Positions 1 to 64,000 of a stretch of DNA of 64,000 bases are shown here, piece after piece. Every line of letters starts with the position of its first letter. The first letter of the stretch is position 1. Both the position numbers and the translations under genes were made by a program. The stretch comes from an uncultured delta proteobacterium (GTDB lineage Bacteria > Myxococcota > UBA727 > VGSZ01). Where the stretch lies: NCBI GenBank assembly GCA_963775425.1, contig CAVZJB010000008.1, positions 128,001 to 192,000 of the forward strand. Direction: 5' to 3'. The notes beneath the pieces were generated by a model. That model did not search any database. It worked only from the letters and a program-made list of their open reading frames with translations, and had not been told where the DNA came from.

Positions 1-504
1 GGGCGCACCACCCTCGTCGACGCCGGCGCTCTGCCTCCTTCGAGGGGCGATCGCGCGCCCGGGGGCGGCGCCGCCGCCGCGGGCGCCGGCGCTCCCCCGG
101 GCGCCGGCGCGCTCCCCCTGGCGCCGAGCCCGGCGCTCTTCGACGTCGAGGGCGAGGCGCTCGTCGCGTTCGTGGAGCGCGCCGTGCCGCACGCCAGGGC
201 GTCGCTCGCCTTGTCCCGCGGCAGCGCCGTCCTCGTCGTCGACGGCGGCCCCGGCTTCGACCGCGCCGCCGCCCGCGCCGCCCTGGCCGCCGCCGTCGCC
301 GCACCGCTGCCGCGCGGCGCCGTCGACGACCTGCGCGCGCGGGCCGAGGGCCGCCTGGCGGCGCGCCGCTCGCGCGTGGGCGCGTGGGCGCACGACACGG
401 CGGCGCTGTGGCTCGCGTTCGACACCGTCGACGTCGAGGACGTCGACGACCTCGGCGTCCGTGTGCGCGCGCGGCTGTTCCCCTCGGTGCTGTTCGGTCC
501 CTGA
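1..504 (+). CDS. Hypothetical protein, 5'-truncated by the window edge
   Basis: Frame 1 is open from base 1 to TGA at 502-504 with GC-rich codon usage; no diagnostic motif. Confidence 0.55.
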   Translation, partial: GRTTLVDAGALPPSRGDRAPGGGAAAAGAGAPPGAGALPLAPSPALFDVEGEALVAFVERAVPHARASLALSRGSAVLVVDGGPGFDRAAARAALAAAVAAPLPRGAVDDLRARAEGRLAARRSRVGAWAHDTAALWLAFDTVDVEDVDDLGVRVRARLFPSVLFGP

Positions 505-530
505 CGCGGGCGCGCTCCGGCGCGGCTCCT

Positions 531-1091
531 TCAAGGGATGTGCTTCACCAAGGCGCGCACGCGCTGGACGGACACGGCCACGCACGCGGTGGTGCCCCTG
601 CGCTCGATGACGACGCCGACGACCCGGCCGTCGCGCAGGACGGGCGCACCGGGATCGAGGGGGAGGTCGAGCCGCCAGCGGCCCCCGCTGACGGTGCGCA
701 GGCCGCCGACGCTCGGCGAGACCCGCCCGTCGACGAGCCCCATGCCGAGGAGCCACGCGTCCTTCCCCGGCGGCGCGCCGTTGCCGAGGCCGAGCGAGGG
801 GAACACGCCGTCCTTGTCGAGCTTCTTCAATTCCACGAGGGCGAGGCCGTCGTCGTCGCGCACGAGCACGTGGCCGCGGCGGCGCTCGCCGTCGACGAGC
901 TCGAGGACGACGTCGTCGACGTTGCCGGCGACGACGGCCACGGCGACGCCGGAGCCGGACACGAAGAACCCCGGCCGCACGTCTCCCTCGGGCGAGATGA
1001 CCGAGACCACGGCCGGCCCGTGGACCCGCGCCGCGTGCTCGAGCGACGGCGGGCCCGCGGCCACGAGCAGGGCGAGCGCGGGAGCGAGCAT
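531..1091 (-). CDS. Secreted trypsin-like (S1C/HtrA-like fold) protein, probably catalytically inactive
   Basis: Signal-like N-terminus; PAVVSV..PGFFV..G and GAPVLRDGRVVGV motifs of the trypsin_2 fold; the GxSG serine motif is replaced by LDPG; TAGCCT -10 hexamer 8 nt upstream of the ATG. Confidence 0.6.
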   Translation of the reverse strand: MLAPALALLVAAGPPSLEHAARVHGPAVVSVISPEGDVRPGFFVSGSGVAVAVVAGNVDDVVLELVDGERRRGHVLVRDDDGLALVELKKLDKDGVFPSLGLGNGAPPGKDAWLLGMGLVDGRVSPSVGGLRTVSGGRWRLDLPLDPGAPVLRDGRVVGVVIERRGTTACVAVSVQRVRALVKHIP

Positions 1092-1117
1092 CGCGCCGTA
1101 GGCTACACTCGAGCCCG

Positions 1118-2071
1118 GTGGACCGCCCACTTCCCGCCCGCGCCGTGGCGCGCGCCCTCGTCGTGCGTGCGGGGGCCTGTGCGCTCGCGTGCGCGGGCGT
1201 CGCGGGCACGGCGCGCGCGGACGACGGCCCGCCGCTCCTGCCGCTGGCCAGCGTGCAGCGGCCGCCGCCGCTCGACGACGACGACCCGCCGCCGCACTAC
1301 CGGGGCTGCGCGGACAAGCCGCTGCCCGTGCTGCGCGATCGGCTGCCCTTCGGCCCCGGGGAGCTGCTGAGCTACGACGTCGCCGTCCTCGGCATTCGCA
1401 CCGGCAAGGTGAACATCAAGATGGGCGAGCGGGCCGTCATCGACGGCGTCGCCACCTTCCCGCTGCAGGCGCAGGCCAAGACCGACGGGTTCCTCGAGGT
1501 GCTCGGCAATTTCGACGCGCGCATGGTGAGCTTCTTCGACCCGTCGACGCTGACGCCGGTGCGGATGGTGAACCGCACGGTCACGCGCAAGCCGTTCGTG
1601 GCCGTGCCCGTGGTGTCGCGCGAGGACGGCGCGTTCGCCAAGGGCGTGCTCAACGCGCGCCTGCGCCGCACGAGCGACAAGGGCGACTACGACCGAAAGA
1701 GCCACATCACCACGGCCGCCGACGTCGTCGATCTGTTGAGCGTGGTCTACTACCTGCGCGCCCGCGTGTTGCCCGAGGGCGCGCCCTTCTGCTTCGAGCT
1801 GTATCACCGCCGGCGGCTGTGGCACGTCGAGGGCAAGGTCGGCGGCATCGAGGTGGTTCGCCCCCCGCTCGGCGCGCGGCGCGCGCGCCGGCTCGACGCG
1901 GTGGTGACGCGCGTGGGCGGCAAGCACCGCCCGCCGCCGCGCCCGGTGACGGCGTGGATCACGGACGACGCCGACCGCGTGCCGGTGCTCGTCTCCACGC
2001 CCGACAAGCTTGGCCACATCGAGGTGCGCATGCTGCACTACGAGCGTGGCCATCGCCTCGTTGCCCGGTGA
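1118..2071 (+). CDS. DUF3108-family secreted protein
   Basis: Signal peptide; PFGPGELLSYDV..LGI..G, D.LS..YYLR and W.TDD..RVPV motifs recognised as DUF3108-like. Confidence 0.75.
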   Translation: MDRPLPARAVARALVVRAGACALACAGVAGTARADDGPPLLPLASVQRPPPLDDDDPPPHYRGCADKPLPVLRDRLPFGPGELLSYDVAVLGIRTGKVNIKMGERAVIDGVATFPLQAQAKTDGFLEVLGNFDARMVSFFDPSTLTPVRMVNRTVTRKPFVAVPVVSREDGAFAKGVLNARLRRTSDKGDYDRKSHITTAADVVDLLSVVYYLRARVLPEGAPFCFELYHRRRLWHVEGKVGGIEVVRPPLGARRARRLDAVVTRVGGKHRPPPRPVTAWITDDADRVPVLVSTPDKLGHIEVRMLHYERGHRLVAR

Positions 2072-2159
2072 GCGCGCCGGCAGGGCGAGAGCGCAACGCA
2101 GGGGGCCGGAGGGCGGATACTCCCCTGCGGTGGTACCGTTGCCGGCGCGTGCCCCGTCC

Positions 2160-4703
2160 ATGAGGTCCCCGTCGATGCGTCCGTCCCTCCTCCTCGCCGC
2201 CCTCGTGACCGCCCTGTGCGGCGCCGCCTGCTTCAACATCGGCGACCGCCCGCCCCCGCCCTCCCGCGGCGGGAGCATCGCGGGCACCATCCAGGTGTCG
2301 GGCGTCTCGGGCCAGCTCGCCGTAGATCCTGACGCCGTGCGTCAGGCGCGCGTGGACGTGTGCGAGGCGGACAGCCCGCCCCGCGAAGACGCCGCGCCCA
2401 TGCCCGACATCGCCGGCCGCGGCGCGCCGCCGTCGCCCACGCGCCCGAGCTCCAAGATGCCGCTTCAGTGGAAGGCCGGCGACGTCCTCGTGCTCTTCGA
2501 CCATGGCGCCTATGACCGCGCCTCGCTCGCGCCCGCGCTCGACGCCATGATCGGCCGCGCGGCGCTCGGCGGCGTCAGCGCCAAGGTCGCGCGCTGCACC
2601 GCCGGCCGCTACTGCCTCGCGCGCCTGTACAAGTCCGGCGCCCTGCTCGACGAGAGCGCCACCGACGCCGCGCAGAAGGCCCTCGACAAAAACCGCGGGC
2701 CGCACGTGAAGGTCGTCGCGAAGAACCTCAAGAAGTGGGGCTTCTTCGTCCCCAACGATCCGCTCTTCAATTTCCAGTGGCACTACGACTTCATCCACCT
2801 GCAGGCGGCGTGGGACATCGAGCGCGGCGACGACAGCGTCGTGGTCGCCGTCGTCGACAGCGGCGCCGTCACCGCGCAGCCCGACCTCTCCGGCCGCTGG
2901 GCGCGCGACGGCCAGGGCCGCGTCGTCGGCACCGATATGGTCGATCCCGAGGTCGACGTCGACGGCGTCCCCGGGCGCGACACCGACCCCGAAGACCCCG
3001 GCGACAACCTCTTCGGCACCAACTCGTCGAGCTGGCACGGCACGCACATCGCCGGCACCATCGGCGCCGAGACCGACAACGGCGAGGGCGTCGCCGGCAT
3101 CACCATGGCCGGCCGCATCGTCCCCGTGCGCGTGCTCGGCAACCAGCTCTCGGGCTTCGACGCCGACATCATGGACGGCATCTTCTGGGCCATCGGCCAG
3201 CACGTCGACGGCACGCCCGACTATCCGCTCACCGACACGGCGAAGCTCATCAACCTCTCGCTCGGCGGCCCCACCGACGACGCCAGCCAGACCTTCTGGA
3301 ACGACAACATCACCGCCGTGCTCTCCGATCCGTCCAAGCCCATCATCGTGGCCGCGGCGGGCAACAGCGACGAGGACGCCGGCGGCATCGTGCCCGCCAA
3401 CGTCCCCGGCATGATCACCGTGGGCGCGGTGAACATCCGCGGGCTGCGCGCGAGCTACTCGAACTTCGGCGCGTCCGTCGACGTCATGGCCCCCGGCGGC
3501 GACGAGGGCACCGACGAAAACGGCGACGGCCAGCCCGACGGCGTGCTGTCGACGGTGAACCCCGACTACGACTGGCGCGACGGCACGAGCATGGCCTGCC
3601 CGCACGTGACCGGCGTGGCGGCGCTGTTGGTGGCCGCCAACCCGTCGCTCGGCCAGACCGACATCGCGCAGATCCTCCACGCGTCCTCCAACCACGCCGG
3701 CCAGTGCAACGAGGGCTGTGGCGGCGGCTGGCTCGACGCCGTGAGCGCGCTGCTGCTCGCGGGCGGCGAGGTGCAGGCGTTGCCGCTCCTCGCCACCGAC
3801 GTCACGCAGGCGTTCTTCCCCACAGGGCTGCAGGCGGTGCAGGTGAACGTGCTGAACCTCGGCAACGCGCCCTTCTCGTTCGCCGCCGCCGTCGAGGGAG
3901 CGCAAGCGGAGCACTTCAGCGTGAGCCCGGCGACGGGCACCGTGGCGGAGGCGACGTCGTCGAACCCGCGCGTGGCGCTCACCGTGACGCTCGATCGCGG
4001 CGACCTGGAAGCGGGCAGCGCCAACCTCAAGATCACCACCACCGACGCCGACATCACGCCGGCCGAAGAGGCGAGCGTCGACCTGAACTTCAACGACGAC
4101 CCGAACCGCAACCCGCGCCAGATCCAGGAGGTGCAGGTGGCCGCGTTCGAAAAGAAGGCCGACGGCACGCTCAAGAGCGTGGCCAAGACCGTCGCCAGGC
4201 GCGAGGACCAATTCGCGTACACCATCACGGGGCTGCGCGAGGGCGACTACGAGGTGTTCGCCGTCGGCGACGACAACCAGGACGGCCAGTTCGAGGCCGA
4301 CGTCGAGAGCTTCGGCGCGTACCCGACGCGCGACGCGCCGCAGGAGGTGCACGTGGGCGCCGACGCGCGCGTGGAGAGCATCGACTTCGGCATCGACGCC
4401 GCCTTCATCACCGACATCGTCGGCGGCGTCGGCGCCCCCTGCAACGCCGACAACGACTGCAGCACCCCGACGGGCGCGCAGTGCATCACCACCTTCGCCG
4501 GCGGCTACTGCTCGCGCCTGTGCGACGACGGCCAGTGCGGCAACAACGCCTCCTGCGAACAGTTGCGCTGCAGCGACGGCAGCGGCAACAGCGTCGACTG
4601 CAACGTCTGCCTCGTGCGCTGCGCGTCCGACAGCCAATGCCGCTTCGACGAGGGCTACATCTGCGACGCCGGCGAGTGCGTCCCCGCCGAGCTCCCGCCG
4701 TAA
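2160..4703 (+). CDS. S8 (subtilisin-family) serine protease lipoprotein with C-terminal beta-sandwich and Cys-rich domains
   Basis: Catalytic motifs VVDSG, HGTHIAG, AAAGN, GTSMACPHV; lipobox-like GAAC; Cys-rich C-terminus; start may be 2175. Confidence 0.9.
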   Translation: MRSPSMRPSLLLAALVTALCGAACFNIGDRPPPPSRGGSIAGTIQVSGVSGQLAVDPDAVRQARVDVCEADSPPREDAAPMPDIAGRGAPPSPTRPSSKMPLQWKAGDVLVLFDHGAYDRASLAPALDAMIGRAALGGVSAKVARCTAGRYCLARLYKSGALLDESATDAAQKALDKNRGPHVKVVAKNLKKWGFFVPNDPLFNFQWHYDFIHLQAAWDIERGDDSVVVAVVDSGAVTAQPDLSGRWARDGQGRVVGTDMVDPEVDVDGVPGRDTDPEDPGDNLFGTNSSSWHGTHIAGTIGAETDNGEGVAGITMAGRIVPVRVLGNQLSGFDADIMDGIFWAIGQHVDGTPDYPLTDTAKLINLSLGGPTDDASQTFWNDNITAVLSDPSKPIIVAAAGNSDEDAGGIVPANVPGMITVGAVNIRGLRASYSNFGASVDVMAPGGDEGTDENGDGQPDGVLSTVNPDYDWRDGTSMACPHVTGVAALLVAANPSLGQTDIAQILHASSNHAGQCNEGCGGGWLDAVSALLLAGGEVQALPLLATDVTQAFFPTGLQAVQVNVLNLGNAPFSFAAAVEGAQAEHFSVSPATGTVAEATSSNPRVALTVTLDRGDLEAGSANLKITTTDADITPAEEASVDLNFNDDPNRNPRQIQEVQVAAFEKKADGTLKSVAKTVARREDQFAYTITGLREGDYEVFAVGDDNQDGQFEADVESFGAYPTRDAPQEVHVGADARVESIDFGIDAAFITDIVGGVGAPCNADNDCSTPTGAQCITTFAGGYCSRLCDDGQCGNNASCEQLRCSDGSGNSVDCNVCLVRCASDSQCRFDEGYICDAGECVPAELPP

Positions 4704-4765
4704 TTGTGACGGCGCATGTCGGCGCCGTCACTTGCGCGCTTCGCGCGCGGCTCGCTCCGCTCGCG

Positions 4766-4856
4766 GCGCGGCGTCGGCAGCGTCCGAAGTCGCCTTTGAT
4801 CGTGCGCAGATTCGCGGCGCTTGCCGGGGCGACTTCGGAGGCTGCCTCCGCCGCGC
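4766..4856. repeat. Intergenic hairpin element, copy 1 (~29-bp imperfect inverted arms)
   Basis: GCGCGGCGTCGGCAGCGTCCGAAGTCGCC (4766-4794) pairs with GGCGACTTCGGAGGCTGCCTCCGCCGCGC (4828-4856); related to 6942-7040. Confidence 0.7.
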
Positions 4857-5330
4857 TTCGGAGTTTCGGGGCTTGACGTCGTCGAGGCCCCGTACGTCCC
4901 CGCCGCGCTCGCGGGGCGACGAGCGCTACGGCGACATCGCGGGGGCTTGGGCGATGTGGCTGTGGAGATGGGCGACGGCGCGGGCGGCTTCGGCGGCTTC
5001 GGCGATGTGGCTGTGGAGATGGGCGACGGCGCGGGCGGCTTCGGCGGCTTCGGCGATGTGGCTGTGGAGATGGGCGACGGCGCGGGCGGCTTCGGCGTCG
5101 TCGGCGCGCGGGTACGTGTGCCGCGCTTCGGAGCTTCGGGGCTTGACGTCGTCGGCGCGCGGGTACGTGTGCCGCGCTTCGGAGCTTCGGGGCTTGACGT
5201 CGTCGAGGCACCGAACGTCGCGCCGCGCTCGCGACGAGCGCTACGGCGACATCGCGGCGGCGGCTTCGGCGATGCGGGCGTGGAGGCTGGCGACGGCGCG
5301 GGCGGCTTCGGCGTCGTCGAGCGCGCGGGT
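4851..5330. repeat. Nested tandem duplication of the 3' end of the 5241-6188 gene, with two different 51-bp tandem units
   Basis: 51-bp unit at 4950/5001/5052 and a second 51-bp unit at 5097/5148; 4851-5113 is a diverged copy of 5172-5330. Confidence 0.85.
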
Positions 5331-6188
5331 GCCGAGGCCGTCGAGGACCGCGGCGAGCGCCTTCGCGTTCGTCCCCGGAGCGAGCGCGGCGAGGCGCGCG
5401 GGCGCGAGCGCGTGCGGCAGCGTGCGCTCGACCGCGTCGTCTCCGGTGACGAGGAAGCCGCCGAAGCGCGCGGGGTCGGCGTCGGCCCAGGGCCAGTCGA
5501 GCAGCGCCCACCACAAAGACGCCAGCGCGTCGCGGCCGCGGACGACGTCGTCCTTGCGGAAGGGACGGCCGAGGGCGCCGTCGAGGAGCGCGGCCACCGC
5601 CTTCACCAGGCCCGCGTCCGTCACCACCCGCCCGTAGCCGGTGCCTCGCGCCGCCTGCGCGAGGTCCACCTCGCGCGGCCGCAGCCAGTCGTGGGGCGCG
5701 CAGAAGTGCCCGGCGCAGACCTCGCGCGGGTACACCGCGAGGTCGCGCAGGTCCTCGCCGGCGGGGTGCCGCGTCGGATGCAGCAGACAGCCGACGCGCC
5801 TCCCGGCGAGCTCCTCGGTGACGCGCGCCTCGTCGACCTCCGCTGTGGAGCGCCCGTCGTCGCCCTCCGCCGTGGGCCGCCCCGCGCCGGCCTCCGCGGT
5901 GGCGCCGGGCCTCGTCCCGCGATCCGGCGCGTCGTCGTCGACGTAGCCCGCGAACGGGCACACCTTCACGGCGGCGAAGAGCACGTCGGGCTTCTCGATC
6001 TCCAACAGCGCGTCGCGCGCGGCGGCGAGGGCGGCGCGATCGGGCCACGCCGCGCGCACGCGCGCCGTGCGACGCTCGAGGCGCTCGCGCTCGGCGCGCG
6101 CCGAGCGGTCGCGGAAGTTGTACACGCCGCAGCAGGCCGCGCACGAGCCGCCGTCGTGTTGGCAAAGCACGCGAAGCGGCGCGGGCAT
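5241..6188 (-). CDS. Cys-rich hypothetical protein, possibly metal/Fe-S binding (YkgJ-like CxxCC pattern)
   Basis: Motifs CQHDGGSCAACCG, CPF, GCLLHP, CAGHFC; ATG at 6188 avoids overlap with the divergent gene. Confidence 0.65.
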   Translation of the reverse strand: MPAPLRVLCQHDGGSCAACCGVYNFRDRSARAERERLERRTARVRAAWPDRAALAAARDALLEIEKPDVLFAAVKVCPFAGYVDDDAPDRGTRPGATAEAGAGRPTAEGDDGRSTAEVDEARVTEELAGRRVGCLLHPTRHPAGEDLRDLAVYPREVCAGHFCAPHDWLRPREVDLAQAARGTGYGRVVTDAGLVKAVAALLDGALGRPFRKDDVVRGRDALASLWWALLDWPWADADPARFGGFLVTGDDAVERTLPHALAPARLAALAPGTNAKALAAVLDGLGTRALDDAEAARAVASLHARIAEAAAAMSP

Positions 6189-6258
6189 CGATCCTCCGTC
6201 GGCTGCGCGCGTCGTGCGCAACCTTTCCTCGAATGCGATCGCGTGTACCATACGCGCG

Positions 6259-6888
6259 ATGAAGCTCGTCGTCTTCGGCGCCACCGGGGGAACCGGCAGG
6301 AACGTGGCCAAGCGCGCGCTCGCGCTCGGCCATGACGTCGTCGCCGTGGCGCGGCGACCGGAGGCCGTCGACCTGCGTCACGAGAGGCTGCGCGTGCACA
6401 AGGCCGACGCCGCCGACGCCGCCGCCGTCGCCGCCGCGCTCGATCGCGCCGACTGCGCCGTCATCGCCGTCGGGCCCGCGGACAACAAGAAGCCCGGCAC
6501 CGTGATCTCCTCGTGCGCCAAGAACGTCGTCGCCGGCGCCGAGCAACAAAGCGTCTCGCGCGTGGTGCTCGAGAGCGGTCTCATGATGACCGACGGCGCA
6601 GAGCTCTCCTTCGTCGGTCGCATCATGATCAAGCTCTACCGGAGCACCGTGCGCGCGCTCTACGAGGACAAGCGCATCGCCGAAGCGGCCGTCACCGGCA
6701 GCGGCCGCGAGTGGGTCATCGTGCGCCCGCCGAACCTCGAGCACCAACCCGCGCGCGGCGACTACATCGCCGGCCCCAGGATGCGCGTGCGCCCGACGAA
6801 GCCCCTCACCCACGCCGACTGCGCCGACTGCCTCGTCCGCGCCGCCGTCGGCGAGTGGACGGGAGAGATCGTGAACGTCGGGTATTGA
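6259..6888 (+). CDS. NAD(P)H-binding atypical SDR (flavin reductase/BVR-B-like)
   Basis: MKLVVFGATGGTG Rossmann motif, WVIVRPP; TACCAT hexamer 7 nt upstream. Confidence 0.88.
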   Translation: MKLVVFGATGGTGRNVAKRALALGHDVVAVARRPEAVDLRHERLRVHKADAADAAAVAAALDRADCAVIAVGPADNKKPGTVISSCAKNVVAGAEQQSVSRVVLESGLMMTDGAELSFVGRIMIKLYRSTVRALYEDKRIAEAAVTGSGREWVIVRPPNLEHQPARGDYIAGPRMRVRPTKPLTHADCADCLVRAAVGEWTGEIVNVGY

Positions 6889-6941
6889 GCGGATTTTGTT
6901 CGCTCACGCTCACGAACAGCCGCGCCCTCCGGGCGCCCGGA

Positions 6942-7040
6942 GCGGCGGAGGCTGCCTTCGAAGCCGGCGCGCTCTCTGGGGGCTCTTTGTAGCCGGGGTC
7001 GGCTCGTGAGCGCGACGGCTTCGGTGGCAGCCTCCGCCGC
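6942..7040. repeat. Intergenic hairpin element, copy 2
   Basis: GCGGCGGAGGCTGCCTTCGAAGCCG (6942-6966) pairs with CGGCTTCGGTGGCAGCCTCCGCCGC (7016-7040); lies between convergent genes. Confidence 0.7.
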
Positions 7041-7176
7041 GCTTCTTTGTTGGGCTTGATGCTCTGCTCTTGTCGCACCGCCCTCCACGTCGTCGCGCGG
7101 CGTAGATATTCGCGGCGGCGGGGCGACGTCGTCGTCAGCGACAAACGCCGTGCCGCCGAGGATGTCGTGACGCCGC

Positions 7177-7998
7177 TCAGATCAGGACGTCGATGAGCTC
7201 CACGGAGGACGCGGGCACGGTCTCGCCGAGGAACGCGGGCGCGAGCTTCTCGAGCTGCTCGGGGGCGTCGGTGACGAGGAGCCGGTGGCTGCCCGCCGCG
7301 GCGCCCGACGGGGCGGGGGCGCCGGCTTCGAGGCGGGCGGCGACGTCGAGGGCGGTGGCCTCGGCGCCGTCGACGAGGGCGACGGCGGGGTCGAGCGCCG
7401 CGCGCAGCACCGGGCGCAGCAGCGGGTAGTGCGTGCAGCCGAGCACCACCGTGTCTACGCCCTCCGGCAGCGCGCGCAGATACCGCTCGACCACCAGGCG
7501 CGGCACCTCGCCGTCGGTCCAGCCCTCCTCGACCAGCGGCACCAGCAGCGGACACGCCACCGGCACCACACGGCCCGCCTCGACGCCGAGCGCGTCGAGG
7601 GCCCGCCCGTACGCGCCCGAGCGCACCGTGCCCGGGGTGCCGAGCACGGCGACGACGCCGCCCTTGCTCCCCGCTACCGCCGCCCGCGCGCCCGGCTCGA
7701 TGACGCCGACGACCGGCACGCCGCGGGGGCCCAGCGCCTCCGTCAACGCGGGCAGCGCCACGGCGCTCGCGGTGTTGCACGCGACGACGAGCAGCTTGAT
7801 GTCCGCCGCCTCGAGGAGCGTGCGCGCGTTGTTGATCGCGTACTTGACGACGGTGGCGGCGGAGCGCGTGCCGTACGGGACGCGCGCGGTGTCTCCGAGG
7901 TAGACCGTGCTCTCTCCCGGCAAGCGCGCCTTGAGCGCGCGCAGCACGGTGAGGCCGCCTACGCCCGAGTCGAAGACGCCGATGGGCCGCGTGTCCAT
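7177..7998 (-). CDS. murI: Glutamate racemase
   Basis: IGVFDSGVGGLTV, PYG, VACNTAS and LGCTHYP motifs. Confidence 0.97.
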   Translation of the reverse strand: MDTRPIGVFDSGVGGLTVLRALKARLPGESTVYLGDTARVPYGTRSAATVVKYAINNARTLLEAADIKLLVVACNTASAVALPALTEALGPRGVPVVGVIEPGARAAVAGSKGGVVAVLGTPGTVRSGAYGRALDALGVEAGRVVPVACPLLVPLVEEGWTDGEVPRLVVERYLRALPEGVDTVVLGCTHYPLLRPVLRAALDPAVALVDGAEATALDVAARLEAGAPAPSGAAAGSHRLLVTDAPEQLEKLAPAFLGETVPASSVELIDVLI

Positions 7999-8095
7999 GT
8001 CGCTGACTCAACCGCCGCGCGCCGTCCGTCAATCCGCTCGCACGGCGATGAAAGGGGAGACGCGCAATGTGATCCGTCGGTGCCGACGGCTCGAG

Positions 8096-8234
8096 CGGCT
8101 CGGACGCGAGGGGCGGCGGACGGCGGGAGGAGCCGCACCGTCGATGCGGCGCGTTCGCGCCCGGGTCCGCGTTGAGCCGCGTTCCCTACGGAGAGGGCGC
8201 GGACTTGCCGTGTCGACGCGTGCGGCGACGACAG
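8096..8234. repeat. ~135-bp dispersed repeat (MITE-like), inverted copy at 51073-51205
   Basis: Near-identical reverse complement of 51073-51205; begins immediately after the stop codon of 8236-8955. Confidence 0.8.
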
Positions 8235-8235
8235 C

Positions 8236-8955
8236 TCACGCTTTCTTGGCCAGGCCCCGGCGCACCTGGACGGGCTCTTCCTTGAGGCCCTCGGCGACGC
8301 CGACGGCGGTCACCTGCGCGGCGCTCACGGCCGCCGCCGTCACCGTCACCGCCTGCGTGGCCAGCGCGGGCAGGGGGCCCTGGGCGACGCTGGAGATGGC
8401 CTGGCCCGCCGCCATCGGGATGAACGTCGCCGCGGCGCCGAGCGCGTCGCCGACGGAGGAGGCGTTCGGCGCGGCGGCCTCGGCCTCGCCGTCGGCGGCG
8501 GTCTTGGTGGCGCCCTTGGACTTCGGCACCGTCACCGTCGCTGCCTGGTTGGTCAGCCGCACCTGCTCGAGGTCGGTGCGCACGCTCTCGACGATCTTGT
8601 TGTCCGCCGCGCTGCCCTTGTGCGTGCCCTGCACCATGGTCCGCGTGATGTCGTCGGAGACGCGCAGCGGATCCTTGGGCTCGTTCACCGTCGGCACCTT
8701 CCCGTTCAGGAAGCTCACCCCCTTGATGCCGCGGTCCATCTGCTGCGCAGCGAGGTCGTAGATGGCGTCGAGCTTCTTGAACGGATCGGGGACGCCGTCG
8801 GGGAGCTGGTGCTGCTCGCCGGGCAGCGCCATGTCCCCGAGGTTCTTTTGGACCAGCGGCGGCTCGAAGCGTTGCTCGGGGACGTAGTCGGCGTCGTGCC
8901 AGAGCGCGCTCATGCCCGCCTGGTGACCCGAGAAGACCGACTGACCGACGCGCAT
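8236..8955 (-). CDS. Hypothetical protein
   Basis: 239-aa ORF with typical codon usage and GGAGG RBS upstream; no recognisable domain. Confidence 0.65.
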   Translation of the reverse strand: MRVGQSVFSGHQAGMSALWHDADYVPEQRFEPPLVQKNLGDMALPGEQHQLPDGVPDPFKKLDAIYDLAAQQMDRGIKGVSFLNGKVPTVNEPKDPLRVSDDITRTMVQGTHKGSAADNKIVESVRTDLEQVRLTNQAATVTVPKSKGATKTAADGEAEAAAPNASSVGDALGAAATFIPMAAGQAISSVAQGPLPALATQAVTVTAAAVSAAQVTAVGVAEGLKEEPVQVRRGLAKKA

Positions 8956-9177
8956 CGCTGCCTCCGAAACCGTCCCGACCAGAGCGGCCGCAAAGGGGGA
9001 TCATGATGGTATCGCACGCGCTCCGTCTCGGTCCCTTGACCGACGCCGATCCGCTGCGATGGGCCACGGACGAGCGGGCGCCACGGGCCCGCGCGAGCAC
9101 GTCGCCGGCTTGGAACGCGGGGAACGCGCGGCGCGCTCGGCGATCGCGGCGCCGGCGTCTGCACGGCGGTGCGCGTT

Positions 9178-9193
9178 TGGCACACAGGGTGCT
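9178..9193 (+). promoter_or_regulatory. Putative sigma54 (-24/-12) promoter
   Basis: TGGCACACAGGGTGCT fits TGGCAC and GG-N10-GC spacing, 48 nt upstream of the ATG at 9241. Confidence 0.55.
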
Positions 9194-9240
9194 CTTGAGT
9201 CCCACTGACAGGCCTCACCGACGAAAACAGGAGGGATTCC

Positions 9241-9888
9241 ATGACGACGCTGCACGCGCTTCGACACGTCTCGTCCGCGGTCCGCCACGCAGACGCGCTC
9301 GCCGACGAGGCGCAGGACCTCGGCTGCAAGGAGATCGCGGCCCGGCTGCGGGAGCGCGCGCGCAGCGTCTCCGCGGACCTCGACGCCGCCATCCAGGCCA
9401 TCGAGGAGATCGATCCGGCGCGCGCGGCGCGCGAGCGCTGCCACGGTGTTTTGACGTCGGTGTACGCCGACGCCACGCTGCAGCTCGAGCGCGTGCTGCC
9501 GCCCGAGGAGGCCTCGCGGCTGTCGCCGGGCGGCCACCTCGACGTCAGCGAGCGCGTGCGCTTCCGCCTGCGCCGCATGCCCGACGACGCCTTGGACGCC
9601 GTCCTCGACGTCAAGGCGCTCCTCGACCGGGCGCTGTTCACCTACGACGCCGCCGTCGACGGCTACCTCGCCGCCTGCGCCGACGCCCAGTCCAAGAAGG
9701 ACCGCGCCGTCATCAAGAGCCAGGCCCTGCGCGTGGAGCTCGAGCGCGCCAAGCACACGCTGCTCGTGCGCGCCGATCCCGACGGCGACGCCTGGCGCCG
9801 CATCAAGCGCCGCACCGTCCGCACCAAGCGCGCGCGCTGGCTCGACGAGGCCCGCGCCCAGCGCCTGCTCGCCCTCGCCTCTTCGTGA
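9241..9888 (+). CDS. Hypothetical alpha-helical protein
   Basis: 215-aa ORF, GGAGG RBS, coding-like codon usage. Confidence 0.7.
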   Translation: MTTLHALRHVSSAVRHADALADEAQDLGCKEIAARLRERARSVSADLDAAIQAIEEIDPARAARERCHGVLTSVYADATLQLERVLPPEEASRLSPGGHLDVSERVRFRLRRMPDDALDAVLDVKALLDRALFTYDAAVDGYLAACADAQSKKDRAVIKSQALRVELERAKHTLLVRADPDGDAWRRIKRRTVRTKRARWLDEARAQRLLALASS

Positions 9889-9909
9889 TGCTCAGCCTCG
9901 TCGTGACGT

Positions 9910-10824
9910 TCAGCCCGCCGGGCAGACCGACGTGTCCGTGGGGCACGCGGTCGCCGTCGCAGGGTCCGCGCCGCAGAAGCTGAGCCCCGGCACGCACGTG
10001 GCGCCGGGCGTGGCGATGAAGCAGCCGGTGTTGGTGGCGCTGGTGGTGACGTCGCAGGTGCCACCGACGTCGGCGCAGTCGAAGAAGAAGGGCTGGCCGT
10101 CGCTGGCGCCGACAGTGACGAAGCAGCCGAGCAGGAAGCGGCTGCCCGAGCAGGCGCCGGCCGCGGTGACCTGGCCGTCGGCGCAGGCGAATCCGGCGCT
10201 CACGCACGCGGTGCCGTTGCCGGCGCTGTTCACCGCGCAGCCCGCCTGGAAGCCCGCGCAGGGCACGAGGACGTTCTGGGTGGTGTCGTTCGGGTCCTGG
10301 AACAGGCAGGACTGGCCGGCGGGGCGCAGGCAGTCCACGCCGTACTCGGGCGTCACCTGGCCGCACTGGGTGCCCGCGGGGAAGCCGAGCGCGCTGTCCG
10401 AGCAGTCCTGGGTCTGGAGCGTGTTCGTCGTCGTGTCGCAGAACTCCACGGTGTTGCCCGTGCACTGGCCCTGCACCGTGACGGTGCCGCAGCCCGGCGG
10501 CTCGCCTTCGCCTTCGCCCTCGCCCTCGCCGGGGCCGACGTCGCCCTCGCCCTCGCCCTCGCCCTCGCCGGGGTTCACGTCGCCTTCGCCCTCGCCTTCG
10601 CCGGTGTTGCTGTCGCGGACGCAGTCCCCGTCCTGGCAGACGTGGCCGACGTCGCAGTCGCGATCGTTCTCACACTCGACGCACGCGCCGTCGACGCAGA
10701 TCTTGCTCCCGTGGCAGTCGCCGTCGGAGGAGCAGCCGGCGCCGCCGAGGTTCAACAGATCGAGGCTGCACGCAGGGAGGACGCAGACGCCGGCGACGGC
10801 GGCGAGGACGAGAGAGGTCTTCAT
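9910..10824 (-). CDS. Cys-rich acidic lipoprotein with internal (GE)n tracts, paralog 1
   Basis: Signal peptide + LPAC lipobox; N-terminal CxxDxDC repeats; three GEGEGEGEG blocks; shared Cys-rich domain. Confidence 0.85.
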   Translation of the reverse strand: MKTSLVLAAVAGVCVLPACSLDLLNLGGAGCSSDGDCHGSKICVDGACVECENDRDCDVGHVCQDGDCVRDSNTGEGEGEGDVNPGEGEGEGEGDVGPGEGEGEGEGEPPGCGTVTVQGQCTGNTVEFCDTTTNTLQTQDCSDSALGFPAGTQCGQVTPEYGVDCLRPAGQSCLFQDPNDTTQNVLVPCAGFQAGCAVNSAGNGTACVSAGFACADGQVTAAGACSGSRFLLGCFVTVGASDGQPFFFDCADVGGTCDVTTSATNTGCFIATPGATCVPGLSFCGADPATATACPTDTSVCPAG

Positions 10825-10914
10825 GCGCGCTGTGTCGCACGCTCGTCGACGAAGGAAACCGGGCGCTGTGAGAGCTGGATCACTCGAAGAGCGGCTCCCT
10901 CGCGGCGGCGCGCT

Positions 10915-11664
10915 TCACTCGCCTTCGCCTTCGCCCTCGCCCTCGCCCTCGCCTTCGCCTTCGCCTTCGCCTTCGCTCGGGCACACGCCGCTGGCGGGGC
11001 AGCCGACGACGTCGTTTTCGCGGCCGCACAGCGTGAGCCCGGGCGTGCACGCCGCCCCGAACGGCGAGACGCAGCCGACGCCGGAGACGCAGGCGGCGTC
11101 GAAGGCGTCGCAGTCCTGGAACAGCGGCTGCCCGTCGACGGAGCCCGAGCCGGCCACGATCCCGTGGCACTCGAGCACGTACGAGGCGTTGTTTTGCCCG
11201 GAGCAGCCGAGGGTGTCCGCCGCGCCGCAGGTGAAGCTCCCCTCGACGCACTCGAAGGTCCCGACGCCCGTGTGCTCGCAGCCCGCGTCCGCGCCCTGGC
11301 AGAAGCCGAAGAAGCCGTCGTTGCCGCTGCCGACGGCGCAGCTCCCGCCCGCGGGCAGCGCACAATCGGCGCCCCAATTTCCGTTGATCTCCTGGCACCG
11401 AGCGCCGGTGCCCGTGTAGTCGGCGAGGTCGCCGGTGCCGCGGCAGTTCTGGGTGACGAGGACCTCGGCGAGGCACACCTGCACGACGTCGCCGGTGCAC
11501 GCCCCCTGCGTGGTGACGTCGCCGCACGTGGGCGCGGGGTCGCCCTCGCCCTCGCCCTCGCCTTCGCCCTCACCCTCCCCTTCGCCCTCGCCTTCGCCGG
11601 GGCAAGCCCCACCGGCGATGACGAGCGCGGCGACAAGACCACACGACAGGAAACCACGAAGCAT
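10915..11664 (-). CDS. Cys-rich acidic lipoprotein with N- and C-terminal (GE)n tracts, paralog 2
   Basis: MLRGFLSCGLVAALVIAGGAC then PGEGEG; shared Cys domain; ends in (GE)n. Confidence 0.85.
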   Translation of the reverse strand: MLRGFLSCGLVAALVIAGGACPGEGEGEGEGEGEGEGEGEGDPAPTCGDVTTQGACTGDVVQVCLAEVLVTQNCRGTGDLADYTGTGARCQEINGNWGADCALPAGGSCAVGSGNDGFFGFCQGADAGCEHTGVGTFECVEGSFTCGAADTLGCSGQNNASYVLECHGIVAGSGSVDGQPLFQDCDAFDAACVSGVGCVSPFGAACTPGLTLCGRENDVVGCPASGVCPSEGEGEGEGEGEGEGEGEGE

Positions 11665-11773
11665 CTGCGACACCCCCGGCCCGCGAGAGACGCAGTCTAG
11701 CGCGCCCGAAAACCGATTGCCGACCGCCCGGGCGCTCGCTGAACGCCCGCGGCGAAGGACGGCCCGGACAAGC

Positions 11774-11795
11774 AAAGGGCCCCTCGCGGGGCCCT
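11774..11795 (-). terminator. Probable intrinsic terminator after paralog 3
   Basis: AGGGCCCC-GCGA-GGGGCCCT-TT on the minus strand. Confidence 0.55.
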
Positions 11796-11820
11796 GTGCG
11801 CTCACGAATGCGTCAGGCGC

Positions 11821-12612
11821 TCACTCGCCTTCGCCTTCGCCTTCACCCTCGCCTTCGCCTTCGCCCTCGCCCTCGCCCTCGCCTTCGCCTTCGCCCTCAC
11901 CGGCGCTGTCGGGGCAGGTGCCGGTGTCGGGGCAGGCCACGGCGTCGTTGGCGTCGGTGCCGCAGGCGGTGACGCCAGGCGTGCAGGTCTGGGTGAAGGG
12001 CACGAGGCAGCCGACGGTGTCCGTGCAGGTGGAGCCGGCGAAGTCCGCGCAGTCCACGAGGAAGGGCATGCCGGTGCCGGCGTTGGTGGTCACGAAGCAG
12101 CCGAGCTGGAACGTGGTGCCGATGCAGGTGCCGTCATCGGTCTGCGTGCAGGCCGTAGCGTTGCCGACGCAGCTGAAGCTCGCGTCAGCGCCCTGCTTGC
12201 AGCCGGCGGTGTCGCCGCCCTCGCACAGGAGGTCGACCTCGTTGTCCGCGCCGCCGTTGAGCACGCAGGTGTCGCCGGCGGGCGCCACGCAGTCGACGCC
12301 GTAGTCGGGGTTCACTTCCTGGCAGGTGGCCTGGCTGCCGGTGAGGTCACCCTCGTCGCCGGTGCCCTGGCAGTCCTGCACGACGAGGCTGCCCTGGAGG
12401 CAGAACTTGAGGGTGTTGCCCTCGCAGACGCCGGCGAGGTCGATGGTGCCGCAGCCCGTGTCGCCTTCGCCCTCGCCCTCGCCCTCACCTTCGCCTTCGC
12501 CTTCGCCTTCGCCTTCGCCTTCGCCCTCCGAGGGCGGACAACCGGTCGCCGTAAAGATCGCGAGCCCGAAGGTGGTGGTCAGAAGAGCGGTCAAAAGTGC
12601 AGGGCGAAGCAT
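11821..12612 (-). CDS. Cys-rich acidic lipoprotein with N- and C-terminal (GE)n tracts, paralog 3
   Basis: MLRPALL...FTATGC lipobox; GGAGG RBS; shared Cys domain; ends in (GE)n. Confidence 0.87.
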   Translation of the reverse strand: MLRPALLTALLTTTFGLAIFTATGCPPSEGEGEGEGEGEGEGEGEGEGEGDTGCGTIDLAGVCEGNTLKFCLQGSLVVQDCQGTGDEGDLTGSQATCQEVNPDYGVDCVAPAGDTCVLNGGADNEVDLLCEGGDTAGCKQGADASFSCVGNATACTQTDDGTCIGTTFQLGCFVTTNAGTGMPFLVDCADFAGSTCTDTVGCLVPFTQTCTPGVTACGTDANDAVACPDTGTCPDSAGEGEGEGEGEGEGEGEGEGEGEGEGE

Positions 12613-12695
12613 GTGGGAGGCCTCCAATGGAGGGCTTCCTAACCCGCGATCTGGCGTTCGTCACGGACAATTCGCCCCGGGTCGGTCAAAAGACC

Positions 12696-13406
12696 TTACT
12701 CCCCTTCGCCCTCTCCTTCGCCTTCGCCCTCGCCTTCGCCTTCGCCGGCGGCGGCGGGGCAGGCGCCGTCGGCGGGGCAGGCGGTCGGGGCGTCGGGGTC
12801 GCCGCACTGGGTGAAGCCCGGGGTGCACGGCGCCTCGGGCTCCGCGATGCAGCCCCCGGGGGCCTGGCAGCTGGCGCCGAAGGAGGCGCAGTCGATGAGC
12901 GTGGGCTGCCCGGGGGTGTCGCCGGTGTCGCCGAGGCAGGTCTTCACGGCGCGATCGCCGATGCACTGGAAGTCGCTGGTGCAGCCCTCGTTGATCTGGA
13001 GGCAGAAGCCCGCGGTCGTCGACGTGATGACGCACGCGAAGCCGTCGCCGGCGCAGGGCAGGGCGCCGTCGGCGGCGTCGAAGCAGGAGGCGTCGGTGGG
13101 GACGCCGCAGTCGACGCCGTGGGCGTCGTTGACCACGAAGCACTGGGCGTCGTCGCGGACCGCGGCGCAGTCGAACTCGATGACGCCGCCGTCGGCGCAG
13201 AAGGACCCCGACGTCGCCGAGGTGCAGCTCCCTTGATCGGTCACGGCGCCGCAGGTGCCGTCGCCCTCGCCCTCGCCCTCGCCCTCGCCGGCGTCGCCCT
13301 CGCCCTCGCCCTCGCCGGCGTCGCCCTCGCCCTCGCCCTCGCCGCCTGGGGTCGGTGGGCACGCGGCGGCGAGCATGGTGACGACGAGGACGCAGAGGAG
13401 GCGCAT
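12696..13406 (-). CDS. Cys-rich acidic lipoprotein with N- and C-terminal (GE)n tracts, paralog 4
   Basis: MRLLCVLVVTMLAAAC lipobox; GEGEGEGDA blocks; TAACCT hexamer 7 nt upstream. Confidence 0.85.
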   Translation of the reverse strand: MRLLCVLVVTMLAAACPPTPGGEGEGEGDAGEGEGEGDAGEGEGEGEGDGTCGAVTDQGSCTSATSGSFCADGGVIEFDCAAVRDDAQCFVVNDAHGVDCGVPTDASCFDAADGALPCAGDGFACVITSTTAGFCLQINEGCTSDFQCIGDRAVKTCLGDTGDTPGQPTLIDCASFGASCQAPGGCIAEPEAPCTPGFTQCGDPDAPTACPADGACPAAAGEGEGEGEGEGEGEGE

Positions 13407-13485
13407 GCCGGGGAGGTTAGCCCCTTGCCCGACGGCGCGCGAATCGGCATCACGCCACATTCCACCGTTTTCCAAGAGGGCAGAG

Positions 13486-14382
13486 ATGGCTGAGATCACG
13501 GCGTCGATGGTGAAGGAGCTCCGCGAAAAGACCAACGCGGGGATGATGGACTGTAAGAAGGCGCTCACGGCCACGGAGGGCAACTTCGAAGCCGCCGTGA
13601 ACTGGCTGCGCGAAAAGGGGCTCGCCGCCGTCGCCAAGAAGGCGGGGCGTGTGGCGGCCGAAGGGCTCGTCGGCGTGGTCAACGACGGCGGCGTCGCGGC
13701 CATGGTGGAGGTGAACTGCGAGACGGACTTCGTCGCCAAGAACCCCGAGTTCCAGGCGTTCGTCTCCGACCTCGCGGGCGCGGTGGCCAAGGCGGCCCCG
13801 AAGGACCTCGCGTCGTTCCAGGAAAAGGAGAAGGACAAGCTCGCCGAGAAGATCGCCAAGATCGGCGAGAACATGACCATCCGCCGCTTCGCGCGGGCGG
13901 AGGGCGTGCTCGGCAGCTACGTGCACATGGGTGGCAGCATCGGCGTCATCGTCGAGCTCGACGTCAAGGACGCCGACAAGGCGGCCTCGGAGACCGTCAA
14001 GCAGCTCGCCCGCGACATCGCCATGCAGGTGGCGGCGTCGAGCCCGCAGTGGCTGCGCCGGGACGAGGCCGACCCGAAGATCCTCGACAACGAGCGGGCG
14101 GTGGCGCGCGAGAAGGCCAAGCAGGACGGCAAGCCCGAGAAGATCCTCGACAAGATCGTCGAGGGGCAGGTGAACAAGTTCCTCCAGGAGAACTGCCTGC
14201 TCGAGCAGGCCTTCGTGAAGGACGACAAGCTCACCGTGCAAAAGCACGTCGACAAGCAGGCCAAGGAGCTCGGCACCACCATCGCGGTGAAGGCCATGCA
14301 CCGCTTCAAGGTCGGCGAGGGCATCGAGAAGAAGGCCGACGACTTCGCGGCTGAAGTCGCGAAGATGGCTGGTACAAACTGA
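13486..14382 (+). CDS. tsf: Translation elongation factor Ts
   Basis: MAEITASMVKELREKTNAGMMDCKKAL and EVNCETDFVAKN signatures. Confidence 0.98.
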   Translation: MAEITASMVKELREKTNAGMMDCKKALTATEGNFEAAVNWLREKGLAAVAKKAGRVAAEGLVGVVNDGGVAAMVEVNCETDFVAKNPEFQAFVSDLAGAVAKAAPKDLASFQEKEKDKLAEKIAKIGENMTIRRFARAEGVLGSYVHMGGSIGVIVELDVKDADKAASETVKQLARDIAMQVAASSPQWLRRDEADPKILDNERAVAREKAKQDGKPEKILDKIVEGQVNKFLQENCLLEQAFVKDDKLTVQKHVDKQAKELGTTIAVKAMHRFKVGEGIEKKADDFAAEVAKMAGTN

Positions 14383-14386
14383 CGGC

Positions 14387-15676
14387 GTGACCCCGCTGCT
14401 CCTCGCCCTCGCCCTCGCCTCCCCTCCCGGGGACGCCGGCGCGGGCGGGGCGCCGCCCTACGCGGACGCGGCGCGCGCGGCCGCTGGCGGCTCGTCGTCG
14501 TCGTCGTCGCCGCCGTCGCCGGCGCCGTCGTCGGCGCCGCCAGGAGCGGGCGACGAGGTCATCCCGCCGGCGCGGCTGGTGTACGTCCCGGGCCGGTTCG
14601 CCGGCGTGTGCCCCACCGAGGTCGAGGTGCAAGAGGGCGTGACCCGGCGCCTCGGACGCTCCCCGTTTTCCGAGCCCGCCGAGCGCGTCATCGTGCTCGC
14701 CCTCGAGGGCGACGCACACGCCGCGCGCCAACACCACGCGAACGGCGACGCCGTCGAGGGGGCAGACGGCGACGGCGACCGTGGCGGCGACCGTGGCGGC
14801 GGCGACGGCGGCGTTGGCGACGGCCGCGCCACGGACGGCGACCGTGGCGGCGTCGGCGAGACGCCCGCCCGCGCGCGCACCGAGATGTTCGACGCGGAGA
14901 TGACCAGCCTCGGGGCGCGCACCCTCGAGTCAAGCGACGGCTGCCGCGATCTCGTCGAGGCCGCCGAGCTCGCGATCTCCATCGCCCTCGCCCCCGGGCT
15001 TGCGCTCGCGCCGCCGCCGGAGCTGCCCAAGCCCATCGAGCCTCGCGGCGACCCCCCGCCCGCGCCCGCGGCGGCCCCGGACACGACGCCGGCGGCCGCT
15101 CCCTCCGATCGCTCGAACGCAGGCGCGCACGCGTGGCTGCCCGAGGGCGCCAGGCTCATGCTCGGCATCGGCCTCAACGCGTCGTTGCTCCTCGGGCCCG
15201 AGTCGGCGGCGGGGGCGAACGTGAGCGCCGCGCTCCGCTTCGACCAGCTGGAGGTGCGCCTCGAGCGACGCGAGCACGTGCCCGGCCTGGACACGCTGCT
15301 CCCCGCCGGGCCCGTGCTCCACGGGGCCGGCGTCTACACCCTGGCGGGCTGCGGGCACCTGCCGCTCTTCGCGCTCGTCGGCGACGGCGACCGCACGGAG
15401 CTCAGCGCGTGCGCGACGGCGTCGGCGGGCTCGGTCTGGGGCATCGGCAACATCACCAACGTCGGCCCCTACGTCGGCGGCTCCCCCTACGCCGGCGCCG
15501 GCGGCCGCGTCGCCGCAGGCTGGAGCGGCAAGGACCTGACGTCGCTGCGCCTGTGGACGCAGGTGGAGGCGAACCTCGTGGAGCCGCAGTTCGCGGTGTT
15601 GAACGGCACGCCCCCCTGGAAGCAGGACGCGCCGGTGAACGTCACCTTCGGCGTCACCTACGAGATCCCGTACTGA
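14387..15676 (+). CDS. Secreted/outer-membrane hypothetical protein of a type seen next to myxobacterial ECF cassettes
   Basis: Signal peptide; CP..EV..GV.RRLG and C.DL..A..LAI.IAL motifs; Pro-rich linker; beta-rich C-terminus ending in an aromatic residue. Confidence 0.6.
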   Translation: MTPLLLALALASPPGDAGAGGAPPYADAARAAAGGSSSSSSPPSPAPSSAPPGAGDEVIPPARLVYVPGRFAGVCPTEVEVQEGVTRRLGRSPFSEPAERVIVLALEGDAHAARQHHANGDAVEGADGDGDRGGDRGGGDGGVGDGRATDGDRGGVGETPARARTEMFDAEMTSLGARTLESSDGCRDLVEAAELAISIALAPGLALAPPPELPKPIEPRGDPPPAPAAAPDTTPAAAPSDRSNAGAHAWLPEGARLMLGIGLNASLLLGPESAAGANVSAALRFDQLEVRLERREHVPGLDTLLPAGPVLHGAGVYTLAGCGHLPLFALVGDGDRTELSACATASAGSVWGIGNITNVGPYVGGSPYAGAGGRVAAGWSGKDLTSLRLWTQVEANLVEPQFAVLNGTPPWKQDAPVNVTFGVTYEIPY

Positions 15677-15726
15677 GCGGATGACCCGGGCGTTCGTCGC
15701 CGGACCCGGCGACCCGATCGAGCGCG

Positions 15727-15836
15727 GCCGCTCCCTCCGGTCGCCGATCAGCGCGCGGCCGCTCCCTCCGGTCGCCGATCAGCGCCGCTCCCTCCGGTCG
15801 CCGATCGAGCGCGGCCGCTCCCTCCGGTCGCCGATC
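15727..15836. repeat. Four tandem copies of GCCGCTCCCTCCGGTCGCCGATC
   Basis: Copies start at 15727, 15758, 15784 and 15814 with 3-8-nt linkers, between convergent stop codons. Confidence 0.9.
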
Positions 15837-15841
15837 AGCGC

Positions 15842-16714
15842 TTAGCGGGAGAGCGCCGCGTCCACGGCGCCGAGGAACAGGCTCGCGGGGTAGCGCTCGT
15901 GGAACGCGTCCGCGGTCTTGTGCGCCTCCGCCGTGCGGCCGAGCTTGGCCAGGGCCATCACCGTCAGCGCCTCGCGCTCCTCGACGAGCGCGCCGTTCGG
16001 ATAGCGCCTGCGGTGGGCCTCGAGCGCGATCAGGGCGGCCCCGCCGTCGCCGCGGCCGACGGCGGCGCGCGCGTCGTCGAGGATGGTGCGCTCGCCGGCG
16101 AGCCGCGCGGCCTTCTCGGCGGGCGTCTCCACGGCCGCGGGCGCCGCGGCGTGCGTGAGGCCTTCGGTGCCGTCGCCCCCGTCGCCCACCTCGGAGGGCG
16201 CGGGGCGCGTGTGCCGCGTGGCGACGTGGCGGGGTTGCGGCTCCGGCACCGGCTCCGGCTTGTTGCCGAGGACGGAAGGGTCGAACGCCGACGCCGTGGC
16301 CGCCGCGGGATCGTCGACGACGACGGCCGCCGGCTTGCGGTCGTCGTCGTCGCGCTGCGCGAGGTAGACGCCGGTGCCCGCGGTGCCGGCCATGGCGGCG
16401 ACGAGGGCGAAGGCCAGGCCCTTGGCGAGCGCGCCGCCGGTGGCGGTCACCGCGGCCCCGCTCGCTGCGCCCGCAGCGCCTCCCGCGACGGCGCCTCCTG
16501 CGACGGCGCCTCCCCCGGCGGCGGCGGACGTCGCGCCGGCGGCGCCCTTGGCGGCGAGCGCGGCCTTGCCGGCGCCCGCCCCCGTGAGGCCGACGCCGAT
16601 GGAGGCGGCGAGCGCGGCGTGGACGCGCTCCTTGGCGCCCGCCGGCGGGCCGTCGCGGCGGCGCTCGGCGTCGAAGAGGTCGCGCAGATCGGGGGACAGC
16701 TCGTCGTCGATCAC
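15842..16714 (-). CDS. Putative membrane-anchored anti-sigma factor with C-terminal TPR-like helices
   Basis: Overlaps the ECF stop codon; Ala/Gly-rich N-terminus, one TM segment, C-terminal YP.G.L.EERE.L..L..LGR..EA motif. Confidence 0.7.
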   Translation of the reverse strand: MIDDELSPDLRDLFDAERRRDGPPAGAKERVHAALAASIGVGLTGAGAGKAALAAKGAAGATSAAAGGGAVAGGAVAGGAAGAASGAAVTATGGALAKGLAFALVAAMAGTAGTGVYLAQRDDDDRKPAAVVVDDPAAATASAFDPSVLGNKPEPVPEPQPRHVATRHTRPAPSEVGDGGDGTEGLTHAAAPAAVETPAEKAARLAGERTILDDARAAVGRGDGGAALIALEAHRRRYPNGALVEEREALTVMALAKLGRTAEAHKTADAFHERYPASLFLGAVDAALSR

Positions 16715-17406
16715 GCGAGCCCCCTTCCGTCCGCCGCGTGCAGCGCCTTCACCGCCGCGGCGAAGTCCGCGCGGGCGGCGCGCAGGCGCGCATAGAGGGT
16801 GTTGACGTTCACGGCGAGGGTCGCGCCAATCTCGGGCATCGCGTAGCCCTCGATGTCGTGCAGCACGAGGACGGTGCGGCGATCGAATTCGAGGTGGTCG
16901 AGCGCGCGCAGCACGAGCGCGCGCCGCTCCTTGTCGGAGAGGGCGGTGTCGGCGGAGGGGATGGTGCTTTGCGCTTCCATCTCGACGTCCTCGGTCACCA
17001 CCTCCCGCCGGTGCTGGGCGCGCCGGCGGAACTCGGACGCGACCCGCGCGGCGATGCCGGCGAGCCAGGGTTTGATCGGCCTGTCGGGATCGTAATCCGC
17101 GAGGCGCCGGTGGACGACGAGGAAGACGTCATGGACGGCGTCCTCGAGGTCGCGGTCCCACACGCCGAGGCGCTTCAAGCAGGTCCACACGTAGCCGAAG
17201 CACTGCTCGTACACCTCCGGCAGAGCCGGTCTCGTGGCCGGCCTCGCTGACGCTCCGTCGCGCGCGCCCGGAGCGGGATCTCCGGGCACCGGGGGGCGGG
17301 CGTCGACGGGGCCGCTCGCGGGCGCTGTCTGCACATCCGGGTCTTGGCGCCCGCCCGGCAGATCTGTGTCAGGCGCGCTCGCGCTGGGATCGGCGGGGTC
17401 CCCCAT
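16711..17406 (-). CDS. ECF-family RNA polymerase sigma factor
   Basis: Region 2 DLEDAVHDVFL..WLAGIA and region 4 EIGATLAVNVNTLYARLRAAR. Confidence 0.92.
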   Translation of the reverse strand: MGDPADPSASAPDTDLPGGRQDPDVQTAPASGPVDARPPVPGDPAPGARDGASARPATRPALPEVYEQCFGYVWTCLKRLGVWDRDLEDAVHDVFLVVHRRLADYDPDRPIKPWLAGIAARVASEFRRRAQHRREVVTEDVEMEAQSTIPSADTALSDKERRALVLRALDHLEFDRRTVLVLHDIEGYAMPEIGATLAVNVNTLYARLRAARADFAAAVKALHAADGRGLA

Positions 17407-17497
17407 GGGAGGTCGGACGTAGCAGCCCCGTGCGGCAATCACACGGGGGCACGGATCTGTCCGGGAGGCGCCAACCGCGCTGCAGAACCATGAACCC

Positions 17498-18241
17498 ATG
17501 AGGTCCTGCATGCTGCCCCGCTCCCTGCTGCTCCTGTCCCTCGCGCTGCCGCTCGCCGGCACCACGGCGTGCCGCTACTACGGCTTCGGCCCCGGCGACT
17601 CCGCGGCCTGCCTCGAAGACGACGACGGCGACGGCCTGTCCAACTGCGCCGAGCGGCAGTGCGGGACCGATCCGAACAACCCCGACACCAACGGCGACGG
17701 CATCACCGACGGCAACGAGGACAACGACGGCGACGGCGCCAGCAACCAGGACGAGGTCGACGCCGGCACCGATCCCAACGATCCCTCGAGCTGCCCGACC
17801 CCGTCCGAGGGCGAAGGCGAGGGCGACGCCGCCGGCGAGGGCGAGGGCGAGGGCGACGCCGCCGAAGGCGAGGGCGAAGGCGAAGGCGACACCGGCGCCG
17901 TCGACAGCGACGGCGACGGCCGCACCGACGACCAGGAGGCCGAGCGCGGCACCGATCCGAACAACCCCGACACTGACGGCGACGGCTTCACCGACGGCCA
18001 GGAGTACGACTGCGGCAGCTCGCCCCTCGACCCGTACATCACCTGCCCCGTCACCGACAGCGACGGCGACGGCTTCGCCGACGACGACGAGGTCGCCCGC
18101 GGCACCGACCCCAACAACCCCGACACCGACGGCGACGGCGAGACCGACAAGCAGGAGGTCGACTGCGGCAGCTCGCCCCTCGACCCCTACTTCACCTGCG
18201 AGAACCTGCCGAACCCCGGCCCGAACCCCGGTTGCCCGTAA
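17498..18241 (+). CDS. Lipoprotein with bacterial thrombospondin type-3-like Ca-binding repeats and (GE)n tracts
   Basis: Signal peptide + TTAC; repeated DSDGDG..D..E...GTDPNNPDTDGDG; three GEGEGEGD blocks; start may be 17510. Confidence 0.85.
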   Translation: MRSCMLPRSLLLLSLALPLAGTTACRYYGFGPGDSAACLEDDDGDGLSNCAERQCGTDPNNPDTNGDGITDGNEDNDGDGASNQDEVDAGTDPNDPSSCPTPSEGEGEGDAAGEGEGEGDAAEGEGEGEGDTGAVDSDGDGRTDDQEAERGTDPNNPDTDGDGFTDGQEYDCGSSPLDPYITCPVTDSDGDGFADDDEVARGTDPNNPDTDGDGETDKQEVDCGSSPLDPYFTCENLPNPGPNPGCP

Positions 18242-18464
18242 GGCTGGCGCGCTTCGCGCGGGGCCCTCCGGGCCCCCCACGCGCTTCGCGCGCGGGCCCC
18301 CCCGGCTTGCTGGGGTGCCTTGATGGGCCCGCTCGCGGTGCTCGCGCTCGCGCGAGAGGCGTACGCCCCGCCGAAGATGACGCGGCGCCAACGGCGCGGC
18401 GGAGCCGGCCTCGCAGCGGACTGCGGCGGCCGGCTCCGCCGCGCTCCCTCTTGGGGGCTTGAGC

Positions 18465-19010
18465 GTCGGGAGACCCGGCCGACGGCCGCCCTACGTGCCG
18501 ATGCAGCTCGCGACGCGGGGCACGTCGACGATGCACGTTCGCGACGTCCCGTAGAACGGGGCTCGTCCCCCGCGTCGGGAGACCCGGCCGACGCGATGCA
18601 GCTCGCGACGTCGTTCGCGACGTCCCGTAGGGCGGGGGCTCGTCCCCCGCGTCGCGAGACCCCTCCGACGCGATGCAGCTCGCGACGTCGCTCGCGACGA
18701 CCCGTAGGGCGGGGGCTCGTCCCCCGCGTGGGGAGACCCGGCCGACGCGATGCAGCTCGCGACGTCGTTCGCGACGACCCGTAGGGCGGGGGCTCGTCCC
18801 CCGCGTCGCGAGACCCGGCCGACGCGATGCAGCTCGCGACGTCGTTCGCGACGACCCGTAGGGCGGGGGCTCGTCCCCCGCGTGGGGAGACCCGGCCGAC
18901 GCGATGCAGCTCGCAACGTCGCTCGCGACGACCCGTAGGGCGGGGGCTCGTCCCCCGCGTCGCGAGACCCGGCCGACGCGATGCAGCTCGCGACGTCGTT
19001 CGCGACGACA
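18465..19010 (+). repeat. Tandem array of ~77-bp units, each containing a GTAG-type REP palindrome
   Basis: GTAGGGCGGGGGCTCGTCCCCCGC at 18627, 18704, 18781, 18858 and 18935, plus a variant at 18551. Confidence 0.92.
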
Positions 19011-19052
19011 CGTGAGCCGATATCGCGCGCCGCTCGCGGGCGCGTCGCGGCT

Positions 19053-19325
19053 CTAAAGGGCGTCGATGCGGGCGGCGAGGGCGTAGTCCTTGTCGCCCAC
19101 GACGCCTTCGTCGTGGGTTCGCAGCTTGACGACGACGCGGCCCCAGCCGAGCTCGATGTCGGGGTGGTGCCCGAGCGCCTCGGCCTCCGGCGAGATCTTG
19201 TTCACGAACGCCAGCGCCGTGAGCCAGTCGGGGAAACGGAACGTGCGCTCTAGGTGGTGGCCGTCGACGACGCGCCAGGCCGGATCGGCGACCGGCGGCC
19301 GCGCTCGATCGATGGGATCGGTCAT
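19053..19325 (-). CDS. phhB: Pterin-4-alpha-carbinolamine dehydratase
   Basis: L.RTFRFPDW..ALAFVN...AEALGHHPDI, THDEG...D..LA.RID. Confidence 0.9.
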   Translation of the reverse strand: MTDPIDRARPPVADPAWRVVDGHHLERTFRFPDWLTALAFVNKISPEAEALGHHPDIELGWGRVVVKLRTHDEGVVGDKDYALAARIDAL

Positions 19326-19382
19326 GAAGCCCCTCGCGGACAAAACCCTACGCAGACGCGCCGCCGCGCATTACATAGCAGC

Positions 19383-20207
19383 ATGGACCCCGTGTGGGCG
19401 CTCGCGCTCTTCGCCGGCCTCGGCCTCGTGGTCGGCGCCTACGGCACCCTCATCGGGGCGGGCGGCGGCTTCGTCGTCGTCCCCGTCCTCCTCCTCGGTC
19501 TGCACTGGACGCACGACAAGGCCGTGGGGACCTCGCTCGTCGTCGTCGCCTGCAACGCCGCCAGCGGCTCGTTCGCGTACTGGCGCCAGGGCCGCGTGGA
19601 CTTCCGCACGGGCTTGCCCTTCGCCGCCGCCACCATCCCCGGCGCCATCGCGGGCTCCACGCTCGTGCAGATGATGAGCGGGCGCGTGTTCAACATCGCG
19701 TTCGGCGTGCTGCTCATCCTCGTGTCGCTCTACTTGATCGCGCGCCCGCCGCGCACGTCGACGCCGCGCACGGAGCGGCCCGCGGGCCTGCTCGGCTTCG
19801 GGTGGAGCGTGCGCCACCTCGTCGACAAGAGCGGCACCGAGTACAACTACGGCTTCTCGATGCCGCTCGGCTTGTTGTTGAGCTTCGGCGTGGGCTTTTT
19901 GTCGAGCATCCTCGGCATCGGCGGCGGCATCGTCCACGTGCCCGCGCTCGTCACGCTCTTTCAGTTCCCCGCGCACGTCGCCACGGCTACGTCGCACTTC
20001 ATCCTCGCCATCTCCGCAGCCACGGGCGCGGTGACGCACGCGACGCTCGGCAACGTCGAGGTCGGGCCCGCTTTGTCCATGGGCGCCGGCGCCGTCGTCG
20101 GCGCGCAGGTCGGCGGCGCGCTCTCGCACCGCGTGCACGCCACCTGGATCCTGCGCGCGCTCGCCGCCGCCCTCGGCCTCGTGGGCGTCCGGCTCCTCAT
20201 CGGGTGA
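19383..20207 (+). CDS. Sulfite exporter TauE/SafE family membrane protein
   Basis: Duplicated G.GGG...VP motifs (IGAGGGFVVVP, LGIGGGIVHVP), AVGTSL/ATATS, about 8 TM helices. Confidence 0.9.
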   Translation: MDPVWALALFAGLGLVVGAYGTLIGAGGGFVVVPVLLLGLHWTHDKAVGTSLVVVACNAASGSFAYWRQGRVDFRTGLPFAAATIPGAIAGSTLVQMMSGRVFNIAFGVLLILVSLYLIARPPRTSTPRTERPAGLLGFGWSVRHLVDKSGTEYNYGFSMPLGLLLSFGVGFLSSILGIGGGIVHVPALVTLFQFPAHVATATSHFILAISAATGAVTHATLGNVEVGPALSMGAGAVVGAQVGGALSHRVHATWILRALAAALGLVGVRLLIG

Positions 20208-20693
20208 AAGGCTGACGAAAAACAAGGCTCGTAGCAGCACTCGGCGAAGCCGCGCGGAGTACGCGTCGGCGCCCAAGAACCGCTGCAGGTTGTGAGGGAA
20301 CGGCGGGTCCGAGCGGTGTTGTGATCCCGCTATCGGCGCACGTGGCGGCTTCGTGCGGGTCGTGTGCGCGCCGACGTGCCTCGATGCGACGTCGGTGCGG
20401 ACTTCAGGCGGTGAGCTTCGCGAGGTTCTGCAGCAGGTTGAAGGCCACGGCCTCGGCGCTGCCTGTGAGCCCGTCGAGCTCGAGCCCGCCGATCACGCGG
20501 TCGAGTTGCGAAGTGCTTGGGCGCTCGGAATCAGCGAAGGCTAGACAACGTCGCCACCGCCGGAGCGGAAAGGAGCGGAGAGCTCGGCGCCCCGGCGCTC
20601 AACTCGGCGCGCGTCTTCGTCGCCGAGCTCGGAGCTCCTTTCCGCTCCGCCGTGTGGCCGTAGCACCGGCCCCTTCCGGGTGGCTCGGATCAA
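20208..20693 (-). mobile_element. Decayed IS1182-like element, copy 1 (most of the transposase deleted)
   Basis: Colinear with 50030-50777 apart from internal deletions; end AGGCTGACGAAAAA; transposase residues AVAFNLL and GLELDGLT remain. Confidence 0.7.
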
Positions 20694-20766
20694 CAGTCAG
20701 CGCTCGGTCGCCACCGCCGCTCAGCGCGCGGTTGGCACATGGGTGCCGGGCGGCTACACCGGCCCG

Positions 20767-22203
20767 ATGCGCCCTCGGCTCCTCGTCGCCGCCCCCGACG
20801 GCACCGTCTACGAGCACCCCACGCTCGAGATGGCCATCGACAACGGCCAGGACGTCTCGCGGGCCGGACGCCGCGAGCTGATCCCCATCCCCGAGGGCTG
20901 GGACCTCATGGCCATGCCGGGCACGCGCCCCATCGGCTACGACCGCAGCGCGGCGCGCTTCGTCACCGTCGACAGCTTCAGCGTCGACGGCCGCACCTTC
21001 GAGCCCTGGGCCGTCGCCGTGCACCCGCCGCCAGGCTACGTGCGCGCGCACCACCCCGCCGCCGAATACACCGACGCCACGCACCCCGACAAAAAGCTGC
21101 GCGCGCTGGTGCCGCCGCCGTCGCAGCCCGACCCCAGCGCGCGCGTCTCGAAGCGCACGAAGCGCAGGTCGCTCCCGGTCCTCGAGGGCGGCGACGACAA
21201 CGCGCGCCCGGGGCTCCCGCTGTGGGCGTACACGGCCGTGGGCATGACGGAGAAGGGCCCGGTGGCGGCGCTGTTCCTCGCCGACGAGACCACGCGCTGG
21301 GCGCCGTCTTTGTACTACCAGCCCGACCTGAAGGAGCGCATCGCCGCGCGCCTCGCCGAGGACCCCGACAACCAGGTGCTCGGGCAGCTCGCGCAGTGCG
21401 CCGGCGAGTACCTCTGCTGCTGCGCCCAGAACGTCTTCTACGAGCGCTGGGAGGGCGCGGTCCCGGTGGCGCCCGCGTGCACGGCGGCGTGCCTCGGGTG
21501 CTTGAGCAAGGACCCCGCGTGGGCGACGCCGACGCCGCAGAAGCGCCTGAAGTTCCAGCCCACGCCCGAGGAGATCGGCCGGGTGATCGCGCATCACCTC
21601 GAGCGCGCGCCGGAGCCGATGATGAGCTTCGGCCAGGGCTGCGAGGGCGAGCCCACCATGAACGGGCCCGTCATCATCGAGTCCGTGCGGCGCGCCCGCG
21701 AGCGGACCACGCGCGGCGTCATCAACATCAACACCAACGGCTCGCGCCCGGAGACCGTGCGCGCGTGCGCGCGCGCGGGGGCGTCGGCGCTGCGGGTGTC
21801 CCTCAACACCTTCGATCGCGAGATGTACACGGCCTACTACCGGCCCGGCGACTACGACTTCGACGACGTGGTGAAGACGCTCTACGTCGGGCGGGACGAG
21901 GGCATGCACGTCTCCATCAACCTGCTCATCTGGCCGGGGTGGTCCGATCGCATGGCCGAGGTCGACGCCATCTCGAAGATCGTCGAGGACGGCGCGCTGC
22001 ACATGATCCAGCTCCGGAACCTGTGCGTGGACCCGGGCTACTACCGCACGGTGTTGCCCAAGGAGCGCGGCATCCTCCTCGGGATGCGCGGCTTCGTCGA
22101 CGAGCTGCACCGCCGCCACGAAAAGCTCCGCTTCGGCACCTTCAACCCGCGCCTGGCCGCGGAGTGGTACGACAGCGTCCCCGCGTTCCCCGGCCGGCTG
22201 TGA
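20767..22203 (+). CDS. Radical SAM protein of unknown function
   Basis: CxxxCxxC motif (CTAACLGC), SFGQGCEGEP and NTNGS motifs. Confidence 0.9.
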   Translation: MRPRLLVAAPDGTVYEHPTLEMAIDNGQDVSRAGRRELIPIPEGWDLMAMPGTRPIGYDRSAARFVTVDSFSVDGRTFEPWAVAVHPPPGYVRAHHPAAEYTDATHPDKKLRALVPPPSQPDPSARVSKRTKRRSLPVLEGGDDNARPGLPLWAYTAVGMTEKGPVAALFLADETTRWAPSLYYQPDLKERIAARLAEDPDNQVLGQLAQCAGEYLCCCAQNVFYERWEGAVPVAPACTAACLGCLSKDPAWATPTPQKRLKFQPTPEEIGRVIAHHLERAPEPMMSFGQGCEGEPTMNGPVIIESVRRARERTTRGVININTNGSRPETVRACARAGASALRVSLNTFDREMYTAYYRPGDYDFDDVVKTLYVGRDEGMHVSINLLIWPGWSDRMAEVDAISKIVEDGALHMIQLRNLCVDPGYYRTVLPKERGILLGMRGFVDELHRRHEKLRFGTFNPRLAAEWYDSVPAFPGRL

Positions 22204-22213
22204 TGATCCCTGC

Positions 22214-22513
22214 TCACCGGCGCTCGCGCACCATGTGGAAGAAGCGCAGACACAGGCGCTTGCCGCGCGCGTGATCGCCGGCGTCGACGACGTCGCAGGC
22301 GTGCGCGATGTCGAGGATGGCGCTCATGCGGCCCGCCTTGGTGGCGAGCGTCTCTTTGTCGTCGTGGGCGAGCGCGCGGACGATGGCGTCGGACGTGGCG
22401 CGCAGCTCGTCGGCGACGAAGCCGTAGGTCGGGGGGAGATCGGTCGCGGCGTCGCCGGCGAGCGCGAGGAGCTCCCGGGAGGTGTCCCGCACGTCTTGGT
22501 CCATGGCGATCAT
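22214..22513 (-). CDS. Small hypothetical protein
   Basis: ~99-aa ORF filling the gap after a terminator; coding-like codon usage. Confidence 0.5.
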   Translation of the reverse strand: MIAMDQDVRDTSRELLALAGDAATDLPPTYGFVADELRATSDAIVRALAHDDKETLATKAGRMSAILDIAHACDVVDAGDHARGKRLCLRFFHMVRERR

Positions 22514-22628
22514 GCGCCCGGTGAAGCAGGTCGCATGCCACTGTGCGCGGCGCACGCGGGGCCGCTTCCGTGCGCGCCTCGATCGCCCCGGGGATCGGGC
22601 GCGGGCGCGGGTCGTTCCGTCTGGTGAC

Positions 22629-22658
22629 AAAAAAAGGGCCAGCCACCTGGGCCGGCCC
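22629..22658 (-). terminator. Intrinsic terminator
   Basis: GGGCCGGCC-loop-GGCTGGCCC-TTTTTTT on the minus strand, downstream of 22708-23163. Confidence 0.8.
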
Positions 22659-22707
22659 CCCGTGAGCCCCGGCGACCTGCGCCGGGGCTCGTGAGCTCAT
22701 GCGCGTC

Positions 22708-23163
22708 TCAGCCGAACGTGCCGCCGGCGCAGCGGCCGGGGTCCGCGCAGGTGACGCCGGTGTCGCCGCAGAAGGTGACGCTGGTGCCGTCGGTGTCGGT
22801 GGCGCTGACCTCGGTGAGGGTGGCGTCGATGTCCGCGCAGGCGGGGTCGCCGGCGGCCTGGATGGTCACGCAGTGGTTGTTGCCGAGGTCCGCGGGGATG
22901 CAGGCGTCGCCGGCGTCGCAGTCGGCGGTGGCGGTGCACGGGGCGTTGGCGCCGATGTCCGTCGCCTGGCACTGGCCGTCGTTGTCGCACTCGGCGGAGG
23001 TACAGCTCTGGGTGGTGTCGTCGCAGATCGGCGTATCGCCGCTGCAGTCCGCATCGCCGTTGGCGCTGCAGTCGACGACGTTGCTACCGCCGTCGCAGCC
23101 GACTCCCACGACGAAGAGGGCGACGGGGATGGCGGCGAGAGAAAGCAATGCAAACTTCTTCAT
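22708..23163 (-). CDS. Small Cys-rich acidic lipoprotein (no GE tract)
   Basis: AGGAG RBS; MKKFALLSLAAIPVALFVVGVGC lipobox; CxxDxxC repeats. Confidence 0.85.
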   Translation of the reverse strand: MKKFALLSLAAIPVALFVVGVGCDGGSNVVDCSANGDADCSGDTPICDDTTQSCTSAECDNDGQCQATDIGANAPCTATADCDAGDACIPADLGNNHCVTIQAAGDPACADIDATLTEVSATDTDGTSVTFCGDTGVTCADPGRCAGGTFG

Positions 23164-23340
23164 GGAACCACTCCTGGTGTCTCGGGCGGGGGGACTCTGA
23201 CCCGGACGGTTCGACGAACGCAAGCGTCTTGGCATTCGCCCGGCTCGTCCGCCCGACCCGGGGTCTGAAGACGGCCCGAGCGCCTGCGCCGCGCTTTCGC
23301 GCACGACGAGACGCTCGGGACCGACGATGCGGGCAGTCGG

Positions 23341-23625
23341 CTATTCGCCTTCGCCTTCGCCTTCGCCTTCTCCTTCTCCTTCTCCTTCGCCTTCGCCTTC
23401 GCCTTCGCCTTCGCCTTCGCCCTCTCCTTCTCCTTCGCCTTCGCCTTCGCCCTCTCCTTCGCCTTCACCCTCGCCTTCGCCTTCACCCTCGCCTTCGCCT
23501 TCGCCCTCGCCTTCGCCTTCGCCTTCGCCCTCGCCTTCGCCTTCGCCTTCGCAGCCCACGACGGTGGTCGTCAGACCGGTGACGAGCAATCCCGCGAAGA
23601 CTGCCGCCAATGCCACACGCATCAT
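23341..23625 (-). CDS. Lipoprotein consisting only of a signal peptide and Cys-Glu-(Gly-Glu)34
   Basis: AGGAGG RBS; MMRVALAAVFAGLLVTGLTTTVVGC followed by 69 alternating E/G codons (23344-23550) and TAG. Confidence 0.8.
   Translation of the reverse strand: MMRVALAAVFAGLLVTGLTTTVVGCEGEGEGEGEGEGEGEGEGEGEGEGEGEGEGEGEGEGEGEGEGEGEGEGEGEGEGEGEGEGEGEGEGEGE
23344..23550 (-). repeat. Hexanucleotide repeat (GGN GAR) encoding poly-(Gly-Glu)
   Basis: 207 bp of GAA/GAG alternating with GGC/GGT/GGA. Confidence 0.95.
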
Positions 23626-23733
23626 GATGGTTTCCTCCTGGGCGCCGTCTGTCGACGCCGCACAACCGTACCCGATGCCGTTCTGATTTCGCGAGATTCT
23701 CAGATCGTGGGAAATTGTCCCGACTCGCCTCAC

Positions 23734-23766
23734 AAAAAGAGACGGCCCCCGTCGCCGGGGGCCGTC
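23734..23766 (-). terminator. Intrinsic terminator
   Basis: GACGGCCCCCG-GCGA-CGGGGGCCGTC-TCTTTTT on the minus strand, after 23800-24729. Confidence 0.8.
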
Positions 23767-23799
23767 AATCACGACACGAATGTCGCGGTTTTGCTCAGG

Positions 23800-24729
23800 T
23801 CACTCGCACACGTACGACGTGCCGTCGAACGAGGTCGTGCCGTTGCAGTCACCCGCGGCGTTGCAGCCACAGATGTGATCGTTGCCGCAGACGTCGCCGC
23901 CGGCGGAGCCGGTGCACTCGTCGTCAGAGGCGCAGCCGCAGCTGCCGTTGTCGGTGTTGCACACCGAGGGCGCGGTGCCGGTGGCACCACACTCGCCGTC
24001 GTCGGTGCAGCCGCACGTGTGCGTCGCCGTGTAGCAGGTGGTCTGCGCGCCGGTCGCACAATCCGCGTCGGCGAGGCACTGCACGCACTGCCCGGAGGAC
24101 GTGTCGCACTTCAGCGTGCCGCAGTCGGCGTCGGTGGTGCACGCCGGGCTGTTGATCTCACAGAGGCTGTCCGCGTTGCAGGTGGAGTCCACGAAGGTGC
24201 AGACGTCGACGTCGGCCCCCGTGATGTCCTTCAGCGTGGTCAGGGTGCCTGCCGCGCAGGCGCCCGCGGTCGCCTCGAGGCTGTCACAACGGCCCTGGGC
24301 TCCGCTGGCGCCCGTCTGGTCGAGGTCGATGCAGTGCGTGTTCGGCGTGGTGCAATCCGCGTTCGCGGTGCACGCCGTGGTGCCCACGAAGCGCGCGGCA
24401 CAATCGTTGTTTCCGCCGCAGGTGTCCGCGGCGCAGCGGCTCGCGGTCGTGTCGCAGTGGAAGAAGACGTTGGAGCCGCCGATCTCGCAGTCGGCGTCGG
24501 CCGTGCACGACTCCTGGCAGATGGCCTCGCCTTCGCCTTCGCCTTCGCCCTCTCCTTCGCCTTCGCCTTCGCCCTCGCCCTCACCCTCGCCTTCGCCTTC
24601 GCCTTCGCCTTCGCCCTCGCCTTCGCCTTCGCCTTCACCTTCGCCTTCGCCTTCGCAGCCCGTGAAGGCCGTGGTCAGACCGATGACGAACACACTCGCC
24701 AGGATTCCCGTCAATGCAACGCGCAACAT
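23800..24729 (-). CDS. Cys-rich acidic lipoprotein with N-terminal Glu-(Gly-Glu)21 linker
   Basis: AAGGAGG RBS; MLRVALTGILASVFVIGLTTAFTGC; GE tract 24526-24654; many CxxDxDC repeats. Confidence 0.88.
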   Translation of the reverse strand: MLRVALTGILASVFVIGLTTAFTGCEGEGEGEGEGEGEGEGEGEGEGEGEGEGEGEGEGEGEGEGEGEAICQESCTADADCEIGGSNVFFHCDTTASRCAADTCGGNNDCAARFVGTTACTANADCTTPNTHCIDLDQTGASGAQGRCDSLEATAGACAAGTLTTLKDITGADVDVCTFVDSTCNADSLCEINSPACTTDADCGTLKCDTSSGQCVQCLADADCATGAQTTCYTATHTCGCTDDGECGATGTAPSVCNTDNGSCGCASDDECTGSAGGDVCGNDHICGCNAAGDCNGTTSFDGTSYVCE

Positions 24730-24843
24730 ATGTCCTCCTTGCGCCAGGGTCGGCGCACGCCCGGGACTGTACCCGAGGTCGGGCCCGCGCAAGAAGATTC
24801 TCATACCGAGACGGAGACGCGCGTCCGCTATGGTGGAGGGCGC

Positions 24844-25308
24844 ATGGCGCGCGATCCCGTTTCGATGTTCTGTTTCTCGCTCGTGCTCGTGAAGCGCGGG
24901 CAGCGCTTCCTCCTCGTGCACGAGCGGAAGCATGGGCAGGGGTGGTACCTGCCCGCGGGGGGCGTTGAGCCCGGCGAGACGTTCGCCGAGGCCGCGCTGC
25001 GCGAGACGCGGGAGGAGGCCGGGATCGACATCGAGCTCGAGGGCGTCCTCAAGATCCAGCACACGCCCATCCAAATCACGTCCGGCGCCGGCGGCGCGCG
25101 CATCCGCGTGTTCTTCCTCGCGCGCCCCCGCGACGACGCGCCGCCCAAGTCCGTCCCCGACGAGCACTCGCTCGAGGCCCGCTGGTTCACCGTCGACGAG
25201 CTCGCCGGCGCTCCCCTGCGCGGCGACGAGGTCGAGCAGTGGATCAAGTACACGCTTCAAGGGCCCGTCGTCGCGCCGCTTTCGATCCTGGCGCGCGAGG
25301 TGCCTTGA
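24844..25308 (+). CDS. NUDIX hydrolase
   Basis: Nudix box GGVEPGETFAEAALRETREEAG. Confidence 0.92.
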   Translation: MARDPVSMFCFSLVLVKRGQRFLLVHERKHGQGWYLPAGGVEPGETFAEAALRETREEAGIDIELEGVLKIQHTPIQITSGAGGARIRVFFLARPRDDAPPKSVPDEHSLEARWFTVDELAGAPLRGDEVEQWIKYTLQGPVVAPLSILAREVP

Positions 25309-25393
25309 CGTCGTCCGCCGGGGCGCGCCGGCGCGCGGAGACGGCGGCGCCTGCGGCGTCGACGGCGGATCCCGGATTCGCTAAAGAGCGCGC

Positions 25394-27019
25394 ATGAAGC
25401 TGCGCTCCGAAGAGCCCAAGGTCTCGCTGGCCAAGTTCTTCACGTCGCCCTTCGACAACGCCGTCGCCACGGCGCGCACGTGCTACTCGTCGCGCGTCAT
25501 CACCGACGAGGACGTGCGCAAGAACATCCCCCTGCGCGACCGCATCGCCGCCAGCACCTACAAGGCCGGCCACCACACCACGCTGCAGCACGCGCACTTC
25601 GAGTTCATCGTCGACGGCGTGTCGCGGCAGGCGCTGTGGTCCTTCTTCCACGCGCACCCGTTCTACAATTCGGAGCAGGTGAGCCAGCGCTACGTCGAGG
25701 TGAAGCCCGGCCGCGTGCTCAAGCCCGCCCTCGACGACAAGCTCGACGCTTTGTGGGACGCCTGCGTCGAGCGCCAGATGCGCGTCTATCACGAGCTCAA
25801 CGAGCTGTTGCTCCCCACGGTGCAGCGCCTGTACTTCGGCATCTTCCCCGCGCGCGACCGCGAGGTCGTCGACAAGCGCTGGACCGGCGCGATGAAGAAG
25901 CGCGCGCAGGAGGTGTCGCGCTACGTGCTCCCCATCGGCACGCACGCGCACCTGTATCACACGGTCAGCGGGCTCACGCTGCACCGCTACCACCGCATCG
26001 CCGACAGCCACGACTGCCCGAGCGAGCAGCGGATCATCGTCGACAAGATGATCGACTGCTTGCGCGCGGTGGACCCCGACTTCGGCGCGCTCCTCGAGGA
26101 CACGCTGCCGCTCGAGGACACCCCCGACGCCCGCGCGCTGCGCCGCGTACGGGGCGGCGCGCCCCGTGGCGCGGGCAACGGCGCGGTCCCCGCCGACGGC
26201 GGCGGCGCCGCGCTCGTCGATGCCGCGCTCACCCGCGCGTTCAAGCGGGAGTTCGACGACGCGCTCGAGGGGCGCACCTCCAAGCTCGTGTCGATGACGA
26301 CGGAGCCCGCGCGGCTGCTCGCGCGCTGCGTGCGCGAGGCGCTCGGCGTGCCGCGCGCCCGGCTCTCCGACGAGGACGCCGTGGCCATGCTCCTCGACCC
26401 CAGGGAGAACGCCGCGCTCGGCGAGAGCCTCAGCTTGCTCACGCTGCAGAAGGCGTCGCGGGCGCTGGAGATGGTGCACTTCACCTTCCAGCGCAAGATC
26501 TCGCACAGCGCCGACAGCCAAGCGCAGCGCCACCGCATGACGCCCGGGACGCGGCCGGTGCTGTGGACGCAATTCGTGCCCGGCGAGCCCGACTACGTCC
26601 TGCCCGTCATCTTCGAGCAGGACGACGCCGCGAAGGCGCGCGCGCTCTACGAGGGCGAGATGCGCGCGGTCTTCGAAGACATCCGGGTGTTGCACGAGGC
26701 CGGCGTCGAGCCCGAGGTCTGGCAGTACCTGCTGCCGAACGCGGCGCCTGTCCGCTACACCGAGACGGGCTCGCTCCTCGACCAGCACCACAAGTGGACC
26801 ACCCGCCTCTGCTACAACGCGCAGGAGGAGATCTGGCGCGCGTCCAAGGACGAGGTCGAACAGCTCGCCATGGCCGCGCCCGAGCTCGCCACCTGGCTCT
26901 TGCCGCCCTGCGGCCAACGCAAGCGCGCCGAGGTCACGCCGTACTGCCCCGAAGGCGAGCGCTTCTGCGGCCAGCCCGTGTGGACGCAGGAGCGATCGTC
27001 GTACCTGAGGGTCCTGTGA
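25394..27019 (+). CDS. thyX: FAD-dependent thymidylate synthase-like protein, long two-domain form
   Basis: GHHTTLQHAHFEF..GVSR, SEQVSQRY and RYVLP in the first half; QRHR, YLLPNA and RLC..AQEEI in the second. Confidence 0.8.
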   Translation: MKLRSEEPKVSLAKFFTSPFDNAVATARTCYSSRVITDEDVRKNIPLRDRIAASTYKAGHHTTLQHAHFEFIVDGVSRQALWSFFHAHPFYNSEQVSQRYVEVKPGRVLKPALDDKLDALWDACVERQMRVYHELNELLLPTVQRLYFGIFPARDREVVDKRWTGAMKKRAQEVSRYVLPIGTHAHLYHTVSGLTLHRYHRIADSHDCPSEQRIIVDKMIDCLRAVDPDFGALLEDTLPLEDTPDARALRRVRGGAPRGAGNGAVPADGGGAALVDAALTRAFKREFDDALEGRTSKLVSMTTEPARLLARCVREALGVPRARLSDEDAVAMLLDPRENAALGESLSLLTLQKASRALEMVHFTFQRKISHSADSQAQRHRMTPGTRPVLWTQFVPGEPDYVLPVIFEQDDAAKARALYEGEMRAVFEDIRVLHEAGVEPEVWQYLLPNAAPVRYTETGSLLDQHHKWTTRLCYNAQEEIWRASKDEVEQLAMAAPELATWLLPPCGQRKRAEVTPYCPEGERFCGQPVWTQERSSYLRVL

Positions 27020-27107
27020 CCCGCCGGCGGCGAGCGAGCCGCCGCGCCACGAGCTCGTCGCCGCCTGCGTCGATGACGACGACGAGCGCGCGCCCGAGGG
27101 GGGCGCC

Positions 27108-28262
27108 GTGAAGCGCGCCGTCGTGCTCGGGGCCGGGCGCGTGGGGTCTGCCATGGCCGTCGACCTCGCCGGCGACGCCGCCGTCACCGTCGTCGACGCG
27201 GACGCCGCGGCGCTGTCACGCATGGCCACGCGCATCGAGAAGGCCGGCGTCAGCGTCGCCGCAAGGCAGGCCGACCTCGGTGACCCGCGCGCCGTCGCCG
27301 GCGTCGTGGACGGCGCCGACGTCGTGCTCGGCGCGCTGTCGAGCAGGCTCGGGATGCAGACGCTGCGCGCCGTCGTCGAGGCCGGCAAGCGGTACGTGGA
27401 CATCTCGTTCATGGCCGAGGACGCGCTCGCCCTCGACGCGCTCGCCAGGGAAAAGGGCGCGTGCGTCGTGGTCGACTGCGGCGTCGCCCCCGGCGTCAGC
27501 AACCTGCTCGCGGGGCACGCGGCGCGGGTGTTGTCGCCGTGCGAGAGCATCGAGATCTTCGTCGGCGGCTTGCCCGTCGAGCGCACCTGGCCCTTCGAGT
27601 ACAAGGCGGGCTTCGCCCCGTTCGACGTCATCGAGGAGTACGTCCGCCCCGCGCGCCTGGTGCAGGGCGGCAAGGTGGTGGTGAAGGAGGCGCTGTCGGA
27701 GCCCGAGCGCATCGACTTCGCCGGCGTCGGCACGCTCGAGGCGTTCAACACCGACGGCCTGCGCTCGCTGACCACCACGCTCGCGGTGCCCGACATGCGC
27801 GAAAAGACCTTGCGCTACCCCGGCCACGCGGAGCTCATGCGCGTGCTGCGCGCCACCGGCCTGTTCGACACGGAGCCCGTCGACGTCAAAGGCGCCAAGG
27901 TCGTCCCGCGCGACGTCGCCGCGGCGCTCCTGTTCCCGCGTTGGTCGTTCGCGCCCGGCGAAGCGGACCTCACGGTGCTGCGCGTCGCCGCCGTCGGCGA
28001 GAACGAAAACGGCGTCCGCGTGCGCATGTGCTGGGACATGCTCGACCGCTACGACGCCGACGCCGGCATGCACGCCATGGCGCGCACCACCGCGTTCCCC
28101 GCCACCGCCGTCGCGCGCCGCATGCTCGCCGGCCAGGTGACGGCGCCCGGCGTGGTGGCTCCGGAGGCGCTCGCCGCCGACACGGCCGTCGTCGACGCGG
28201 TGCTGAAGGACCTCGAGCGCCGCGGCATCCGCATCACGCTCACCGTCGCCGAGCTCCCTTAG
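27108..28262 (+). CDS. Saccharopine dehydrogenase / lysine 6-dehydrogenase family oxidoreductase
   Basis: VLGAGRVG, YVDISF, DCGVAPG.SN, EKTLRYPGH and MARTT motifs. Confidence 0.88.
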   Translation: MKRAVVLGAGRVGSAMAVDLAGDAAVTVVDADAAALSRMATRIEKAGVSVAARQADLGDPRAVAGVVDGADVVLGALSSRLGMQTLRAVVEAGKRYVDISFMAEDALALDALAREKGACVVVDCGVAPGVSNLLAGHAARVLSPCESIEIFVGGLPVERTWPFEYKAGFAPFDVIEEYVRPARLVQGGKVVVKEALSEPERIDFAGVGTLEAFNTDGLRSLTTTLAVPDMREKTLRYPGHAELMRVLRATGLFDTEPVDVKGAKVVPRDVAAALLFPRWSFAPGEADLTVLRVAAVGENENGVRVRMCWDMLDRYDADAGMHAMARTTAFPATAVARRMLAGQVTAPGVVAPEALAADTAVVDAVLKDLERRGIRITLTVAELP

Positions 28263-28369
28263 AACGCCGAACACCGTCATGCCTCCCCGCTCGCCGATCA
28301 CGCTGAGCCGGGTCCGAACGCTCGCGGCAACCTGATCGGTGTTTTAGGCGGTCGACGACGAGCCGGCGC

Positions 28370-29620
28370 TTACAGGCGGATCTTGAGCGTCCGCAGCGTG
28401 AACCAGAAGGCGCCGACGCCGAACGCTGCGGTGATGGTCATGATCATCATCAGCAGGAAGACGACGTCATCGCCGTAGGTGCCCTTGAGCGAGCCGATGA
28501 GCCGCTCCTGCACCACCGGGCCGATGGCGCCGCAGCCGTTGATGATGCCGGCGGCGCGCGCCGCCTGCTCGCGCGTGCCGGTGTCCATGGCGCCGGCGCC
28601 GGACAGGAGCGAGTCGGGCCCCATCACCATGAAGCCGACGAGGCCGAGCAGCGCCACGAACGCCGTGGGTGAGCTCAGGCCCACGCCGTACATCAACGAA
28701 GTGGCCGCCACGCAGCCGAGCGTCATCAAGAAGATGACGTTCAAGCGCGAGCCCTTGAACCACTTGTCCGACGCCCAGCCGGCGGCGAGCACGCCGAGGA
28801 AGCCGATCCAGTCGAACGCCGTCGACAGATACCCGGCGATCTCGGTGCGGATGTGGAAGTGCTCGGAGAGGATGAGCGCCGACCAACTGTCGAGCGCGTA
28901 ACGCACGAACTTGAAGGCGAAGTAGATGACGCCCATGGCGACGACGAGCATGGTCTGGCGTCGCCTTTGCGCCGACGGGTTCGGCGCGCCCGGATCGGTG
29001 ACGTCCTCGGGGGAGTCGTCGAAGGGGTTCATGCCCGCGTCCGTCGGACGCTCCTTGGCGAAGATCGCGAAGAACACGACGACGCCGGCGAGCAACACGC
29101 TCGAGCCCCAGAACGACCACGCCAGCCCGAGCCAGCCGAACATGAACGCCGCGAACGCCTTCGCGAAGATGGAGCCGAGCTGGTAGCAGGTGGCCCACAT
29201 CGCCATGACGCCGCCGCGCTCGTGGCGCTGGGTCCACTTGGCCATGAGCCCGACGTTGCACGGCCACCCCGTCGCCTGCGCGATGCCGTGAACGGCCATC
29301 ACGACGAAGATCGCCGGCGTGGCCGAGGGGCCGATGGGCAGGAGCAGGCCCATGGCGAGGTTGCACGCGACGGACACGCTCATGCCCACCACGAGCTGGC
29401 GCTTGTTGGTCATGCGCCGCGACAGCCACGCCGAGACGAACTGGCCGACGGCGTAGCTGATGAGGAACGTGGCCCACAGGTTGGACACGCCGGCGTCGTT
29501 GAGGTCGAGGGCGTGCTTGATGGGCCCTTTGACGACGGGGAAGACTTTTCGCGTGGCGTAAAACCCGGCGTACGAGAGCCACGTGGCGGCGAACAACTGG
29601 AGGCGCGGGCTCATCTTCAT
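28370..29620 (-). CDS. MFS transporter, organophosphate:Pi antiporter (GlpT/UhpC-like) family
   Basis: Y..FYATRK, QATGWP, W...ERG..M..W, GW.SDK and GIING.G motifs; about 12 TM segments. Confidence 0.85.
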   Translation of the reverse strand: MKMSPRLQLFAATWLSYAGFYATRKVFPVVKGPIKHALDLNDAGVSNLWATFLISYAVGQFVSAWLSRRMTNKRQLVVGMSVSVACNLAMGLLLPIGPSATPAIFVVMAVHGIAQATGWPCNVGLMAKWTQRHERGGVMAMWATCYQLGSIFAKAFAAFMFGWLGLAWSFWGSSVLLAGVVVFFAIFAKERPTDAGMNPFDDSPEDVTDPGAPNPSAQRRRQTMLVVAMGVIYFAFKFVRYALDSWSALILSEHFHIRTEIAGYLSTAFDWIGFLGVLAAGWASDKWFKGSRLNVIFLMTLGCVAATSLMYGVGLSSPTAFVALLGLVGFMVMGPDSLLSGAGAMDTGTREQAARAAGIINGCGAIGPVVQERLIGSLKGTYGDDVVFLLMMIMTITAAFGVGAFWFTLRTLKIRL

Positions 29621-29678
29621 GTGCGCGCCACGAGGTCACACGACGAGCGATCGGGCAATGCGGCATCGGGCGCCGGCC

Positions 29679-30734
29679 TCATTGCGGAGCTCCGCGCGGC
29701 ATCGCGATCACCACCTTGCCGCGCGCGCGGTGGCCGGCGACGTAGGCGAGCGCGTCTCTCACCGCGGCTTCTTCGAAGTCGACGACGCGGTCCACGGTGG
29801 GGACGATCCCCGGCGCAAGGATGAAGCGATCGATGGCGGCGAAGTCCGGCGCGAGCGGACCGGCGAACACGTAGCGCGGCCCCGAGACGCGCGAGCGCAG
29901 CCACGACCAACCGATGCGGCCGAGCATCCCGCCGAGGCCGACGACGCCGAGCTTGCGCTCGCCGACGTGCGGCTCAGGCCCGACGACGGTGACGAAGGCG
30001 CCGCGCGGCGACGTCACCGCCCGCGCCTGCGCCTCGACGGCGGCGCCGCCGACGAGGTCGACGACGACGTCGACGGGCTCTCGCACCTGTTCCGAAAACG
30101 GCGCCTCGCGGTAATCGAGCACGCGCTCGGCGCCGAGCCCTTCCACGAGCGCGCGGTTCTCGCCGCTGCACACGCCCCACACGCGCGCGCCGGCGCGCGC
30201 AAGCGCGGGCACCAGCAGGGTGCCGATGCTGCCCGAGGCGCCCACGACGACGACGCGCTTGCCGCCGGCGTCGCCGACGGCCGCCAGGATGCTGCACGTG
30301 ACCATGCCGCCGAGGCACAGGCTCGCGGCCTGCTCCGCCGAGTAGCCCTGGGGCAGGGGAGCGAGGTACGCGGCCTTGGCGACGCCGTATTCGGCCCAGG
30401 GGCCCGCGAGCTTCGGTGAGCGCAAGCCGTAGACCCGTTGGCCCACCTCGACGCCGCGCGCGGGGGCGCCGGCGCGCGCGCCGACGGCGTCGACGACGCC
30501 GGCGAGGTCGACGCCGGGCACCCACGGCCGCTGCGGCGTGGGCCTGGGCGCGACGGGGACGCCGCCGAACATCGTGCCCTCGGCGAGGTGCTGGTCGTCG
30601 ACGTTGATGGCCGCGGCCTCGATGCGCACGCGCACCTCGCCCGGCCCCGGCTCCGGCACCGGCAGGTCCATCATGCGCAGCGAGGTGCGCAGCTCGCCGA
30701 CGCCCGGGCGCCGATCGATCGCGAGCGCCTTCAC
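29679..30734 (-). CDS. NADP-dependent MDR-family oxidoreductase (quinone oxidoreductase-like)
   Basis: PGPGEVRVRI.AAAIN, PG.DLAGVV, GASGSIG and ARGKVVI motifs; GTG start overlaps the HAD stop codon. Confidence 0.88.
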   Translation of the reverse strand: MKALAIDRRPGVGELRTSLRMMDLPVPEPGPGEVRVRIEAAAINVDDQHLAEGTMFGGVPVAPRPTPQRPWVPGVDLAGVVDAVGARAGAPARGVEVGQRVYGLRSPKLAGPWAEYGVAKAAYLAPLPQGYSAEQAASLCLGGMVTCSILAAVGDAGGKRVVVVGASGSIGTLLVPALARAGARVWGVCSGENRALVEGLGAERVLDYREAPFSEQVREPVDVVVDLVGGAAVEAQARAVTSPRGAFVTVVGPEPHVGERKLGVVGLGGMLGRIGWSWLRSRVSGPRYVFAGPLAPDFAAIDRFILAPGIVPTVDRVVDFEEAAVRDALAYVAGHRARGKVVIAMPRGAPQ

Positions 30735-31426
30735 GACATGAGCTCGCGCCAGAAGCCGGCCGGGAGCGCGGCGTAGTGCGCGAACGCGTCGTCGGCGAGG
30801 CCAAGGCAGACGTCGGGCTCCGCGCAGCGGTGGAGCACCAGGCGGGTGCGCATGCCGGCGGCGCGGGCGGCCTCGAGCCCGGCGCTGCTGTCCTCGAAGA
30901 CGACGCACGCGCCGGCCGACAGCGCGTCGCCTTCGCTGCCCGCGCCGGCGCTCGCCGCCGCGCGCGCGAGCCGGTCGAGGCCGGCGCGGAAGCAGTCGGG
31001 GGCGGGCTTCGGGTGCGCCACGTCCTCGGCACCCACGACGACGGAGACGGCGTCGCGCACGCCGAGCTTGTCGAGCAGGCGCTCGACGAGCGCGCGCGGG
31101 CTCGACGAGACCACGGCCACGGGGGCGACGGCGGCGGCGGCGCGCACGGCGTCGGCGGCGCCGGGGATGGGGGCCATGCCGTCGACGTCGGCGCTCCACG
31201 CGTCGACGAGCGCGCCCCCGAGGGCGTCGTCGTCGACGTCGAGCGCGCCGTAGCGCGCGCGCAGCGCCCGGGCGATGTCCCCCCAGGTGCGGCCGCGCGT
31301 CTGTGACGGCGGCAGCGACGCGCCCGCGTGGCCGAAGCGCGCCATCACCGCGGCGACGGCGGCGTCGGTCTGGCCCTCGCTGTCGACGAGGGTGCCGTCC
31401 ATGTCGAAGAGCACCGCTCCGCGCAT
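30731..31426 (-). CDS. HAD-superfamily phosphatase (beta-PGM/CbbY-like)
   Basis: FDMDGTLVDS, VSSS, KPAPD and FEDS..G motifs. Confidence 0.9.
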   Translation of the reverse strand: MRGAVLFDMDGTLVDSEGQTDAAVAAVMARFGHAGASLPPSQTRGRTWGDIARALRARYGALDVDDDALGGALVDAWSADVDGMAPIPGAADAVRAAAAVAPVAVVSSSPRALVERLLDKLGVRDAVSVVVGAEDVAHPKPAPDCFRAGLDRLARAAASAGAGSEGDALSAGACVVFEDSSAGLEAARAAGMRTRLVLHRCAEPDVCLGLADDAFAHYAALPAGFWRELMS

Positions 31427-31559
31427 CGACCGCTTCTACCGCTTGTGCGCGAGGACGGAAGACGAAAGTGCCCTGCGTGGGGCGCGCCGTGCCTCTTGGC
31501 TCGTTGTCGGGGTGACCCGAGGCATGTGCAAACACGACGCGGCGCAGTACAGATCTTTC

Positions 31560-32816
31560 ATGCTCGAGGTCGGGGCGCGCGTGCGCGGTTGGACGGTCAC
31601 CATGCCGCTCGATTCGTCGACGGGGATGGCGGCGCTGTTGGCCGAAGACGCGTCCGGCCGCTCCGTGGTGCTGCGCGTGCCCGAGGACCTCGCCGGCATC
31701 GAGCGCATTCGCCAGGAGGCAGACCTCGCCCGGCTGCACGTGCACGAAGGCCTGGTGGCGTGCGTCGGCATCGTCGAGCACAACGGCTGGCCGGTGCAGA
31801 TCGTCGAGCACGTCGACGGCATGACCCTCGACGCGCTGGGGCTGATCGCGGGGGCGCTGCCGCCGCAGGCGCTGTGCCGCGTGGGCCGGCAGATCGCGCT
31901 CGCCCTCGTCGAGCTCCACGAGCGGCCGCCGTTTCTGTTTCACGGGGCGCTCTCCGCCGAGCGCATCGTCGTCGACGACGGCGGCAACGCCCGCCTGGCG
32001 GACCTCGGGCGCTGGCGCCCGCAGGACAACCTGCGGCTCATCTCACCGGAGCGCCGCGCGGTGCAGGGAAAGCCCACGGCCGCGGACGACCTGTGGGCTC
32101 TCGGCATGATCCTCGCCGAGCTCGCCCTCGGCCACCCGCTCGAGACCGGCGGCGCCTTCCTCGACGTGCGCGTGCTCGCGGGCGCGCTGCCCGATCGCCT
32201 CGTGGACGCGCTGGCCGTCCTCGTGGGGCCGGCGGCGGCGCGCCTCAGAAACGCCACCGCCGCGGTGCGCGTCTTCACCGAGCTCGAAAAGATCTACGGC
32301 GACGGCGCCCGCGCGCTGCGCGACGGGCTGGCCCACGCCCGCCTCGGCAGCGCGTTCAGCCTCGGCGGCGACGACGACGACGACGACGAGCACCCGGTGA
32401 CCCAACCCGACCGCGACAAGGCGCTGTTCGGCGGCATGCTCAAAGATGCCGGCGCCGACGACGCCGGCCCGGCCACCGTCGAGATCCCGCGCACCATCGA
32501 GATGTCCAGAGACGCCGTCCTCGGCGTGGCCGACCTGCGCCGGCTGCTGCAAGGTCCGCAGCCCGCGGTCGACACGGTGCCCCTCGCCGTGACGGACGAG
32601 CCCGCGCGCCCCCGCGTGCGGCGCGACGATCTCGACGACGAACGCACCGATGATCGAGCGGGTGAGCGGGGCGACGTCGCGGGCGTCGACGTCGACGCGC
32701 GCGCCGACGTCCTCGCCGCCGGCCTCGGCGGGCGCGGGGCGATGATCGCCGCCGGCGTCGCCGTGCTCGCGGCGCTCCTCGCGGTGTCCTTCGTCCTCGG
32801 CATGGCGATGCGCTGA
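31560..32816 (+). CDS. Ser/Thr protein kinase-like protein, probable pseudokinase, with C-terminal TM anchor
   Basis: VEHVDG.TL, FHGALSAERI (HRD position), ADLG (DFG position), SPE, DLWALG; hydrophobic C-terminus. Confidence 0.75.
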   Translation: MLEVGARVRGWTVTMPLDSSTGMAALLAEDASGRSVVLRVPEDLAGIERIRQEADLARLHVHEGLVACVGIVEHNGWPVQIVEHVDGMTLDALGLIAGALPPQALCRVGRQIALALVELHERPPFLFHGALSAERIVVDDGGNARLADLGRWRPQDNLRLISPERRAVQGKPTAADDLWALGMILAELALGHPLETGGAFLDVRVLAGALPDRLVDALAVLVGPAAARLRNATAAVRVFTELEKIYGDGARALRDGLAHARLGSAFSLGGDDDDDDEHPVTQPDRDKALFGGMLKDAGADDAGPATVEIPRTIEMSRDAVLGVADLRRLLQGPQPAVDTVPLAVTDEPARPRVRRDDLDDERTDDRAGERGDVAGVDVDARADVLAAGLGGRGAMIAAGVAVLAALLAVSFVLGMAMR

Positions 32817-32819
32817 GCC

Positions 32820-33545
32820 ATGCGCTGGTTGTTGCTCAGAGGCCTGGCGCGTGAACAGCGGCACTTCGGGTCGTTCCCGCAGACGTTCAGCGCGCGCGTC
32901 GGCGACGACGCGGTCACCATCGATCTGCCCGGGTTCGGCACGGAGCACGAGCGCGACAGCCCGCTCACCATCAGCGGCATCGTCGACGACGTCCGCGGCC
33001 GCTTCCGGCGCGACGCGGGCCCGTGGTCCATCTTCGCCATCTCCCTCGGGGGCATGGTCGCGCTCGACTGGGCCGCGCGGTACCCCGGCGACTTCGAGCG
33101 CGTCGTCGTCGCCAACACCAGCGCCGCCGACCTGTCGCGTCCGTGGGAGCGCTTCTCGACGAAGGTCTGGCCGCGCCTGCCGAGGATGGTCACGGGCACG
33201 CTGCCCGTCGCGCGCGAGCGCGCGGTCCTCGACATCACGAGCAACTCCACCGTCGTCGACAAGGACGCCCTCGCCCGCACGTGGGCCGGCTACTTCGCCG
33301 AGCGCCCGCCGCGTCGCCGCGCCTTCGCCTGCCAGCTCGCGGCCGCGACGCGCTCGCGCCTGCCCAAGCGCATCGACGCGAACGTCCTCGTGCTGACGTC
33401 CCGCGCCGACCGCCTCGTGTCGTGGCGCTGCTCCGAGAAGATCGCGCGCGCGCTCGGCGCGCCGCTGTGCGTCCACGATGCGGCGGGGCACGATCTCTCC
33501 CTCGACGCGCCCGAATGGGTCTGCGACAAGATCGCCTCGTCATGA
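32820..33545 (+). CDS. Alpha/beta hydrolase
   Basis: LLRGL, IDLPG.G, nucleophile motif AISLGG, D.LV and GHD. Confidence 0.88.
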   Translation: MRWLLLRGLAREQRHFGSFPQTFSARVGDDAVTIDLPGFGTEHERDSPLTISGIVDDVRGRFRRDAGPWSIFAISLGGMVALDWAARYPGDFERVVVANTSAADLSRPWERFSTKVWPRLPRMVTGTLPVARERAVLDITSNSTVVDKDALARTWAGYFAERPPRRRAFACQLAAATRSRLPKRIDANVLVLTSRADRLVSWRCSEKIARALGAPLCVHDAAGHDLSLDAPEWVCDKIASS

Positions 33546-34132
33546 CGACCGCCGCCGCCTTCGCCCTCGCGCTCACCGCCGCCCTGCCCGGCAAGGCGCC
33601 GGCGCAGCTCGATCACGGCGACATCGTCGTCACCACCCGCGTCGTCGCCGGCAGCCCCATCCCCGAGGCCACGGTGCGCGCGGTGATCGACGCGCCGCCG
33701 GAGAAGGTGTGGTCCGTGGTGCAGGACTGCGCCAACTACAAGACCACCATGCCGAACATCGCCGCCAGCGTGGAGGTGTCGCGCGAGAAGCCGGTCGCCG
33801 CCGACGGGCCCGACGCCGCCGAGGTGCGCACCTGCCGCGTCGTCGCCGACCTGCCGTTTCCGTTCGCCGATCTCACGAGCGTCACGCGCGGCGTGCACCG
33901 CATCGTCCCCGGCAAGAGCTGGTCGCGCACATGGCAGCTCGTCTCCGGCGACTACGTGACCAACGAGGGGCACTGGCTCGTGAAGCCCTGGGGCGAAGAC
34001 GGCAAGCAATCGCTCGTCGAGTACCGCATCCACGCCGTGCCCAAGGTGTCCCTCCCCGACTGGCTCGTGTCCGCCATCGAGGAGGGCAAGATGCCCGAGA
34101 TGATGAAGAACCTGCGCAAGCGAGTCCGCTGA
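33542..34132 (+). CDS. SRPBCC/polyketide-cyclase (START-like) protein
   Basis: AVIDAPPEKVWSVV.D..NY...MP motif; ATGA overlap with the upstream gene. Confidence 0.8.
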   Translation: MTTAAAFALALTAALPGKAPAQLDHGDIVVTTRVVAGSPIPEATVRAVIDAPPEKVWSVVQDCANYKTTMPNIAASVEVSREKPVAADGPDAAEVRTCRVVADLPFPFADLTSVTRGVHRIVPGKSWSRTWQLVSGDYVTNEGHWLVKPWGEDGKQSLVEYRIHAVPKVSLPDWLVSAIEEGKMPEMMKNLRKRVR

Positions 34133-34191
34133 GCATTCGCGTGCGCGTCACCTTTGCGCGCAGCGGCGGTCCGCGCGACCCGGTGGACCAC

Positions 34192-34246
34192 TGCCAATCT
34201 GGCAAAGGTCGTCGCCGCGGGCCGCCGGCGGTCTGCCAACGTGGCA
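34192..34246. promoter_or_regulatory. Two palindromic sites TGCCA-N3-TGGCA, candidate activator binding sites
   Basis: TGCCAATCTGGCA 34192-34204 and TGCCAACGTGGCA 34234-34246, 42 bp apart. Confidence 0.55.
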
Positions 34247-34311
34247 GCAGATCAGGCCGGCCGGCACGCGCATCTGCTTGATCTTGCGCGACTTTTTCGG
34301 AATGTTGCGGC

Positions 34312-34327
34312 CGGCTCGCGCTTTGCT
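34312..34327 (+). promoter_or_regulatory. Putative sigma54 promoter of the T2SS operon
   Basis: CGGCTCGCGCTTTGCT matches TGGCACG-N4-TTGCW with correct GG-N10-GC spacing. Confidence 0.5.
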
Positions 34328-34389
34328 TCGGGGAGGCGCGGTCTGGCCGGCGGCAGGAGCCGCGGGCGAGCGGGTGTCCGAGGAGAGCA

Positions 34390-35430
34390 ATGCGTCACGC
34401 AGTCGAGTCGTTCTTCAAGCGCCGCTTCTACGTCGTGCACCTGCTGCTGCTGGCGGTGGCGGCGGTGCTGTGCGCGCGCACCACCACGGCGGTGGCGGGC
34501 CACTTCGTCGCCGAGCGCATCAAGGAGAAGGCCGGCGCGAACAAGCCGCACGCCCGCGTGCCTCCGCCGCGCGTCGGACCTGCGCGCGACTTCAATCGCG
34601 TCTCCGAGGAGAACATCTTCGACGGTAAGCGCGAGGTGGTGGCCACGCAGGCGGTCGCGCCCGTCGACACCGGGTCCGAGCACGACGCCAACGAGTGCGA
34701 AGGGGCGCCGGCGACCACGCTGCGCCTGCGCCTGGTGGGCACGGTGGTGTTCAGCGAGCAGGAGAGCTCGGTGGCGTCCATCGTCGACGAGAGCCAGGGC
34801 TCGCGGGCGGAGGCCTCGATGTACTCCATCAACGACTGCGACGACGACGCCGCCGCCGCCGTCGACGACGAGGACCCCGACGCCAAGCTCGCCGCCAAGC
34901 CGGCGCCGTGCAGCCGCGTCGGCGACAGCGCCGTGCTCAAGCGCATCGAGCCCGAGACCGTGTGCATCTGGAACGACAGCGAGCACCGGATGGAGTCGCT
35001 CGACATCGCCGCCAAGGCCGCGCCGCGCGCACCTCTCGCGCGCGCCTCGCGCGCGCCGCCCCGGCGACGCGACGACAATCTCGGCGCCAGCATCCACAAG
35101 ACCGGCGACAACAGCTACGAGGTTGGCCAGTCCGAGGTGGACAAGGCGCTCAACAACCTCGCCCAGCTCTCGACGCAGGCGCGCATCGTGCCCGCGTTCG
35201 AGGGCGGAAAGACCGTCGGCTTCAAGCTCTTCTCCATTCGGCCGGGCTCGCTGTACTCCAAGGTCGGCCTGCAAAACGGCGACGTCATCACCCGCATCAA
35301 CGGCTACGAGATGACGAGCCCCGAAAAGGGCCTCGAGATCTACACCAAGCTCAAGGACTCCAAGGCCGTCACCGTCGACCTCAAGCGCCGCGGGAAGCCG
35401 CTGTCCCTCGACTACAACATCGTCCAATAG
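34390..35430 (+). CDS. gspC: Type II secretion protein GspC (TM-HR-PDZ)
   Basis: N-terminal TM, LRLVGTV HR domain, PDZ GFKLFSIRPGSLY..GLQNGDVI..ING; first gene of the gsp cluster. Confidence 0.9.
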   Translation: MRHAVESFFKRRFYVVHLLLLAVAAVLCARTTTAVAGHFVAERIKEKAGANKPHARVPPPRVGPARDFNRVSEENIFDGKREVVATQAVAPVDTGSEHDANECEGAPATTLRLRLVGTVVFSEQESSVASIVDESQGSRAEASMYSINDCDDDAAAAVDDEDPDAKLAAKPAPCSRVGDSAVLKRIEPETVCIWNDSEHRMESLDIAAKAAPRAPLARASRAPPRRRDDNLGASIHKTGDNSYEVGQSEVDKALNNLAQLSTQARIVPAFEGGKTVGFKLFSIRPGSLYSKVGLQNGDVITRINGYEMTSPEKGLEIYTKLKDSKAVTVDLKRRGKPLSLDYNIVQ

Positions 35431-35439
35431 GGACCCCGC

Positions 35440-35874
35440 ATGCTCAGCGTCGCCCCTCGTCTGCCCCTGCTCCCCGTCGTCGCCGCCGCGTGCGTCGTCG
35501 CGCTCGCCGTGGCTTTGACGTGCGGGCACGGCAGCGCCCCGGCGGCGGAGGAGCCGCACTTCGCGGTCTCTCTCGCGCGCTTCGATGCCGTGCTCGCCCA
35601 TCCCCGCGAGGCCGCCGGCGACTCGCGCGCCGTGCCCGCGGTCGAGGGCGGGCGCGTCGTGGGGCTCAAGCTGTTCTCCATCCGGCCGGGCTCCACGCTC
35701 GACGAGCTCGGGCTGAACAACGGCGACGTCGTCCTGCGCATCAACGGCCACGAGCTGACGAGCGCCGAAAAGACCCTCGAGCTCTACACGTCGCTCCCGG
35801 ACGCCAGCTCCATCGTCGTCGACATCGAGCGGCGCGGCGCGCCCCTGGCCTTGCACTACGACATCGTGCCCTGA
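35440..35874 (+). CDS. Short GspC-like protein (TM/lipobox + PDZ only)
   Basis: GLKLFSIRPGSTL..LGLNNGDVV.RING, closely similar to the GspC PDZ domain; no HR domain. Confidence 0.8.
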   Translation: MLSVAPRLPLLPVVAAACVVALAVALTCGHGSAPAAEEPHFAVSLARFDAVLAHPREAAGDSRAVPAVEGGRVVGLKLFSIRPGSTLDELGLNNGDVVLRINGHELTSAEKTLELYTSLPDASSIVVDIERRGAPLALHYDIVP

Positions 35875-35882
35875 GGAAACGC

Positions 35883-36230
35883 ATGGAAGCCTTGTCCCTC
35901 CGCCTGCCGCTCCTCTCCGTCGTCGCCGCCGGCGCCGTCGCGGCGCTGCCCATCGTCGCCGTCGTCGCCATCCGCGCGCCGTCGCCCGTCGAGGCGGTGG
36001 CGCCGCCGTCGCCGGACACGCCGGCGCTCGCGCCGCGCGGCTTCCGGCTCGAGAGCGTTCCGCCGGGCTCCTTCGCCGCGCGCCTCGGTCTGAAGAGCGG
36101 GGACGTCGTCGTCTCCGTCGACGGCGCCCCCTTCGCGGGCCCCGAGGCCATCCTGCAGGACAGCGGCGGCGAGCTCGTCATCGACATCATTCGCAACGGT
36201 CAGCACGGCACGCTCCATCACACCCTTTGA
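35883..36230 (+). CDS. Second short GspC-like PDZ protein
   Basis: N-terminus RLPLL.VVAA shared with the previous gene; GFRLESVPPGSFAARLGLKSGDVVVSVDG PDZ. Confidence 0.75.
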   Translation: MEALSLRLPLLSVVAAGAVAALPIVAVVAIRAPSPVEAVAPPSPDTPALAPRGFRLESVPPGSFAARLGLKSGDVVVSVDGAPFAGPEAILQDSGGELVIDIIRNGQHGTLHHTL

Positions 36231-36235
36231 GAATC

Positions 36236-39076
36236 ATGAACCGCATTCTTTGTCTCTTCGTCGTCACCATGCTCGTCGCGCCCGCCACCTCCGCGCTCAC
36301 GCAGGAGGAGAGCGAGCTGCCCGACGGGGGCCTCAAGTACTCCCCGAACAACCCGGGCGCGTTCCGCACCGTGGAGGACGCCAAGGCGTTCGCCGCCAAG
36401 AAGCGCAAGGAGCAGTACGACAAGGCCAAGGCCAAGGCCATCGCCAAGGCCAAGGACCGCATCAAGGTGATGCAGGACCTCGCCGCGGGCGGCGACCCGC
36501 AGGCGGCTGAGGACCTCGCGCAGGCGGACCCCAAGGTGCCCGCGGCGGCCACGTCGTCGGCGAGCCGCGCCCCCGCCGCCAACGGCGGCAAGAGCAGCGG
36601 CAAGGTCGACCTCTCGAGGTGCAAGCCGCAGAAGGGGCGGCTGTCGTTCAACTTCGACAAGGCCGCCATCAACGAGGTCCTCGATCAGATCTCGCGCATC
36701 AAGTGCATGAACTTCATCCTGTCCGACGCGGTGAAGGGCAAAAACGACATCACCATCGTGTCGCGCAGCCCCGTCACCGTCGGCCAGGCGTACGCGGCGT
36801 TCCTGTCGGCCCTCGAGGCCAACGGCATGGCCCTCGTGCCCGCCGGCGCCTTCTGGAAGGTCGTCGAGCGCAAGGACTCCGCCAAGACCACCGTGCCCAT
36901 GTACGAGGTCAAGGACGGCGTGCTCACGCGCATGACGCCCGACGAGAAGGCCTCGGGTGAGATGCCCAACTCCGACGCCAACGTCACGCTGCTCTACGAG
37001 ATCAAGTACGCGCAGAAGGAGATCGTGCAGAACCTCGTGCGCAACTTGATGTCCAAGAACGCCGACCTGCAGACGCCCGCCGGCAACCTCTTCATCCTCA
37101 CGGACTCCGGCAGCAACATCCTGCGCATCATGGAGGTCCTCGACAAGATCGACGTCGAGGGCACGTCCAACCGGCTCAACACCGTCACCCTCAAGTGGGC
37201 CGACGCCCAGGGCATGGCGCAGAAGCTCAGCGACATCTTCGGCGTCACCCCGAACAAGGCCAAGGTGGCCGCGTCGACGTCGCGGGCCGTGCGCCGCGGC
37301 AAGGTCCCGCCTCGCCCGGGCATGCCCGAGGCCGAGGTCGACACGGGCGACGAGGAGGGCGGCGACATCACCGACACGCCCATCGAGAAGATCATCCCCG
37401 ACGACCGCACCAACCAGCTCCTGGTCATCTCGTCGCCCAAGGCGTTCGAGAAGGTGCTCGAGGTGCTGCGGCTCCTCGACGTGCCGGGCACGGAGTTCGG
37501 CAACGGCGAGCTCAAGATGTGGGTGGTCCCGCTCGCCAACAGCGACGCCCAGAAGGCGGCGAGCACGCTGTCGTCGTTGGCGTCGGGAGCGTCGGCGCGG
37601 CCCAACAACTCCGCGGCCAAGGGCGGCGTCAAGGCCAAGCAGGCGCAGAAGGCGGCGTCCTTGTTCGAGGGCGAGGTGAAGGTCACCGCCGACGAGAGCA
37701 CCAACTCGCTGGTGGTGGTGGCGTCCGCGCGCGACTTCCGCGCGCTCAAGAGCGTCATCGACAAGCTCGACGTGCGCCGGCCGCAGGTCTTCGTCGAGGC
37801 GGCCATCATGGAGGTCGGCATCACGCAGGACCGCTCCGTGGGCCTGAACGCCTACGCGTCGACGCCGGTGCCCGGCCTCGGCAGCACGCCGGGCATCGGG
37901 ATCATCGCCAACGAGGGCGGCCGGCAGCTCTTCCAGGACTCGGCAAAGGTGGTCGCCGGCCAGCAGGTGCTCCAGGAGCTGGCCGCGTCCAACCGCCTCG
38001 ACGCCACCAACATCCAGCCCGTGGTGGACGCCGCCACCTCGATCTCGAGCTTGCTTGGCTTCCTTTCGTTCGTAGGACCTTCGGTCGAGGTCATCCCCGG
38101 CTTGTCCCTGCCGTCGGTGGGCGCCGTGTTGAACCTCCTGCAGTCGAACACCAACGTGGACATCCTCTCTACGCCGCACATCATGACCACCGACAACGAG
38201 AAGGCCGAGATCTCCGTCGGTGAGCGCGTCCCCGTGGTGCGCGGCATCGCGCCCGTGTCGGGCGCGGGCGCGCTCGGCTTCGGCGGCCTGCAGCAGGTGG
38301 CCTACGAGGACGTGAAGCTCAAGTTCTCCATCACGCCGCACGTCAACAGCAACGGCGAGGTGCGCATCGAGCTCGAGCAGGAGGTCAGCGATCTCGGCGG
38401 GCAGGTGAGCGTCGGCAACGGCCTCACGCAGCCCATCATCACCAACCGCAACGTGAAGAACACGGTGGTCGCCAAGGACCAGCAGACCATCGCCATCGCG
38501 GGCCTCATCAGCGACAGGAAGAGCGACACCGAGAGCAAGATCCCGTTCTTCGGCGACATCCCCATCGTGGGTTGGCTCTTCAAGACCTGGAAGGACAACA
38601 AGGCCAAGAGCAACCTGCTCATCGTGCTCACGCCGTACATCGTGCGTGACGACGAGGACTTCCGGAAGATCTACGAGCGCAAGATGGCCGAGCGGAAGGC
38701 CTTCGTGGAGGCGTACTTCTCCGACGGCCGCATCTACAACCCGTACATCGACTACGACAAGAAGACCGGCCCGCTGGGATCCCTGGTCCACACCATCGAC
38801 TACGAGATGGAGAAATTGGAAAACGGCGGCAAGGGTCACGGCGAGGAGCTGATCGGGCCCGACACCGGCGTCCGCACACGCTCCGTCGGCGAGGGCGAGG
38901 GCGAGGGCGAGGGCGATCAGACGCACGCCGTGCCGCCGGGACCGCCGGAGACCGACGAGGACGGCGGCGGGGAGACCGCGCCGCCGCCGCCCGGTGGGAC
39001 GTCGGACTCGCCGCCCGAGACGCCCCCGGACACCAGCTCGCCGGAGACGCCGCCGCCTCCGCCCCCCGAGAAGTGA
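36236..39076 (+). CDS. gspD: Type II secretion secretin GspD with N-terminal extension and GE/Pro-rich C-terminal tail
   Basis: N0 FNFDKA.I; N-domain repeats; QVFVEAAIMEV, ILSTPHI.T.DN..A.I.VG, KIPFFGDIP.VGWLFK, LLIVLTP. Confidence 0.96.
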   Translation: MNRILCLFVVTMLVAPATSALTQEESELPDGGLKYSPNNPGAFRTVEDAKAFAAKKRKEQYDKAKAKAIAKAKDRIKVMQDLAAGGDPQAAEDLAQADPKVPAAATSSASRAPAANGGKSSGKVDLSRCKPQKGRLSFNFDKAAINEVLDQISRIKCMNFILSDAVKGKNDITIVSRSPVTVGQAYAAFLSALEANGMALVPAGAFWKVVERKDSAKTTVPMYEVKDGVLTRMTPDEKASGEMPNSDANVTLLYEIKYAQKEIVQNLVRNLMSKNADLQTPAGNLFILTDSGSNILRIMEVLDKIDVEGTSNRLNTVTLKWADAQGMAQKLSDIFGVTPNKAKVAASTSRAVRRGKVPPRPGMPEAEVDTGDEEGGDITDTPIEKIIPDDRTNQLLVISSPKAFEKVLEVLRLLDVPGTEFGNGELKMWVVPLANSDAQKAASTLSSLASGASARPNNSAAKGGVKAKQAQKAASLFEGEVKVTADESTNSLVVVASARDFRALKSVIDKLDVRRPQVFVEAAIMEVGITQDRSVGLNAYASTPVPGLGSTPGIGIIANEGGRQLFQDSAKVVAGQQVLQELAASNRLDATNIQPVVDAATSISSLLGFLSFVGPSVEVIPGLSLPSVGAVLNLLQSNTNVDILSTPHIMTTDNEKAEISVGERVPVVRGIAPVSGAGALGFGGLQQVAYEDVKLKFSITPHVNSNGEVRIELEQEVSDLGGQVSVGNGLTQPIITNRNVKNTVVAKDQQTIAIAGLISDRKSDTESKIPFFGDIPIVGWLFKTWKDNKAKSNLLIVLTPYIVRDDEDFRKIYERKMAERKAFVEAYFSDGRIYNPYIDYDKKTGPLGSLVHTIDYEMEKLENGGKGHGEELIGPDTGVRTRSVGEGEGEGEGDQTHAVPPGPPETDEDGGGETAPPPPGGTSDSPPETPPDTSSPETPPPPPPEK

Positions 39077-39079
39077 ACC

Positions 39080-40936
<1,857 letters not shown>

Positions 40937-41042
40937 CCGCCGCGCGCCGCGCCGGCTCGGAGGGGAATGCGCTCGACGCTCGTCGCGGCGCGCTCCCGGC
41001 GCGGCGGCGCGTCCTCCGCGGCGCGCCGCGAGGGGTGCGCTG

Positions 41043-42275
41043 ATGCCCGTCTACGAGTTCAGGGGCTTCGACGCCGCCGGCAAGGCCATCAAGGGCGTTC
41101 GCGACTCCGACAGCGCCAAGGGCCTGCGCAACATCCTCAAGCGCGAGGGCATCCTCGCCACGGACGTCAAGGAGTCCGGCAAGAGCGCCGGCGGCAAGTC
41201 CGGCGGCGCGCTCGGCAAGGAGGTCAACCTCACGTTCCTCCAGCGCGTGTCCACCGAGGAGATCGGACTCACCACGCGCCAGCTCGCCACCCTGCTGCAG
41301 GCGGGCGTGCCCATGGTCGACTCGCTGAACGCGCTCATCGACCAGACGGAGAACCCGGTCCTCAAGCGCATCCTGTCGCAGGTGAAGACGGCGGTGAACG
41401 AGGGCACGTCGCTCGCCGACGCCCTCGTCAAGCACAAGCCCTTCGACCACATCTACGTGAACATGGTGCGCGCGGGCGAGAGCTCCGGCACGCTCGACGT
41501 CGTCCTCGAGCGCCTCGCCGACTTCAAGGAAGGCCAGGCCAAGATCCAGGGCGAGATCCTCGGCGCGCTCATGTACCCCATCATCATGGTGTTCGTGGGC
41601 CTGGTGAACATCGCCATCATGTTCACCGTCGTGGTGCCGCGCATCACCAAGATCTTCGAGCACGCCAAGGTGGAGCTGCCGCTCACCACGCGCATCCTCA
41701 TCTTCATCTCCTCCGCCGCGCGCGACTTCTGGTGGCTCATCTTCGCCGTCGTCGGCGTGAGCGTGTGGTTGTTCACCCGCTGGAAGAGCACCCCCGCGGG
41801 CCGCGCGCGCTGGGACGCCATCACCCTCAAGATCCCGGTGTTCGGCTCGCTGCGCCGCATGATCGCCGTGAGCCGCTTCGCGCGCACGCTCGGAACCCTG
41901 CTGTCATCGGGCGTGTCGTTGCTCGTGGCGCTCGACATCGTGAAGAACGTGGTGGCCAACGCCGTCCTTGCTCGTGTGATCGAGACCGCCAGCGACGCCA
42001 TCCGGGAAGGCGAGGAGATCGCGCCGCCGCTCAAGCGCTCGGGAGAGTTCCCGCCCATGGTCATCCACATGATCGCGATCGGCGAGAAGTCCGGCCAGCT
42101 CGAGTCCATGCTGAGCCGTGTGGCCACCGCCTACGAGCAGCGCGTCGACGTGCGCATGAAGGGACTGATGAGCCTGCTCGCGCCGTTGCTCATCCTGGCC
42201 ATGGGCGGCGCCGTCGGCTTCATCGTGTTTTCCATCATCACCCCGATTCTGCAGATGTCCAGCCTCGCCAAGTAG
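41043..42275 (+). CDS. gspF: Type II secretion platform protein GspF
   Basis: TRQLATLL.AGVP, AGESSG.L, MYP and GEKSGQL motifs. Confidence 0.96.
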   Translation: MPVYEFRGFDAAGKAIKGVRDSDSAKGLRNILKREGILATDVKESGKSAGGKSGGALGKEVNLTFLQRVSTEEIGLTTRQLATLLQAGVPMVDSLNALIDQTENPVLKRILSQVKTAVNEGTSLADALVKHKPFDHIYVNMVRAGESSGTLDVVLERLADFKEGQAKIQGEILGALMYPIIMVFVGLVNIAIMFTVVVPRITKIFEHAKVELPLTTRILIFISSAARDFWWLIFAVVGVSVWLFTRWKSTPAGRARWDAITLKIPVFGSLRRMIAVSRFARTLGTLLSSGVSLLVALDIVKNVVANAVLARVIETASDAIREGEEIAPPLKRSGEFPPMVIHMIAIGEKSGQLESMLSRVATAYEQRVDVRMKGLMSLLAPLLILAMGGAVGFIVFSIITPILQMSSLAK

Positions 42276-42295
42276 GGCGGGGGCTCGCCCCCCGC
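42272..42295 (+). repeat. Single GTAG-type REP overlapping the gspF stop codon
   Basis: GTAGGGCGGGGGCTCGCCCCCCGC; its TAG is the gspF stop. Confidence 0.7.
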
Positions 42296-42310
42296 TTCAA
42301 GGAGTCAGCC

Positions 42311-42745
42311 ATGCAACGCATCAACCTCAAACAGAACCCTCGGCGCCGTCGTCGTGGACCGCGGGGCATGTCGCTCCTCGAGATCATGGTCGTCATCACG
42401 CTCATCGGCCTGGTGACCGCCGCCATCGGCGTCGCCGTCATGGGCCGCCTCGAGGAGGGCAAGATCAAGACGGCCCGCAACGAGGCCTACGAGATCGCCA
42501 AGTCCATGGAGATCTACAAGCTCAACAACGGCCGCTACCCGACCACGGCCGAGGGCATCCAGGTGCTGGTGACGCCGCCCAAGGGCAAGCCCGTCCTCGA
42601 GACCATGCCCCAAGACCCGTGGAACGCCGACTTCATCTACACCACGCCCGGCACCAAGAACCCCTCCAAGTTCGACATCCGCTCGAAGGGTCCCGACGGG
42701 CAGGAGAACACCGAGGACGACGTCGGGAATTGGCCCGAGGAGTAG
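42311..42745 (+). CDS. gspG: Major pseudopilin GspG
   Basis: RG/MSLLEIMVV prepilin motif, YP....G...L, DPW and S.GPDG...TEDD. Confidence 0.95.
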   Translation: MQRINLKQNPRRRRRGPRGMSLLEIMVVITLIGLVTAAIGVAVMGRLEEGKIKTARNEAYEIAKSMEIYKLNNGRYPTTAEGIQVLVTPPKGKPVLETMPQDPWNADFIYTTPGTKNPSKFDIRSKGPDGQENTEDDVGNWPEE

Positions 42746-42750
42746 CTGAC

Positions 42751-43494
42751 GTGATCCTCGCGCGCGCCCTGCCGACTCAGACGCCCTCCCGCCTTCGGGA
42801 GAGCGTGTCGTCGTGCCACGCGGTCCCGGGTGCGCGCGCAGCGGCGTTCACGCTGCTCGAGGTGATGATCGCCATCGTGCTGCTGTCGCTGATGGTGGCG
42901 GTGGCGGTGCCCGCGATGGGCGGGCTGTCGGGCGCGCAGCTCAAGGAGATGTCCGGGCTCATGGCGGGCGCCATCCGCGACACGTACGCGCGCACGGCGC
43001 TCGCGGGCAAGAGCGCGCGGCTCGTCATGGACTTCGATCAGAACGCCTGGTGGATCGAGGAGGCGCCGACGGTGGCGCGCGTCCACCGGCAGAACATCGA
43101 GGCCGATCGCGACGGCAAGGCGCAGCTCGACCCCAAGGACGAGCGGCTCGATCGCATCGAGGCGGACACGCAGGACGAGAAGGAGCGCACCGAGCTCGAG
43201 CTGCTGGCGCCGCCGCAGTGGAAGGCCGTCGACGGCGAGGACGGCAAGCCGCACAAGCTCGAGGGTGACGTGCGCTTCAAGGACGCCTGGATCGAGCACC
43301 TCGACGAGAAGATGTCCAAGGGCCAGGTGGCGCTCTACTTCTACCCCGGCGGCTTCACCGAAGAGGCCATGATCACCCTCACCGACGACGACGAAGGCGA
43401 GCGCACGCTCACGCTCATCGTCAACTCGCTGACGGGCGAGGTCTCCATCGAGTCCGATGAGCCCCGCGTGCCGGAAGTGGTGGACGACACATGA
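42751..43494 (+). CDS. gspH: Minor pseudopilin GspH
   Basis: A/FTLLEVMI motif, F.P.G motif, position in operon; start uncertain. Confidence 0.85.
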   Translation: MILARALPTQTPSRLRESVSSCHAVPGARAAAFTLLEVMIAIVLLSLMVAVAVPAMGGLSGAQLKEMSGLMAGAIRDTYARTALAGKSARLVMDFDQNAWWIEEAPTVARVHRQNIEADRDGKAQLDPKDERLDRIEADTQDEKERTELELLAPPQWKAVDGEDGKPHKLEGDVRFKDAWIEHLDEKMSKGQVALYFYPGGFTEEAMITLTDDDEGERTLTLIVNSLTGEVSIESDEPRVPEVVDDT

Positions 43495-44210
43495 AGGCGC
43501 GTGCGTTCACCCTGCTCGAGATGATGGTCGCCATCGCCATCCTGTCGATGGGCCTCGTCGTGCTCCTGCAGGTGCAGGCGCGCTCCATCTCGCTCGCGCA
43601 GCAGGCGCGCGACATGACCGTCGCCACCATGCTCGCGCGGGGCAAGCTGCTCGACTGCGAGACCGACCTGTTGAAGAAGGGCTTCTCCGTCGGCGACTAC
43701 GAGGACGACGGCAAGTTCGACGAGGAGGGCTACCCGGACTTCTACTGGGAGTGCCACGGCTACAAGCCCGACATGCCCACCATGGACGCCTCGAGCGGCG
43801 GAGGCGATCTCTCGGGCCTCATGGGCGGCGCCGCCGGCGACGCGGCCGGCGCGGCGCAGGATCAGGGCGCCGACATCGGGATGCAGTTCCTGGCGCCCAT
43901 CCTGTCGCAGATGTCCGGCATCCTCGGCGACTCCATCCGCGAGCTCGTCGTCATCGTGCGCTGGGGCCAGGGCGAAGACGCGCAGGAGATGACGGTCACC
44001 ACGCACGTCATCGACAAGGGGCCGGTGAACCAGGTGGCCGGCATGATCTCGGCGCAGGCGGGCGCGCTCAAGTCGCTCACGGGCGGCGGCGCTGCCGGCG
44101 GCGGCGGCTCCACCGGCGGCAAGGGCGGCTCCTCGGGCGGAAGCACGAGCAAGAGCCCGACGCGTCCTACGCCGCGGACGCCGGCGCCGCCGAAGGGGAG
44201 GCTCAAGTGA
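43491..44210 (+). CDS. gspI: Minor pseudopilin GspI
   Basis: RA/FTLLEMMVA motif and operon position. Confidence 0.85.
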   Translation: MKARAFTLLEMMVAIAILSMGLVVLLQVQARSISLAQQARDMTVATMLARGKLLDCETDLLKKGFSVGDYEDDGKFDEEGYPDFYWECHGYKPDMPTMDASSGGGDLSGLMGGAAGDAAGAAQDQGADIGMQFLAPILSQMSGILGDSIRELVVIVRWGQGEDAQEMTVTTHVIDKGPVNQVAGMISAQAGALKSLTGGGAAGGGGSTGGKGGSSGGSTSKSPTRPTPRTPAPPKGRLK

Positions 44211-44863
44211 ACAAGCGCGCCCCCCGCGGCTTCTCCCTCATCGAGATCATCATCGCGGCCACCTTGCTCGCCATCATGGGCGGGCTGTTGCTGACGTCGT
44301 TGTCGTCGTCGCTCGACGCCAAAGAGCGCGTGGAGACCATCAGCAACCGCTATCACCTCGTGCGCTCCGCGATGAGCCGCATGTGCGACGAGATCTCCAT
44401 GGCCTACGTCGCCGGCCAGGGCCACGTCGCGCTCACCGAGCCGCGCACCAAGACGGGCTTTCTCGGCGAGCGCGACAGCCTCAAGTTCACCGGCTTCGGC
44501 TACGTGCCCCGCCGCGAGGACGAGAAGAAGAGCGATCAACGGCAGCTCGCCTTCTATCTGGACACCGACCCGAGGACGCAGACGCAGTCGTTGTTCCGCC
44601 GCGAGCAGGCCAACATCGACGACGACTTCGAGGAGGGTGGGCGCCCGCTGGTGCTCCTTCCCGACGTGCGCGACCTCAGCTTCGAGTACTGGGACGCGGC
44701 GCACGAGGAGTGGAAGGACAAGTGGGACTTCACGGCGCCCGAGGCCGACGGCAAGCTGCCGCAGCGCGTGCGCATCAAGCTCACCGCAGTCATGGAGGAC
44801 GGTCGCGAGCAGACCTTCGTCACGCAGACGAAGCTCTGGCTGCTCACGCCGCTGACGTTCTGA
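44207..44863 (+). CDS. gspJ: Minor pseudopilin GspJ
   Basis: RG/FSLIEIII motif; W...W....LP..VRI C-terminal motif. Confidence 0.88.
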   Translation: MNKRAPRGFSLIEIIIAATLLAIMGGLLLTSLSSSLDAKERVETISNRYHLVRSAMSRMCDEISMAYVAGQGHVALTEPRTKTGFLGERDSLKFTGFGYVPRREDEKKSDQRQLAFYLDTDPRTQTQSLFRREQANIDDDFEEGGRPLVLLPDVRDLSFEYWDAAHEEWKDKWDFTAPEADGKLPQRVRIKLTAVMEDGREQTFVTQTKLWLLTPLTF

Positions 44864-46266
44864 TGCGACGCCTTCACGCCACCCTGCTCGCCTGGCACCG
44901 CGGCCTCCTCGGCCGCTCGCGGGTGTGGCGCGTCCTCATGACGCCCGTCGGCAAGCGCATCCCCGTGCGCAAGGGCAAGGGCGCGCCCAACGGCGTCGCC
45001 CTCCTCATCGTGCTCATGGCCCTCGCGCTGATGAGCGCCATCATCACCGACCTCGGCGCCAACGAGCTGATCCGCTACCGGCTCGCCTGCAACGACAGGG
45101 ACGGGATGAAGGCGGAGGCGCTCGCCGAGTCCGCCACCAACATGGCGCGCCTGCTCCTCGCCATGCAGGACGCGGTGCAGCCGCTCATCACGCAGCTCGC
45201 GTCGTCGGGCATCCCGCTGCCCGCGCACACCTTCTGGCAGCTCGTCCCCCTCGACAGCGAGCTGTTGAAGGGGCTGACGTCGGGCGCGCTGCAGTCGTCG
45301 CTCGGCCTCGACGTCAGCAAGAGCATCGAAGAGCGCAAGGCGAAGATGCAGGAGGAGCTCGAGGAGAAGAAGGCCGACTTCGACCCCGACAAGGAGGGCG
45401 CGGGCAAGGGACCGTTCGAGCCTCCCGAGGGCGGCTTCGGCTTCTTCGCGGACGAGAGCCGCGGCGAGAGCGGGTCGTTCAAGGCCGACATCCAGGACGA
45501 GGAGCAGAAGGCCGCTACGCTCCGCGGCTGGGGGCGCGACATCGCGCCCGAGAAGTGCACCGCCGTCGTCAAGCGCCTCATGACCGTGCTCCAGCCCGAG
45601 CGCTACGACTTCCTCTTCGAGGACCGCGACGCGCAGGGCAACCGCACCGACCGCGCCGAGCTCGTGGCCAACCTCTACGACTGGATCGACGAAAACCAGG
45701 AGACCACCGACGGCCACAACACCGACCTCGCCAGTTGGTGCCATCCCTCCGGCGGCTCCGAGGACTCCGTGTACTCGAGCGGTTACAAGACCATGCCGAA
45801 GAACGCGTACTTCGACAGCCCCGGCGAGCTGCGGCTCGTCCGCGGCATCACCGACGCCCACCTGCGCGCGTTCGCCGACAAGATCTCCATCTACGGCGAG
45901 GGCAAGGTGAACATCCTGTCGGCGCCATCGTCGTCGGTGGAGGCGCTCGTGTACGCCTGCGCCAACCCGGGCGAGCAGCTCGTGCAGTCTCCCATCTGGA
46001 TGCAGGAGACGGTGCAGGGCTGGGCGGAGAGCAAGCAGGTCGGCATCCTCGGCGGCGGCTTCCCGCCCACGCCCGAGGGCTTCCTCAGCTTTCTGGACTC
46101 GCGCGGCATGGCCGTCAACGACGAGTGCAAAGATCAGATGGACACGGAGTCCCACAATTTCACGGTCACGGCGACGGCGACGGTGGGCGAGGTGACGCGC
46201 ACCATGATTACGGTCATGCGCGTCGTTCGCCAGAACGAAGAGCTCTACTACTTCTCGGTTCGGTGA
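44863..46266 (+). CDS. gspK: Minor pseudopilin GspK
   Basis: G/VALLIVL motif, DWID, KNA.F.S..EL.LV.G and KVNI motifs. Confidence 0.9.
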   Translation: MRRLHATLLAWHRGLLGRSRVWRVLMTPVGKRIPVRKGKGAPNGVALLIVLMALALMSAIITDLGANELIRYRLACNDRDGMKAEALAESATNMARLLLAMQDAVQPLITQLASSGIPLPAHTFWQLVPLDSELLKGLTSGALQSSLGLDVSKSIEERKAKMQEELEEKKADFDPDKEGAGKGPFEPPEGGFGFFADESRGESGSFKADIQDEEQKAATLRGWGRDIAPEKCTAVVKRLMTVLQPERYDFLFEDRDAQGNRTDRAELVANLYDWIDENQETTDGHNTDLASWCHPSGGSEDSVYSSGYKTMPKNAYFDSPGELRLVRGITDAHLRAFADKISIYGEGKVNILSAPSSSVEALVYACANPGEQLVQSPIWMQETVQGWAESKQVGILGGGFPPTPEGFLSFLDSRGMAVNDECKDQMDTESHNFTVTATATVGEVTRTMITVMRVVRQNEELYYFSVR

Positions 46267-46275
46267 GGTTCGCGC

Positions 46276-48399
46276 ATGAGTCGGATCGTCGGGATTGACC
46301 TCGGGTCGTACAGCGTGAAGGTGGTGCGCATCGAACCGCGTGGGCGCGGAACGTTCGAGGTGCTCGGCTTCTCGGAGCAACCGCTCCCCGACGAGGGCTC
46401 GCTCGAGGAGCGGCACTCGGCGGCGCTGGCGGTGCTCAAGCAGCAGGGCGCGCTCGACGGCGACACCTACGTCACCGGCCTCTCCGGCGACGCGTCGGCG
46501 GTGCGCACGCTGCAGTTCCCGTTTTCGGACCCCAAGAAGATCGCAGAGGCGCTGCCGTTCGCGCTCGAGAGCGAGATCCCCGTCGACATCGACGACGTCG
46601 TGCTGTCCTGGGCAATCCTCGGGCGCTCCGCGGTGAAGCGGAAGGACGCCGTCGTCTCCACCGACGTGCTGGTGGCGTGGGCGAAGAAGGAGGCCGTGCA
46701 AGCGCTCCTCGACCTGCTCGCGGTGCACGGCATCGATCCGCGCCACGTGGAGCTGAGCGCGCTCGCCCTCGACGACCTCTACGACGGCCTGTTCAAGCCC
46801 GTCGACGCCGCCGCCGCGACGACGCGCGAGGGGCCCACCGAGATGCGCACGCCCGGGGGCACGGTCATCGAGATGGGCGAGGGAGCGCCGGAGCCCGCCG
46901 TCGCCGTCGTCGACATCGGCCACCGGAGCACCAGCGTGTGCGTGCTCGGCGGCGACGGGCGCGTGGTCAGCGCCCACAGCATCCTGCACGGAGGCGCCGA
47001 CGCCACGCGGTCTCTCTCCAAGGCCATCGGCCTGCCCCTCGACGAGGCGGAGCGCGGCAAGCGCAAGGAGGCCTTCATCGAGGTGGCGGGGGCGCGCGCG
47101 CAGTTCCCCGAGCAGGAGCAGATCAGCGAGGTCCTGAAGGGCGCCTACGCGCCCATCGTGCGGCGCCTGCGCCAGATCTTCCAGGCCAGCATCTCGCAGG
47201 CGCGCGTGCGCGTCATGAAGGTCATCATCGTCGGCGGCGCTTCACGCGTGTTGAACCTCGACCGGCACATGTCCGAGGAGCTGAACGTCAAGGTGGTGCG
47301 CGGCCCCGAGCTCTCGCGCGCCCTCGCCGGCCAGCTCCCGCTCGGCGCCGGCGAGGACGGCGCGCCCGAGGCGGCGCTCGCCTTCGCGTACGCGATGTCC
47401 GGCGCCGTCGGCAACAAGACGCGCGCGCGCATCGACTTCCGCACCGGCGAGTTCGCGTGGAGGGGCGACTTCGACTTCCTCCGCGAGAAGGCTCCCGCGC
47501 TGGCGACGTGGGCGGCGGTGCTGGTGCTGCTTTTGGGCGTGAGCGGCATCGCGCGCGCCTTCGTGCTCGCGCGCACCGACGACGCGCTGCAGGCGCAGGA
47601 GCTCGCGCTGTGCAAGGAGATCACCGGCAAGCCGGACCTCACGTCGTTCTCGGTGTGCATGAGCATGATCCAGGAGCGCATCCGTGGGCAGGCGTCGTTC
47701 TCGGTGCCCGCGCGCAGCGCCGTCGACACGTACATGGAGATCGCGCAGCGCCTGCCGCCTGAGTCCGAGCTGCACAGGAAGATCACCGAGCTCGACATCA
47801 CGGCGGACCGCGTGAAGATGCGCGGCCTCACGTCAGGCTACGAGGCCATCGACAAGATCGTGGAGCGCCTGCAGGGCGGCAAGTGTTTCTCCCTCGTGGA
47901 GAAGGGCAAGGCGCAGAACAAGGGCTCCGACGTCGAGTTCAACATCACCATCACCCTCGATTGCAACACCGCCCCCGGCGACGGCAAGCCGCCGCCACCC
48001 ATCACGACGGCGACGCGGGCGGCGCCGACGGGGGCGCCGCCGCCCATGGCGGTGCCGCCGCCGCGGCTCACCTCGCCGGTGGACGACGACAGCCAGAACG
48101 AGCCCGCCGCGGCGAACGTCCCGTCGCGTCCCCCGCCGCCGTTTCGTCCGAGCGAGGACGCGTCGTCGCCGCGGGCGGCCAAGCTCTCGCCCGCGGAGAT
48201 CCAGGAGCGCCGTGAGCGCCTGCGCAAGCTGCGCGAGGAGCGCGAGGCGCGCCGCGCGACGCGCATCGGCGGCGACACCATGCTCAACAACCCCTTGGCC
48301 ACGCCGCGGAACCCCGCGCTGCGCCAGCGCATGATGCACGGACAGGTGCCGACTCTCGCGCCGCCCAAGCCGGTCACCGGCGGCAAGGACGACGAATGA
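46276..48399 (+). CDS. gspL: GspL (PilM-like actin-fold domain + TM + periplasmic domain, Pro-rich tail)
   Basis: GIDLGSYSVK, VVDIGH..T and GGAS motifs; TM segment; operon position. Confidence 0.88.
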   Translation: MSRIVGIDLGSYSVKVVRIEPRGRGTFEVLGFSEQPLPDEGSLEERHSAALAVLKQQGALDGDTYVTGLSGDASAVRTLQFPFSDPKKIAEALPFALESEIPVDIDDVVLSWAILGRSAVKRKDAVVSTDVLVAWAKKEAVQALLDLLAVHGIDPRHVELSALALDDLYDGLFKPVDAAAATTREGPTEMRTPGGTVIEMGEGAPEPAVAVVDIGHRSTSVCVLGGDGRVVSAHSILHGGADATRSLSKAIGLPLDEAERGKRKEAFIEVAGARAQFPEQEQISEVLKGAYAPIVRRLRQIFQASISQARVRVMKVIIVGGASRVLNLDRHMSEELNVKVVRGPELSRALAGQLPLGAGEDGAPEAALAFAYAMSGAVGNKTRARIDFRTGEFAWRGDFDFLREKAPALATWAAVLVLLLGVSGIARAFVLARTDDALQAQELALCKEITGKPDLTSFSVCMSMIQERIRGQASFSVPARSAVDTYMEIAQRLPPESELHRKITELDITADRVKMRGLTSGYEAIDKIVERLQGGKCFSLVEKGKAQNKGSDVEFNITITLDCNTAPGDGKPPPPITTATRAAPTGAPPPMAVPPPRLTSPVDDDSQNEPAAANVPSRPPPPFRPSEDASSPRAAKLSPAEIQERRERLRKLREEREARRATRIGGDTMLNNPLATPRNPALRQRMMHGQVPTLAPPKPVTGGKDDE

Positions 48400-48998
48400 A
48401 CCTGGTCACTCTCACCTCCCAAAGCTCCCTGTTCGCCCGCGCGTCGCAGGCGTTCTCCCGCATGAGCGAGCGCGAGAAGCGGCTCGTGCTCCTCACGTCC
48501 GCCGTCGCGGCGGTGCTCATCATCGCCGGCATCGTCACGCTGCTCGACAGCGCCGTGGCCAAGCGCGACAAGCAGGTGGCCATGCGTCGCGACGAGATCG
48601 CGCAGCTCGACGCCCTGCGCGACAAGTACGAGGAGGCCGTGCAGGCCGAGGAGCGCAGCAAGAAGCGCATCGTCACCAACAACGCGTCGCTGTTCTCGCT
48701 GCTGCAGAAGGCGGCCGGTGAGGTCGGCCTCTCGCTCAACGACCTCAACGAGCGCCGCCTGCCCGTGAAGGAAGCGCCCGACATCACCGAGGTCACCGTC
48801 GACGTCAACCTGAAGGAGATCACGGTCGACAAGCTCGACACCCTCCTCGAGAAGATCGAAGGCAAGCGCACCGACGGCGTCATCAAGATCGGCCGCATGA
48901 AGGTCAAGACGCGCTTTGATCACCCGGACATGCTGGAGGCGTCGATGACGGTGTCGACGTGGAAGTCCTCCGCCACCGGACCCGGGGGCACGCCGTGA
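48396..48998 (+). CDS. gspM: Type II secretion protein GspM
   Basis: SEREKRLV followed by TM and coiled coil; operon position. Confidence 0.85.
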   Translation: MNLVTLTSQSSLFARASQAFSRMSEREKRLVLLTSAVAAVLIIAGIVTLLDSAVAKRDKQVAMRRDEIAQLDALRDKYEEAVQAEERSKKRIVTNNASLFSLLQKAAGEVGLSLNDLNERRLPVKEAPDITEVTVDVNLKEITVDKLDTLLEKIEGKRTDGVIKIGRMKVKTRFDHPDMLEASMTVSTWKSSATGPGGTP

Positions 48999-50029
48999 AA
49001 GCGGTCAAGATCATCGGCTACGCCGCCTGGTTTTTTGCCGCGTTCCTCGTCGGCATCTACCTCACGTTCCCGCTCGACGAGCTCAAGGGCCTGGTGGTCG
49101 ATCGCCTCGAGGAGCAGCTCGGCAAGGGCAAGCAGGGCGCCTACGGCGTCGACCCCAAGGTGGAGCTCGGCTCGCTCACGCTGTCCGGCTTCGGCGTGAA
49201 GGCCACGCGCGTGCGCGTGCAGTTGCCGAGCCGCGACCCGGACCCGGGCCCGACCTTCGAGCTCGACAAGCTCAAGGTGGGCATCCGCCCGTGGTCCATC
49301 ATCACGAAGGACAAGACCGTCAGCCTCTCCGCCGACCTCTACGGCGGCAGCGTCGACGCCGTGCTCAGCATGGACGACAAGGGCAACGTGCACGAGGCCG
49401 ACCTCGACGTCGACGACGTCGACATCGGTCGCTTCACTCTCATCCCCGACAAGCTCGGCGTCCCCGTGACCGGCAAGATCAACGCCAAGGCCGAGCTCGA
49501 CCTCGGAAAGACCCCCGAGAAGGACGGCGAGGGCGCGGTGTCCATCGACGTCAAGAGCCTCAAGCTCGGCCCGGGCAACCTCAAGCTCGCGGCGGCGTTC
49601 GGCGGCTTCGAATTGCCCGCCATCGACCTCGGCAACCTCACCGGCGAGATCCCCATCACCAAGGGCAAGGGCACGCTGCAGAACGTGAAGCTCGACGGCA
49701 AGGACGTGCAGCTCGAGCTCGTCGGTGACCTCTACCCCAAGGCCCGCCTGGGGCTCACCCGCCTCGACCTCGACGGCTGGTTCCAGCCGCAGGCCTCGTT
49801 CCTCGAGCGCGAGAAGAAATTCAAGTCGCTCCTCGAGCTCGCCGGCAACATGGGCAGCATGGGCGGCATGGGCAGCCTGACCAAGGCGAAGGACGACGAG
49901 GGCCACTACTGGTTCGGCCTCAAGGGAACCGTGGAGCGCCCGTCGGCCAACCTCGCCCGCGACGCCGGCAAGCACGCCAAGAGCAAGCTCAACAAAGGCG
50001 CGTCCGGCGGCAAGGACGCCAAGGGCTGA
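48995..50029 (+). CDS. gspN: Type II secretion protein GspN
   Basis: N-terminal TM followed by YLTFP; beta-rich AsmA-like body; last gene of the cluster. Confidence 0.8.
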   Translation: MKAVKIIGYAAWFFAAFLVGIYLTFPLDELKGLVVDRLEEQLGKGKQGAYGVDPKVELGSLTLSGFGVKATRVRVQLPSRDPDPGPTFELDKLKVGIRPWSIITKDKTVSLSADLYGGSVDAVLSMDDKGNVHEADLDVDDVDIGRFTLIPDKLGVPVTGKINAKAELDLGKTPEKDGEGAVSIDVKSLKLGPGNLKLAAAFGGFELPAIDLGNLTGEIPITKGKGTLQNVKLDGKDVQLELVGDLYPKARLGLTRLDLDGWFQPQASFLEREKKFKSLLELAGNMGSMGGMGSLTKAKDDEGHYWFGLKGTVERPSANLARDAGKHAKSKLNKGASGGKDAKG

Positions 50030-50777
50030 AAGGCTGACGAAAAATAAGGCTCGTAGCAGCACTCGGCGAAGCCGCCCACAAGGTCGCTCGCCGCGCGGAG
50101 TACGTGGCGAGGCACGTCGGCGCGCAAGAACCGCTGCAGGTTGTGAGGAAACGGCGGGTCCGAGCGGTGTTGTGATCCCGCTATCGGCGCACGTGGCGGC
50201 TTCGTGCGGGTCGTGTGCGCGCCGACGTGCCTCGATGCGACGTCGGTGCGGACTTCAGGCGGTGAGCTTCGCGAGAGCAGGTTGAAGGCCACGGCTGCCA
50301 TCAGGGTGAGGAGCTTGTCGAACGCGGCGCCGTAATCGACGCGGAACCTGGCGATGACGTCGTGACTCGGGCGCAGATCGCCGACGATAAAACGGAAGGC
50401 GTCGTCGTTCGTCGTCAGCCGCGCGATCTCCCGGGCGCTCCCGATCCCTTGCGGGCTCGTAATCGGGCGCCCACCGCCAAACTGTACGGCCTTGGCGCTG
50501 GCTGTGAGCCCGTCGAGCTCGAGCCCGCCGAGCACGCGGTCGATCAGGCGAGCCGGGTGCTCGGGGCCGATGAGGTCGTCCACGGCCTGGGTCTTCAGCT
50601 TGGGCGCTCGGAATCAGCGAAGGCTAGACAACGTCGCCACCGCCGGAGCGGAAAGGAGCGGAGAGCTCGGCGCCCCGGCGCTCAACTCGGCGCGCGTCTT
50701 CGTCGCCGAGCTTGGAGCTCCTTTCCGCTCCGCCGTGTGGCCGTAGCACCGTCCCCTCCCGGGTGGCTCGGATCAAC
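50030..50777 (-). mobile_element. Internally deleted IS1182-like element, copy 2 (longest)
   Basis: The minus-strand ORF remnant DDLIGPEHPARLID..GRP..GIGSAREIAR....AFRFI.G...PSH..IARFR resembles the DUF772 N-terminus of IS1182 transposases and is fused to the C-terminal AVAFNL; end TTTTTCGTCAGCCT. Confidence 0.78.
50278..50583 (-). pseudogene. IS1182-family transposase remnant lacking the DDE core
   Basis: N-terminal domain fragments joined directly to the last helix of the transposase. Confidence 0.7.
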
Positions 50778-50829
50778 GGTCCATCGGGCCAGCCCTCGTC
50801 GCCACTCGCGGCGCTCTCGATGACGCGGA

Positions 50830-51400
50830 TCCGCCGCGCGCCTTCGGCGCCTTTCCCGCATCGGGGCGACGGCCGGCGCCGTCGTCGCCGCACACGTCGA
50901 CACGGCACGCACGGCATCGAGACGCGTGCCCTTTCCGACGCGGGGGACAAGCCCCCGCCCTGCGGGGCGTCGACGCAGCCGACGTCAAGCCCCGCAGGGT
51001 CGTCGACGTCGCCGACGCCGCTCAGCGGCGTCGTGCCCCGCCGCGAATGTCTACGCCGCGCGCCTTCGGCGCCTGTCGTCGCCGCACGCGTCGACACGGC
51101 ACGTCCGCGCCCTCTCCGCGGCTCAACGCGGGCCCGGGTGCGCACGCGCCGCATCGACGGTGCGGCTCCTCCCGGCGCCGGCCGCCGCCCCTCGCGTCCG
51201 AGCCGGCAGTGACGACATTCACGGCGGCAGGGAGCTCGTCGCTGACGACGGCCGTCGTCGCCGCGCACGTCGACACGGCACGCACTGGGGCGCGTCGGAG
51301 GCACCAGCAACGTCCGCCTGCGTTTCCGACGCGGGGGACAAGCCCCCGCCCTACGGGGCGTCGACGGGACGTCGCGAATGGACTGCACGTGCGCCTTTCC
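50830..51400. repeat. Composite repeat region: two REP copies, three GTCGTCGCCGC..GTCGACACGGCAC units and the dispersed 135-bp element
   Basis: REP on the minus strand at 50940-50963 and 51331-51354; units near 50881, 51075 and 51254; 51073-51205 matches 8096-8234. Confidence 0.8.
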
Positions 51401-51404
51401 CGCA

Positions 51405-52529
51405 TCAACGCGGCGGCTTGAGGAGCTTGACGTCGCTGTCGTCGTCGAGGCGGACGACGCGAGGGGCGCCGGGGCCGACGAGGGCGAGCACGCAGACGCG
51501 CACGCCGTCGTGGAGCGTGGGGCCCATGAGCTCGCCGCCGCCGGCGTTGACGCGCGCCCACACCGAGGGGTGAAAGAAGACGTCGCGGTCGCGGTAGCGG
51601 CGCACCTGGACGTCGTCGTCGGCGGCCTGCGCGAAGCGGACGGCGTCGAGCCCCTCTTTGAACTTCTGCGGCACCGGCGGCGTGAGCGGCGGCAGCGGGA
51701 CCGGCGCCGGTCGCGCGGAGCGGGAGGGGCGGAACACCGGCCGGCCGAGGTCGCGGCGGAAGGTGTCGCACGCGATGCGCTCGAGCTCGTCGGCGGTGAA
51801 GTGGGGGAAGACGCTGCGGCCGTTCTTCTGCACGAGCACGAGCTCGCCCACGCCGAGGGACACGAGGCCGGTGGGCGTGTCGTCGTCGCCCTGCACCCAC
51901 GCGTATCCGCCGCGCTGCAGCTCGGCCACGCGTACGCTCGCGAGCTTGCCGTCGTCGAAGCGCAGCGTCATGGGCTCGCGCAGCACACGGCCGACCAGCC
52001 GCCGGGCCTGCTCGCGAAAGCCGTGCAGCGTGTCGGCGAGGTCGCTGTCTTCGCCGGCGTCGGAGGGATGCCTCTCGAAAGCGACGCGATAGGCCTCGCC
52101 GTTTTCGCCGGCGGTGTGAAAGTTGAGGTCGTCGGCGTCGACGCGCTCCTGTAACCCGCGCGGCGCGAGCATGTCGTCGGGGGCGCGGGCGATGCGTCCG
52201 ATCATCCGCCACAGGCTGCCGGTGGACTCCTCTTCGTCGACGTACGAGTCCCACCAGCCCTCGGCGTCGCCGCTGAACGACAGCGCCATCCCGCACAGGT
52301 CGCCGGGCATGATCGACTTGCAGCGCGCACGGCCGTCGACGCTGGTGCCGTTCGGCAGCTCGAGGGTCACGGCCATCTCGTCGTCCACCGCGGGCGGCGG
52401 CGAGAGCGTCACGCTCATCCCGCGCCGTGACACGCCGTTCGTCGTCGTCGTGACCGTGCCCGCGGGGAGCGCGATGTGCGCCCGCAACGCGACGCGAAAG
52501 CGCGGGTGCTGCCTGAGATCCTCGGACAT
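51405..52529 (-). CDS. Protein with N-terminal PilZ-like domain
   Basis: RQHPRF (RxxxR) and degenerate GVSRRG (D/NxSxxG) motifs; C-terminal ~270 aa unrecognised. Confidence 0.7.
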   Translation of the reverse strand: MSEDLRQHPRFRVALRAHIALPAGTVTTTTNGVSRRGMSVTLSPPPAVDDEMAVTLELPNGTSVDGRARCKSIMPGDLCGMALSFSGDAEGWWDSYVDEEESTGSLWRMIGRIARAPDDMLAPRGLQERVDADDLNFHTAGENGEAYRVAFERHPSDAGEDSDLADTLHGFREQARRLVGRVLREPMTLRFDDGKLASVRVAELQRGGYAWVQGDDDTPTGLVSLGVGELVLVQKNGRSVFPHFTADELERIACDTFRRDLGRPVFRPSRSARPAPVPLPPLTPPVPQKFKEGLDAVRFAQAADDDVQVRRYRDRDVFFHPSVWARVNAGGGELMGPTLHDGVRVCVLALVGPGAPRVVRLDDDSDVKLLKPPR

Positions 52530-52609
52530 TCCTCACGCCATACTGGCACAACCGCCGCCGACCCTCGATGTGGGGCGCCGGCTTGCCACGTCGTGTGCCG
52601 CTCGACCGC

Positions 52610-55600
52610 TCAGCGGGTGGACACCGCGCCGCCGCCGACGCTGACGTGGACGACCGCGACGGCGCTCGCGCCGGCCTTGTCCTTGACGCGGATCCGGAAG
52701 CTGTCCTCGCCGCGCGCATCGGTGCCGGCGGTGAACGTGAAGGCGCCGGTCCGCGGGTCGTCGAGCTTCACCGTGCCGTGGCGCGGGGGCACGGCGACCG
52801 AGAACGTGAGCTCGTCGCCCGCGTCGACGTCGCTGGCGGCGATCCTGCCGCTCACGGCCTTGCCCGGCGCCGCGCGCACCGCCGTGTCTTTCACGACGGG
52901 CGCGTCGTTCACGTTCTCGACAGTGACGGTGATCTTCCCCGGCGCCCCCGGCCCGCTCGGGTCCGACGGGATCACCTTCACCTCGAGCGTGCCGGCGAAG
53001 TCCTTGGCAGGCGCCACCCGCAGGACGCTGCCTGCGAGCGACACGTCGGCGGTGCCCTTCTTCACGCTCGCCTTGTCGAGCGTGAGCGTCACCGGGTCGC
53101 CGTCCTTGTCGTGCGCCGACAGCGCCAGCGTCACCGGCCGCTCCTCGAGCGTCTTGAGCGACGCGTCGTCGACGGTGGGCGGGTCGTTCCGCGGCGCCAC
53201 CAGCACCGGCAGCACGGCGCGCACGCGGTTCTTTCCGTCCGACGCCTCCAACACGAGCCGGTCCTCCCCGTTTTCGTCGGGCTTCGGCGTGAAGAGCAGG
53301 GTCTTGCCGTCGCTCTCCACCTCGGCCGCACCGATGCGCGCCTGCGTCACCACGCGGAACGTCACGTCGTCGCCGTCGGGGTCGACCGCCGTGAGCGTCA
53401 GGCTCCCGTGCTCATCCTCCGCCGTCTCGAGCGGTCGCAGGTCCACCACGGGCGCGTCGGGCTCGGGTGCCACCGCGGCCTTCACGGTCGCGTCCGCCTC
53501 GAGGAAGCCGTCGCTCACCGCGACGACGAACGAGTCCTCGCCGTTCCAATCCGCCGCCGGCGTGTAGTGGAGAGTGCCGTCGTCTGCGTCGACGTCGGCG
53601 TCGCCGTGCTGCGGCGGCTTCTTTACGCGAAAGGTGAGCACGTCCTTGTCGACGTCCGACGCCGTCACGCGGCTGCTCGCGGTGCGATCTTCCCGGGTGC
53701 TCACCGAGACGTCCTTGGTCACCGGCGCGTCGTTCACCGCCGCCACCGTCAGCTTCACGGCGCCCGTGTCGCGCAGCTTCCCGTCGCTCACCTCGAAGCG
53801 AAAGCCGTCCTCGCCGTTTGTGTTCGCCCGCGGCGTGTACGTGTACGCCCCCGACTGCGCGTCGAGCTCGATGGTGCCCGAGCGCGGTTGCTGCACGACG
53901 CGCCAGGTGAGCGTGTCCTTGTCGACGTCGCTGCCGCCGACGCTGTCCTTGATGGGCGTGTCTTCCTTGCCGGAGGCGTCGTGCGCCACCGCCACCGGCG
54001 CGTCGTTCACCGGCGCGATGGCCACGCTCACCGGCACTTGCGTCGTGGCGGTGCCGTCGCTGACGGCGACCATGAAGTCGTCGTCGCCGTTTTCGTCCTT
54101 GTTCGGGGTGTACGTGAACCGGCCGCTCTCGGCGTCGATGGTCGCCTTGCCCTTCTTGGGCGCGTTGGCCACCGACCAGGTGAGCTTGTCCTTGTCGACG
54201 TCGGAGGCGGGGACGCTGCCCTTCTCGGCGCGGTCCTCTGTGACCGAGAGCTTCACGGCCTTCACGTCCGGCGCGTCGTTCACCGCGGCCACGGTGAGCT
54301 TCACGGCGCCGCGGTCGCGGAGCTTGCCGTCGCTGACCTCGAAGCGAAAGCTGTCGTCGCCGTTTTCGTTCTCGCGCGGCGTATACGTGTACGCGCCGCT
54401 CTGCGCGTCGAGCTCGAGCTTGCCGAAGCGCGGCGGCTGCACCACGCGGAAGGTGAGGGTGTCCTTGTCGACGTCGCTGCCGCCGACGCTGTCCTTGATG
54501 GGCGTGTCTTCCTTGCCGGACGCGTCGTGGGCGGAGGCCACGGGCGCGTCGTTCACCGGCGCGATGGCCACGCTCACCACGCCGCTGGTGGTGCCGCCGG
54601 CGCCGTCACTGACCGCGACCACGAAGCTGTCCTCGCCGTTTTCGTCCTTGTTGGGCGTGTAGGTGAAGCGGCCCGTGGCGGCGTCGATCTTCACGGTGCC
54701 CTTCGCGGGCGGCTTGGCCTCCGACCAGGTGAGCTTGTCCTTGTCGACGTCGGAGGCGGGGACGCTGCCGCTCTCCGCGCGGTCTTCGGTGACGGCCAGC
54801 TTCACCGCCTTCACCTCGGGCGCGTCGTTCACGGCGGCCACCGAGAGCTTGACGGCGCCGCCGTCGCGGAGCTTGCCGTCGCTGACCTCGAAGCGAAAGC
54901 CGTCGTCCCCGTTGAAATTCTCGCGCGGCGTGTACGTGTACGCGCCGCTCTGCGCGTCGAGCTCGAGCTTGCCGGAGCGGGGCTGCTGGACCACGCGGAA
55001 GGTGAGGGTGTCCTTGTCGACGTCGCTGCCGCCGACGCTGCCCTTGATGGGCTCGTCCTCCTTGCCGGAGGCGTCGTGGGCGGCGGCCACGGGTGCGTCG
55101 TTCACCGCGGCGATGCTCACGCTCACCTTGGCCTCGACGTCGGCGCTGCCGTCGGAGACCGTGACGCCGAAGCTGTCGTCGCCGTTTTCGTTCGGGTTGG
55201 GCGTATAGACGAAGGCACCCTTCACCTCGTCCACCTCGACCTTCCCCTTCTTGGACAGCGTGCCGAGCGTGTAGCTCAGCTTGTCCTTGTCGATGTCCTC
55301 GCCGCGCACCACGCCGCGCACGGCGCTGTCCTCCCGCGTCGACACCGCCACGTCGTGGGTGGTGGGCGCGTCGTTCTCGGGCTTCACGGTGATCTTCGCC
55401 TCGCCCTCGGCCTTGGCCTTGCCGTCGCTGACGCGGAACGAGAAGGCGTCGTCGCCGTTTTCGTTCGGCCTGGGCGTGTAGCGGAACGTGCCGTCGGCCT
55501 TGAGATCGACGCCGCCGCGCCTGGGCGCCTTCACCAGCGAGAACGTGAGGGCGTCTTTGTCGACGTCGCTCGCCTTGAGCTTGCCGTCGAGGGGCTTGTC

Positions 55601-56815
55601 CTCGTCGCCGTCGAAGTGCACCGACGCCGCGGTGACGGGGGCGTCGTTGACCGGCTTGATGGTGACGGTGACCGGCGCGCTCATGCCCGCGCTGGTGTCG
55701 CTGGCCTCCACGGTGAAGGTGTCGGTGCCGAACCAGTCGTGGGCGGGCTTGTAGGTGAGCTCGCCGGTCTCGTGGTCGATGTCGACGTCGCCGTGCTTGG
55801 GGTCGCTCTTGAGCGCGTAGTAGACCTGATCGCCGTCGGGGTCCTTGGCGACGAGCCTGGTCTTCGCGGGCTGGTCCTCTTCACCGGTGACGCTCGCCGC
55901 CGTGAGGGTGGGCGGGTCGTTGACGTTGTGGACGCTGATCTCCACCGCGCTCCGGCTCGTGGCCTTGCCGTCGGACGCGGCGTAGCGGAAGCCGTCGTCG
56001 CCGGCGTAGTCCTTGGCGGGCGTGTACAGGTAGCTCGCGGACCCGGCGTCGACGGTGACGGTGCCGTGCTTGGGGCGCTCGATGATGGTGAAGGTGATCG
56101 GGTCCTTGTCGACGTCGTGGGCCTTGAATTTCTCCTTGAGGGGCTGGTCCTCCTTGGTGTCGACCTTGTCTTCGCGGAGCGACGGCGCGTCGTTCACCGC
56201 GGCGATCTTCACGGTGACGGGGACCTTGACGTTGGTGGTGCCGTCGCTGACGCGGATGGTGAAGTCCACGGTGCCGTTGTCGTCGTCGGCGGGGGTGAAG
56301 GTGAAGCGGCCCGTGTGCGCGTCGATGTCGACGGAGCCGCGCGCGGGCTCCTTGCCGACGGCGTACGACAGCGGGTCGCCGTCGGCGTCCTTGGCGCCGA
56401 CGTCGCCGCGCACGGGCTTGTCCTCGGTGCCCGACAGCGTGAGGGGCGGGGCCACCGGCGGGTCGTTCACCGAGCTGACGGCGATGATGGCCTTGTGCGT
56501 GGTGCGCGCCTTGCCGTCGGAGACCTCGAAGACCCACTCGTCCCTGCCGTGGAAGTCCTTGTGCGGCGTGTAGGTGAACTTGCCGTTCGGTTGGAGCTCG
56601 ACGGTGCCGTTCTTCGGCGGCTTCTTCAGCCGGAAGGACAGGGCGTCGCCTTCGGGGTCGTGGGCCTTGATCTCGGCGGAGAGCGGCTTGTCCTCGTCGA
56701 CGTCGAAGGCGCTCTCGTCCACCACCGGCGCCTTGTTCCGGGCGGCGAGGGCGGGGCCGGCCGCGAGCGCGGCGACGGCGAGGGCGAACACGACGGGGGT
56801 GTGTGCTGCGCGCAT
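52610..56815 (-). CDS. Large secreted protein made of ~15 cadherin-like/Ig-like (tandem-95) repeats
   Basis: Signal peptide; repeats with VNDAP, ED, SDVDKD.L, YTP..N.NG.D.F...VSDG; TATTCT hexamer 6 nt upstream of the ATG. Confidence 0.9.
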   Translation of the reverse strand: MRAAHTPVVFALAVAALAAGPALAARNKAPVVDESAFDVDEDKPLSAEIKAHDPEGDALSFRLKKPPKNGTVELQPNGKFTYTPHKDFHGRDEWVFEVSDGKARTTHKAIIAVSSVNDPPVAPPLTLSGTEDKPVRGDVGAKDADGDPLSYAVGKEPARGSVDIDAHTGRFTFTPADDDNGTVDFTIRVSDGTTNVKVPVTVKIAAVNDAPSLREDKVDTKEDQPLKEKFKAHDVDKDPITFTIIERPKHGTVTVDAGSASYLYTPAKDYAGDDGFRYAASDGKATSRSAVEISVHNVNDPPTLTAASVTGEEDQPAKTRLVAKDPDGDQVYYALKSDPKHGDVDIDHETGELTYKPAHDWFGTDTFTVEASDTSAGMSAPVTVTIKPVNDAPVTAASVHFDGDEDKPLDGKLKASDVDKDALTFSLVKAPRRGGVDLKADGTFRYTPRPNENGDDAFSFRVSDGKAKAEGEAKITVKPENDAPTTHDVAVSTREDSAVRGVVRGEDIDKDKLSYTLGTLSKKGKVEVDEVKGAFVYTPNPNENGDDSFGVTVSDGSADVEAKVSVSIAAVNDAPVAAAHDASGKEDEPIKGSVGGSDVDKDTLTFRVVQQPRSGKLELDAQSGAYTYTPRENFNGDDGFRFEVSDGKLRDGGAVKLSVAAVNDAPEVKAVKLAVTEDRAESGSVPASDVDKDKLTWSEAKPPAKGTVKIDAATGRFTYTPNKDENGEDSFVVAVSDGAGGTTSGVVSVAIAPVNDAPVASAHDASGKEDTPIKDSVGGSDVDKDTLTFRVVQPPRFGKLELDAQSGAYTYTPRENENGDDSFRFEVSDGKLRDRGAVKLTVAAVNDAPDVKAVKLSVTEDRAEKGSVPASDVDKDKLTWSVANAPKKGKATIDAESGRFTYTPNKDENGDDDFMVAVSDGTATTQVPVSVAIAPVNDAPVAVAHDASGKEDTPIKDSVGGSDVDKDTLTWRVVQQPRSGTIELDAQSGAYTYTPRANTNGEDGFRFEVSDGKLRDTGAVKLTVAAVNDAPVTKDVSVSTREDRTASSRVTASDVDKDVLTFRVKKPPQHGDADVDADDGTLHYTPAADWNGEDSFVVAVSDGFLEADATVKAAVAPEPDAPVVDLRPLETAEDEHGSLTLTAVDPDGDDVTFRVVTQARIGAAEVESDGKTLLFTPKPDENGEDRLVLEASDGKNRVRAVLPVLVAPRNDPPTVDDASLKTLEERPVTLALSAHDKDGDPVTLTLDKASVKKGTADVSLAGSVLRVAPAKDFAGTLEVKVIPSDPSGPGAPGKITVTVENVNDAPVVKDTAVRAAPGKAVSGRIAASDVDAGDELTFSVAVPPRHGTVKLDDPRTGAFTFTAGTDARGEDSFRIRVKDKAGASAVAVVHVSVGGGAVSTR

Positions 56816-57042
56816 CGGAGGAGAATACGCGCGGTCCTCCCGGTTCTCGCTGTGAGACAGCGGTGGACGCCCAGGACAGTCCGCGGCCGGCGATTCGGGC
56901 GCACACATTGCGCGGATGGCAGAGCAAAACGTGCGGAAGCCGCGTGTGGTCTCCCGACGCTACGCCGGCCGCGCCGGCTGGTGCGGCTCGTGCTTCGCGA
57001 CGCGGACGCCAAGGAGCTGCCATGACCCCGCGCGCCGCGTGT

Positions 57043-57283
57043 CTGCTCGCGAAGCGCACCGCCTGAAGTCCGCGCCGACGTCGCATCGAGGCACGTCGGC
57101 GCGCACACGACCCGCACGAACGCGCCACGTGCGCTGATAGCGGGATCCGCTCGGACCCGCCGTTTCCTCACAACCTGCAGCGGTTCTTGCGCGCCGACGT
57201 GCCTCGCCACGTACTCCGCGCGGCGAGCCACCTTGTGAGCGGCTTCGCCGAGTGCTGCTACGAGCCTTATTTTTCGTCAGCCT
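57043..57283 (+). mobile_element. IS1182-like element, copy 3 (terminal ~240 bp only)
   Basis: Reverse complement of about 50030-50280; ends TTTTTCGTCAGCCT next to the tonB stop codon. Confidence 0.75.
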
Positions 57284-58117
<834 letters not shown>

Positions 58118-58135
58118 ACCGTGATCACGCGGTCC

Positions 58136-58564
58136 TCAGGAGCTCGAGTCGATGTTGAGGGCGAACTTGATGATGCCCTCCTGCTTCACGACGTCGATGA
58201 TGTGGATGACCTCGCCGTGGCTGGCGCTCTTGTCGGCCGCGATGACCGCCTGGATGTCCTTCTTGCCCTCCGCCTTGAGCTGGCGGATGTGGGCGCGCAG
58301 GCCCGCCTCGTCGGACTTCTCGCCGTTCAGGTAGAGCTGGCGGGCGCCCGTGTCCTTGTCGACCGTGTATGTGATCATCACCGAGCTCGGCTCGGTGTGG
58401 TCGCCGGTGGAAGCCTCCGGCAGGTCGACCTTCAAAGAGTCCGCGACGACGTAGCTCGTGGTGACCATGAAGATCACGAGCAGACAGAGCATGACGTCCA
58501 CCAGCGGCGTGACGTTGATGCTGTCGATGAGGCCGTCGTCGTCACCCTTGGCGCTGCCGGCCAT
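58136..58564 (-). CDS. exbD: ExbD/TolR family protein
   Basis: INVTPLVDV..LLVIFMVT, V.LP.A and AD....HG motifs. Confidence 0.92.
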   Translation of the reverse strand: MAGSAKGDDDGLIDSINVTPLVDVMLCLLVIFMVTTSYVVADSLKVDLPEASTGDHTEPSSVMITYTVDKDTGARQLYLNGEKSDEAGLRAHIRQLKAEGKKDIQAVIAADKSASHGEVIHIIDVVKQEGIIKFALNIDSSS

Positions 58565-58567
58565 GGC

Positions 58568-59215
58568 TCAGCCTCCGGCCTTGGGCGGCGTGCCGTCCAT
58601 GTGCGCGAGCAGGACGTGCACCAGCGCCTCGGAGCCGGTCTGCAGCGTTTTGATCTTGCGGTTGAAGAAGTTGTAGACGGCCACCGCGGGGAGAGCGACG
58701 AGGAGGCCGATGGCGGTGGCCGCGAGGGCCTGCGACAGCGTGGCCATCACCGCGCCCGCGCCGACGTTGCCGCCGGACTGCGTGCCGAGCTCGTAGAGCG
58801 CCGAGATGATCTCGAGCACCGTGCCGAAGAGGCCGACGAAGGGGGCGTTGTTGCCGATGGTGCCGAGGAACGCGAGGCCGCGCTCGAAGCGCAGCTTCTC
58901 CATCTTGGACGCCGACTGCGACAGCTCCTCCACGGCGTGCTTGCCGAGGGGGGCGACCTCGAGCGCCGCCCGCAACACCCGCGTCTCGAAGCCCTTGCAG
59001 GTCTCGAGGAGCTTCTGGGCCGCGGTGTAGTCCTTGGCGAGGAGCAGCTTGTTGAGGTCGCCCGCGATGGCGCGGACGTTGTCCTTGTGCGTGGTGAAGA
59101 AGATGACGCGCTCGATCATCACGGCGACGCTGACGACGCTCAAAAACACCAGGAACCACATGGTGGCTTCGCCGGCGCCCGTGCGGGCAAGGCGAACGAT
59201 GAGCTCCGTGATCAT
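58568..59215 (-). CDS. exbB: ExbB/TolQ family proton channel
   Basis: LGTIGNNAPFVGLFGTV and AL.ATAIGL.VA.PA motifs. Confidence 0.92.
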   Translation of the reverse strand: MITELIVRLARTGAGEATMWFLVFLSVVSVAVMIERVIFFTTHKDNVRAIAGDLNKLLLAKDYTAAQKLLETCKGFETRVLRAALEVAPLGKHAVEELSQSASKMEKLRFERGLAFLGTIGNNAPFVGLFGTVLEIISALYELGTQSGGNVGAGAVMATLSQALAATAIGLLVALPAVAVYNFFNRKIKTLQTGSEALVHVLLAHMDGTPPKAGG

Positions 59216-59335
59216 CTCGAATCCTCCAGGTGCGACCAGCGAGAGCGGTCGCGCTGCGAACTGACGCGTGGCCTAGGTTCTCGGCGAGAGGAGGTCAAGG
59301 CGCACACCCTGTGATCCGGGTTAACCTCCGCCCCC

Positions 59336-61515
59336 ATGCTGACCCTCACCTCGCGAATCGAAGCCGTGCAGGTTTACCGCCGCGGCGCCACCATCGTCCG
59401 GACGGCGGTCATCGACGGGCCGCCACCCGACGAGGTGGAGATCGTCGACCTCCCCCTGTCGCTCATCGATCCCACGGTGCGCGTTCGCGTCCTGCCGGGG
59501 CCGGGGCCGGGGGCGGCCGCGGCCGTGTCGGCGTCGGGCGTGCGCGTGGGCCTCTGGGTGCGCAGCGGCGGGGAGCCTCCGAAGGCCCCGGAACAACAGG
59601 AGCTCGAGGCCGTGCGCAAGAGGCTGCGGAGCGCGAGCGAGCAAGCCGCGCACCTCGACAGCGAGGTCGAGCTCCTCGCCAACGTCCCCGTCCCCGACCG
59701 TCCCGAGGGCGAGGAGGGGCGGGCGCCGCCGGCGTCGCCGATGGCGGCGCGGCTGCAGCTCGAGCAGTTCGTCGATGAGGCGACCCGCCAGCGCCTCACC
59801 GAGCGGCGCGCGCTGCGCGACGAGCTGCGTGGCCTCGAGGAGGAGGAGGAGCGCATCCTCGAGCGCATCGCGGCGGCGTCGAGCGCGGCCGAGGTCCACG
59901 TCGAGGAGCTGCGCAAGTGCGCCGTGGTCCGCCTGCGCGCCACCGGCCCCTTGCCGGCGCAGACGCGGCTCGAGCTGTCGTACGTGGTGCCCGGCGCGCG
60001 CTGGGCGCCCGCGTATCAGTGCAAGCTCGCGCGCGACGGCAGCCGGGCCGAGATCCAGTTGCGCGCGTGGGTGGCGCAGAAGAGCGGCGAGGACTGGAAG
60101 GGCGTCAAGATCAGGCTGTCGACGGCGGCGCCGCTCACGTTCACCGAGCTGCCCGAGCTGTCGGCGGTGAAGATCGGCCGCGCCCAGCCGCCGTCGAAGA
60201 AGACCGGCTTTCGCCCGCCGCCCCGCGGCGCCGACGCGCTGTTTCGGGATCACGATCGCGACGCGGCCCTGGCGCGCGCGCTGCTGCCCGCGCCGCGCCC
60301 GTTCTCGCCGCCGTCGTTGGCCGCGCCCCAGGGCCCCCCGGCGACGTCACTCACGAGCCGCGCCAAGAAGGCGAAGGCGCCGCGCGCCGACGCCTCTTCG
60401 CTCGGGGGCGAATTCGCTCCGCTGTCCGCCGCCGACGAGATGGACGACCTCGGGGTGGACGACGACTTCGAGGGCGCGCTCGCGGAGGAGGCGCCTGTCA
60501 TGGAGAGGGCCAAGTCCATGGCCGCGCCGTCGCCGGCGCCCGCGCCGATGATGCCGCGGGGCGCGGGGCCGCCGATGCAGAAGCCCGCGCCGAGCCGCAG
60601 CGGCCGCGCCGCGCCGCGCGCGCCCGACGACGTGCTGCAGGCTGTGGTCTATCCCCTCCTGCGGCTGCCGGCGGCCGTCGACGCGGGCCGCGGCAAGCTC
60701 ATGCCCGTCGACGCGCGCGAGCTGTACGCCGACAGCGTGCAGCGGCTCGCGCGGCCGGTGGGCTTCGACGTGATGAGCGCAGTGCGGGGCGCCGAGGAGG
60801 ACGCGGAGTCGGTGACCGGCCAAGCGCTCCCCGACGGCGCCGTCGACGCCGACGACATCGCCTCGCACTTCGACTTCGCCTACGAGGCCGACGGCGTCGT
60901 CGAGGTCACCGCCGACGGCGGCTTCCACTCCGTCGCCCTCGGCGACCGCCAGAGCGAGGCGCGCATGCGCTACATCGCCGTGCCGCGCGAGGAGCTGTCC
61001 GTGTACCGGGTGGCCATGCTGCAAAACCCCATCCCCGCGCCGCTGTTGCCCGGGCCCGCGGAGATCTACGTCGGCGGCGAATACGTGCTCACCACGAGGC
61101 TGCCCACGGTGCCCGCGCGCGGCGAGCTCAAGCTCGGCCTCGGCGTCGAGCAGGCCATCAAGATCGCGCGCAACACGCGCTTCAACGAGGTGCGCTCGGG
61201 CGAGAAGGTCGTGGCCATGAGCGAGCTGGTGCACGACATAGACGTCGACGTCGTCAACCACCTCGAGCGCGACATCGAGATCGAGGTGCGCGAGCGGGTG
61301 CCGGTGCCGGCCACGGGCGCGGAGGTCGTCGTCGAGGAGCTGCGCGTAGAGCCGCCGTGGCAGCCCTACGACCAGGAGGAACGCGGCCAGCCCATCGACG
61401 GCGGGCGCCGCTGGGAGGTCACGGTGCCCCAGGGAGGCAGGCAGAAGCTCGCGGCGCGGTACGTCGTGAAGATCTACGCCAACAACGAGGTCGTCGGCGG
61501 CAACAGGAGAGAGGC

Positions 61516-61519
<4 letters not shown>
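59336..61519 (+). CDS. DUF4140/DUF4139 (MuiA-like) protein
   Basis: S.I.AV.VY..GA.I.R N-terminus, SY.V..A.W.P.Y, Q.SGEDW..V.L.LSTA, N.....LLPG...Y..G. Confidence 0.85.
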
Positions 61520-63249
<1,730 letters not shown>

Positions 63250-63316
63250 GCGCCCGCGCCGCGGTGCGGCCGGAAGTGCTTGATTTCAAAGAGCCCGATT
63301 GGATCCGGCGGAGGCC

Positions 63317-63344
63317 TTGACGCGTGTGGGACGCGGCCTACAGT
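63317..63344 (+). promoter_or_regulatory. Sigma70-type promoter of groESL
   Basis: TTGACG (63317-63322), 16-nt spacer, TACAGT (63339-63344). Confidence 0.65.
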
Positions 63345-63347
63345 CCG

Positions 63348-63374
63348 CTGGCACTCGCTTCCGCCGAGTGCCAG
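63348..63374 (+). promoter_or_regulatory. CIRCE operator (HrcA binding site)
   Basis: CTGGCACTC-N9-GAGTGCCAG perfect inverted repeat versus the consensus TTAGCACTC-N9-GAGTGCTAA, upstream of groES. Confidence 0.9.
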
Positions 63375-63410
63375 AACCGCTTTCCGTCTCGCGTTGCACC
63401 GGAGCCCGAC

Positions 63411-63698
63411 ATGAAACTGCGTCCCCTCAACGATCGCGTCCTCATCAAGCGCATCGATTCCGAAACGAAGACCGCCGGAGGTCTCTTCATCCCCGACACC
63501 GCCAAGGAGAAGCCCCAGGAGGGCGAGGTGGTCGCCGTGGGCGAGGGCCGCCACCTGGACAACGGCAAGGTCCGTCCGCTCGAGGTGAAGGTCGGCGACA
63601 AGATCTTCTTCCGCAAGTACGCCGGCAACGAGGTCACCCTCGAAAACGTCGAGCACATCATCCTTCGCGAGGAAGAGATCCTCGCGGTCTTTCAGTGA
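63411..63698 (+). CDS. groES: Co-chaperonin GroES
   Basis: [36 protein letters not shown]. Confidence 0.98.
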
Positions 63699-63726
63699 AC
63701 ACACCCAGTGAAGTGAGGTCCATCAG

Positions 63727-64000
<274 letters not shown>

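Follow-up and report, generated by a model that had tools for sequence, protein, structure and literature searches.

Gly-Glu repeat tracts as a probable disordered, polyanionic stalk of anchored proteins in an uncultured myxobacterial family

Introduction

An unstructured segment is reported to follow the lipidated Cys in about half of the outer-membrane lipoproteins of E. coli (bioRxiv 10.1101/2021.01.05.425367). In Bacteroidota, acidic residues after the Cys are described as acting in export through the LES, C-X-K-(D/E)2-X, in a strictly position-dependent manner (PMC5080379). The T2SS is the reported surface route for lipid-anchored MYXO-CTERM proteins in Myxococcus (PMC11980579), and a disordered region beside the MYXO-CTERM sorting motif is mentioned for the M. 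xanthus pathway (PMC11980579; bioRxiv 10.1101/2023.06.07.544157).

The window analysed here, a stretch of 64,000 nucleotides from an uncultured delta proteobacterium, codes for seven lipoproteins with Gly-Glu repeats, (GE)n, and for a T2SS. As in the N-terminal linkers of Gram-negative outer-membrane lipoproteins, a stretch predicted to be disordered follows the lipidated Cys and precedes a folded domain, but here it is a near-pure acidic dipeptide repeat of up to ~95 residues, occurs in only about one fifth of lipobox proteins and is also found before a C-terminal anchor. With the LES the tracts share negative charge near the +1 Cys of surface-exposed lipoproteins. However, the LES is a short motif that depends on its exact position and contains Lys or Gln, whereas GE tracts are long and free of Lys, their distance from the Cys varies, and the residue at +2 is most commonly Pro; phylum and likely export route both differ as well. 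The M. xanthus MYXO-CTERM/myxosortase/T2SS pathway has its counterpart in the 43 TIGR03901 matches, myxosortase core and complete T2SS of our genome, and although GE is outside the definition of that pathway, the disordered neighbour region is here often (GE)n.

Results

All eight ORFs in which the initial annotation had seen GE tracts, those of seven lipoproteins and of GspD with its tail, translate as described. The ORFs are real, but several starts had been misplaced and lie instead at about 11664 (P0002), 12612 (P0003), 13406 (P0004), 23625 (P0006) and 24729 (P0007). In the ORF translations, each of P0001 to P0007 has a hydrophobic signal with a lipobox Cys at its end. Their features are as follows.

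9910..10824, minus strand: P0001, lipoprotein with two small Cys modules, then GE tracts and an 18-Cys domain
10501-10530, 10543-10569 and 10582-10602, minus strand: the three GE tracts of P0001, after the two Cys modules
10915..11664, minus strand: P0002, lipobox Cys, tether, 18-Cys domain and free C-terminal tail
11542-11598 and 10918-10974, minus strand: (GE)9.5 tether and free C-terminal (GE)9.5 tail of P0002
11821..12612, minus strand: P0003, lipobox Cys, tether, 18-Cys domain and free C-terminal tail
12463-12528 and 11824-11901, minus strand: (GE)11 tether and free C-terminal (GE)13 tail of P0003
12696..13406, minus strand: P0004, lipobox Cys, GE tracts, 18-Cys domain and free C-terminal tail
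13263-13343 and 12699-12746, minus strand: three short tracts within the first interval, and the free C-terminal (GE)8 tail, of P0004
17498..18241, plus strand: P0005, lipoprotein with six bacterial TSP3 repeats of the Ca-binding type (Pfam TSP3_bac, E 1.3e-39)
17807-17887, plus strand: three short GE tracts of P0005, between TSP3 repeats
23341..23625, minus strand: P0006, signal peptide, lipobox Cys, (EG)34 and stop
23800..24729, minus strand: P0007, with (EG)21 (24526-24654) immediately after the lipobox Cys and a Cys-rich domain behind it

The repeat is immediately C-terminal to the lipobox Cys in P0002, P0003, P0004, P0006 and P0007, and the extreme C-terminus is a second tract site in P0002, P0003 and P0004. 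P0001 has no C-terminal tail, and its DUF7107 match is weak, as is the TIGR04201 match of P0007. P0006 is a truncated tandem paralogue of P0007; no domain remnant was found downstream of it, and in one relative (G001) two tandem P0007-type copies are both full-length. An AF2 model of P0003, the one protein modelled, gave pLDDT values of 39-60 and no secondary structure for the tracts and values of 80-97 for the core. None of the GE proteins in the window has a MYXO-CTERM motif, and no remnant of one was found past their stop codons. It was confirmed that the cytoplasmic proteins of the window carry no GE tract; the remaining (GGCGAG)3, at 14402-14419, is antisense to a plus-strand gene and reads as Leu-Ala in the frame of that gene. 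Ca binding is supported for P0005, by its TSP3 repeats, and not for the other window proteins.

GE tracts are typical of the bacterial family as a whole and are not local to the locus. The genome (G000) has 501 (GGNGAR)>=3 tracts spread over about 270 proteins, about 4% of its proteome; clustering by sequence divides the 268 carriers into 189 groups, and their tracts sum to 8344 residues, although the exact repeat numbers may be off since the assembly is of the metagenome type. Of these tracts, 432 are in frame 0 of called genes, and 249 of the 270 with n>=6 lie inside ORFs with a GC3 of at least 0.85 in the GE frame. There were 2633 overlapping matches to (GGNGAR)6 and 0 to a backwards-read control pattern, therefore the tracts are not due to chance. 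GE is also the sole expanded dipeptide, with 279 tracts of at least 5 units against 4 for the runner-up. Because the unit is 6 nt, the repeats are always in frame.

Inside the tracts, GC3 is 0.63 and GAA supplies 50% of Glu codons, compared with 9% in training genes, while the longest perfect hexamer run has a median of 4 in tracts of median length 16. Neighbouring identical hexamers were modestly in excess, with 1219 of 3087 observed versus 1095 +/- 22 in shuffles. The tracts are maintained at the protein level, with synonymous sites scrambled and Gly and Glu kept. They offer a clean example of a dipeptide repeat under selection at the protein level, and their codon choice is sharply different from that of the genome. 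A phase-variable contingency microsatellite, in which a perfect short repeat changes length and thereby shifts the frame or affects a promoter, was considered and rejected, given the 6-nt unit, the synonymous interruptions and the median of only 4 units for the longest perfect run.

By heuristic class, GE tracts are carried by 185 of 950 proteins with a lipobox, by 64 of 1667 that are SPI-like and by 19 of 3886 with no signal (odds ratio 49, p 2.5e-113), where gene calls and signal-peptide classes come from crude custom scripts, not a trained predictor, and the lipobox class is overcalled. At least 14 of the 19 visibly show a signal-like N-terminus. The expectation of the initial annotation that a genome-wide search would find GE enriched among exported proteins was thus borne out, with near-confinement to that group and strong enrichment in lipoproteins, and about 80% of lipobox proteins are without a tract. 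With tracts excluded, GE lipoproteins have a median of 4.0% Cys versus 1.6% in other lipobox proteins and 3.9% Lys plus Arg versus 7.7%, whereas Asp plus Glu is 13.8% versus 13.6%. The Cys-rich, Lys/Arg-poor composition first described for the window therefore holds genome-wide, and its Asp/Glu enrichment does not extend beyond the tracts.

The tracts are joined to many domains that are unrelated to one another, which include lectin, VWA, TSP3, cadherin-like, PA14, amylase, phosphatase and similar types, with the Ca-binding TSP3 repeats present in several carriers. All four CglD-family ORFs above the NF033765 cut-off have a GE tether, and CglD of M. xanthus is reportedly surface-exposed (bioRxiv 10.1101/2023.10.19.562135). 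None of the 47 OmpA-domain (Pal/OmpA), BamD, RND-adaptor and OMF efflux proteins of the genome carries a tract, an absence that is statistically weak because only 13 of them are lipobox-positive (~2.5 expected, 0 observed, p ~0.06). The carriers appear to form a class apart, and homology to M. xanthus proteins suggests that they are probably surface-exposed.

In 217 of the 268 GE proteins (~80%) the tract adjoins the lipid anchor, either after the N-terminal lipobox Cys or before the C-terminal MYXO-CTERM motif, and sits between the anchor Cys and the folded part, which does not support the earlier statement that they are unable to serve as linkers. The tract lies at most 60 aa past the signal Cys or cleavage site in 193 proteins and at most 85 aa ahead of a MYXO-CTERM-like end in 24; 41 have internal tracts only, and a free C-terminal GE tail is found in 16-17, which are unrelated small lipoproteins. 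Among the 185 lipobox carriers, the first tract starts less than 50 aa from the Cys in 155, with a second peak of onset at 30-39 aa (54/185), after a Cys module. Overall, the distance can be as short as 2 aa or reach 50 aa and more, and a folded Cys module often lies between. Pro is the most frequent residue at +2 (30%), and the residues common at +2 to +7 do not include Lys. An LES-type motif, with K or Q then (D/E)2 fixed at +2 to +6, was rejected, as a start no more than 4 aa from the Cys is seen in only 16 of the 185 tracts.

Tract position is conserved in orthologues across four genera. Tails of P0003 orthologues have 4 to 26 repeats, and the tandem P0007 paralogues of G001 have 6 and 32. 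In three relatives, the C-terminal tract of the P0002-4 family is the linker to a MYXO-CTERM anchor, therefore the free tails may be relics of an anchor switch. In the genome, 43 matches reach or exceed the cut-off of TIGR03901, the model for the C-terminal Cys motif, transmembrane helix and Arg cluster; in 15-16 of them (about a third) a (GE)>=3 tract stands right before the motif. The myxosortase core model (Mrt, NF040914) matches at G000:C16:1167191-1167502 with 102.1 bits (cut-off 100), and no TraA orthologue was found in the genome.

The T2SS genes of the window lie in one operon, with the core genes gspC, D, E, F and G, minor pseudopilins, K, L and M assigned by Pfam.

34390-35430, plus strand: gspC, T2SSC plus PDZ (Pfam)
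35440-35874 and 35883-36230, plus strand: two small PDZ genes (Pfam; the first one below the curated cut-off)
36236..39076, plus strand: gspD secretin, with N0, Secretin_N and Secretin domains (Pfam)
38888-38914, plus strand: (GE)4.5 tract of gspD, inside a disordered, acidic, Pro-rich C-terminal tail
39080..50029, plus strand: rest of the T2SS operon, with gspE, gspF, gspG, three pseudopilin genes, gspK, PilM-like gspL, gspM and a possible gspN (Pfam)

The Pfam scores of GspK, GspC and the GspL-like protein are near or below the cut-offs, and the candidate gspN has no supporting Pfam match. This operon had been proposed as the partner of the GE lipoproteins, with the secretin carrying the same tag, but (GE)>=3 was found in only 1 of 11 complete GspD tails and is not kept in orthologues. 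We found GspD in 29 of the 31 relatives, only 13 of which also have (GE)6 tracts. Searches with tblastn within ~1.5 kb of gspD gave a second PDZ match for 4 GE-rich relatives and for none of 5 others, and hence the extra PDZ genes do not track GE. Nor does a locus-level system hold, given that GE genes are on all contigs and the surplus in the window is due to tandem paralogues. The operon is the ordinary housekeeping T2SS of the genome, with no dedicated GE partner, and the neighbouring T2SS can be set aside as a false lead. Delivery of GE carriers by the T2SS is plausible only by analogy with the precedent of MYXO-CTERM proteins in Myxococcus.

In a genome of the same order (G013), overlapping (GD)6 matches number 5378 versus 3 for (GE)6. 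In all five loci sampled there, (GD)n comes after a lipobox, and two of the five share the same Cys module. An orthologue in G017 has Asp-Ala-Gly-type tracts, GE is used by only 15 of 149 representatives of the 18-Cys domain family, and lipobox forms of this family in other lineages have acidic, low-complexity C-terminal tails of other sequences. A sequence-specific signal is not supported, given this replacement of Gly-Glu by Gly-Asp in the cassette of the sister lineage and by Asp-Ala-Gly-type tracts in homologues elsewhere. Among other Myxococcota that share the T2SS and MYXO-CTERM system, tracts were present in 1 of 123 genomes of one family (f14) and 0 of 42 of another (f19).

Discussion

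The best reading of our results is a lineage-specific, disordered, polyanionic stalk on anchored proteins that are probably surface-exposed. We consider it likely, with a probability of roughly 0.7, that exported proteins of this lineage use (GE)n as their version of the disordered spacer between a lipid-modified Cys and the folded part. Such a tract would form a flexible, strongly anionic stalk, typically of ~28 residues and up to ~95, and would keep binding or hydrolytic heads, which are probably displayed on the cell surface, away from the membrane. It would likely be repelled by the anionic outer leaflet and offer few protease sites. The carriers would reach the surface via the routes general to myxobacteria, among them the T2SS in the case of MYXO-CTERM proteins. 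The free C-terminal tails and the GE-only P0006 cannot be spacers and count against a tether.

Confinement of the tracts to a compositionally distinct class, with most lipobox proteins lacking them, also fits a role in sorting. An acidic Gly-Glu or Gly-Asp tract by the lipid-Cys could divert anchored proteins to the surface via the T2SS, which seems unlikely to us. Consistent with it, tracts adjoin the lipidated Cys at either terminus, are confined to Cys-rich, Lys/Arg-poor proteins and occur on all CglD-like adhesins and about a third of MYXO-CTERM proteins, and they are absent from the 47 canonical envelope proteins. Surface display of lipid-anchored proteins is described as T2SS-dependent in Myxococcus (PMC11980579), and acidic residues after the Cys are described as an export signal in Bacteroidota (PMC5080379). 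It is doubtful, though, that the tract, with GE in one family, GD in its sister and a position at either protein end, is a charge-and-disorder analogue of the Bacteroidota signal whose minimal carriers are the free tails and GE-only lipoproteins. Unlike that position-strict signal, the tracts stand at widely varying distances from the Cys, often across a folded module, and their length is unconstrained. Moreover, no (GE)>=3 lies close to the motif in 27-28 of the 43 MYXO-CTERM proteins, the f14 and f19 genomes run the same T2SS and MYXO-CTERM system almost entirely without tracts, the GspD tag is not conserved and the extra PDZ genes are independent of GE.

The free tails on 16-17 unrelated small lipoproteins speak for a reading in which the polyanion itself is functional, as a hydrated brush binding Ca2+ or other metals at the surface, for which tethering would be secondary. 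The acidic, low-complexity ends of lipobox 18-Cys forms in other lineages, the 8344 tract residues on about 270 exported proteins and the TSP3 repeats of several carriers point the same way. However, most tracts are anchor-proximal rather than distal, and the tails may be leftovers of the anchor switch suggested by the P0002-4 family. We regard such a brush as quite unlikely. It is highly improbable that the tracts are a neutral by-product, that is, in-frame hexanucleotide microsatellites grown by slippage that exported proteins simply tolerate in their disordered parts. The wide spread of repeat number among orthologues and paralogues and the modest excess of adjacent identical hexamers agree with slippage, but the repeats are imperfect with Gly and Glu kept, one reading frame is always used, the few carriers of the cytoplasmic class are mostly misclassified, orthologues in four genera keep the tract position, and the same architecture recurs with GD in the sister lineage.

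Read as a spacer, the tract is a single, easily spotted element on about 4% of the proteome of one uncultured myxobacterial family, with an Asp version in the sister lineage. It provides a sequence-only handle for listing the probable surface proteome in uncultured Myxococcota, and the GE, GD and other versions amount to a natural swap experiment that sets passive stalks against sorting determinants.

The other Glu-Gly repeat met in the literature is that of the eukaryotic RPGR ORF15, which is similar in its long dipeptide repeat and purine-rich repeat coding, but RPGR is a cytoplasmic protein without homology to the GE carriers. The Glu-Gly region of RPGR ORF15 is glutamylated.

Results

Genome-wide distribution and position of the tracts

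The use of Gly-Glu (GE) repeats in the studied genome (G000; draft assembly of 8.26 Mb in 18 contigs, 72% G+C; window at C8:128001-192000) is real and far larger in scale than the window alone could show, and the GE tract is best read as a disordered, polyanionic stalk, specific to the lineage, that adjoins the lipid anchor of proteins probably exposed on the surface. Translation confirmed a tract in every one of the eight window ORFs for which the initial annotation had claimed one. At the DNA level, 501 tracts of (GGNGAR)≥3 were found in G000, the longest with 49 repeats, though repeat numbers derived from the assembly may be imprecise, and 432 of them are in frame 0 of the 6655 genes called by a crude codon log-odds script. 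When only tracts with n≥6 are considered, 249/270 lie inside ORFs with a non-repeat GC3 of at least 0.85 in the GE frame. Among dipeptides only GE is expanded, with 279 tracts of at least 5 units (next dipeptide, 4).

The proposed enrichment in exported proteins holds across the genome: with N-termini classed by simple lipobox and SPI rules, crude and heuristic but the same for all genes, GE occurs in 185/950 lipobox-class, 64/1667 SPI-class and 19/3886 no-signal proteins (odds ratio 49, p 2.5e-113). A hydrophobic signal-like N-terminus is visible in at least 14 of the 19 carriers classed as signal-less, and those are therefore start-site or rule failures. In 193 of the 268 carriers a tract region (median 28 aa, interquartile range 16-44, at most 94) lies no more than 60 aa past the signal Cys; 24 carriers have a tract at most 85 aa ahead of an end resembling MYXO-CTERM, the C-terminal Cys anchoring motif, 16 end in a free GE tail (6 of them with an N-terminal tether too) and 41 have internal tracts only. 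MYXO-CTERM (TIGR03901) has 43 matches at or above cut-off, and (GE)≥3 stands directly upstream of the Cys motif in 15-16 of them. Thus, the tract flanks a lipid-modified Cys at either end of the protein, and GE tethers are used ahead of C-terminal anchors as well as after the N-terminal Cys.

The distance from Cys to first tract peaks a second time at 30-39 aa (54/185), owing to an intervening, recurrent 22-residue Cys module with the spacing C-x2-D-x-D-C-x2-G-x2-C-x2-G-x-C. The resulting N-terminal cassette is stereotyped: lipobox Cys, Cys module, acidic tract and variable head. A local HMM placed the module in 71 G000 proteins, starting at most 25 aa past the signal Cys in 60, and a GE tract lies within 25 aa of the module in 49 of these 60; the other 11 mostly continue with more copies of the module, or with Asp-Ala-Gly or poly-Pro linkers. 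Library matches to DUF7107, TIGR04201 and the TraA Cys-rich stalk were all sub-threshold.

GE genes of the window

Features of the window discussed here:
9910-13406: P0001-P0004, genes of an unnamed 18-Cys all-beta domain family (alignments A1 and A2, with relatives)
about 10603-10770: example of the Cys module, in P0001
23341-23625: P0006, predicted gene consisting only of a lipoprotein signal, Cys, (EG)34 and stop
23344-23550 and 24526-24654: example tracts with skewed codon use

Each of the seven predicted lipoproteins, P0001 to P0007, opens in translation with a hydrophobic signal that runs up to a lipobox Cys, and the gap from this Cys to (GE)n is 0-8 residues in P0002, P0003, P0004, P0006 and P0007. 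In P0001 two small Cys modules precede the tract, while P0005 has TSP3 repeats separated by short GE tracts. P0006 is a tandem paralogue of P0007 in truncated form, and the related genome G001 has two full-length copies. The one remaining (GGCGAG)3 of the window lies antisense to a gene on the + strand.

P0001-P0004 share a core domain of about 180 residues with 18 invariant Cys, modelled by AF2 as all-beta (pLDDT 80-97; GE tracts, 39-60). It has no Pfam or NCBIfam match, a word search found no homologues of the P0003 core, and structure searches of the PDB gave no clear fold match (Foldseek best E 0.31; VIA-align wide search Z at most 3.1). Several small domains of the chitin-binding (CBM14-like) type stood among the tied weak VIA-align rows, but none was significant and no fold was assigned. 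In a library of 1.84 billion protein representatives, a profile search recovered a family of 319 members. Among the best 149 of these 319, a lipobox (loose rule) was found in 89, a MYXO-CTERM-like end in 47, (GE)≥3 in 15 and (GD)≥3, the Gly-Asp counterpart, in 1, and several lipobox-form members terminate in acidic tails of other sequence.

P0002, P0003 and P0004 also bear a free C-terminal (GE)8-13 tail, with no MYXO-CTERM remnant downstream in any frame. Orthologues of the P0001-P0004 family in the related genomes G002, G004 and G006 have the order lipobox, GE, domain and free GE tail (4-26 repeats), and those of G001, G005 and G010 the order GE, domain, GE and MYXO-CTERM-like end, with an SPI signal on the G005 and G010 copies; the G001 copy lies within a longer ORF in which no signal was read. 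The orthologue of G017, from a neighbouring family, has Asp-Ala-Gly-type tracts at both ends. A free tail therefore recurs in the lipobox form with a lineage-specific sequence, and it may be the relic of an anchor switch or have a use of its own.

Nature of the carriers

Grouping the 268 carriers by blastp gave 189 clusters, of which the largest has 14 members. In a random sample of 60, 32 had an informative Pfam match and 28 had none or only a TrAA12 artefact on the tract. The domains found include C-type lectin, VWA, TSP3, cadherin-like, NHL, FG-GAP, PA14, beta-helix, TIG, LamG and DUF4215, together with alpha-amylase, purple acid phosphatase, esterase, copper monooxygenase, amidase, CAP and cytochrome c. 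PF22807 (TrAA12) was discarded as an identity for many GE proteins, since its match maps onto the low-complexity tract itself; on the tract alone it reaches E values of 1e-5 to 1e-11, sometimes above cut-off, and could cause automatic misannotation.

The GE proteins had been described as rich in Asp, Glu and Cys and nearly free of Lys and Arg. With tracts removed, GE lipoproteins are indeed richer in Cys than other lipobox proteins (median 4.0% vs 1.6%, p 3e-28) and poorer in Lys+Arg (3.9% vs 7.7%, p 9e-44), but Asp+Glu is equal in the two groups. No tract was found in 24 OmpA-domain, 1 BamD, 13 RND adaptor and 9 outer-membrane factor proteins (0/47); with only 13 of these in the lipobox class, the expected number of carriers is about 2.5, compared with 0 observed (p about 0.06), which is no more than suggestive of GE exclusion from canonical envelope proteins.

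Four ORFs above the NF033765 cut-off belong to the CglD family of gliding adhesins, and all are GE-tethered lipoproteins:
G000:C12:136007-142006 and C16:1176362-1190024: the four CglD-like lipoprotein ORFs

Proteinase K shaving is reported to place CglD of M. xanthus at the cell surface (bioRxiv 10.1101/2023.10.19.562135). One of the CglD-like matches contains an in-frame TGA. Elsewhere on C12 (432322-444500), about seven tandem lipoprotein genes each have a GE tether of 10-13 repeats, with a lower GC3 of about 0.80-0.85.

Discussion

The tracts are not simple microsatellites. In the 174 tracts of at least 10 repeats, the longest perfect hexamer run has a median of 4 against a median tract length of 16 units, and identical adjacent units are in modest excess (1219/3087 vs 1095 +/- 22 in shuffles). 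Tract GC3 is 0.63, GAA makes up 50% of Glu codons vs 9% in training genes, its share growing with tract length, and GGA and GGT are raised among Gly codons. A canonical G4 motif is present in 80/174 tracts vs 173 expected under genome codon usage. G4 avoidance through the order of the units finds no support in addition to codon choice, as shuffling each tract's own units gave 75. The codon use of the tracts does away with most G-quadruplex motifs and with most perfect repeats; selection against slippage or G4, or a mutational bias, may be its cause. The conservation of Gly and Glu over scrambled synonymous sites argues that the tracts are maintained at the level of the protein.

At that level the tract resembles the known kind of lipoprotein tether, but it is also employed before C-terminal anchors; a literature search found no published account of bacterial Gly-Glu repeat tethers. 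The initial annotation had instead proposed a signal for surface lipoproteins exported through the window's type II secretion system (T2SS), the secretin of which, GspD, carries the same repeat. By Pfam the operon is complete:
34390 to about 50029: gspC with PDZ domain, two small PDZ genes, gspD, E, F, G, pseudopilins, K, PilM-like L, M

The general Myxococcus-type pathway is present in G000 (MYXO-CTERM proteins, myxosortase and T2SS); a TraA orthologue was not found there (best 23 bits vs cut-off 750). In Myxococcus, the T2SS is reported to carry lipid-anchored proteins of the MYXO-CTERM pathway to the surface (PMC11980579), and this precedent makes T2SS delivery of many GE proteins plausible. 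Nothing, however, links the tract itself to the T2SS. Of 11 complete GspD tails, a count without G007, whose tail is truncated at a contig edge, and the unresolved G009 and G010, only that of G000 has (GE)≥3, namely (GE)4.5; all the tails are acidic, Pro-rich and variable. GspD is present in 29/31 relatives, GE-free ones included, and the extra PDZ genes do not track GE either, a second PDZ hit near gspD being seen in 4 GE-rich relatives and not in 5 other GE-rich ones, nor in G012 and G013, with no consistent pattern. The crowding of GE ORFs in the window (seven plus P0006, where 64 kb of the genome hold 2.1 on average; among the top 1.3% of 898 windows) is due to a tandem array of four genes and to a pair in tandem. 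A sorting role for the tract is improbable, and a stalk beside the lipid anchor is preferred.

Two further observations concern the T2SS region. GspD residues about 45-130 (window 36236-36700) form a long Lys/Ala-rich extension before the N0 domain, probably helical or disordered. Downstream of the operon, window 52613-56794 (- strand) encodes a 1393-residue exported protein with about 15 Big_9/cadherin-like repeats and no GE tract.

In abundance the GE tract is lineage-specific. (GGNGAR)6 is massive in 10/10 further genomes of the G000 family and in G017, and absent or nearly so in the remaining 19 relatives. Across 301 genomes of the phylum, abundant (GGNGAR)8 is limited to the family of G000 (9/9) and G017, with only sporadic loci elsewhere (1/123 genomes of family f14, 0/42 of f19). 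G013, a GE-poor member of the same order with almost no Gly-Glu, has 5378 overlapping (GD)6 hits (G000, 4), and in all five of its sampled loci (L186-L190) a lipobox is followed by (GD)n, with the same Cys module in two.

Follow-up and report, generated by a model that had tools for sequence, protein, structure and literature searches.

Linkers of the LpoB/RcsF type and the tethers of Borrelia are examples of lipoprotein linkers. In Mollicutes, size-variable repeat lipoproteins (Mycoplasma Vlp/Vsa type) are encoded by slippage-prone coding repeats, and a length-dependent surface shield has been proposed for them. Disordered N-terminal linkers have also been described in Gram-negative lipoproteins, with outer-membrane lipoproteins of E. 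coli as the subject (bioRxiv 10.1101/2021.01.05.425367). A purine-rich Glu-Gly tract is present in human RPGR ORF15, and the tract is described as unstable, difficult to sequence, acidic, disordered, and a substrate for glutamylation (PMC10706286, PMC13052805, PMC9897430). No bacterial (GE)n lipoprotein emerged from our literature search, which covered EGEGEG/GEGEGE strings, Glu-Gly/Gly-Glu repeats, and disordered linkers of lipoproteins. The search also found no description of a bacterial family with hundreds of uses of a perfect (Gly-Glu)n microsatellite in each genome.

The present study examined a 64,000-nucleotide stretch of DNA (the window; G000:C8:128001-192000) from a genome of 8.26 Mb with 72% GC in 18 contigs. 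The open reading frame of interest, ORF B, lies on the minus strand (23625..23341) and spans 285 nt, comprising 94 codons and TAG in the ORF reading of the window. Its product is MMRVALAAVFAGLLVTGLTTTVVGC followed by E(GE)34, and TAG then ends the frame. ORF B is composed of the following features:

23634..23639, minus strand: Shine-Dalgarno sequence AGGAGG, 8 nt 5' of the first ATG of ORF B
23554..23625, minus strand: signal peptide, residues 1-24 (MMR n-region, hydrophobic core, and lipobox VVG), of the signal type found in gene A, P0018, and P0041
23551..23553, minus strand: codon of the lipobox Cys (residue 25), at which the mature, acylated product is predicted to begin
23344..23550, minus strand: E(GE)34 tract, 69 codons long, made of the hexanucleotide repeat (GAAGGC)n and defined from the translation, TRF, and tract statistics
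23341..23343, minus strand: TAG stop, immediately 3' of the last Glu codon

On re-reading, the AGGAGG ribosome-binding site (RBS), 24-aa signal, VVGC lipobox, E-(GE)34 tract, and stop that had been recorded in the initial annotation were correct in every particular, and the mixture of GAA/GAG and GGC/GGT/GGA codons that it reported agreed with our counts (29 GAA, 6 GAG, 26 GGC, 6 GGA, and 2 GGT). The tract has 69 residues (35 Glu and 34 Gly), forms exactly E(GE)34 directly after Cys, and contains 14 codon variants, all of which are synonymous. TRF found a 6-nt period with 34.8 copies and 89% matches. The repeat is open in each of its three frames, and the opposite strand carries an (SP)n ORF at 23327..23686 (plus strand). 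The GE frame is, genome-wide, the frame that bears signal peptides and domains. The density of AGGAGG in the genome is 0.47 per kb per strand.

The PROSITE PS51257-type rule is a set of criteria for bacterial lipoproteins (Sec/SPII substrates). ORF B has a positive residue, Arg3, within the first 7 residues, and its core, VALAAVFAGLLVTGLTTTVV, is free of D, E, K, and R before the lipobox. The lipobox reads V-V-G-C, and its Cys, which is residue 25 or, counted from the second Met, residue 24, falls inside the range of 15-35 required by this pattern rule. The genome encodes Lgt (PF01790, 2 matches over the cut-off), LspA (PF01252, 2 matches), and Lnt (TIGR00546, 1 match). A canonical lipoprotein signal in ORF B, and the machinery (lgt, lspA, and lnt) in its host, are supported at the level of sequence. 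A single-sequence AlphaFold2 model placed a helix at residues 3-24 and the remainder in coil (block pLDDT 42-56), and low-pLDDT coil fits a product that would be a disordered chain beyond the signal helix. Two profile matches, to Pfam PF22807 (TrAA12-like; 29.3 bits, cut-off 30.9) and to NCBIfam NF033849 (serine-rich protein; 23.4 bits, cut-off 650), were rejected as compositional because both were confined to the GE tract.

By a regex heuristic, 55 frames in the genome have a GE tract no more than 15 aa after a lipobox Cys. These candidates are similar to known lipoprotein linkers in that an unstructured segment would lie directly past the acylated Cys and separate the anchor from the folded domain. 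However, the segment is here a perfect dipeptide repeat derived from a hexanucleotide microsatellite, reaches up to 99 aa, and is strongly anionic; in ORF B, nothing follows it. As in the Vlp/Vsa type, the mature part of ORF B is made solely of tandem repeats behind a lipoprotein signal. In contrast, ORF B belongs to a diderm high-GC bacterium, its repeat unit is 2 aa, and there is no sequence relation between the two. No related small protein was present among the matches that were read, and the 120 nt upstream of ORF B contained no homopolymer run or phase-variable promoter element. RPGR ORF15 shares the purine-rich repetitive Glu-Gly coding tract; however, it is eukaryotic, cytoplasmic or ciliary, and not lipid-anchored, and it serves only as an analogy for the idea of post-translational modification.

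ORF B is flanked by two lipoprotein genes, gene A and gene C, and the features of this region are as follows:

23800..24729, minus strand: gene A, with a signal, a lipobox, an E(GE)21 tether, and a 241-aa domain with 34 Cys; full-length paralogue of ORF B
23731..23766, minus strand: intrinsic-terminator-like hairpin and T run that would end the gene A transcript (hairpin 23766..23741, 11 pairs, of which 10 are G-C)
23668..23702, minus strand: promoter-like bipartite motif TGAGAATCT-N18-TCGGGTAC upstream of ORF B, with a putative function and a counterpart upstream of gene A
23213..23237, minus strand: promoter-like block of gene C, GAATGC-N..-CGCTTGCG-N..-CGTC, kept upstream of three orthologues in the nearest genus (g3)
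22708..23163, minus strand: gene C, a Cys-rich lipoprotein without a GE tract, the ancestral neighbor of a Nudix gene
22633..22661, minus strand: terminator-like hairpin 3' of gene C, with none between ORF B and gene C

Gene A homologues are Cys-rich lipoproteins of Myxococcota-like MAGs, and the domain of gene A has a weak match to TIGR04201 (Myxo_Cys_RPT), below the cut-off. ORF B possesses the signal type of this family, M[LM]R..L....GLT...GC, has the GE tract right after the lipobox, and has an RBS in common with gene A. The ~240-aa Cys-rich domain ending in ...VCE is absent from ORF B, in which zero residues of it are present. The initial annotation regarded the signal of ORF B as similar to that of gene A and clearly diverged, and 13 of the 25 positions are in fact identical, with 12 identities each between ORF B and P0018 and between ORF B and P0041. 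P0018 and P0041 both have the signal type of gene A and ORF B; P0041 (331 aa) is full length, ends in ...YVCE as gene A does, and carries a domain 38% identical to that of gene A. The domain is present in P0100 at 67% identity, and G001:C1072 contains a tandem pair of full-length homologues. G001 is the only other genome of the order with a gene A homologue, and a metagenome scan with the gene A domain gave 2 weak partial matches and no close relative of the locus.

The initial annotation had held that a Cys-rich domain after the tract at orthologous loci would mark ORF B as a truncated pseudogene. Such a domain follows the tract in every family member read (gene A, P0041, P0018, P0100, and both G001:C1072 genes), which approaches this condition, although these are homologues rather than strict orthologues. 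A remnant of the gene A domain 3' of ORF B was rejected because the local alignment score of 23 was not significant, being reached by 171 of 500 dinucleotide shuffles. The best reading of these comparisons is that ORF B represents a domain-less member of the gene A family of Cys-rich lipoproteins.

The hairpin and T run fit the terminator that the initial annotation placed at 23734-23766, between ORF B and the upstream gene. The bipartite motif recurs at 24769-24803 before gene A with equal spacing, and the flanks of the two copies have otherwise diverged. A relaxed regex of this motif had 2 matches only, A and B, on both strands of the 8.26-Mb genome, and a widespread regulon promoter was rejected on these grounds. 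A sigma-70 scan of window positions 22500-25000 found 0 promoter-like sites. Since a terminator lies upstream and the bipartite motif is exclusive to A and B, ORF B probably has its own transcription start, which supports the suggestion in the initial annotation of a separate transcript. ORF B has no terminator of its own because the next one on this strand stands after gene C.

The genome as a whole contains 278 pure GE tracts of at least 12 aa in 244 stop-to-stop frames. In addition to the 55 post-lipobox frames, 18 frames have their last tract no more than 75 aa before a Cys-hydrophobic-Arg-rich C-terminus (regex heuristic), which presumably resembles the MYXO-CTERM sorting signal. Based on these two groups, we consider (GE)n to be foremost an anchor-proximal spacer. 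Eighteen tracts end on a Glu codon that is followed at once by a stop (TAG in 8, TGA in 9, and TAA in 1). Four tandem paralogous lipoproteins are encoded at window positions 9910-13400, three of which have an N-terminal GE tether and also a C-terminal GE tail, and similar domains end in GE tails in G004 and G006; predicted GE tails recur on homologous proteins of other genera. Tracts reach 49 units in this genome. Judging from the predicted proteins, a whole bacterial family employs (GE)n hundreds of times in each genome, in tethers to the anchor, in linkers between domains, and in tails at the C-terminus.

The codons of these tracts differ from those of long ordinary ORFs. Among 8293 tract codons, GAA accounts for 52% of Glu codons (8.9% in long ordinary ORFs), GGA for 17.5% of Gly codons (4.2%), and GGG for 3.5% (17.5%). 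In a typical tract, the commonest hexamer makes up a median of 46% of units, and the repeat is perfect at the amino-acid level. Tracts that are scrambled synonymously, yet pure as peptide, would fit selection at the peptide level. The initial annotation had proposed that the GE tract may be a functional unit and not a mere linker, and this idea gains genome-wide support from the 18 C-terminal tails, their recurrence in other genera, and the purity of the peptide. In contrast, its argument that the codon mixture indicates an old gene did not hold. The ORF B tract is 65% GAAGGC and more homogeneous than 83% of 130 tracts of at least 12 units, and its mixture of codons, therefore, does not point to special age.

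ORF B is best explained as a real, intact, lineage-specific gene. We lean toward the reading in which it is a young, expressed, cargo-less tether lipoprotein that has, at most, generic physical effects. In three genomes of genus g3 (G002, G004, and G006), the Nudix gene of a ThyX-Nudix pair is directly followed by the gene C orthologue, and genes A and B are absent from this syntenic junction in 3/3 of them. Therefore, A and B were either gained by the G000 lineage or lost from genus g3. This absence, the lack of any GE-only counterpart in the searches described below, and the retention of the domain by the A-family homologues speak against the "old, maintained gene" of the initial annotation.

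The approximately 280 near-identical (GAAGGC)n tracts would be substrates for recombination and slippage. The most likely origin of ORF B, in our opinion, is a tandem paralogue of gene A that lost its domain by a tract-mediated rearrangement. Recombination or slippage may have occurred between an N-terminal tether tract and a tract-stop tail that already existed, in the same gene or in another one. The genome contains the substrates needed in the form of "sandwich" genes, which have a tether at the N-terminus and a tail at the C-terminus, for instance at window positions 11821-12612; a GE tail at the C-terminus was not found on any member of the A family. Microhomology could also explain a clean deletion to the stop, since the end of the A family (...TGC GAG stop) resembles the tract unit GGCGAG.

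Two further GE-only ORFs are present in G000, at C5:293788-294069 and C18:218661-218918, and have canonical but unrelated lipoprotein signals. Like ORF B, both are lineage-specific, which fits a recurrent birth of such ORFs in this genome. In each of the three GE-only ORFs, the stop codon comes immediately behind the tract. When the non-GE remainder was compared over the 55 tether candidates, these ORFs had 0, 3, and 12 residues and all others had 38 or more. Random truncation would be expected to leave stumps of various lengths, and we estimate that a random junction would lead to an immediate in-frame stop in only a few percent of cases. The clean tract-stop ends and small remainders argue for a tract-specific mechanism rather than random truncation.

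After such a rearrangement, ORF B would have kept the 5' module of its parent, namely, the promoter-like motif, RBS, Sec/SPII signal, lipobox Cys, and Gly-Glu tether, and the cargo domain would be gone. Transcription may start from its own promoter, probably running on into gene C, and translation would start from the ATG at 23625. The product would then be exported by Sec and processed by Lgt, LspA, and Lnt at VVG|C. The predicted mature form is a triacylated Cys with a disordered chain of 69 residues, a charge of approximately -35, and a contour length of approximately 25 nm. Any function of this molecule may be generic and physical, such as that of a polyanionic brush, spacer, or cation sink, with no conserved dedicated activity.

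A possible, albeit doubtful, alternative is that ORF B is a selected gene for a ribosomally produced, lipid-anchored polyanion that works on its own in the envelope by buffering divalent cations, by forming a hydrated brush or shield of charge, or by serving as a spacer in the periplasm, and that the GE-only ORFs form a small functional class. The canonical signals and clean ends of the three GE-only lipoprotein ORFs, the 18 terminal GE tails and their recurrence on homologous proteins in other genera, and the strong RBS and promoter-like footprint of ORF B are consistent with this alternative. Moreover, a mini-protein in which a signal is followed by a 32-aa Asp/Cys motif and a GE tail of 76-90 aa is present in both G000 and G002, and the motif is 69% identical (E 2e-4). 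Blastn and tblastx comparisons of the flanks in G000:C4 with those in G002:C89 and G005:C122 found nothing, and we, therefore, do not claim orthology for the mini-protein. The diverged signal of ORF B also suggests some age. Since this signal is as distant from that of gene A as the signal of P0041 is, and the P0041 domain is 38% identical to that of gene A, the split between A and B may be old, which would favor maintenance by selection. The purely synonymous variants in the ORF B tract fit peptide-level selection as well; however, variants are copied by slippage, and selection of this kind may have acted before the domain was lost. Similarly, selection, and not just a high birth rate, could account for the occurrence of three independent GE-only ORFs in a single genome.

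The distribution of GE-only ORFs does not favor a selected class. In addition to the absence of ORF B from the g3 junction, the GE-only ORF on C5, which is without an obvious RBS, lies in an insertion of approximately 1.3 kb that is flanked by genes for a histidine kinase and an acyltransferase, and these two genes are 27-28 nt apart in 3/3 g3 genomes. The GE-only ORF on C18 starts 2 nt past the stop of a hydrolase gene, and no counterpart was found after the hydrolase orthologues of G006, G002, and G003. The initial annotation had proposed a search of related genomes for ORFs of the form signal-C-(EG)n-stop, and our searches found no GE-only counterpart in 10 relatives or in public collections. 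The pattern used for tract-stop ends, which requires a Cys no more than 12 codons from the tract and was applied to fragmented assemblies that break at tracts, identified 32 distinct ends in 6 of the 10 relatives. Thirty-one of these were read as ORFs, and all were tails of larger proteins, none GE-only; the 32nd (G004:C339:5502-5570) was judged from the matched string alone. A Cys-(EG)8 pattern gave 7 loci in 185,579 species genomes, none of which was GE-only.

Searches at the protein level had the same outcome. A homologous-protein search with ORF B gave no match at E<=1e-3 and 4 matches at E<=10, none GE-only, and the best score in an ESM Atlas search was 0.82, which is under the useful level. 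Phmmer against 1.84 billion representatives returned 1398 matches; 35 were read among the best 150, comprising all 27 of no more than 165 aa and 8 N-terminal matches, and none was GE-only. This library gave no match at or below 1e-30, so a near-identical copy of ORF B is absent from it. Since ORF B itself is absent from the library, these blanks are weak evidence.

It is quite improbable that ORF B is a silent relic, that is, the dead 5' stump of an A-like paralogue without useful transcription or translation. The missing Cys-rich domain and the restriction of ORF B to one lineage fit a relic. Neither of the tested ATG-start forms of ORF B is present in a collection of 15 billion proteins, in which the exact protein of gene C is found, and the 1.84-billion library is similarly devoid of a close match. 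The tract also has a GC3 of 0.46 and 83% GAA, compared with 8.9% GAA in the genome. However, all tracts typically have GAA-rich codons, and this includes tracts of genes with an obvious function. Furthermore, the ATG, AGGAGG, charged n-region, hydrophobic core, and lipobox of ORF B are all intact despite divergence from gene A, and the promoter-like blocks stand out from flanks that have diverged.

An assembly artefact is highly improbable. The true gene would then be of the form signal-GE-domain-GE-stop, or two loci would have been collapsed or mis-joined over the 207-nt repeat. Long low-complexity repeats at approximately 280 loci are a known hazard, the contigs of relatives often start or stop in tracts, and the three GE-only ORFs all have long tracts (26-34 units). 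However, 0 of the 18 G000 contigs end in a tract, and tracts of up to 49 units are spanned. Since the ancestral order of Nudix...gene C is retained on both flanks of ORF B, a chimeric join is unlikely. Among the public sequencing runs searched for the locus, none contains it (best share, 0.10), and a comparison of the sequences of X1, X2, X19, and X20 with the locus, in which repeats were skipped, gave only 18-42-nt pieces of unrelated contigs, a result that is neutral with regard to expression.

A single gene composed of ORF B and gene C, with TAG read through or arising from a recent nonsense mutation, has a negligible probability and was rejected: TAG and gene C share a reading frame, with 59 sense codons and no stop in between, but such an open stretch would occur by chance in approximately 1 in 8 cases at 72% GC (an estimate from base composition), GC3 is 0.69 in the spacer and 0.86-0.93 in A and C, the spacer holds the RBS of gene C and its conserved promoter-like block (consensus GAATSC..CGCTTGC..CGTC), and gene C has its own signal peptide and g3 orthologues that stand alone.

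The genome-wide GE-tether system is more notable than ORF B, which is probably a minor young gene. The tracts offer a natural system for investigating the shuffling of signal peptides, tethers, and domains by repeat recombination, the birth of small new envelope proteins, and the role of a cargo-less tether in the envelope of a diderm. Provided that the GE-only products have a function, they would represent a new kind of ribosomally made, lipid-anchored polyanion. More broadly, and we regard this as rather unlikely, GE-only lipoproteins may be a selected class of lipid-anchored polyelectrolyte brushes, the lengths of which are tuned by hexanucleotide slippage and which are repeatedly born by recombination between tethers and tails. 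Together with GE tails, they would provide this Myxococcota-like lineage with a ribosomally made polyanionic envelope layer that buffers cations, serves in hydration, or protects from cationic peptides, phage, or contact with predators, and would be the diderm counterpart of the Vlp/Vsa shield. Gene callers seem to miss GE-only ORFs. Since the forms of ORF B are missing from the 15-billion collection and the neighboring gene C is present, protein databases may under-report such ORFs.

A Radical-SAM gene is also encoded near ORF B (20680-22203). As a candidate maturase it was rejected, having only generic Radical_SAM matches that were far under the NCBIfam cut-offs. Orthologues of this gene adjoin a different GE lipoprotein in G003 and G007.

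GE tracts, (Gly-Glu)n, were located at both ends of lipoproteins in the window. In three of four tandem Cys-rich lipoproteins, a GE tether stands at the N-terminus and a GE tail at the C-terminus runs up to the stop codon; we refer to these three as sandwich genes. Domains similar to those of the tandem lipoproteins were found in G004 and G006, two genomes of the nearest genus, also with tails. The window features considered here, including tandem repeats, are as follows.

9910-13400, minus strand: four tandem paralogous Cys-rich lipoprotein genes
15714-15841: 31-nt tandem repeat, 4.3 copies
18536-19013: 77-nt tandem repeat, 6.2 copies, 94% matches
23213-23237, minus strand: promoter-like block GAAT(G/C)C-N7-CGCTTGC-N3-CGTC, upstream of gene C (Cys-rich lipoprotein without a GE tract)
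53720-55108: 273-nt-period repeat, 5.1 copies, 66% matches

In the source genome (G000), 18 ORFs, on C4, C5, C13, C16, C17 and C18 among other contigs, encode a GE tract 35-73 aa before the C-terminus. Their C-termini take the form Cys, a hydrophobic stretch and RRRR, and resemble MYXO-CTERM sorting signals. GE tails were also found in mini-proteins at three loci.

G000:C4:390182-390595 (L043): mini-protein
G002:C89 (L039): mini-protein
G005:C122 (L058): mini-protein

Each is built from a signal, an Asp/Cys-rich motif of 32 aa (..CDN..DDD.DG..DC.D.DC..EC..) and a GE tail of 76-90 aa. The G000 and G002 motifs share 69% identity (E 2e-4), and no synteny was detected between the flanks of the loci.

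Across G000, codon use differs between GE tracts and long ORFs. GAA accounts for 52% of Glu codons in the tracts versus 8.9% in long ORFs, and GGG is avoided (3.5% versus 17.5%). This bias may arise from a DNA-level repeat unit or from avoidance of G runs.

The promoter-like block of gene C is kept upstream of three orthologues in the nearest genus (L002, L004 and L013), and we guess that it may be an ECF-type promoter. The GE-only ORF on C18 (G000:C18:218661) has its ATG 2 nt past the TGA of the preceding gene for a 402-aa lipoprotein hydrolase, and a GGAG sits within the end of that gene. This arrangement suggests that the two genes are translationally coupled.

The radical-SAM gene (window 20680-22203) has orthologues in G003:C309 (L005) and G007:C727 (L011), where they adjoin a different lipoprotein, whose Cys-rich domain comes with both a GE tether and a GE tract. 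Gene A, the GE-tethered lipoprotein with a Cys-rich domain, has a paralogue that lies in two pieces at G000:C15:3905-7761 (L022, L023). The piece with the N-terminus, comprising the signal, a short GE tract and the first Cys repeats, ends at approximately 7372, and the C-terminal piece starts at approximately 4453. The approximately 2.9 kb of other sequence separating them is possibly a mobile element. Large proteins with long internal (GE)n linkers were also noted (L074, L075, L077 and L079), on contigs whose titles name Hydrogenedentota and Nitrospirales MAGs and whose GC content is 62-64%.
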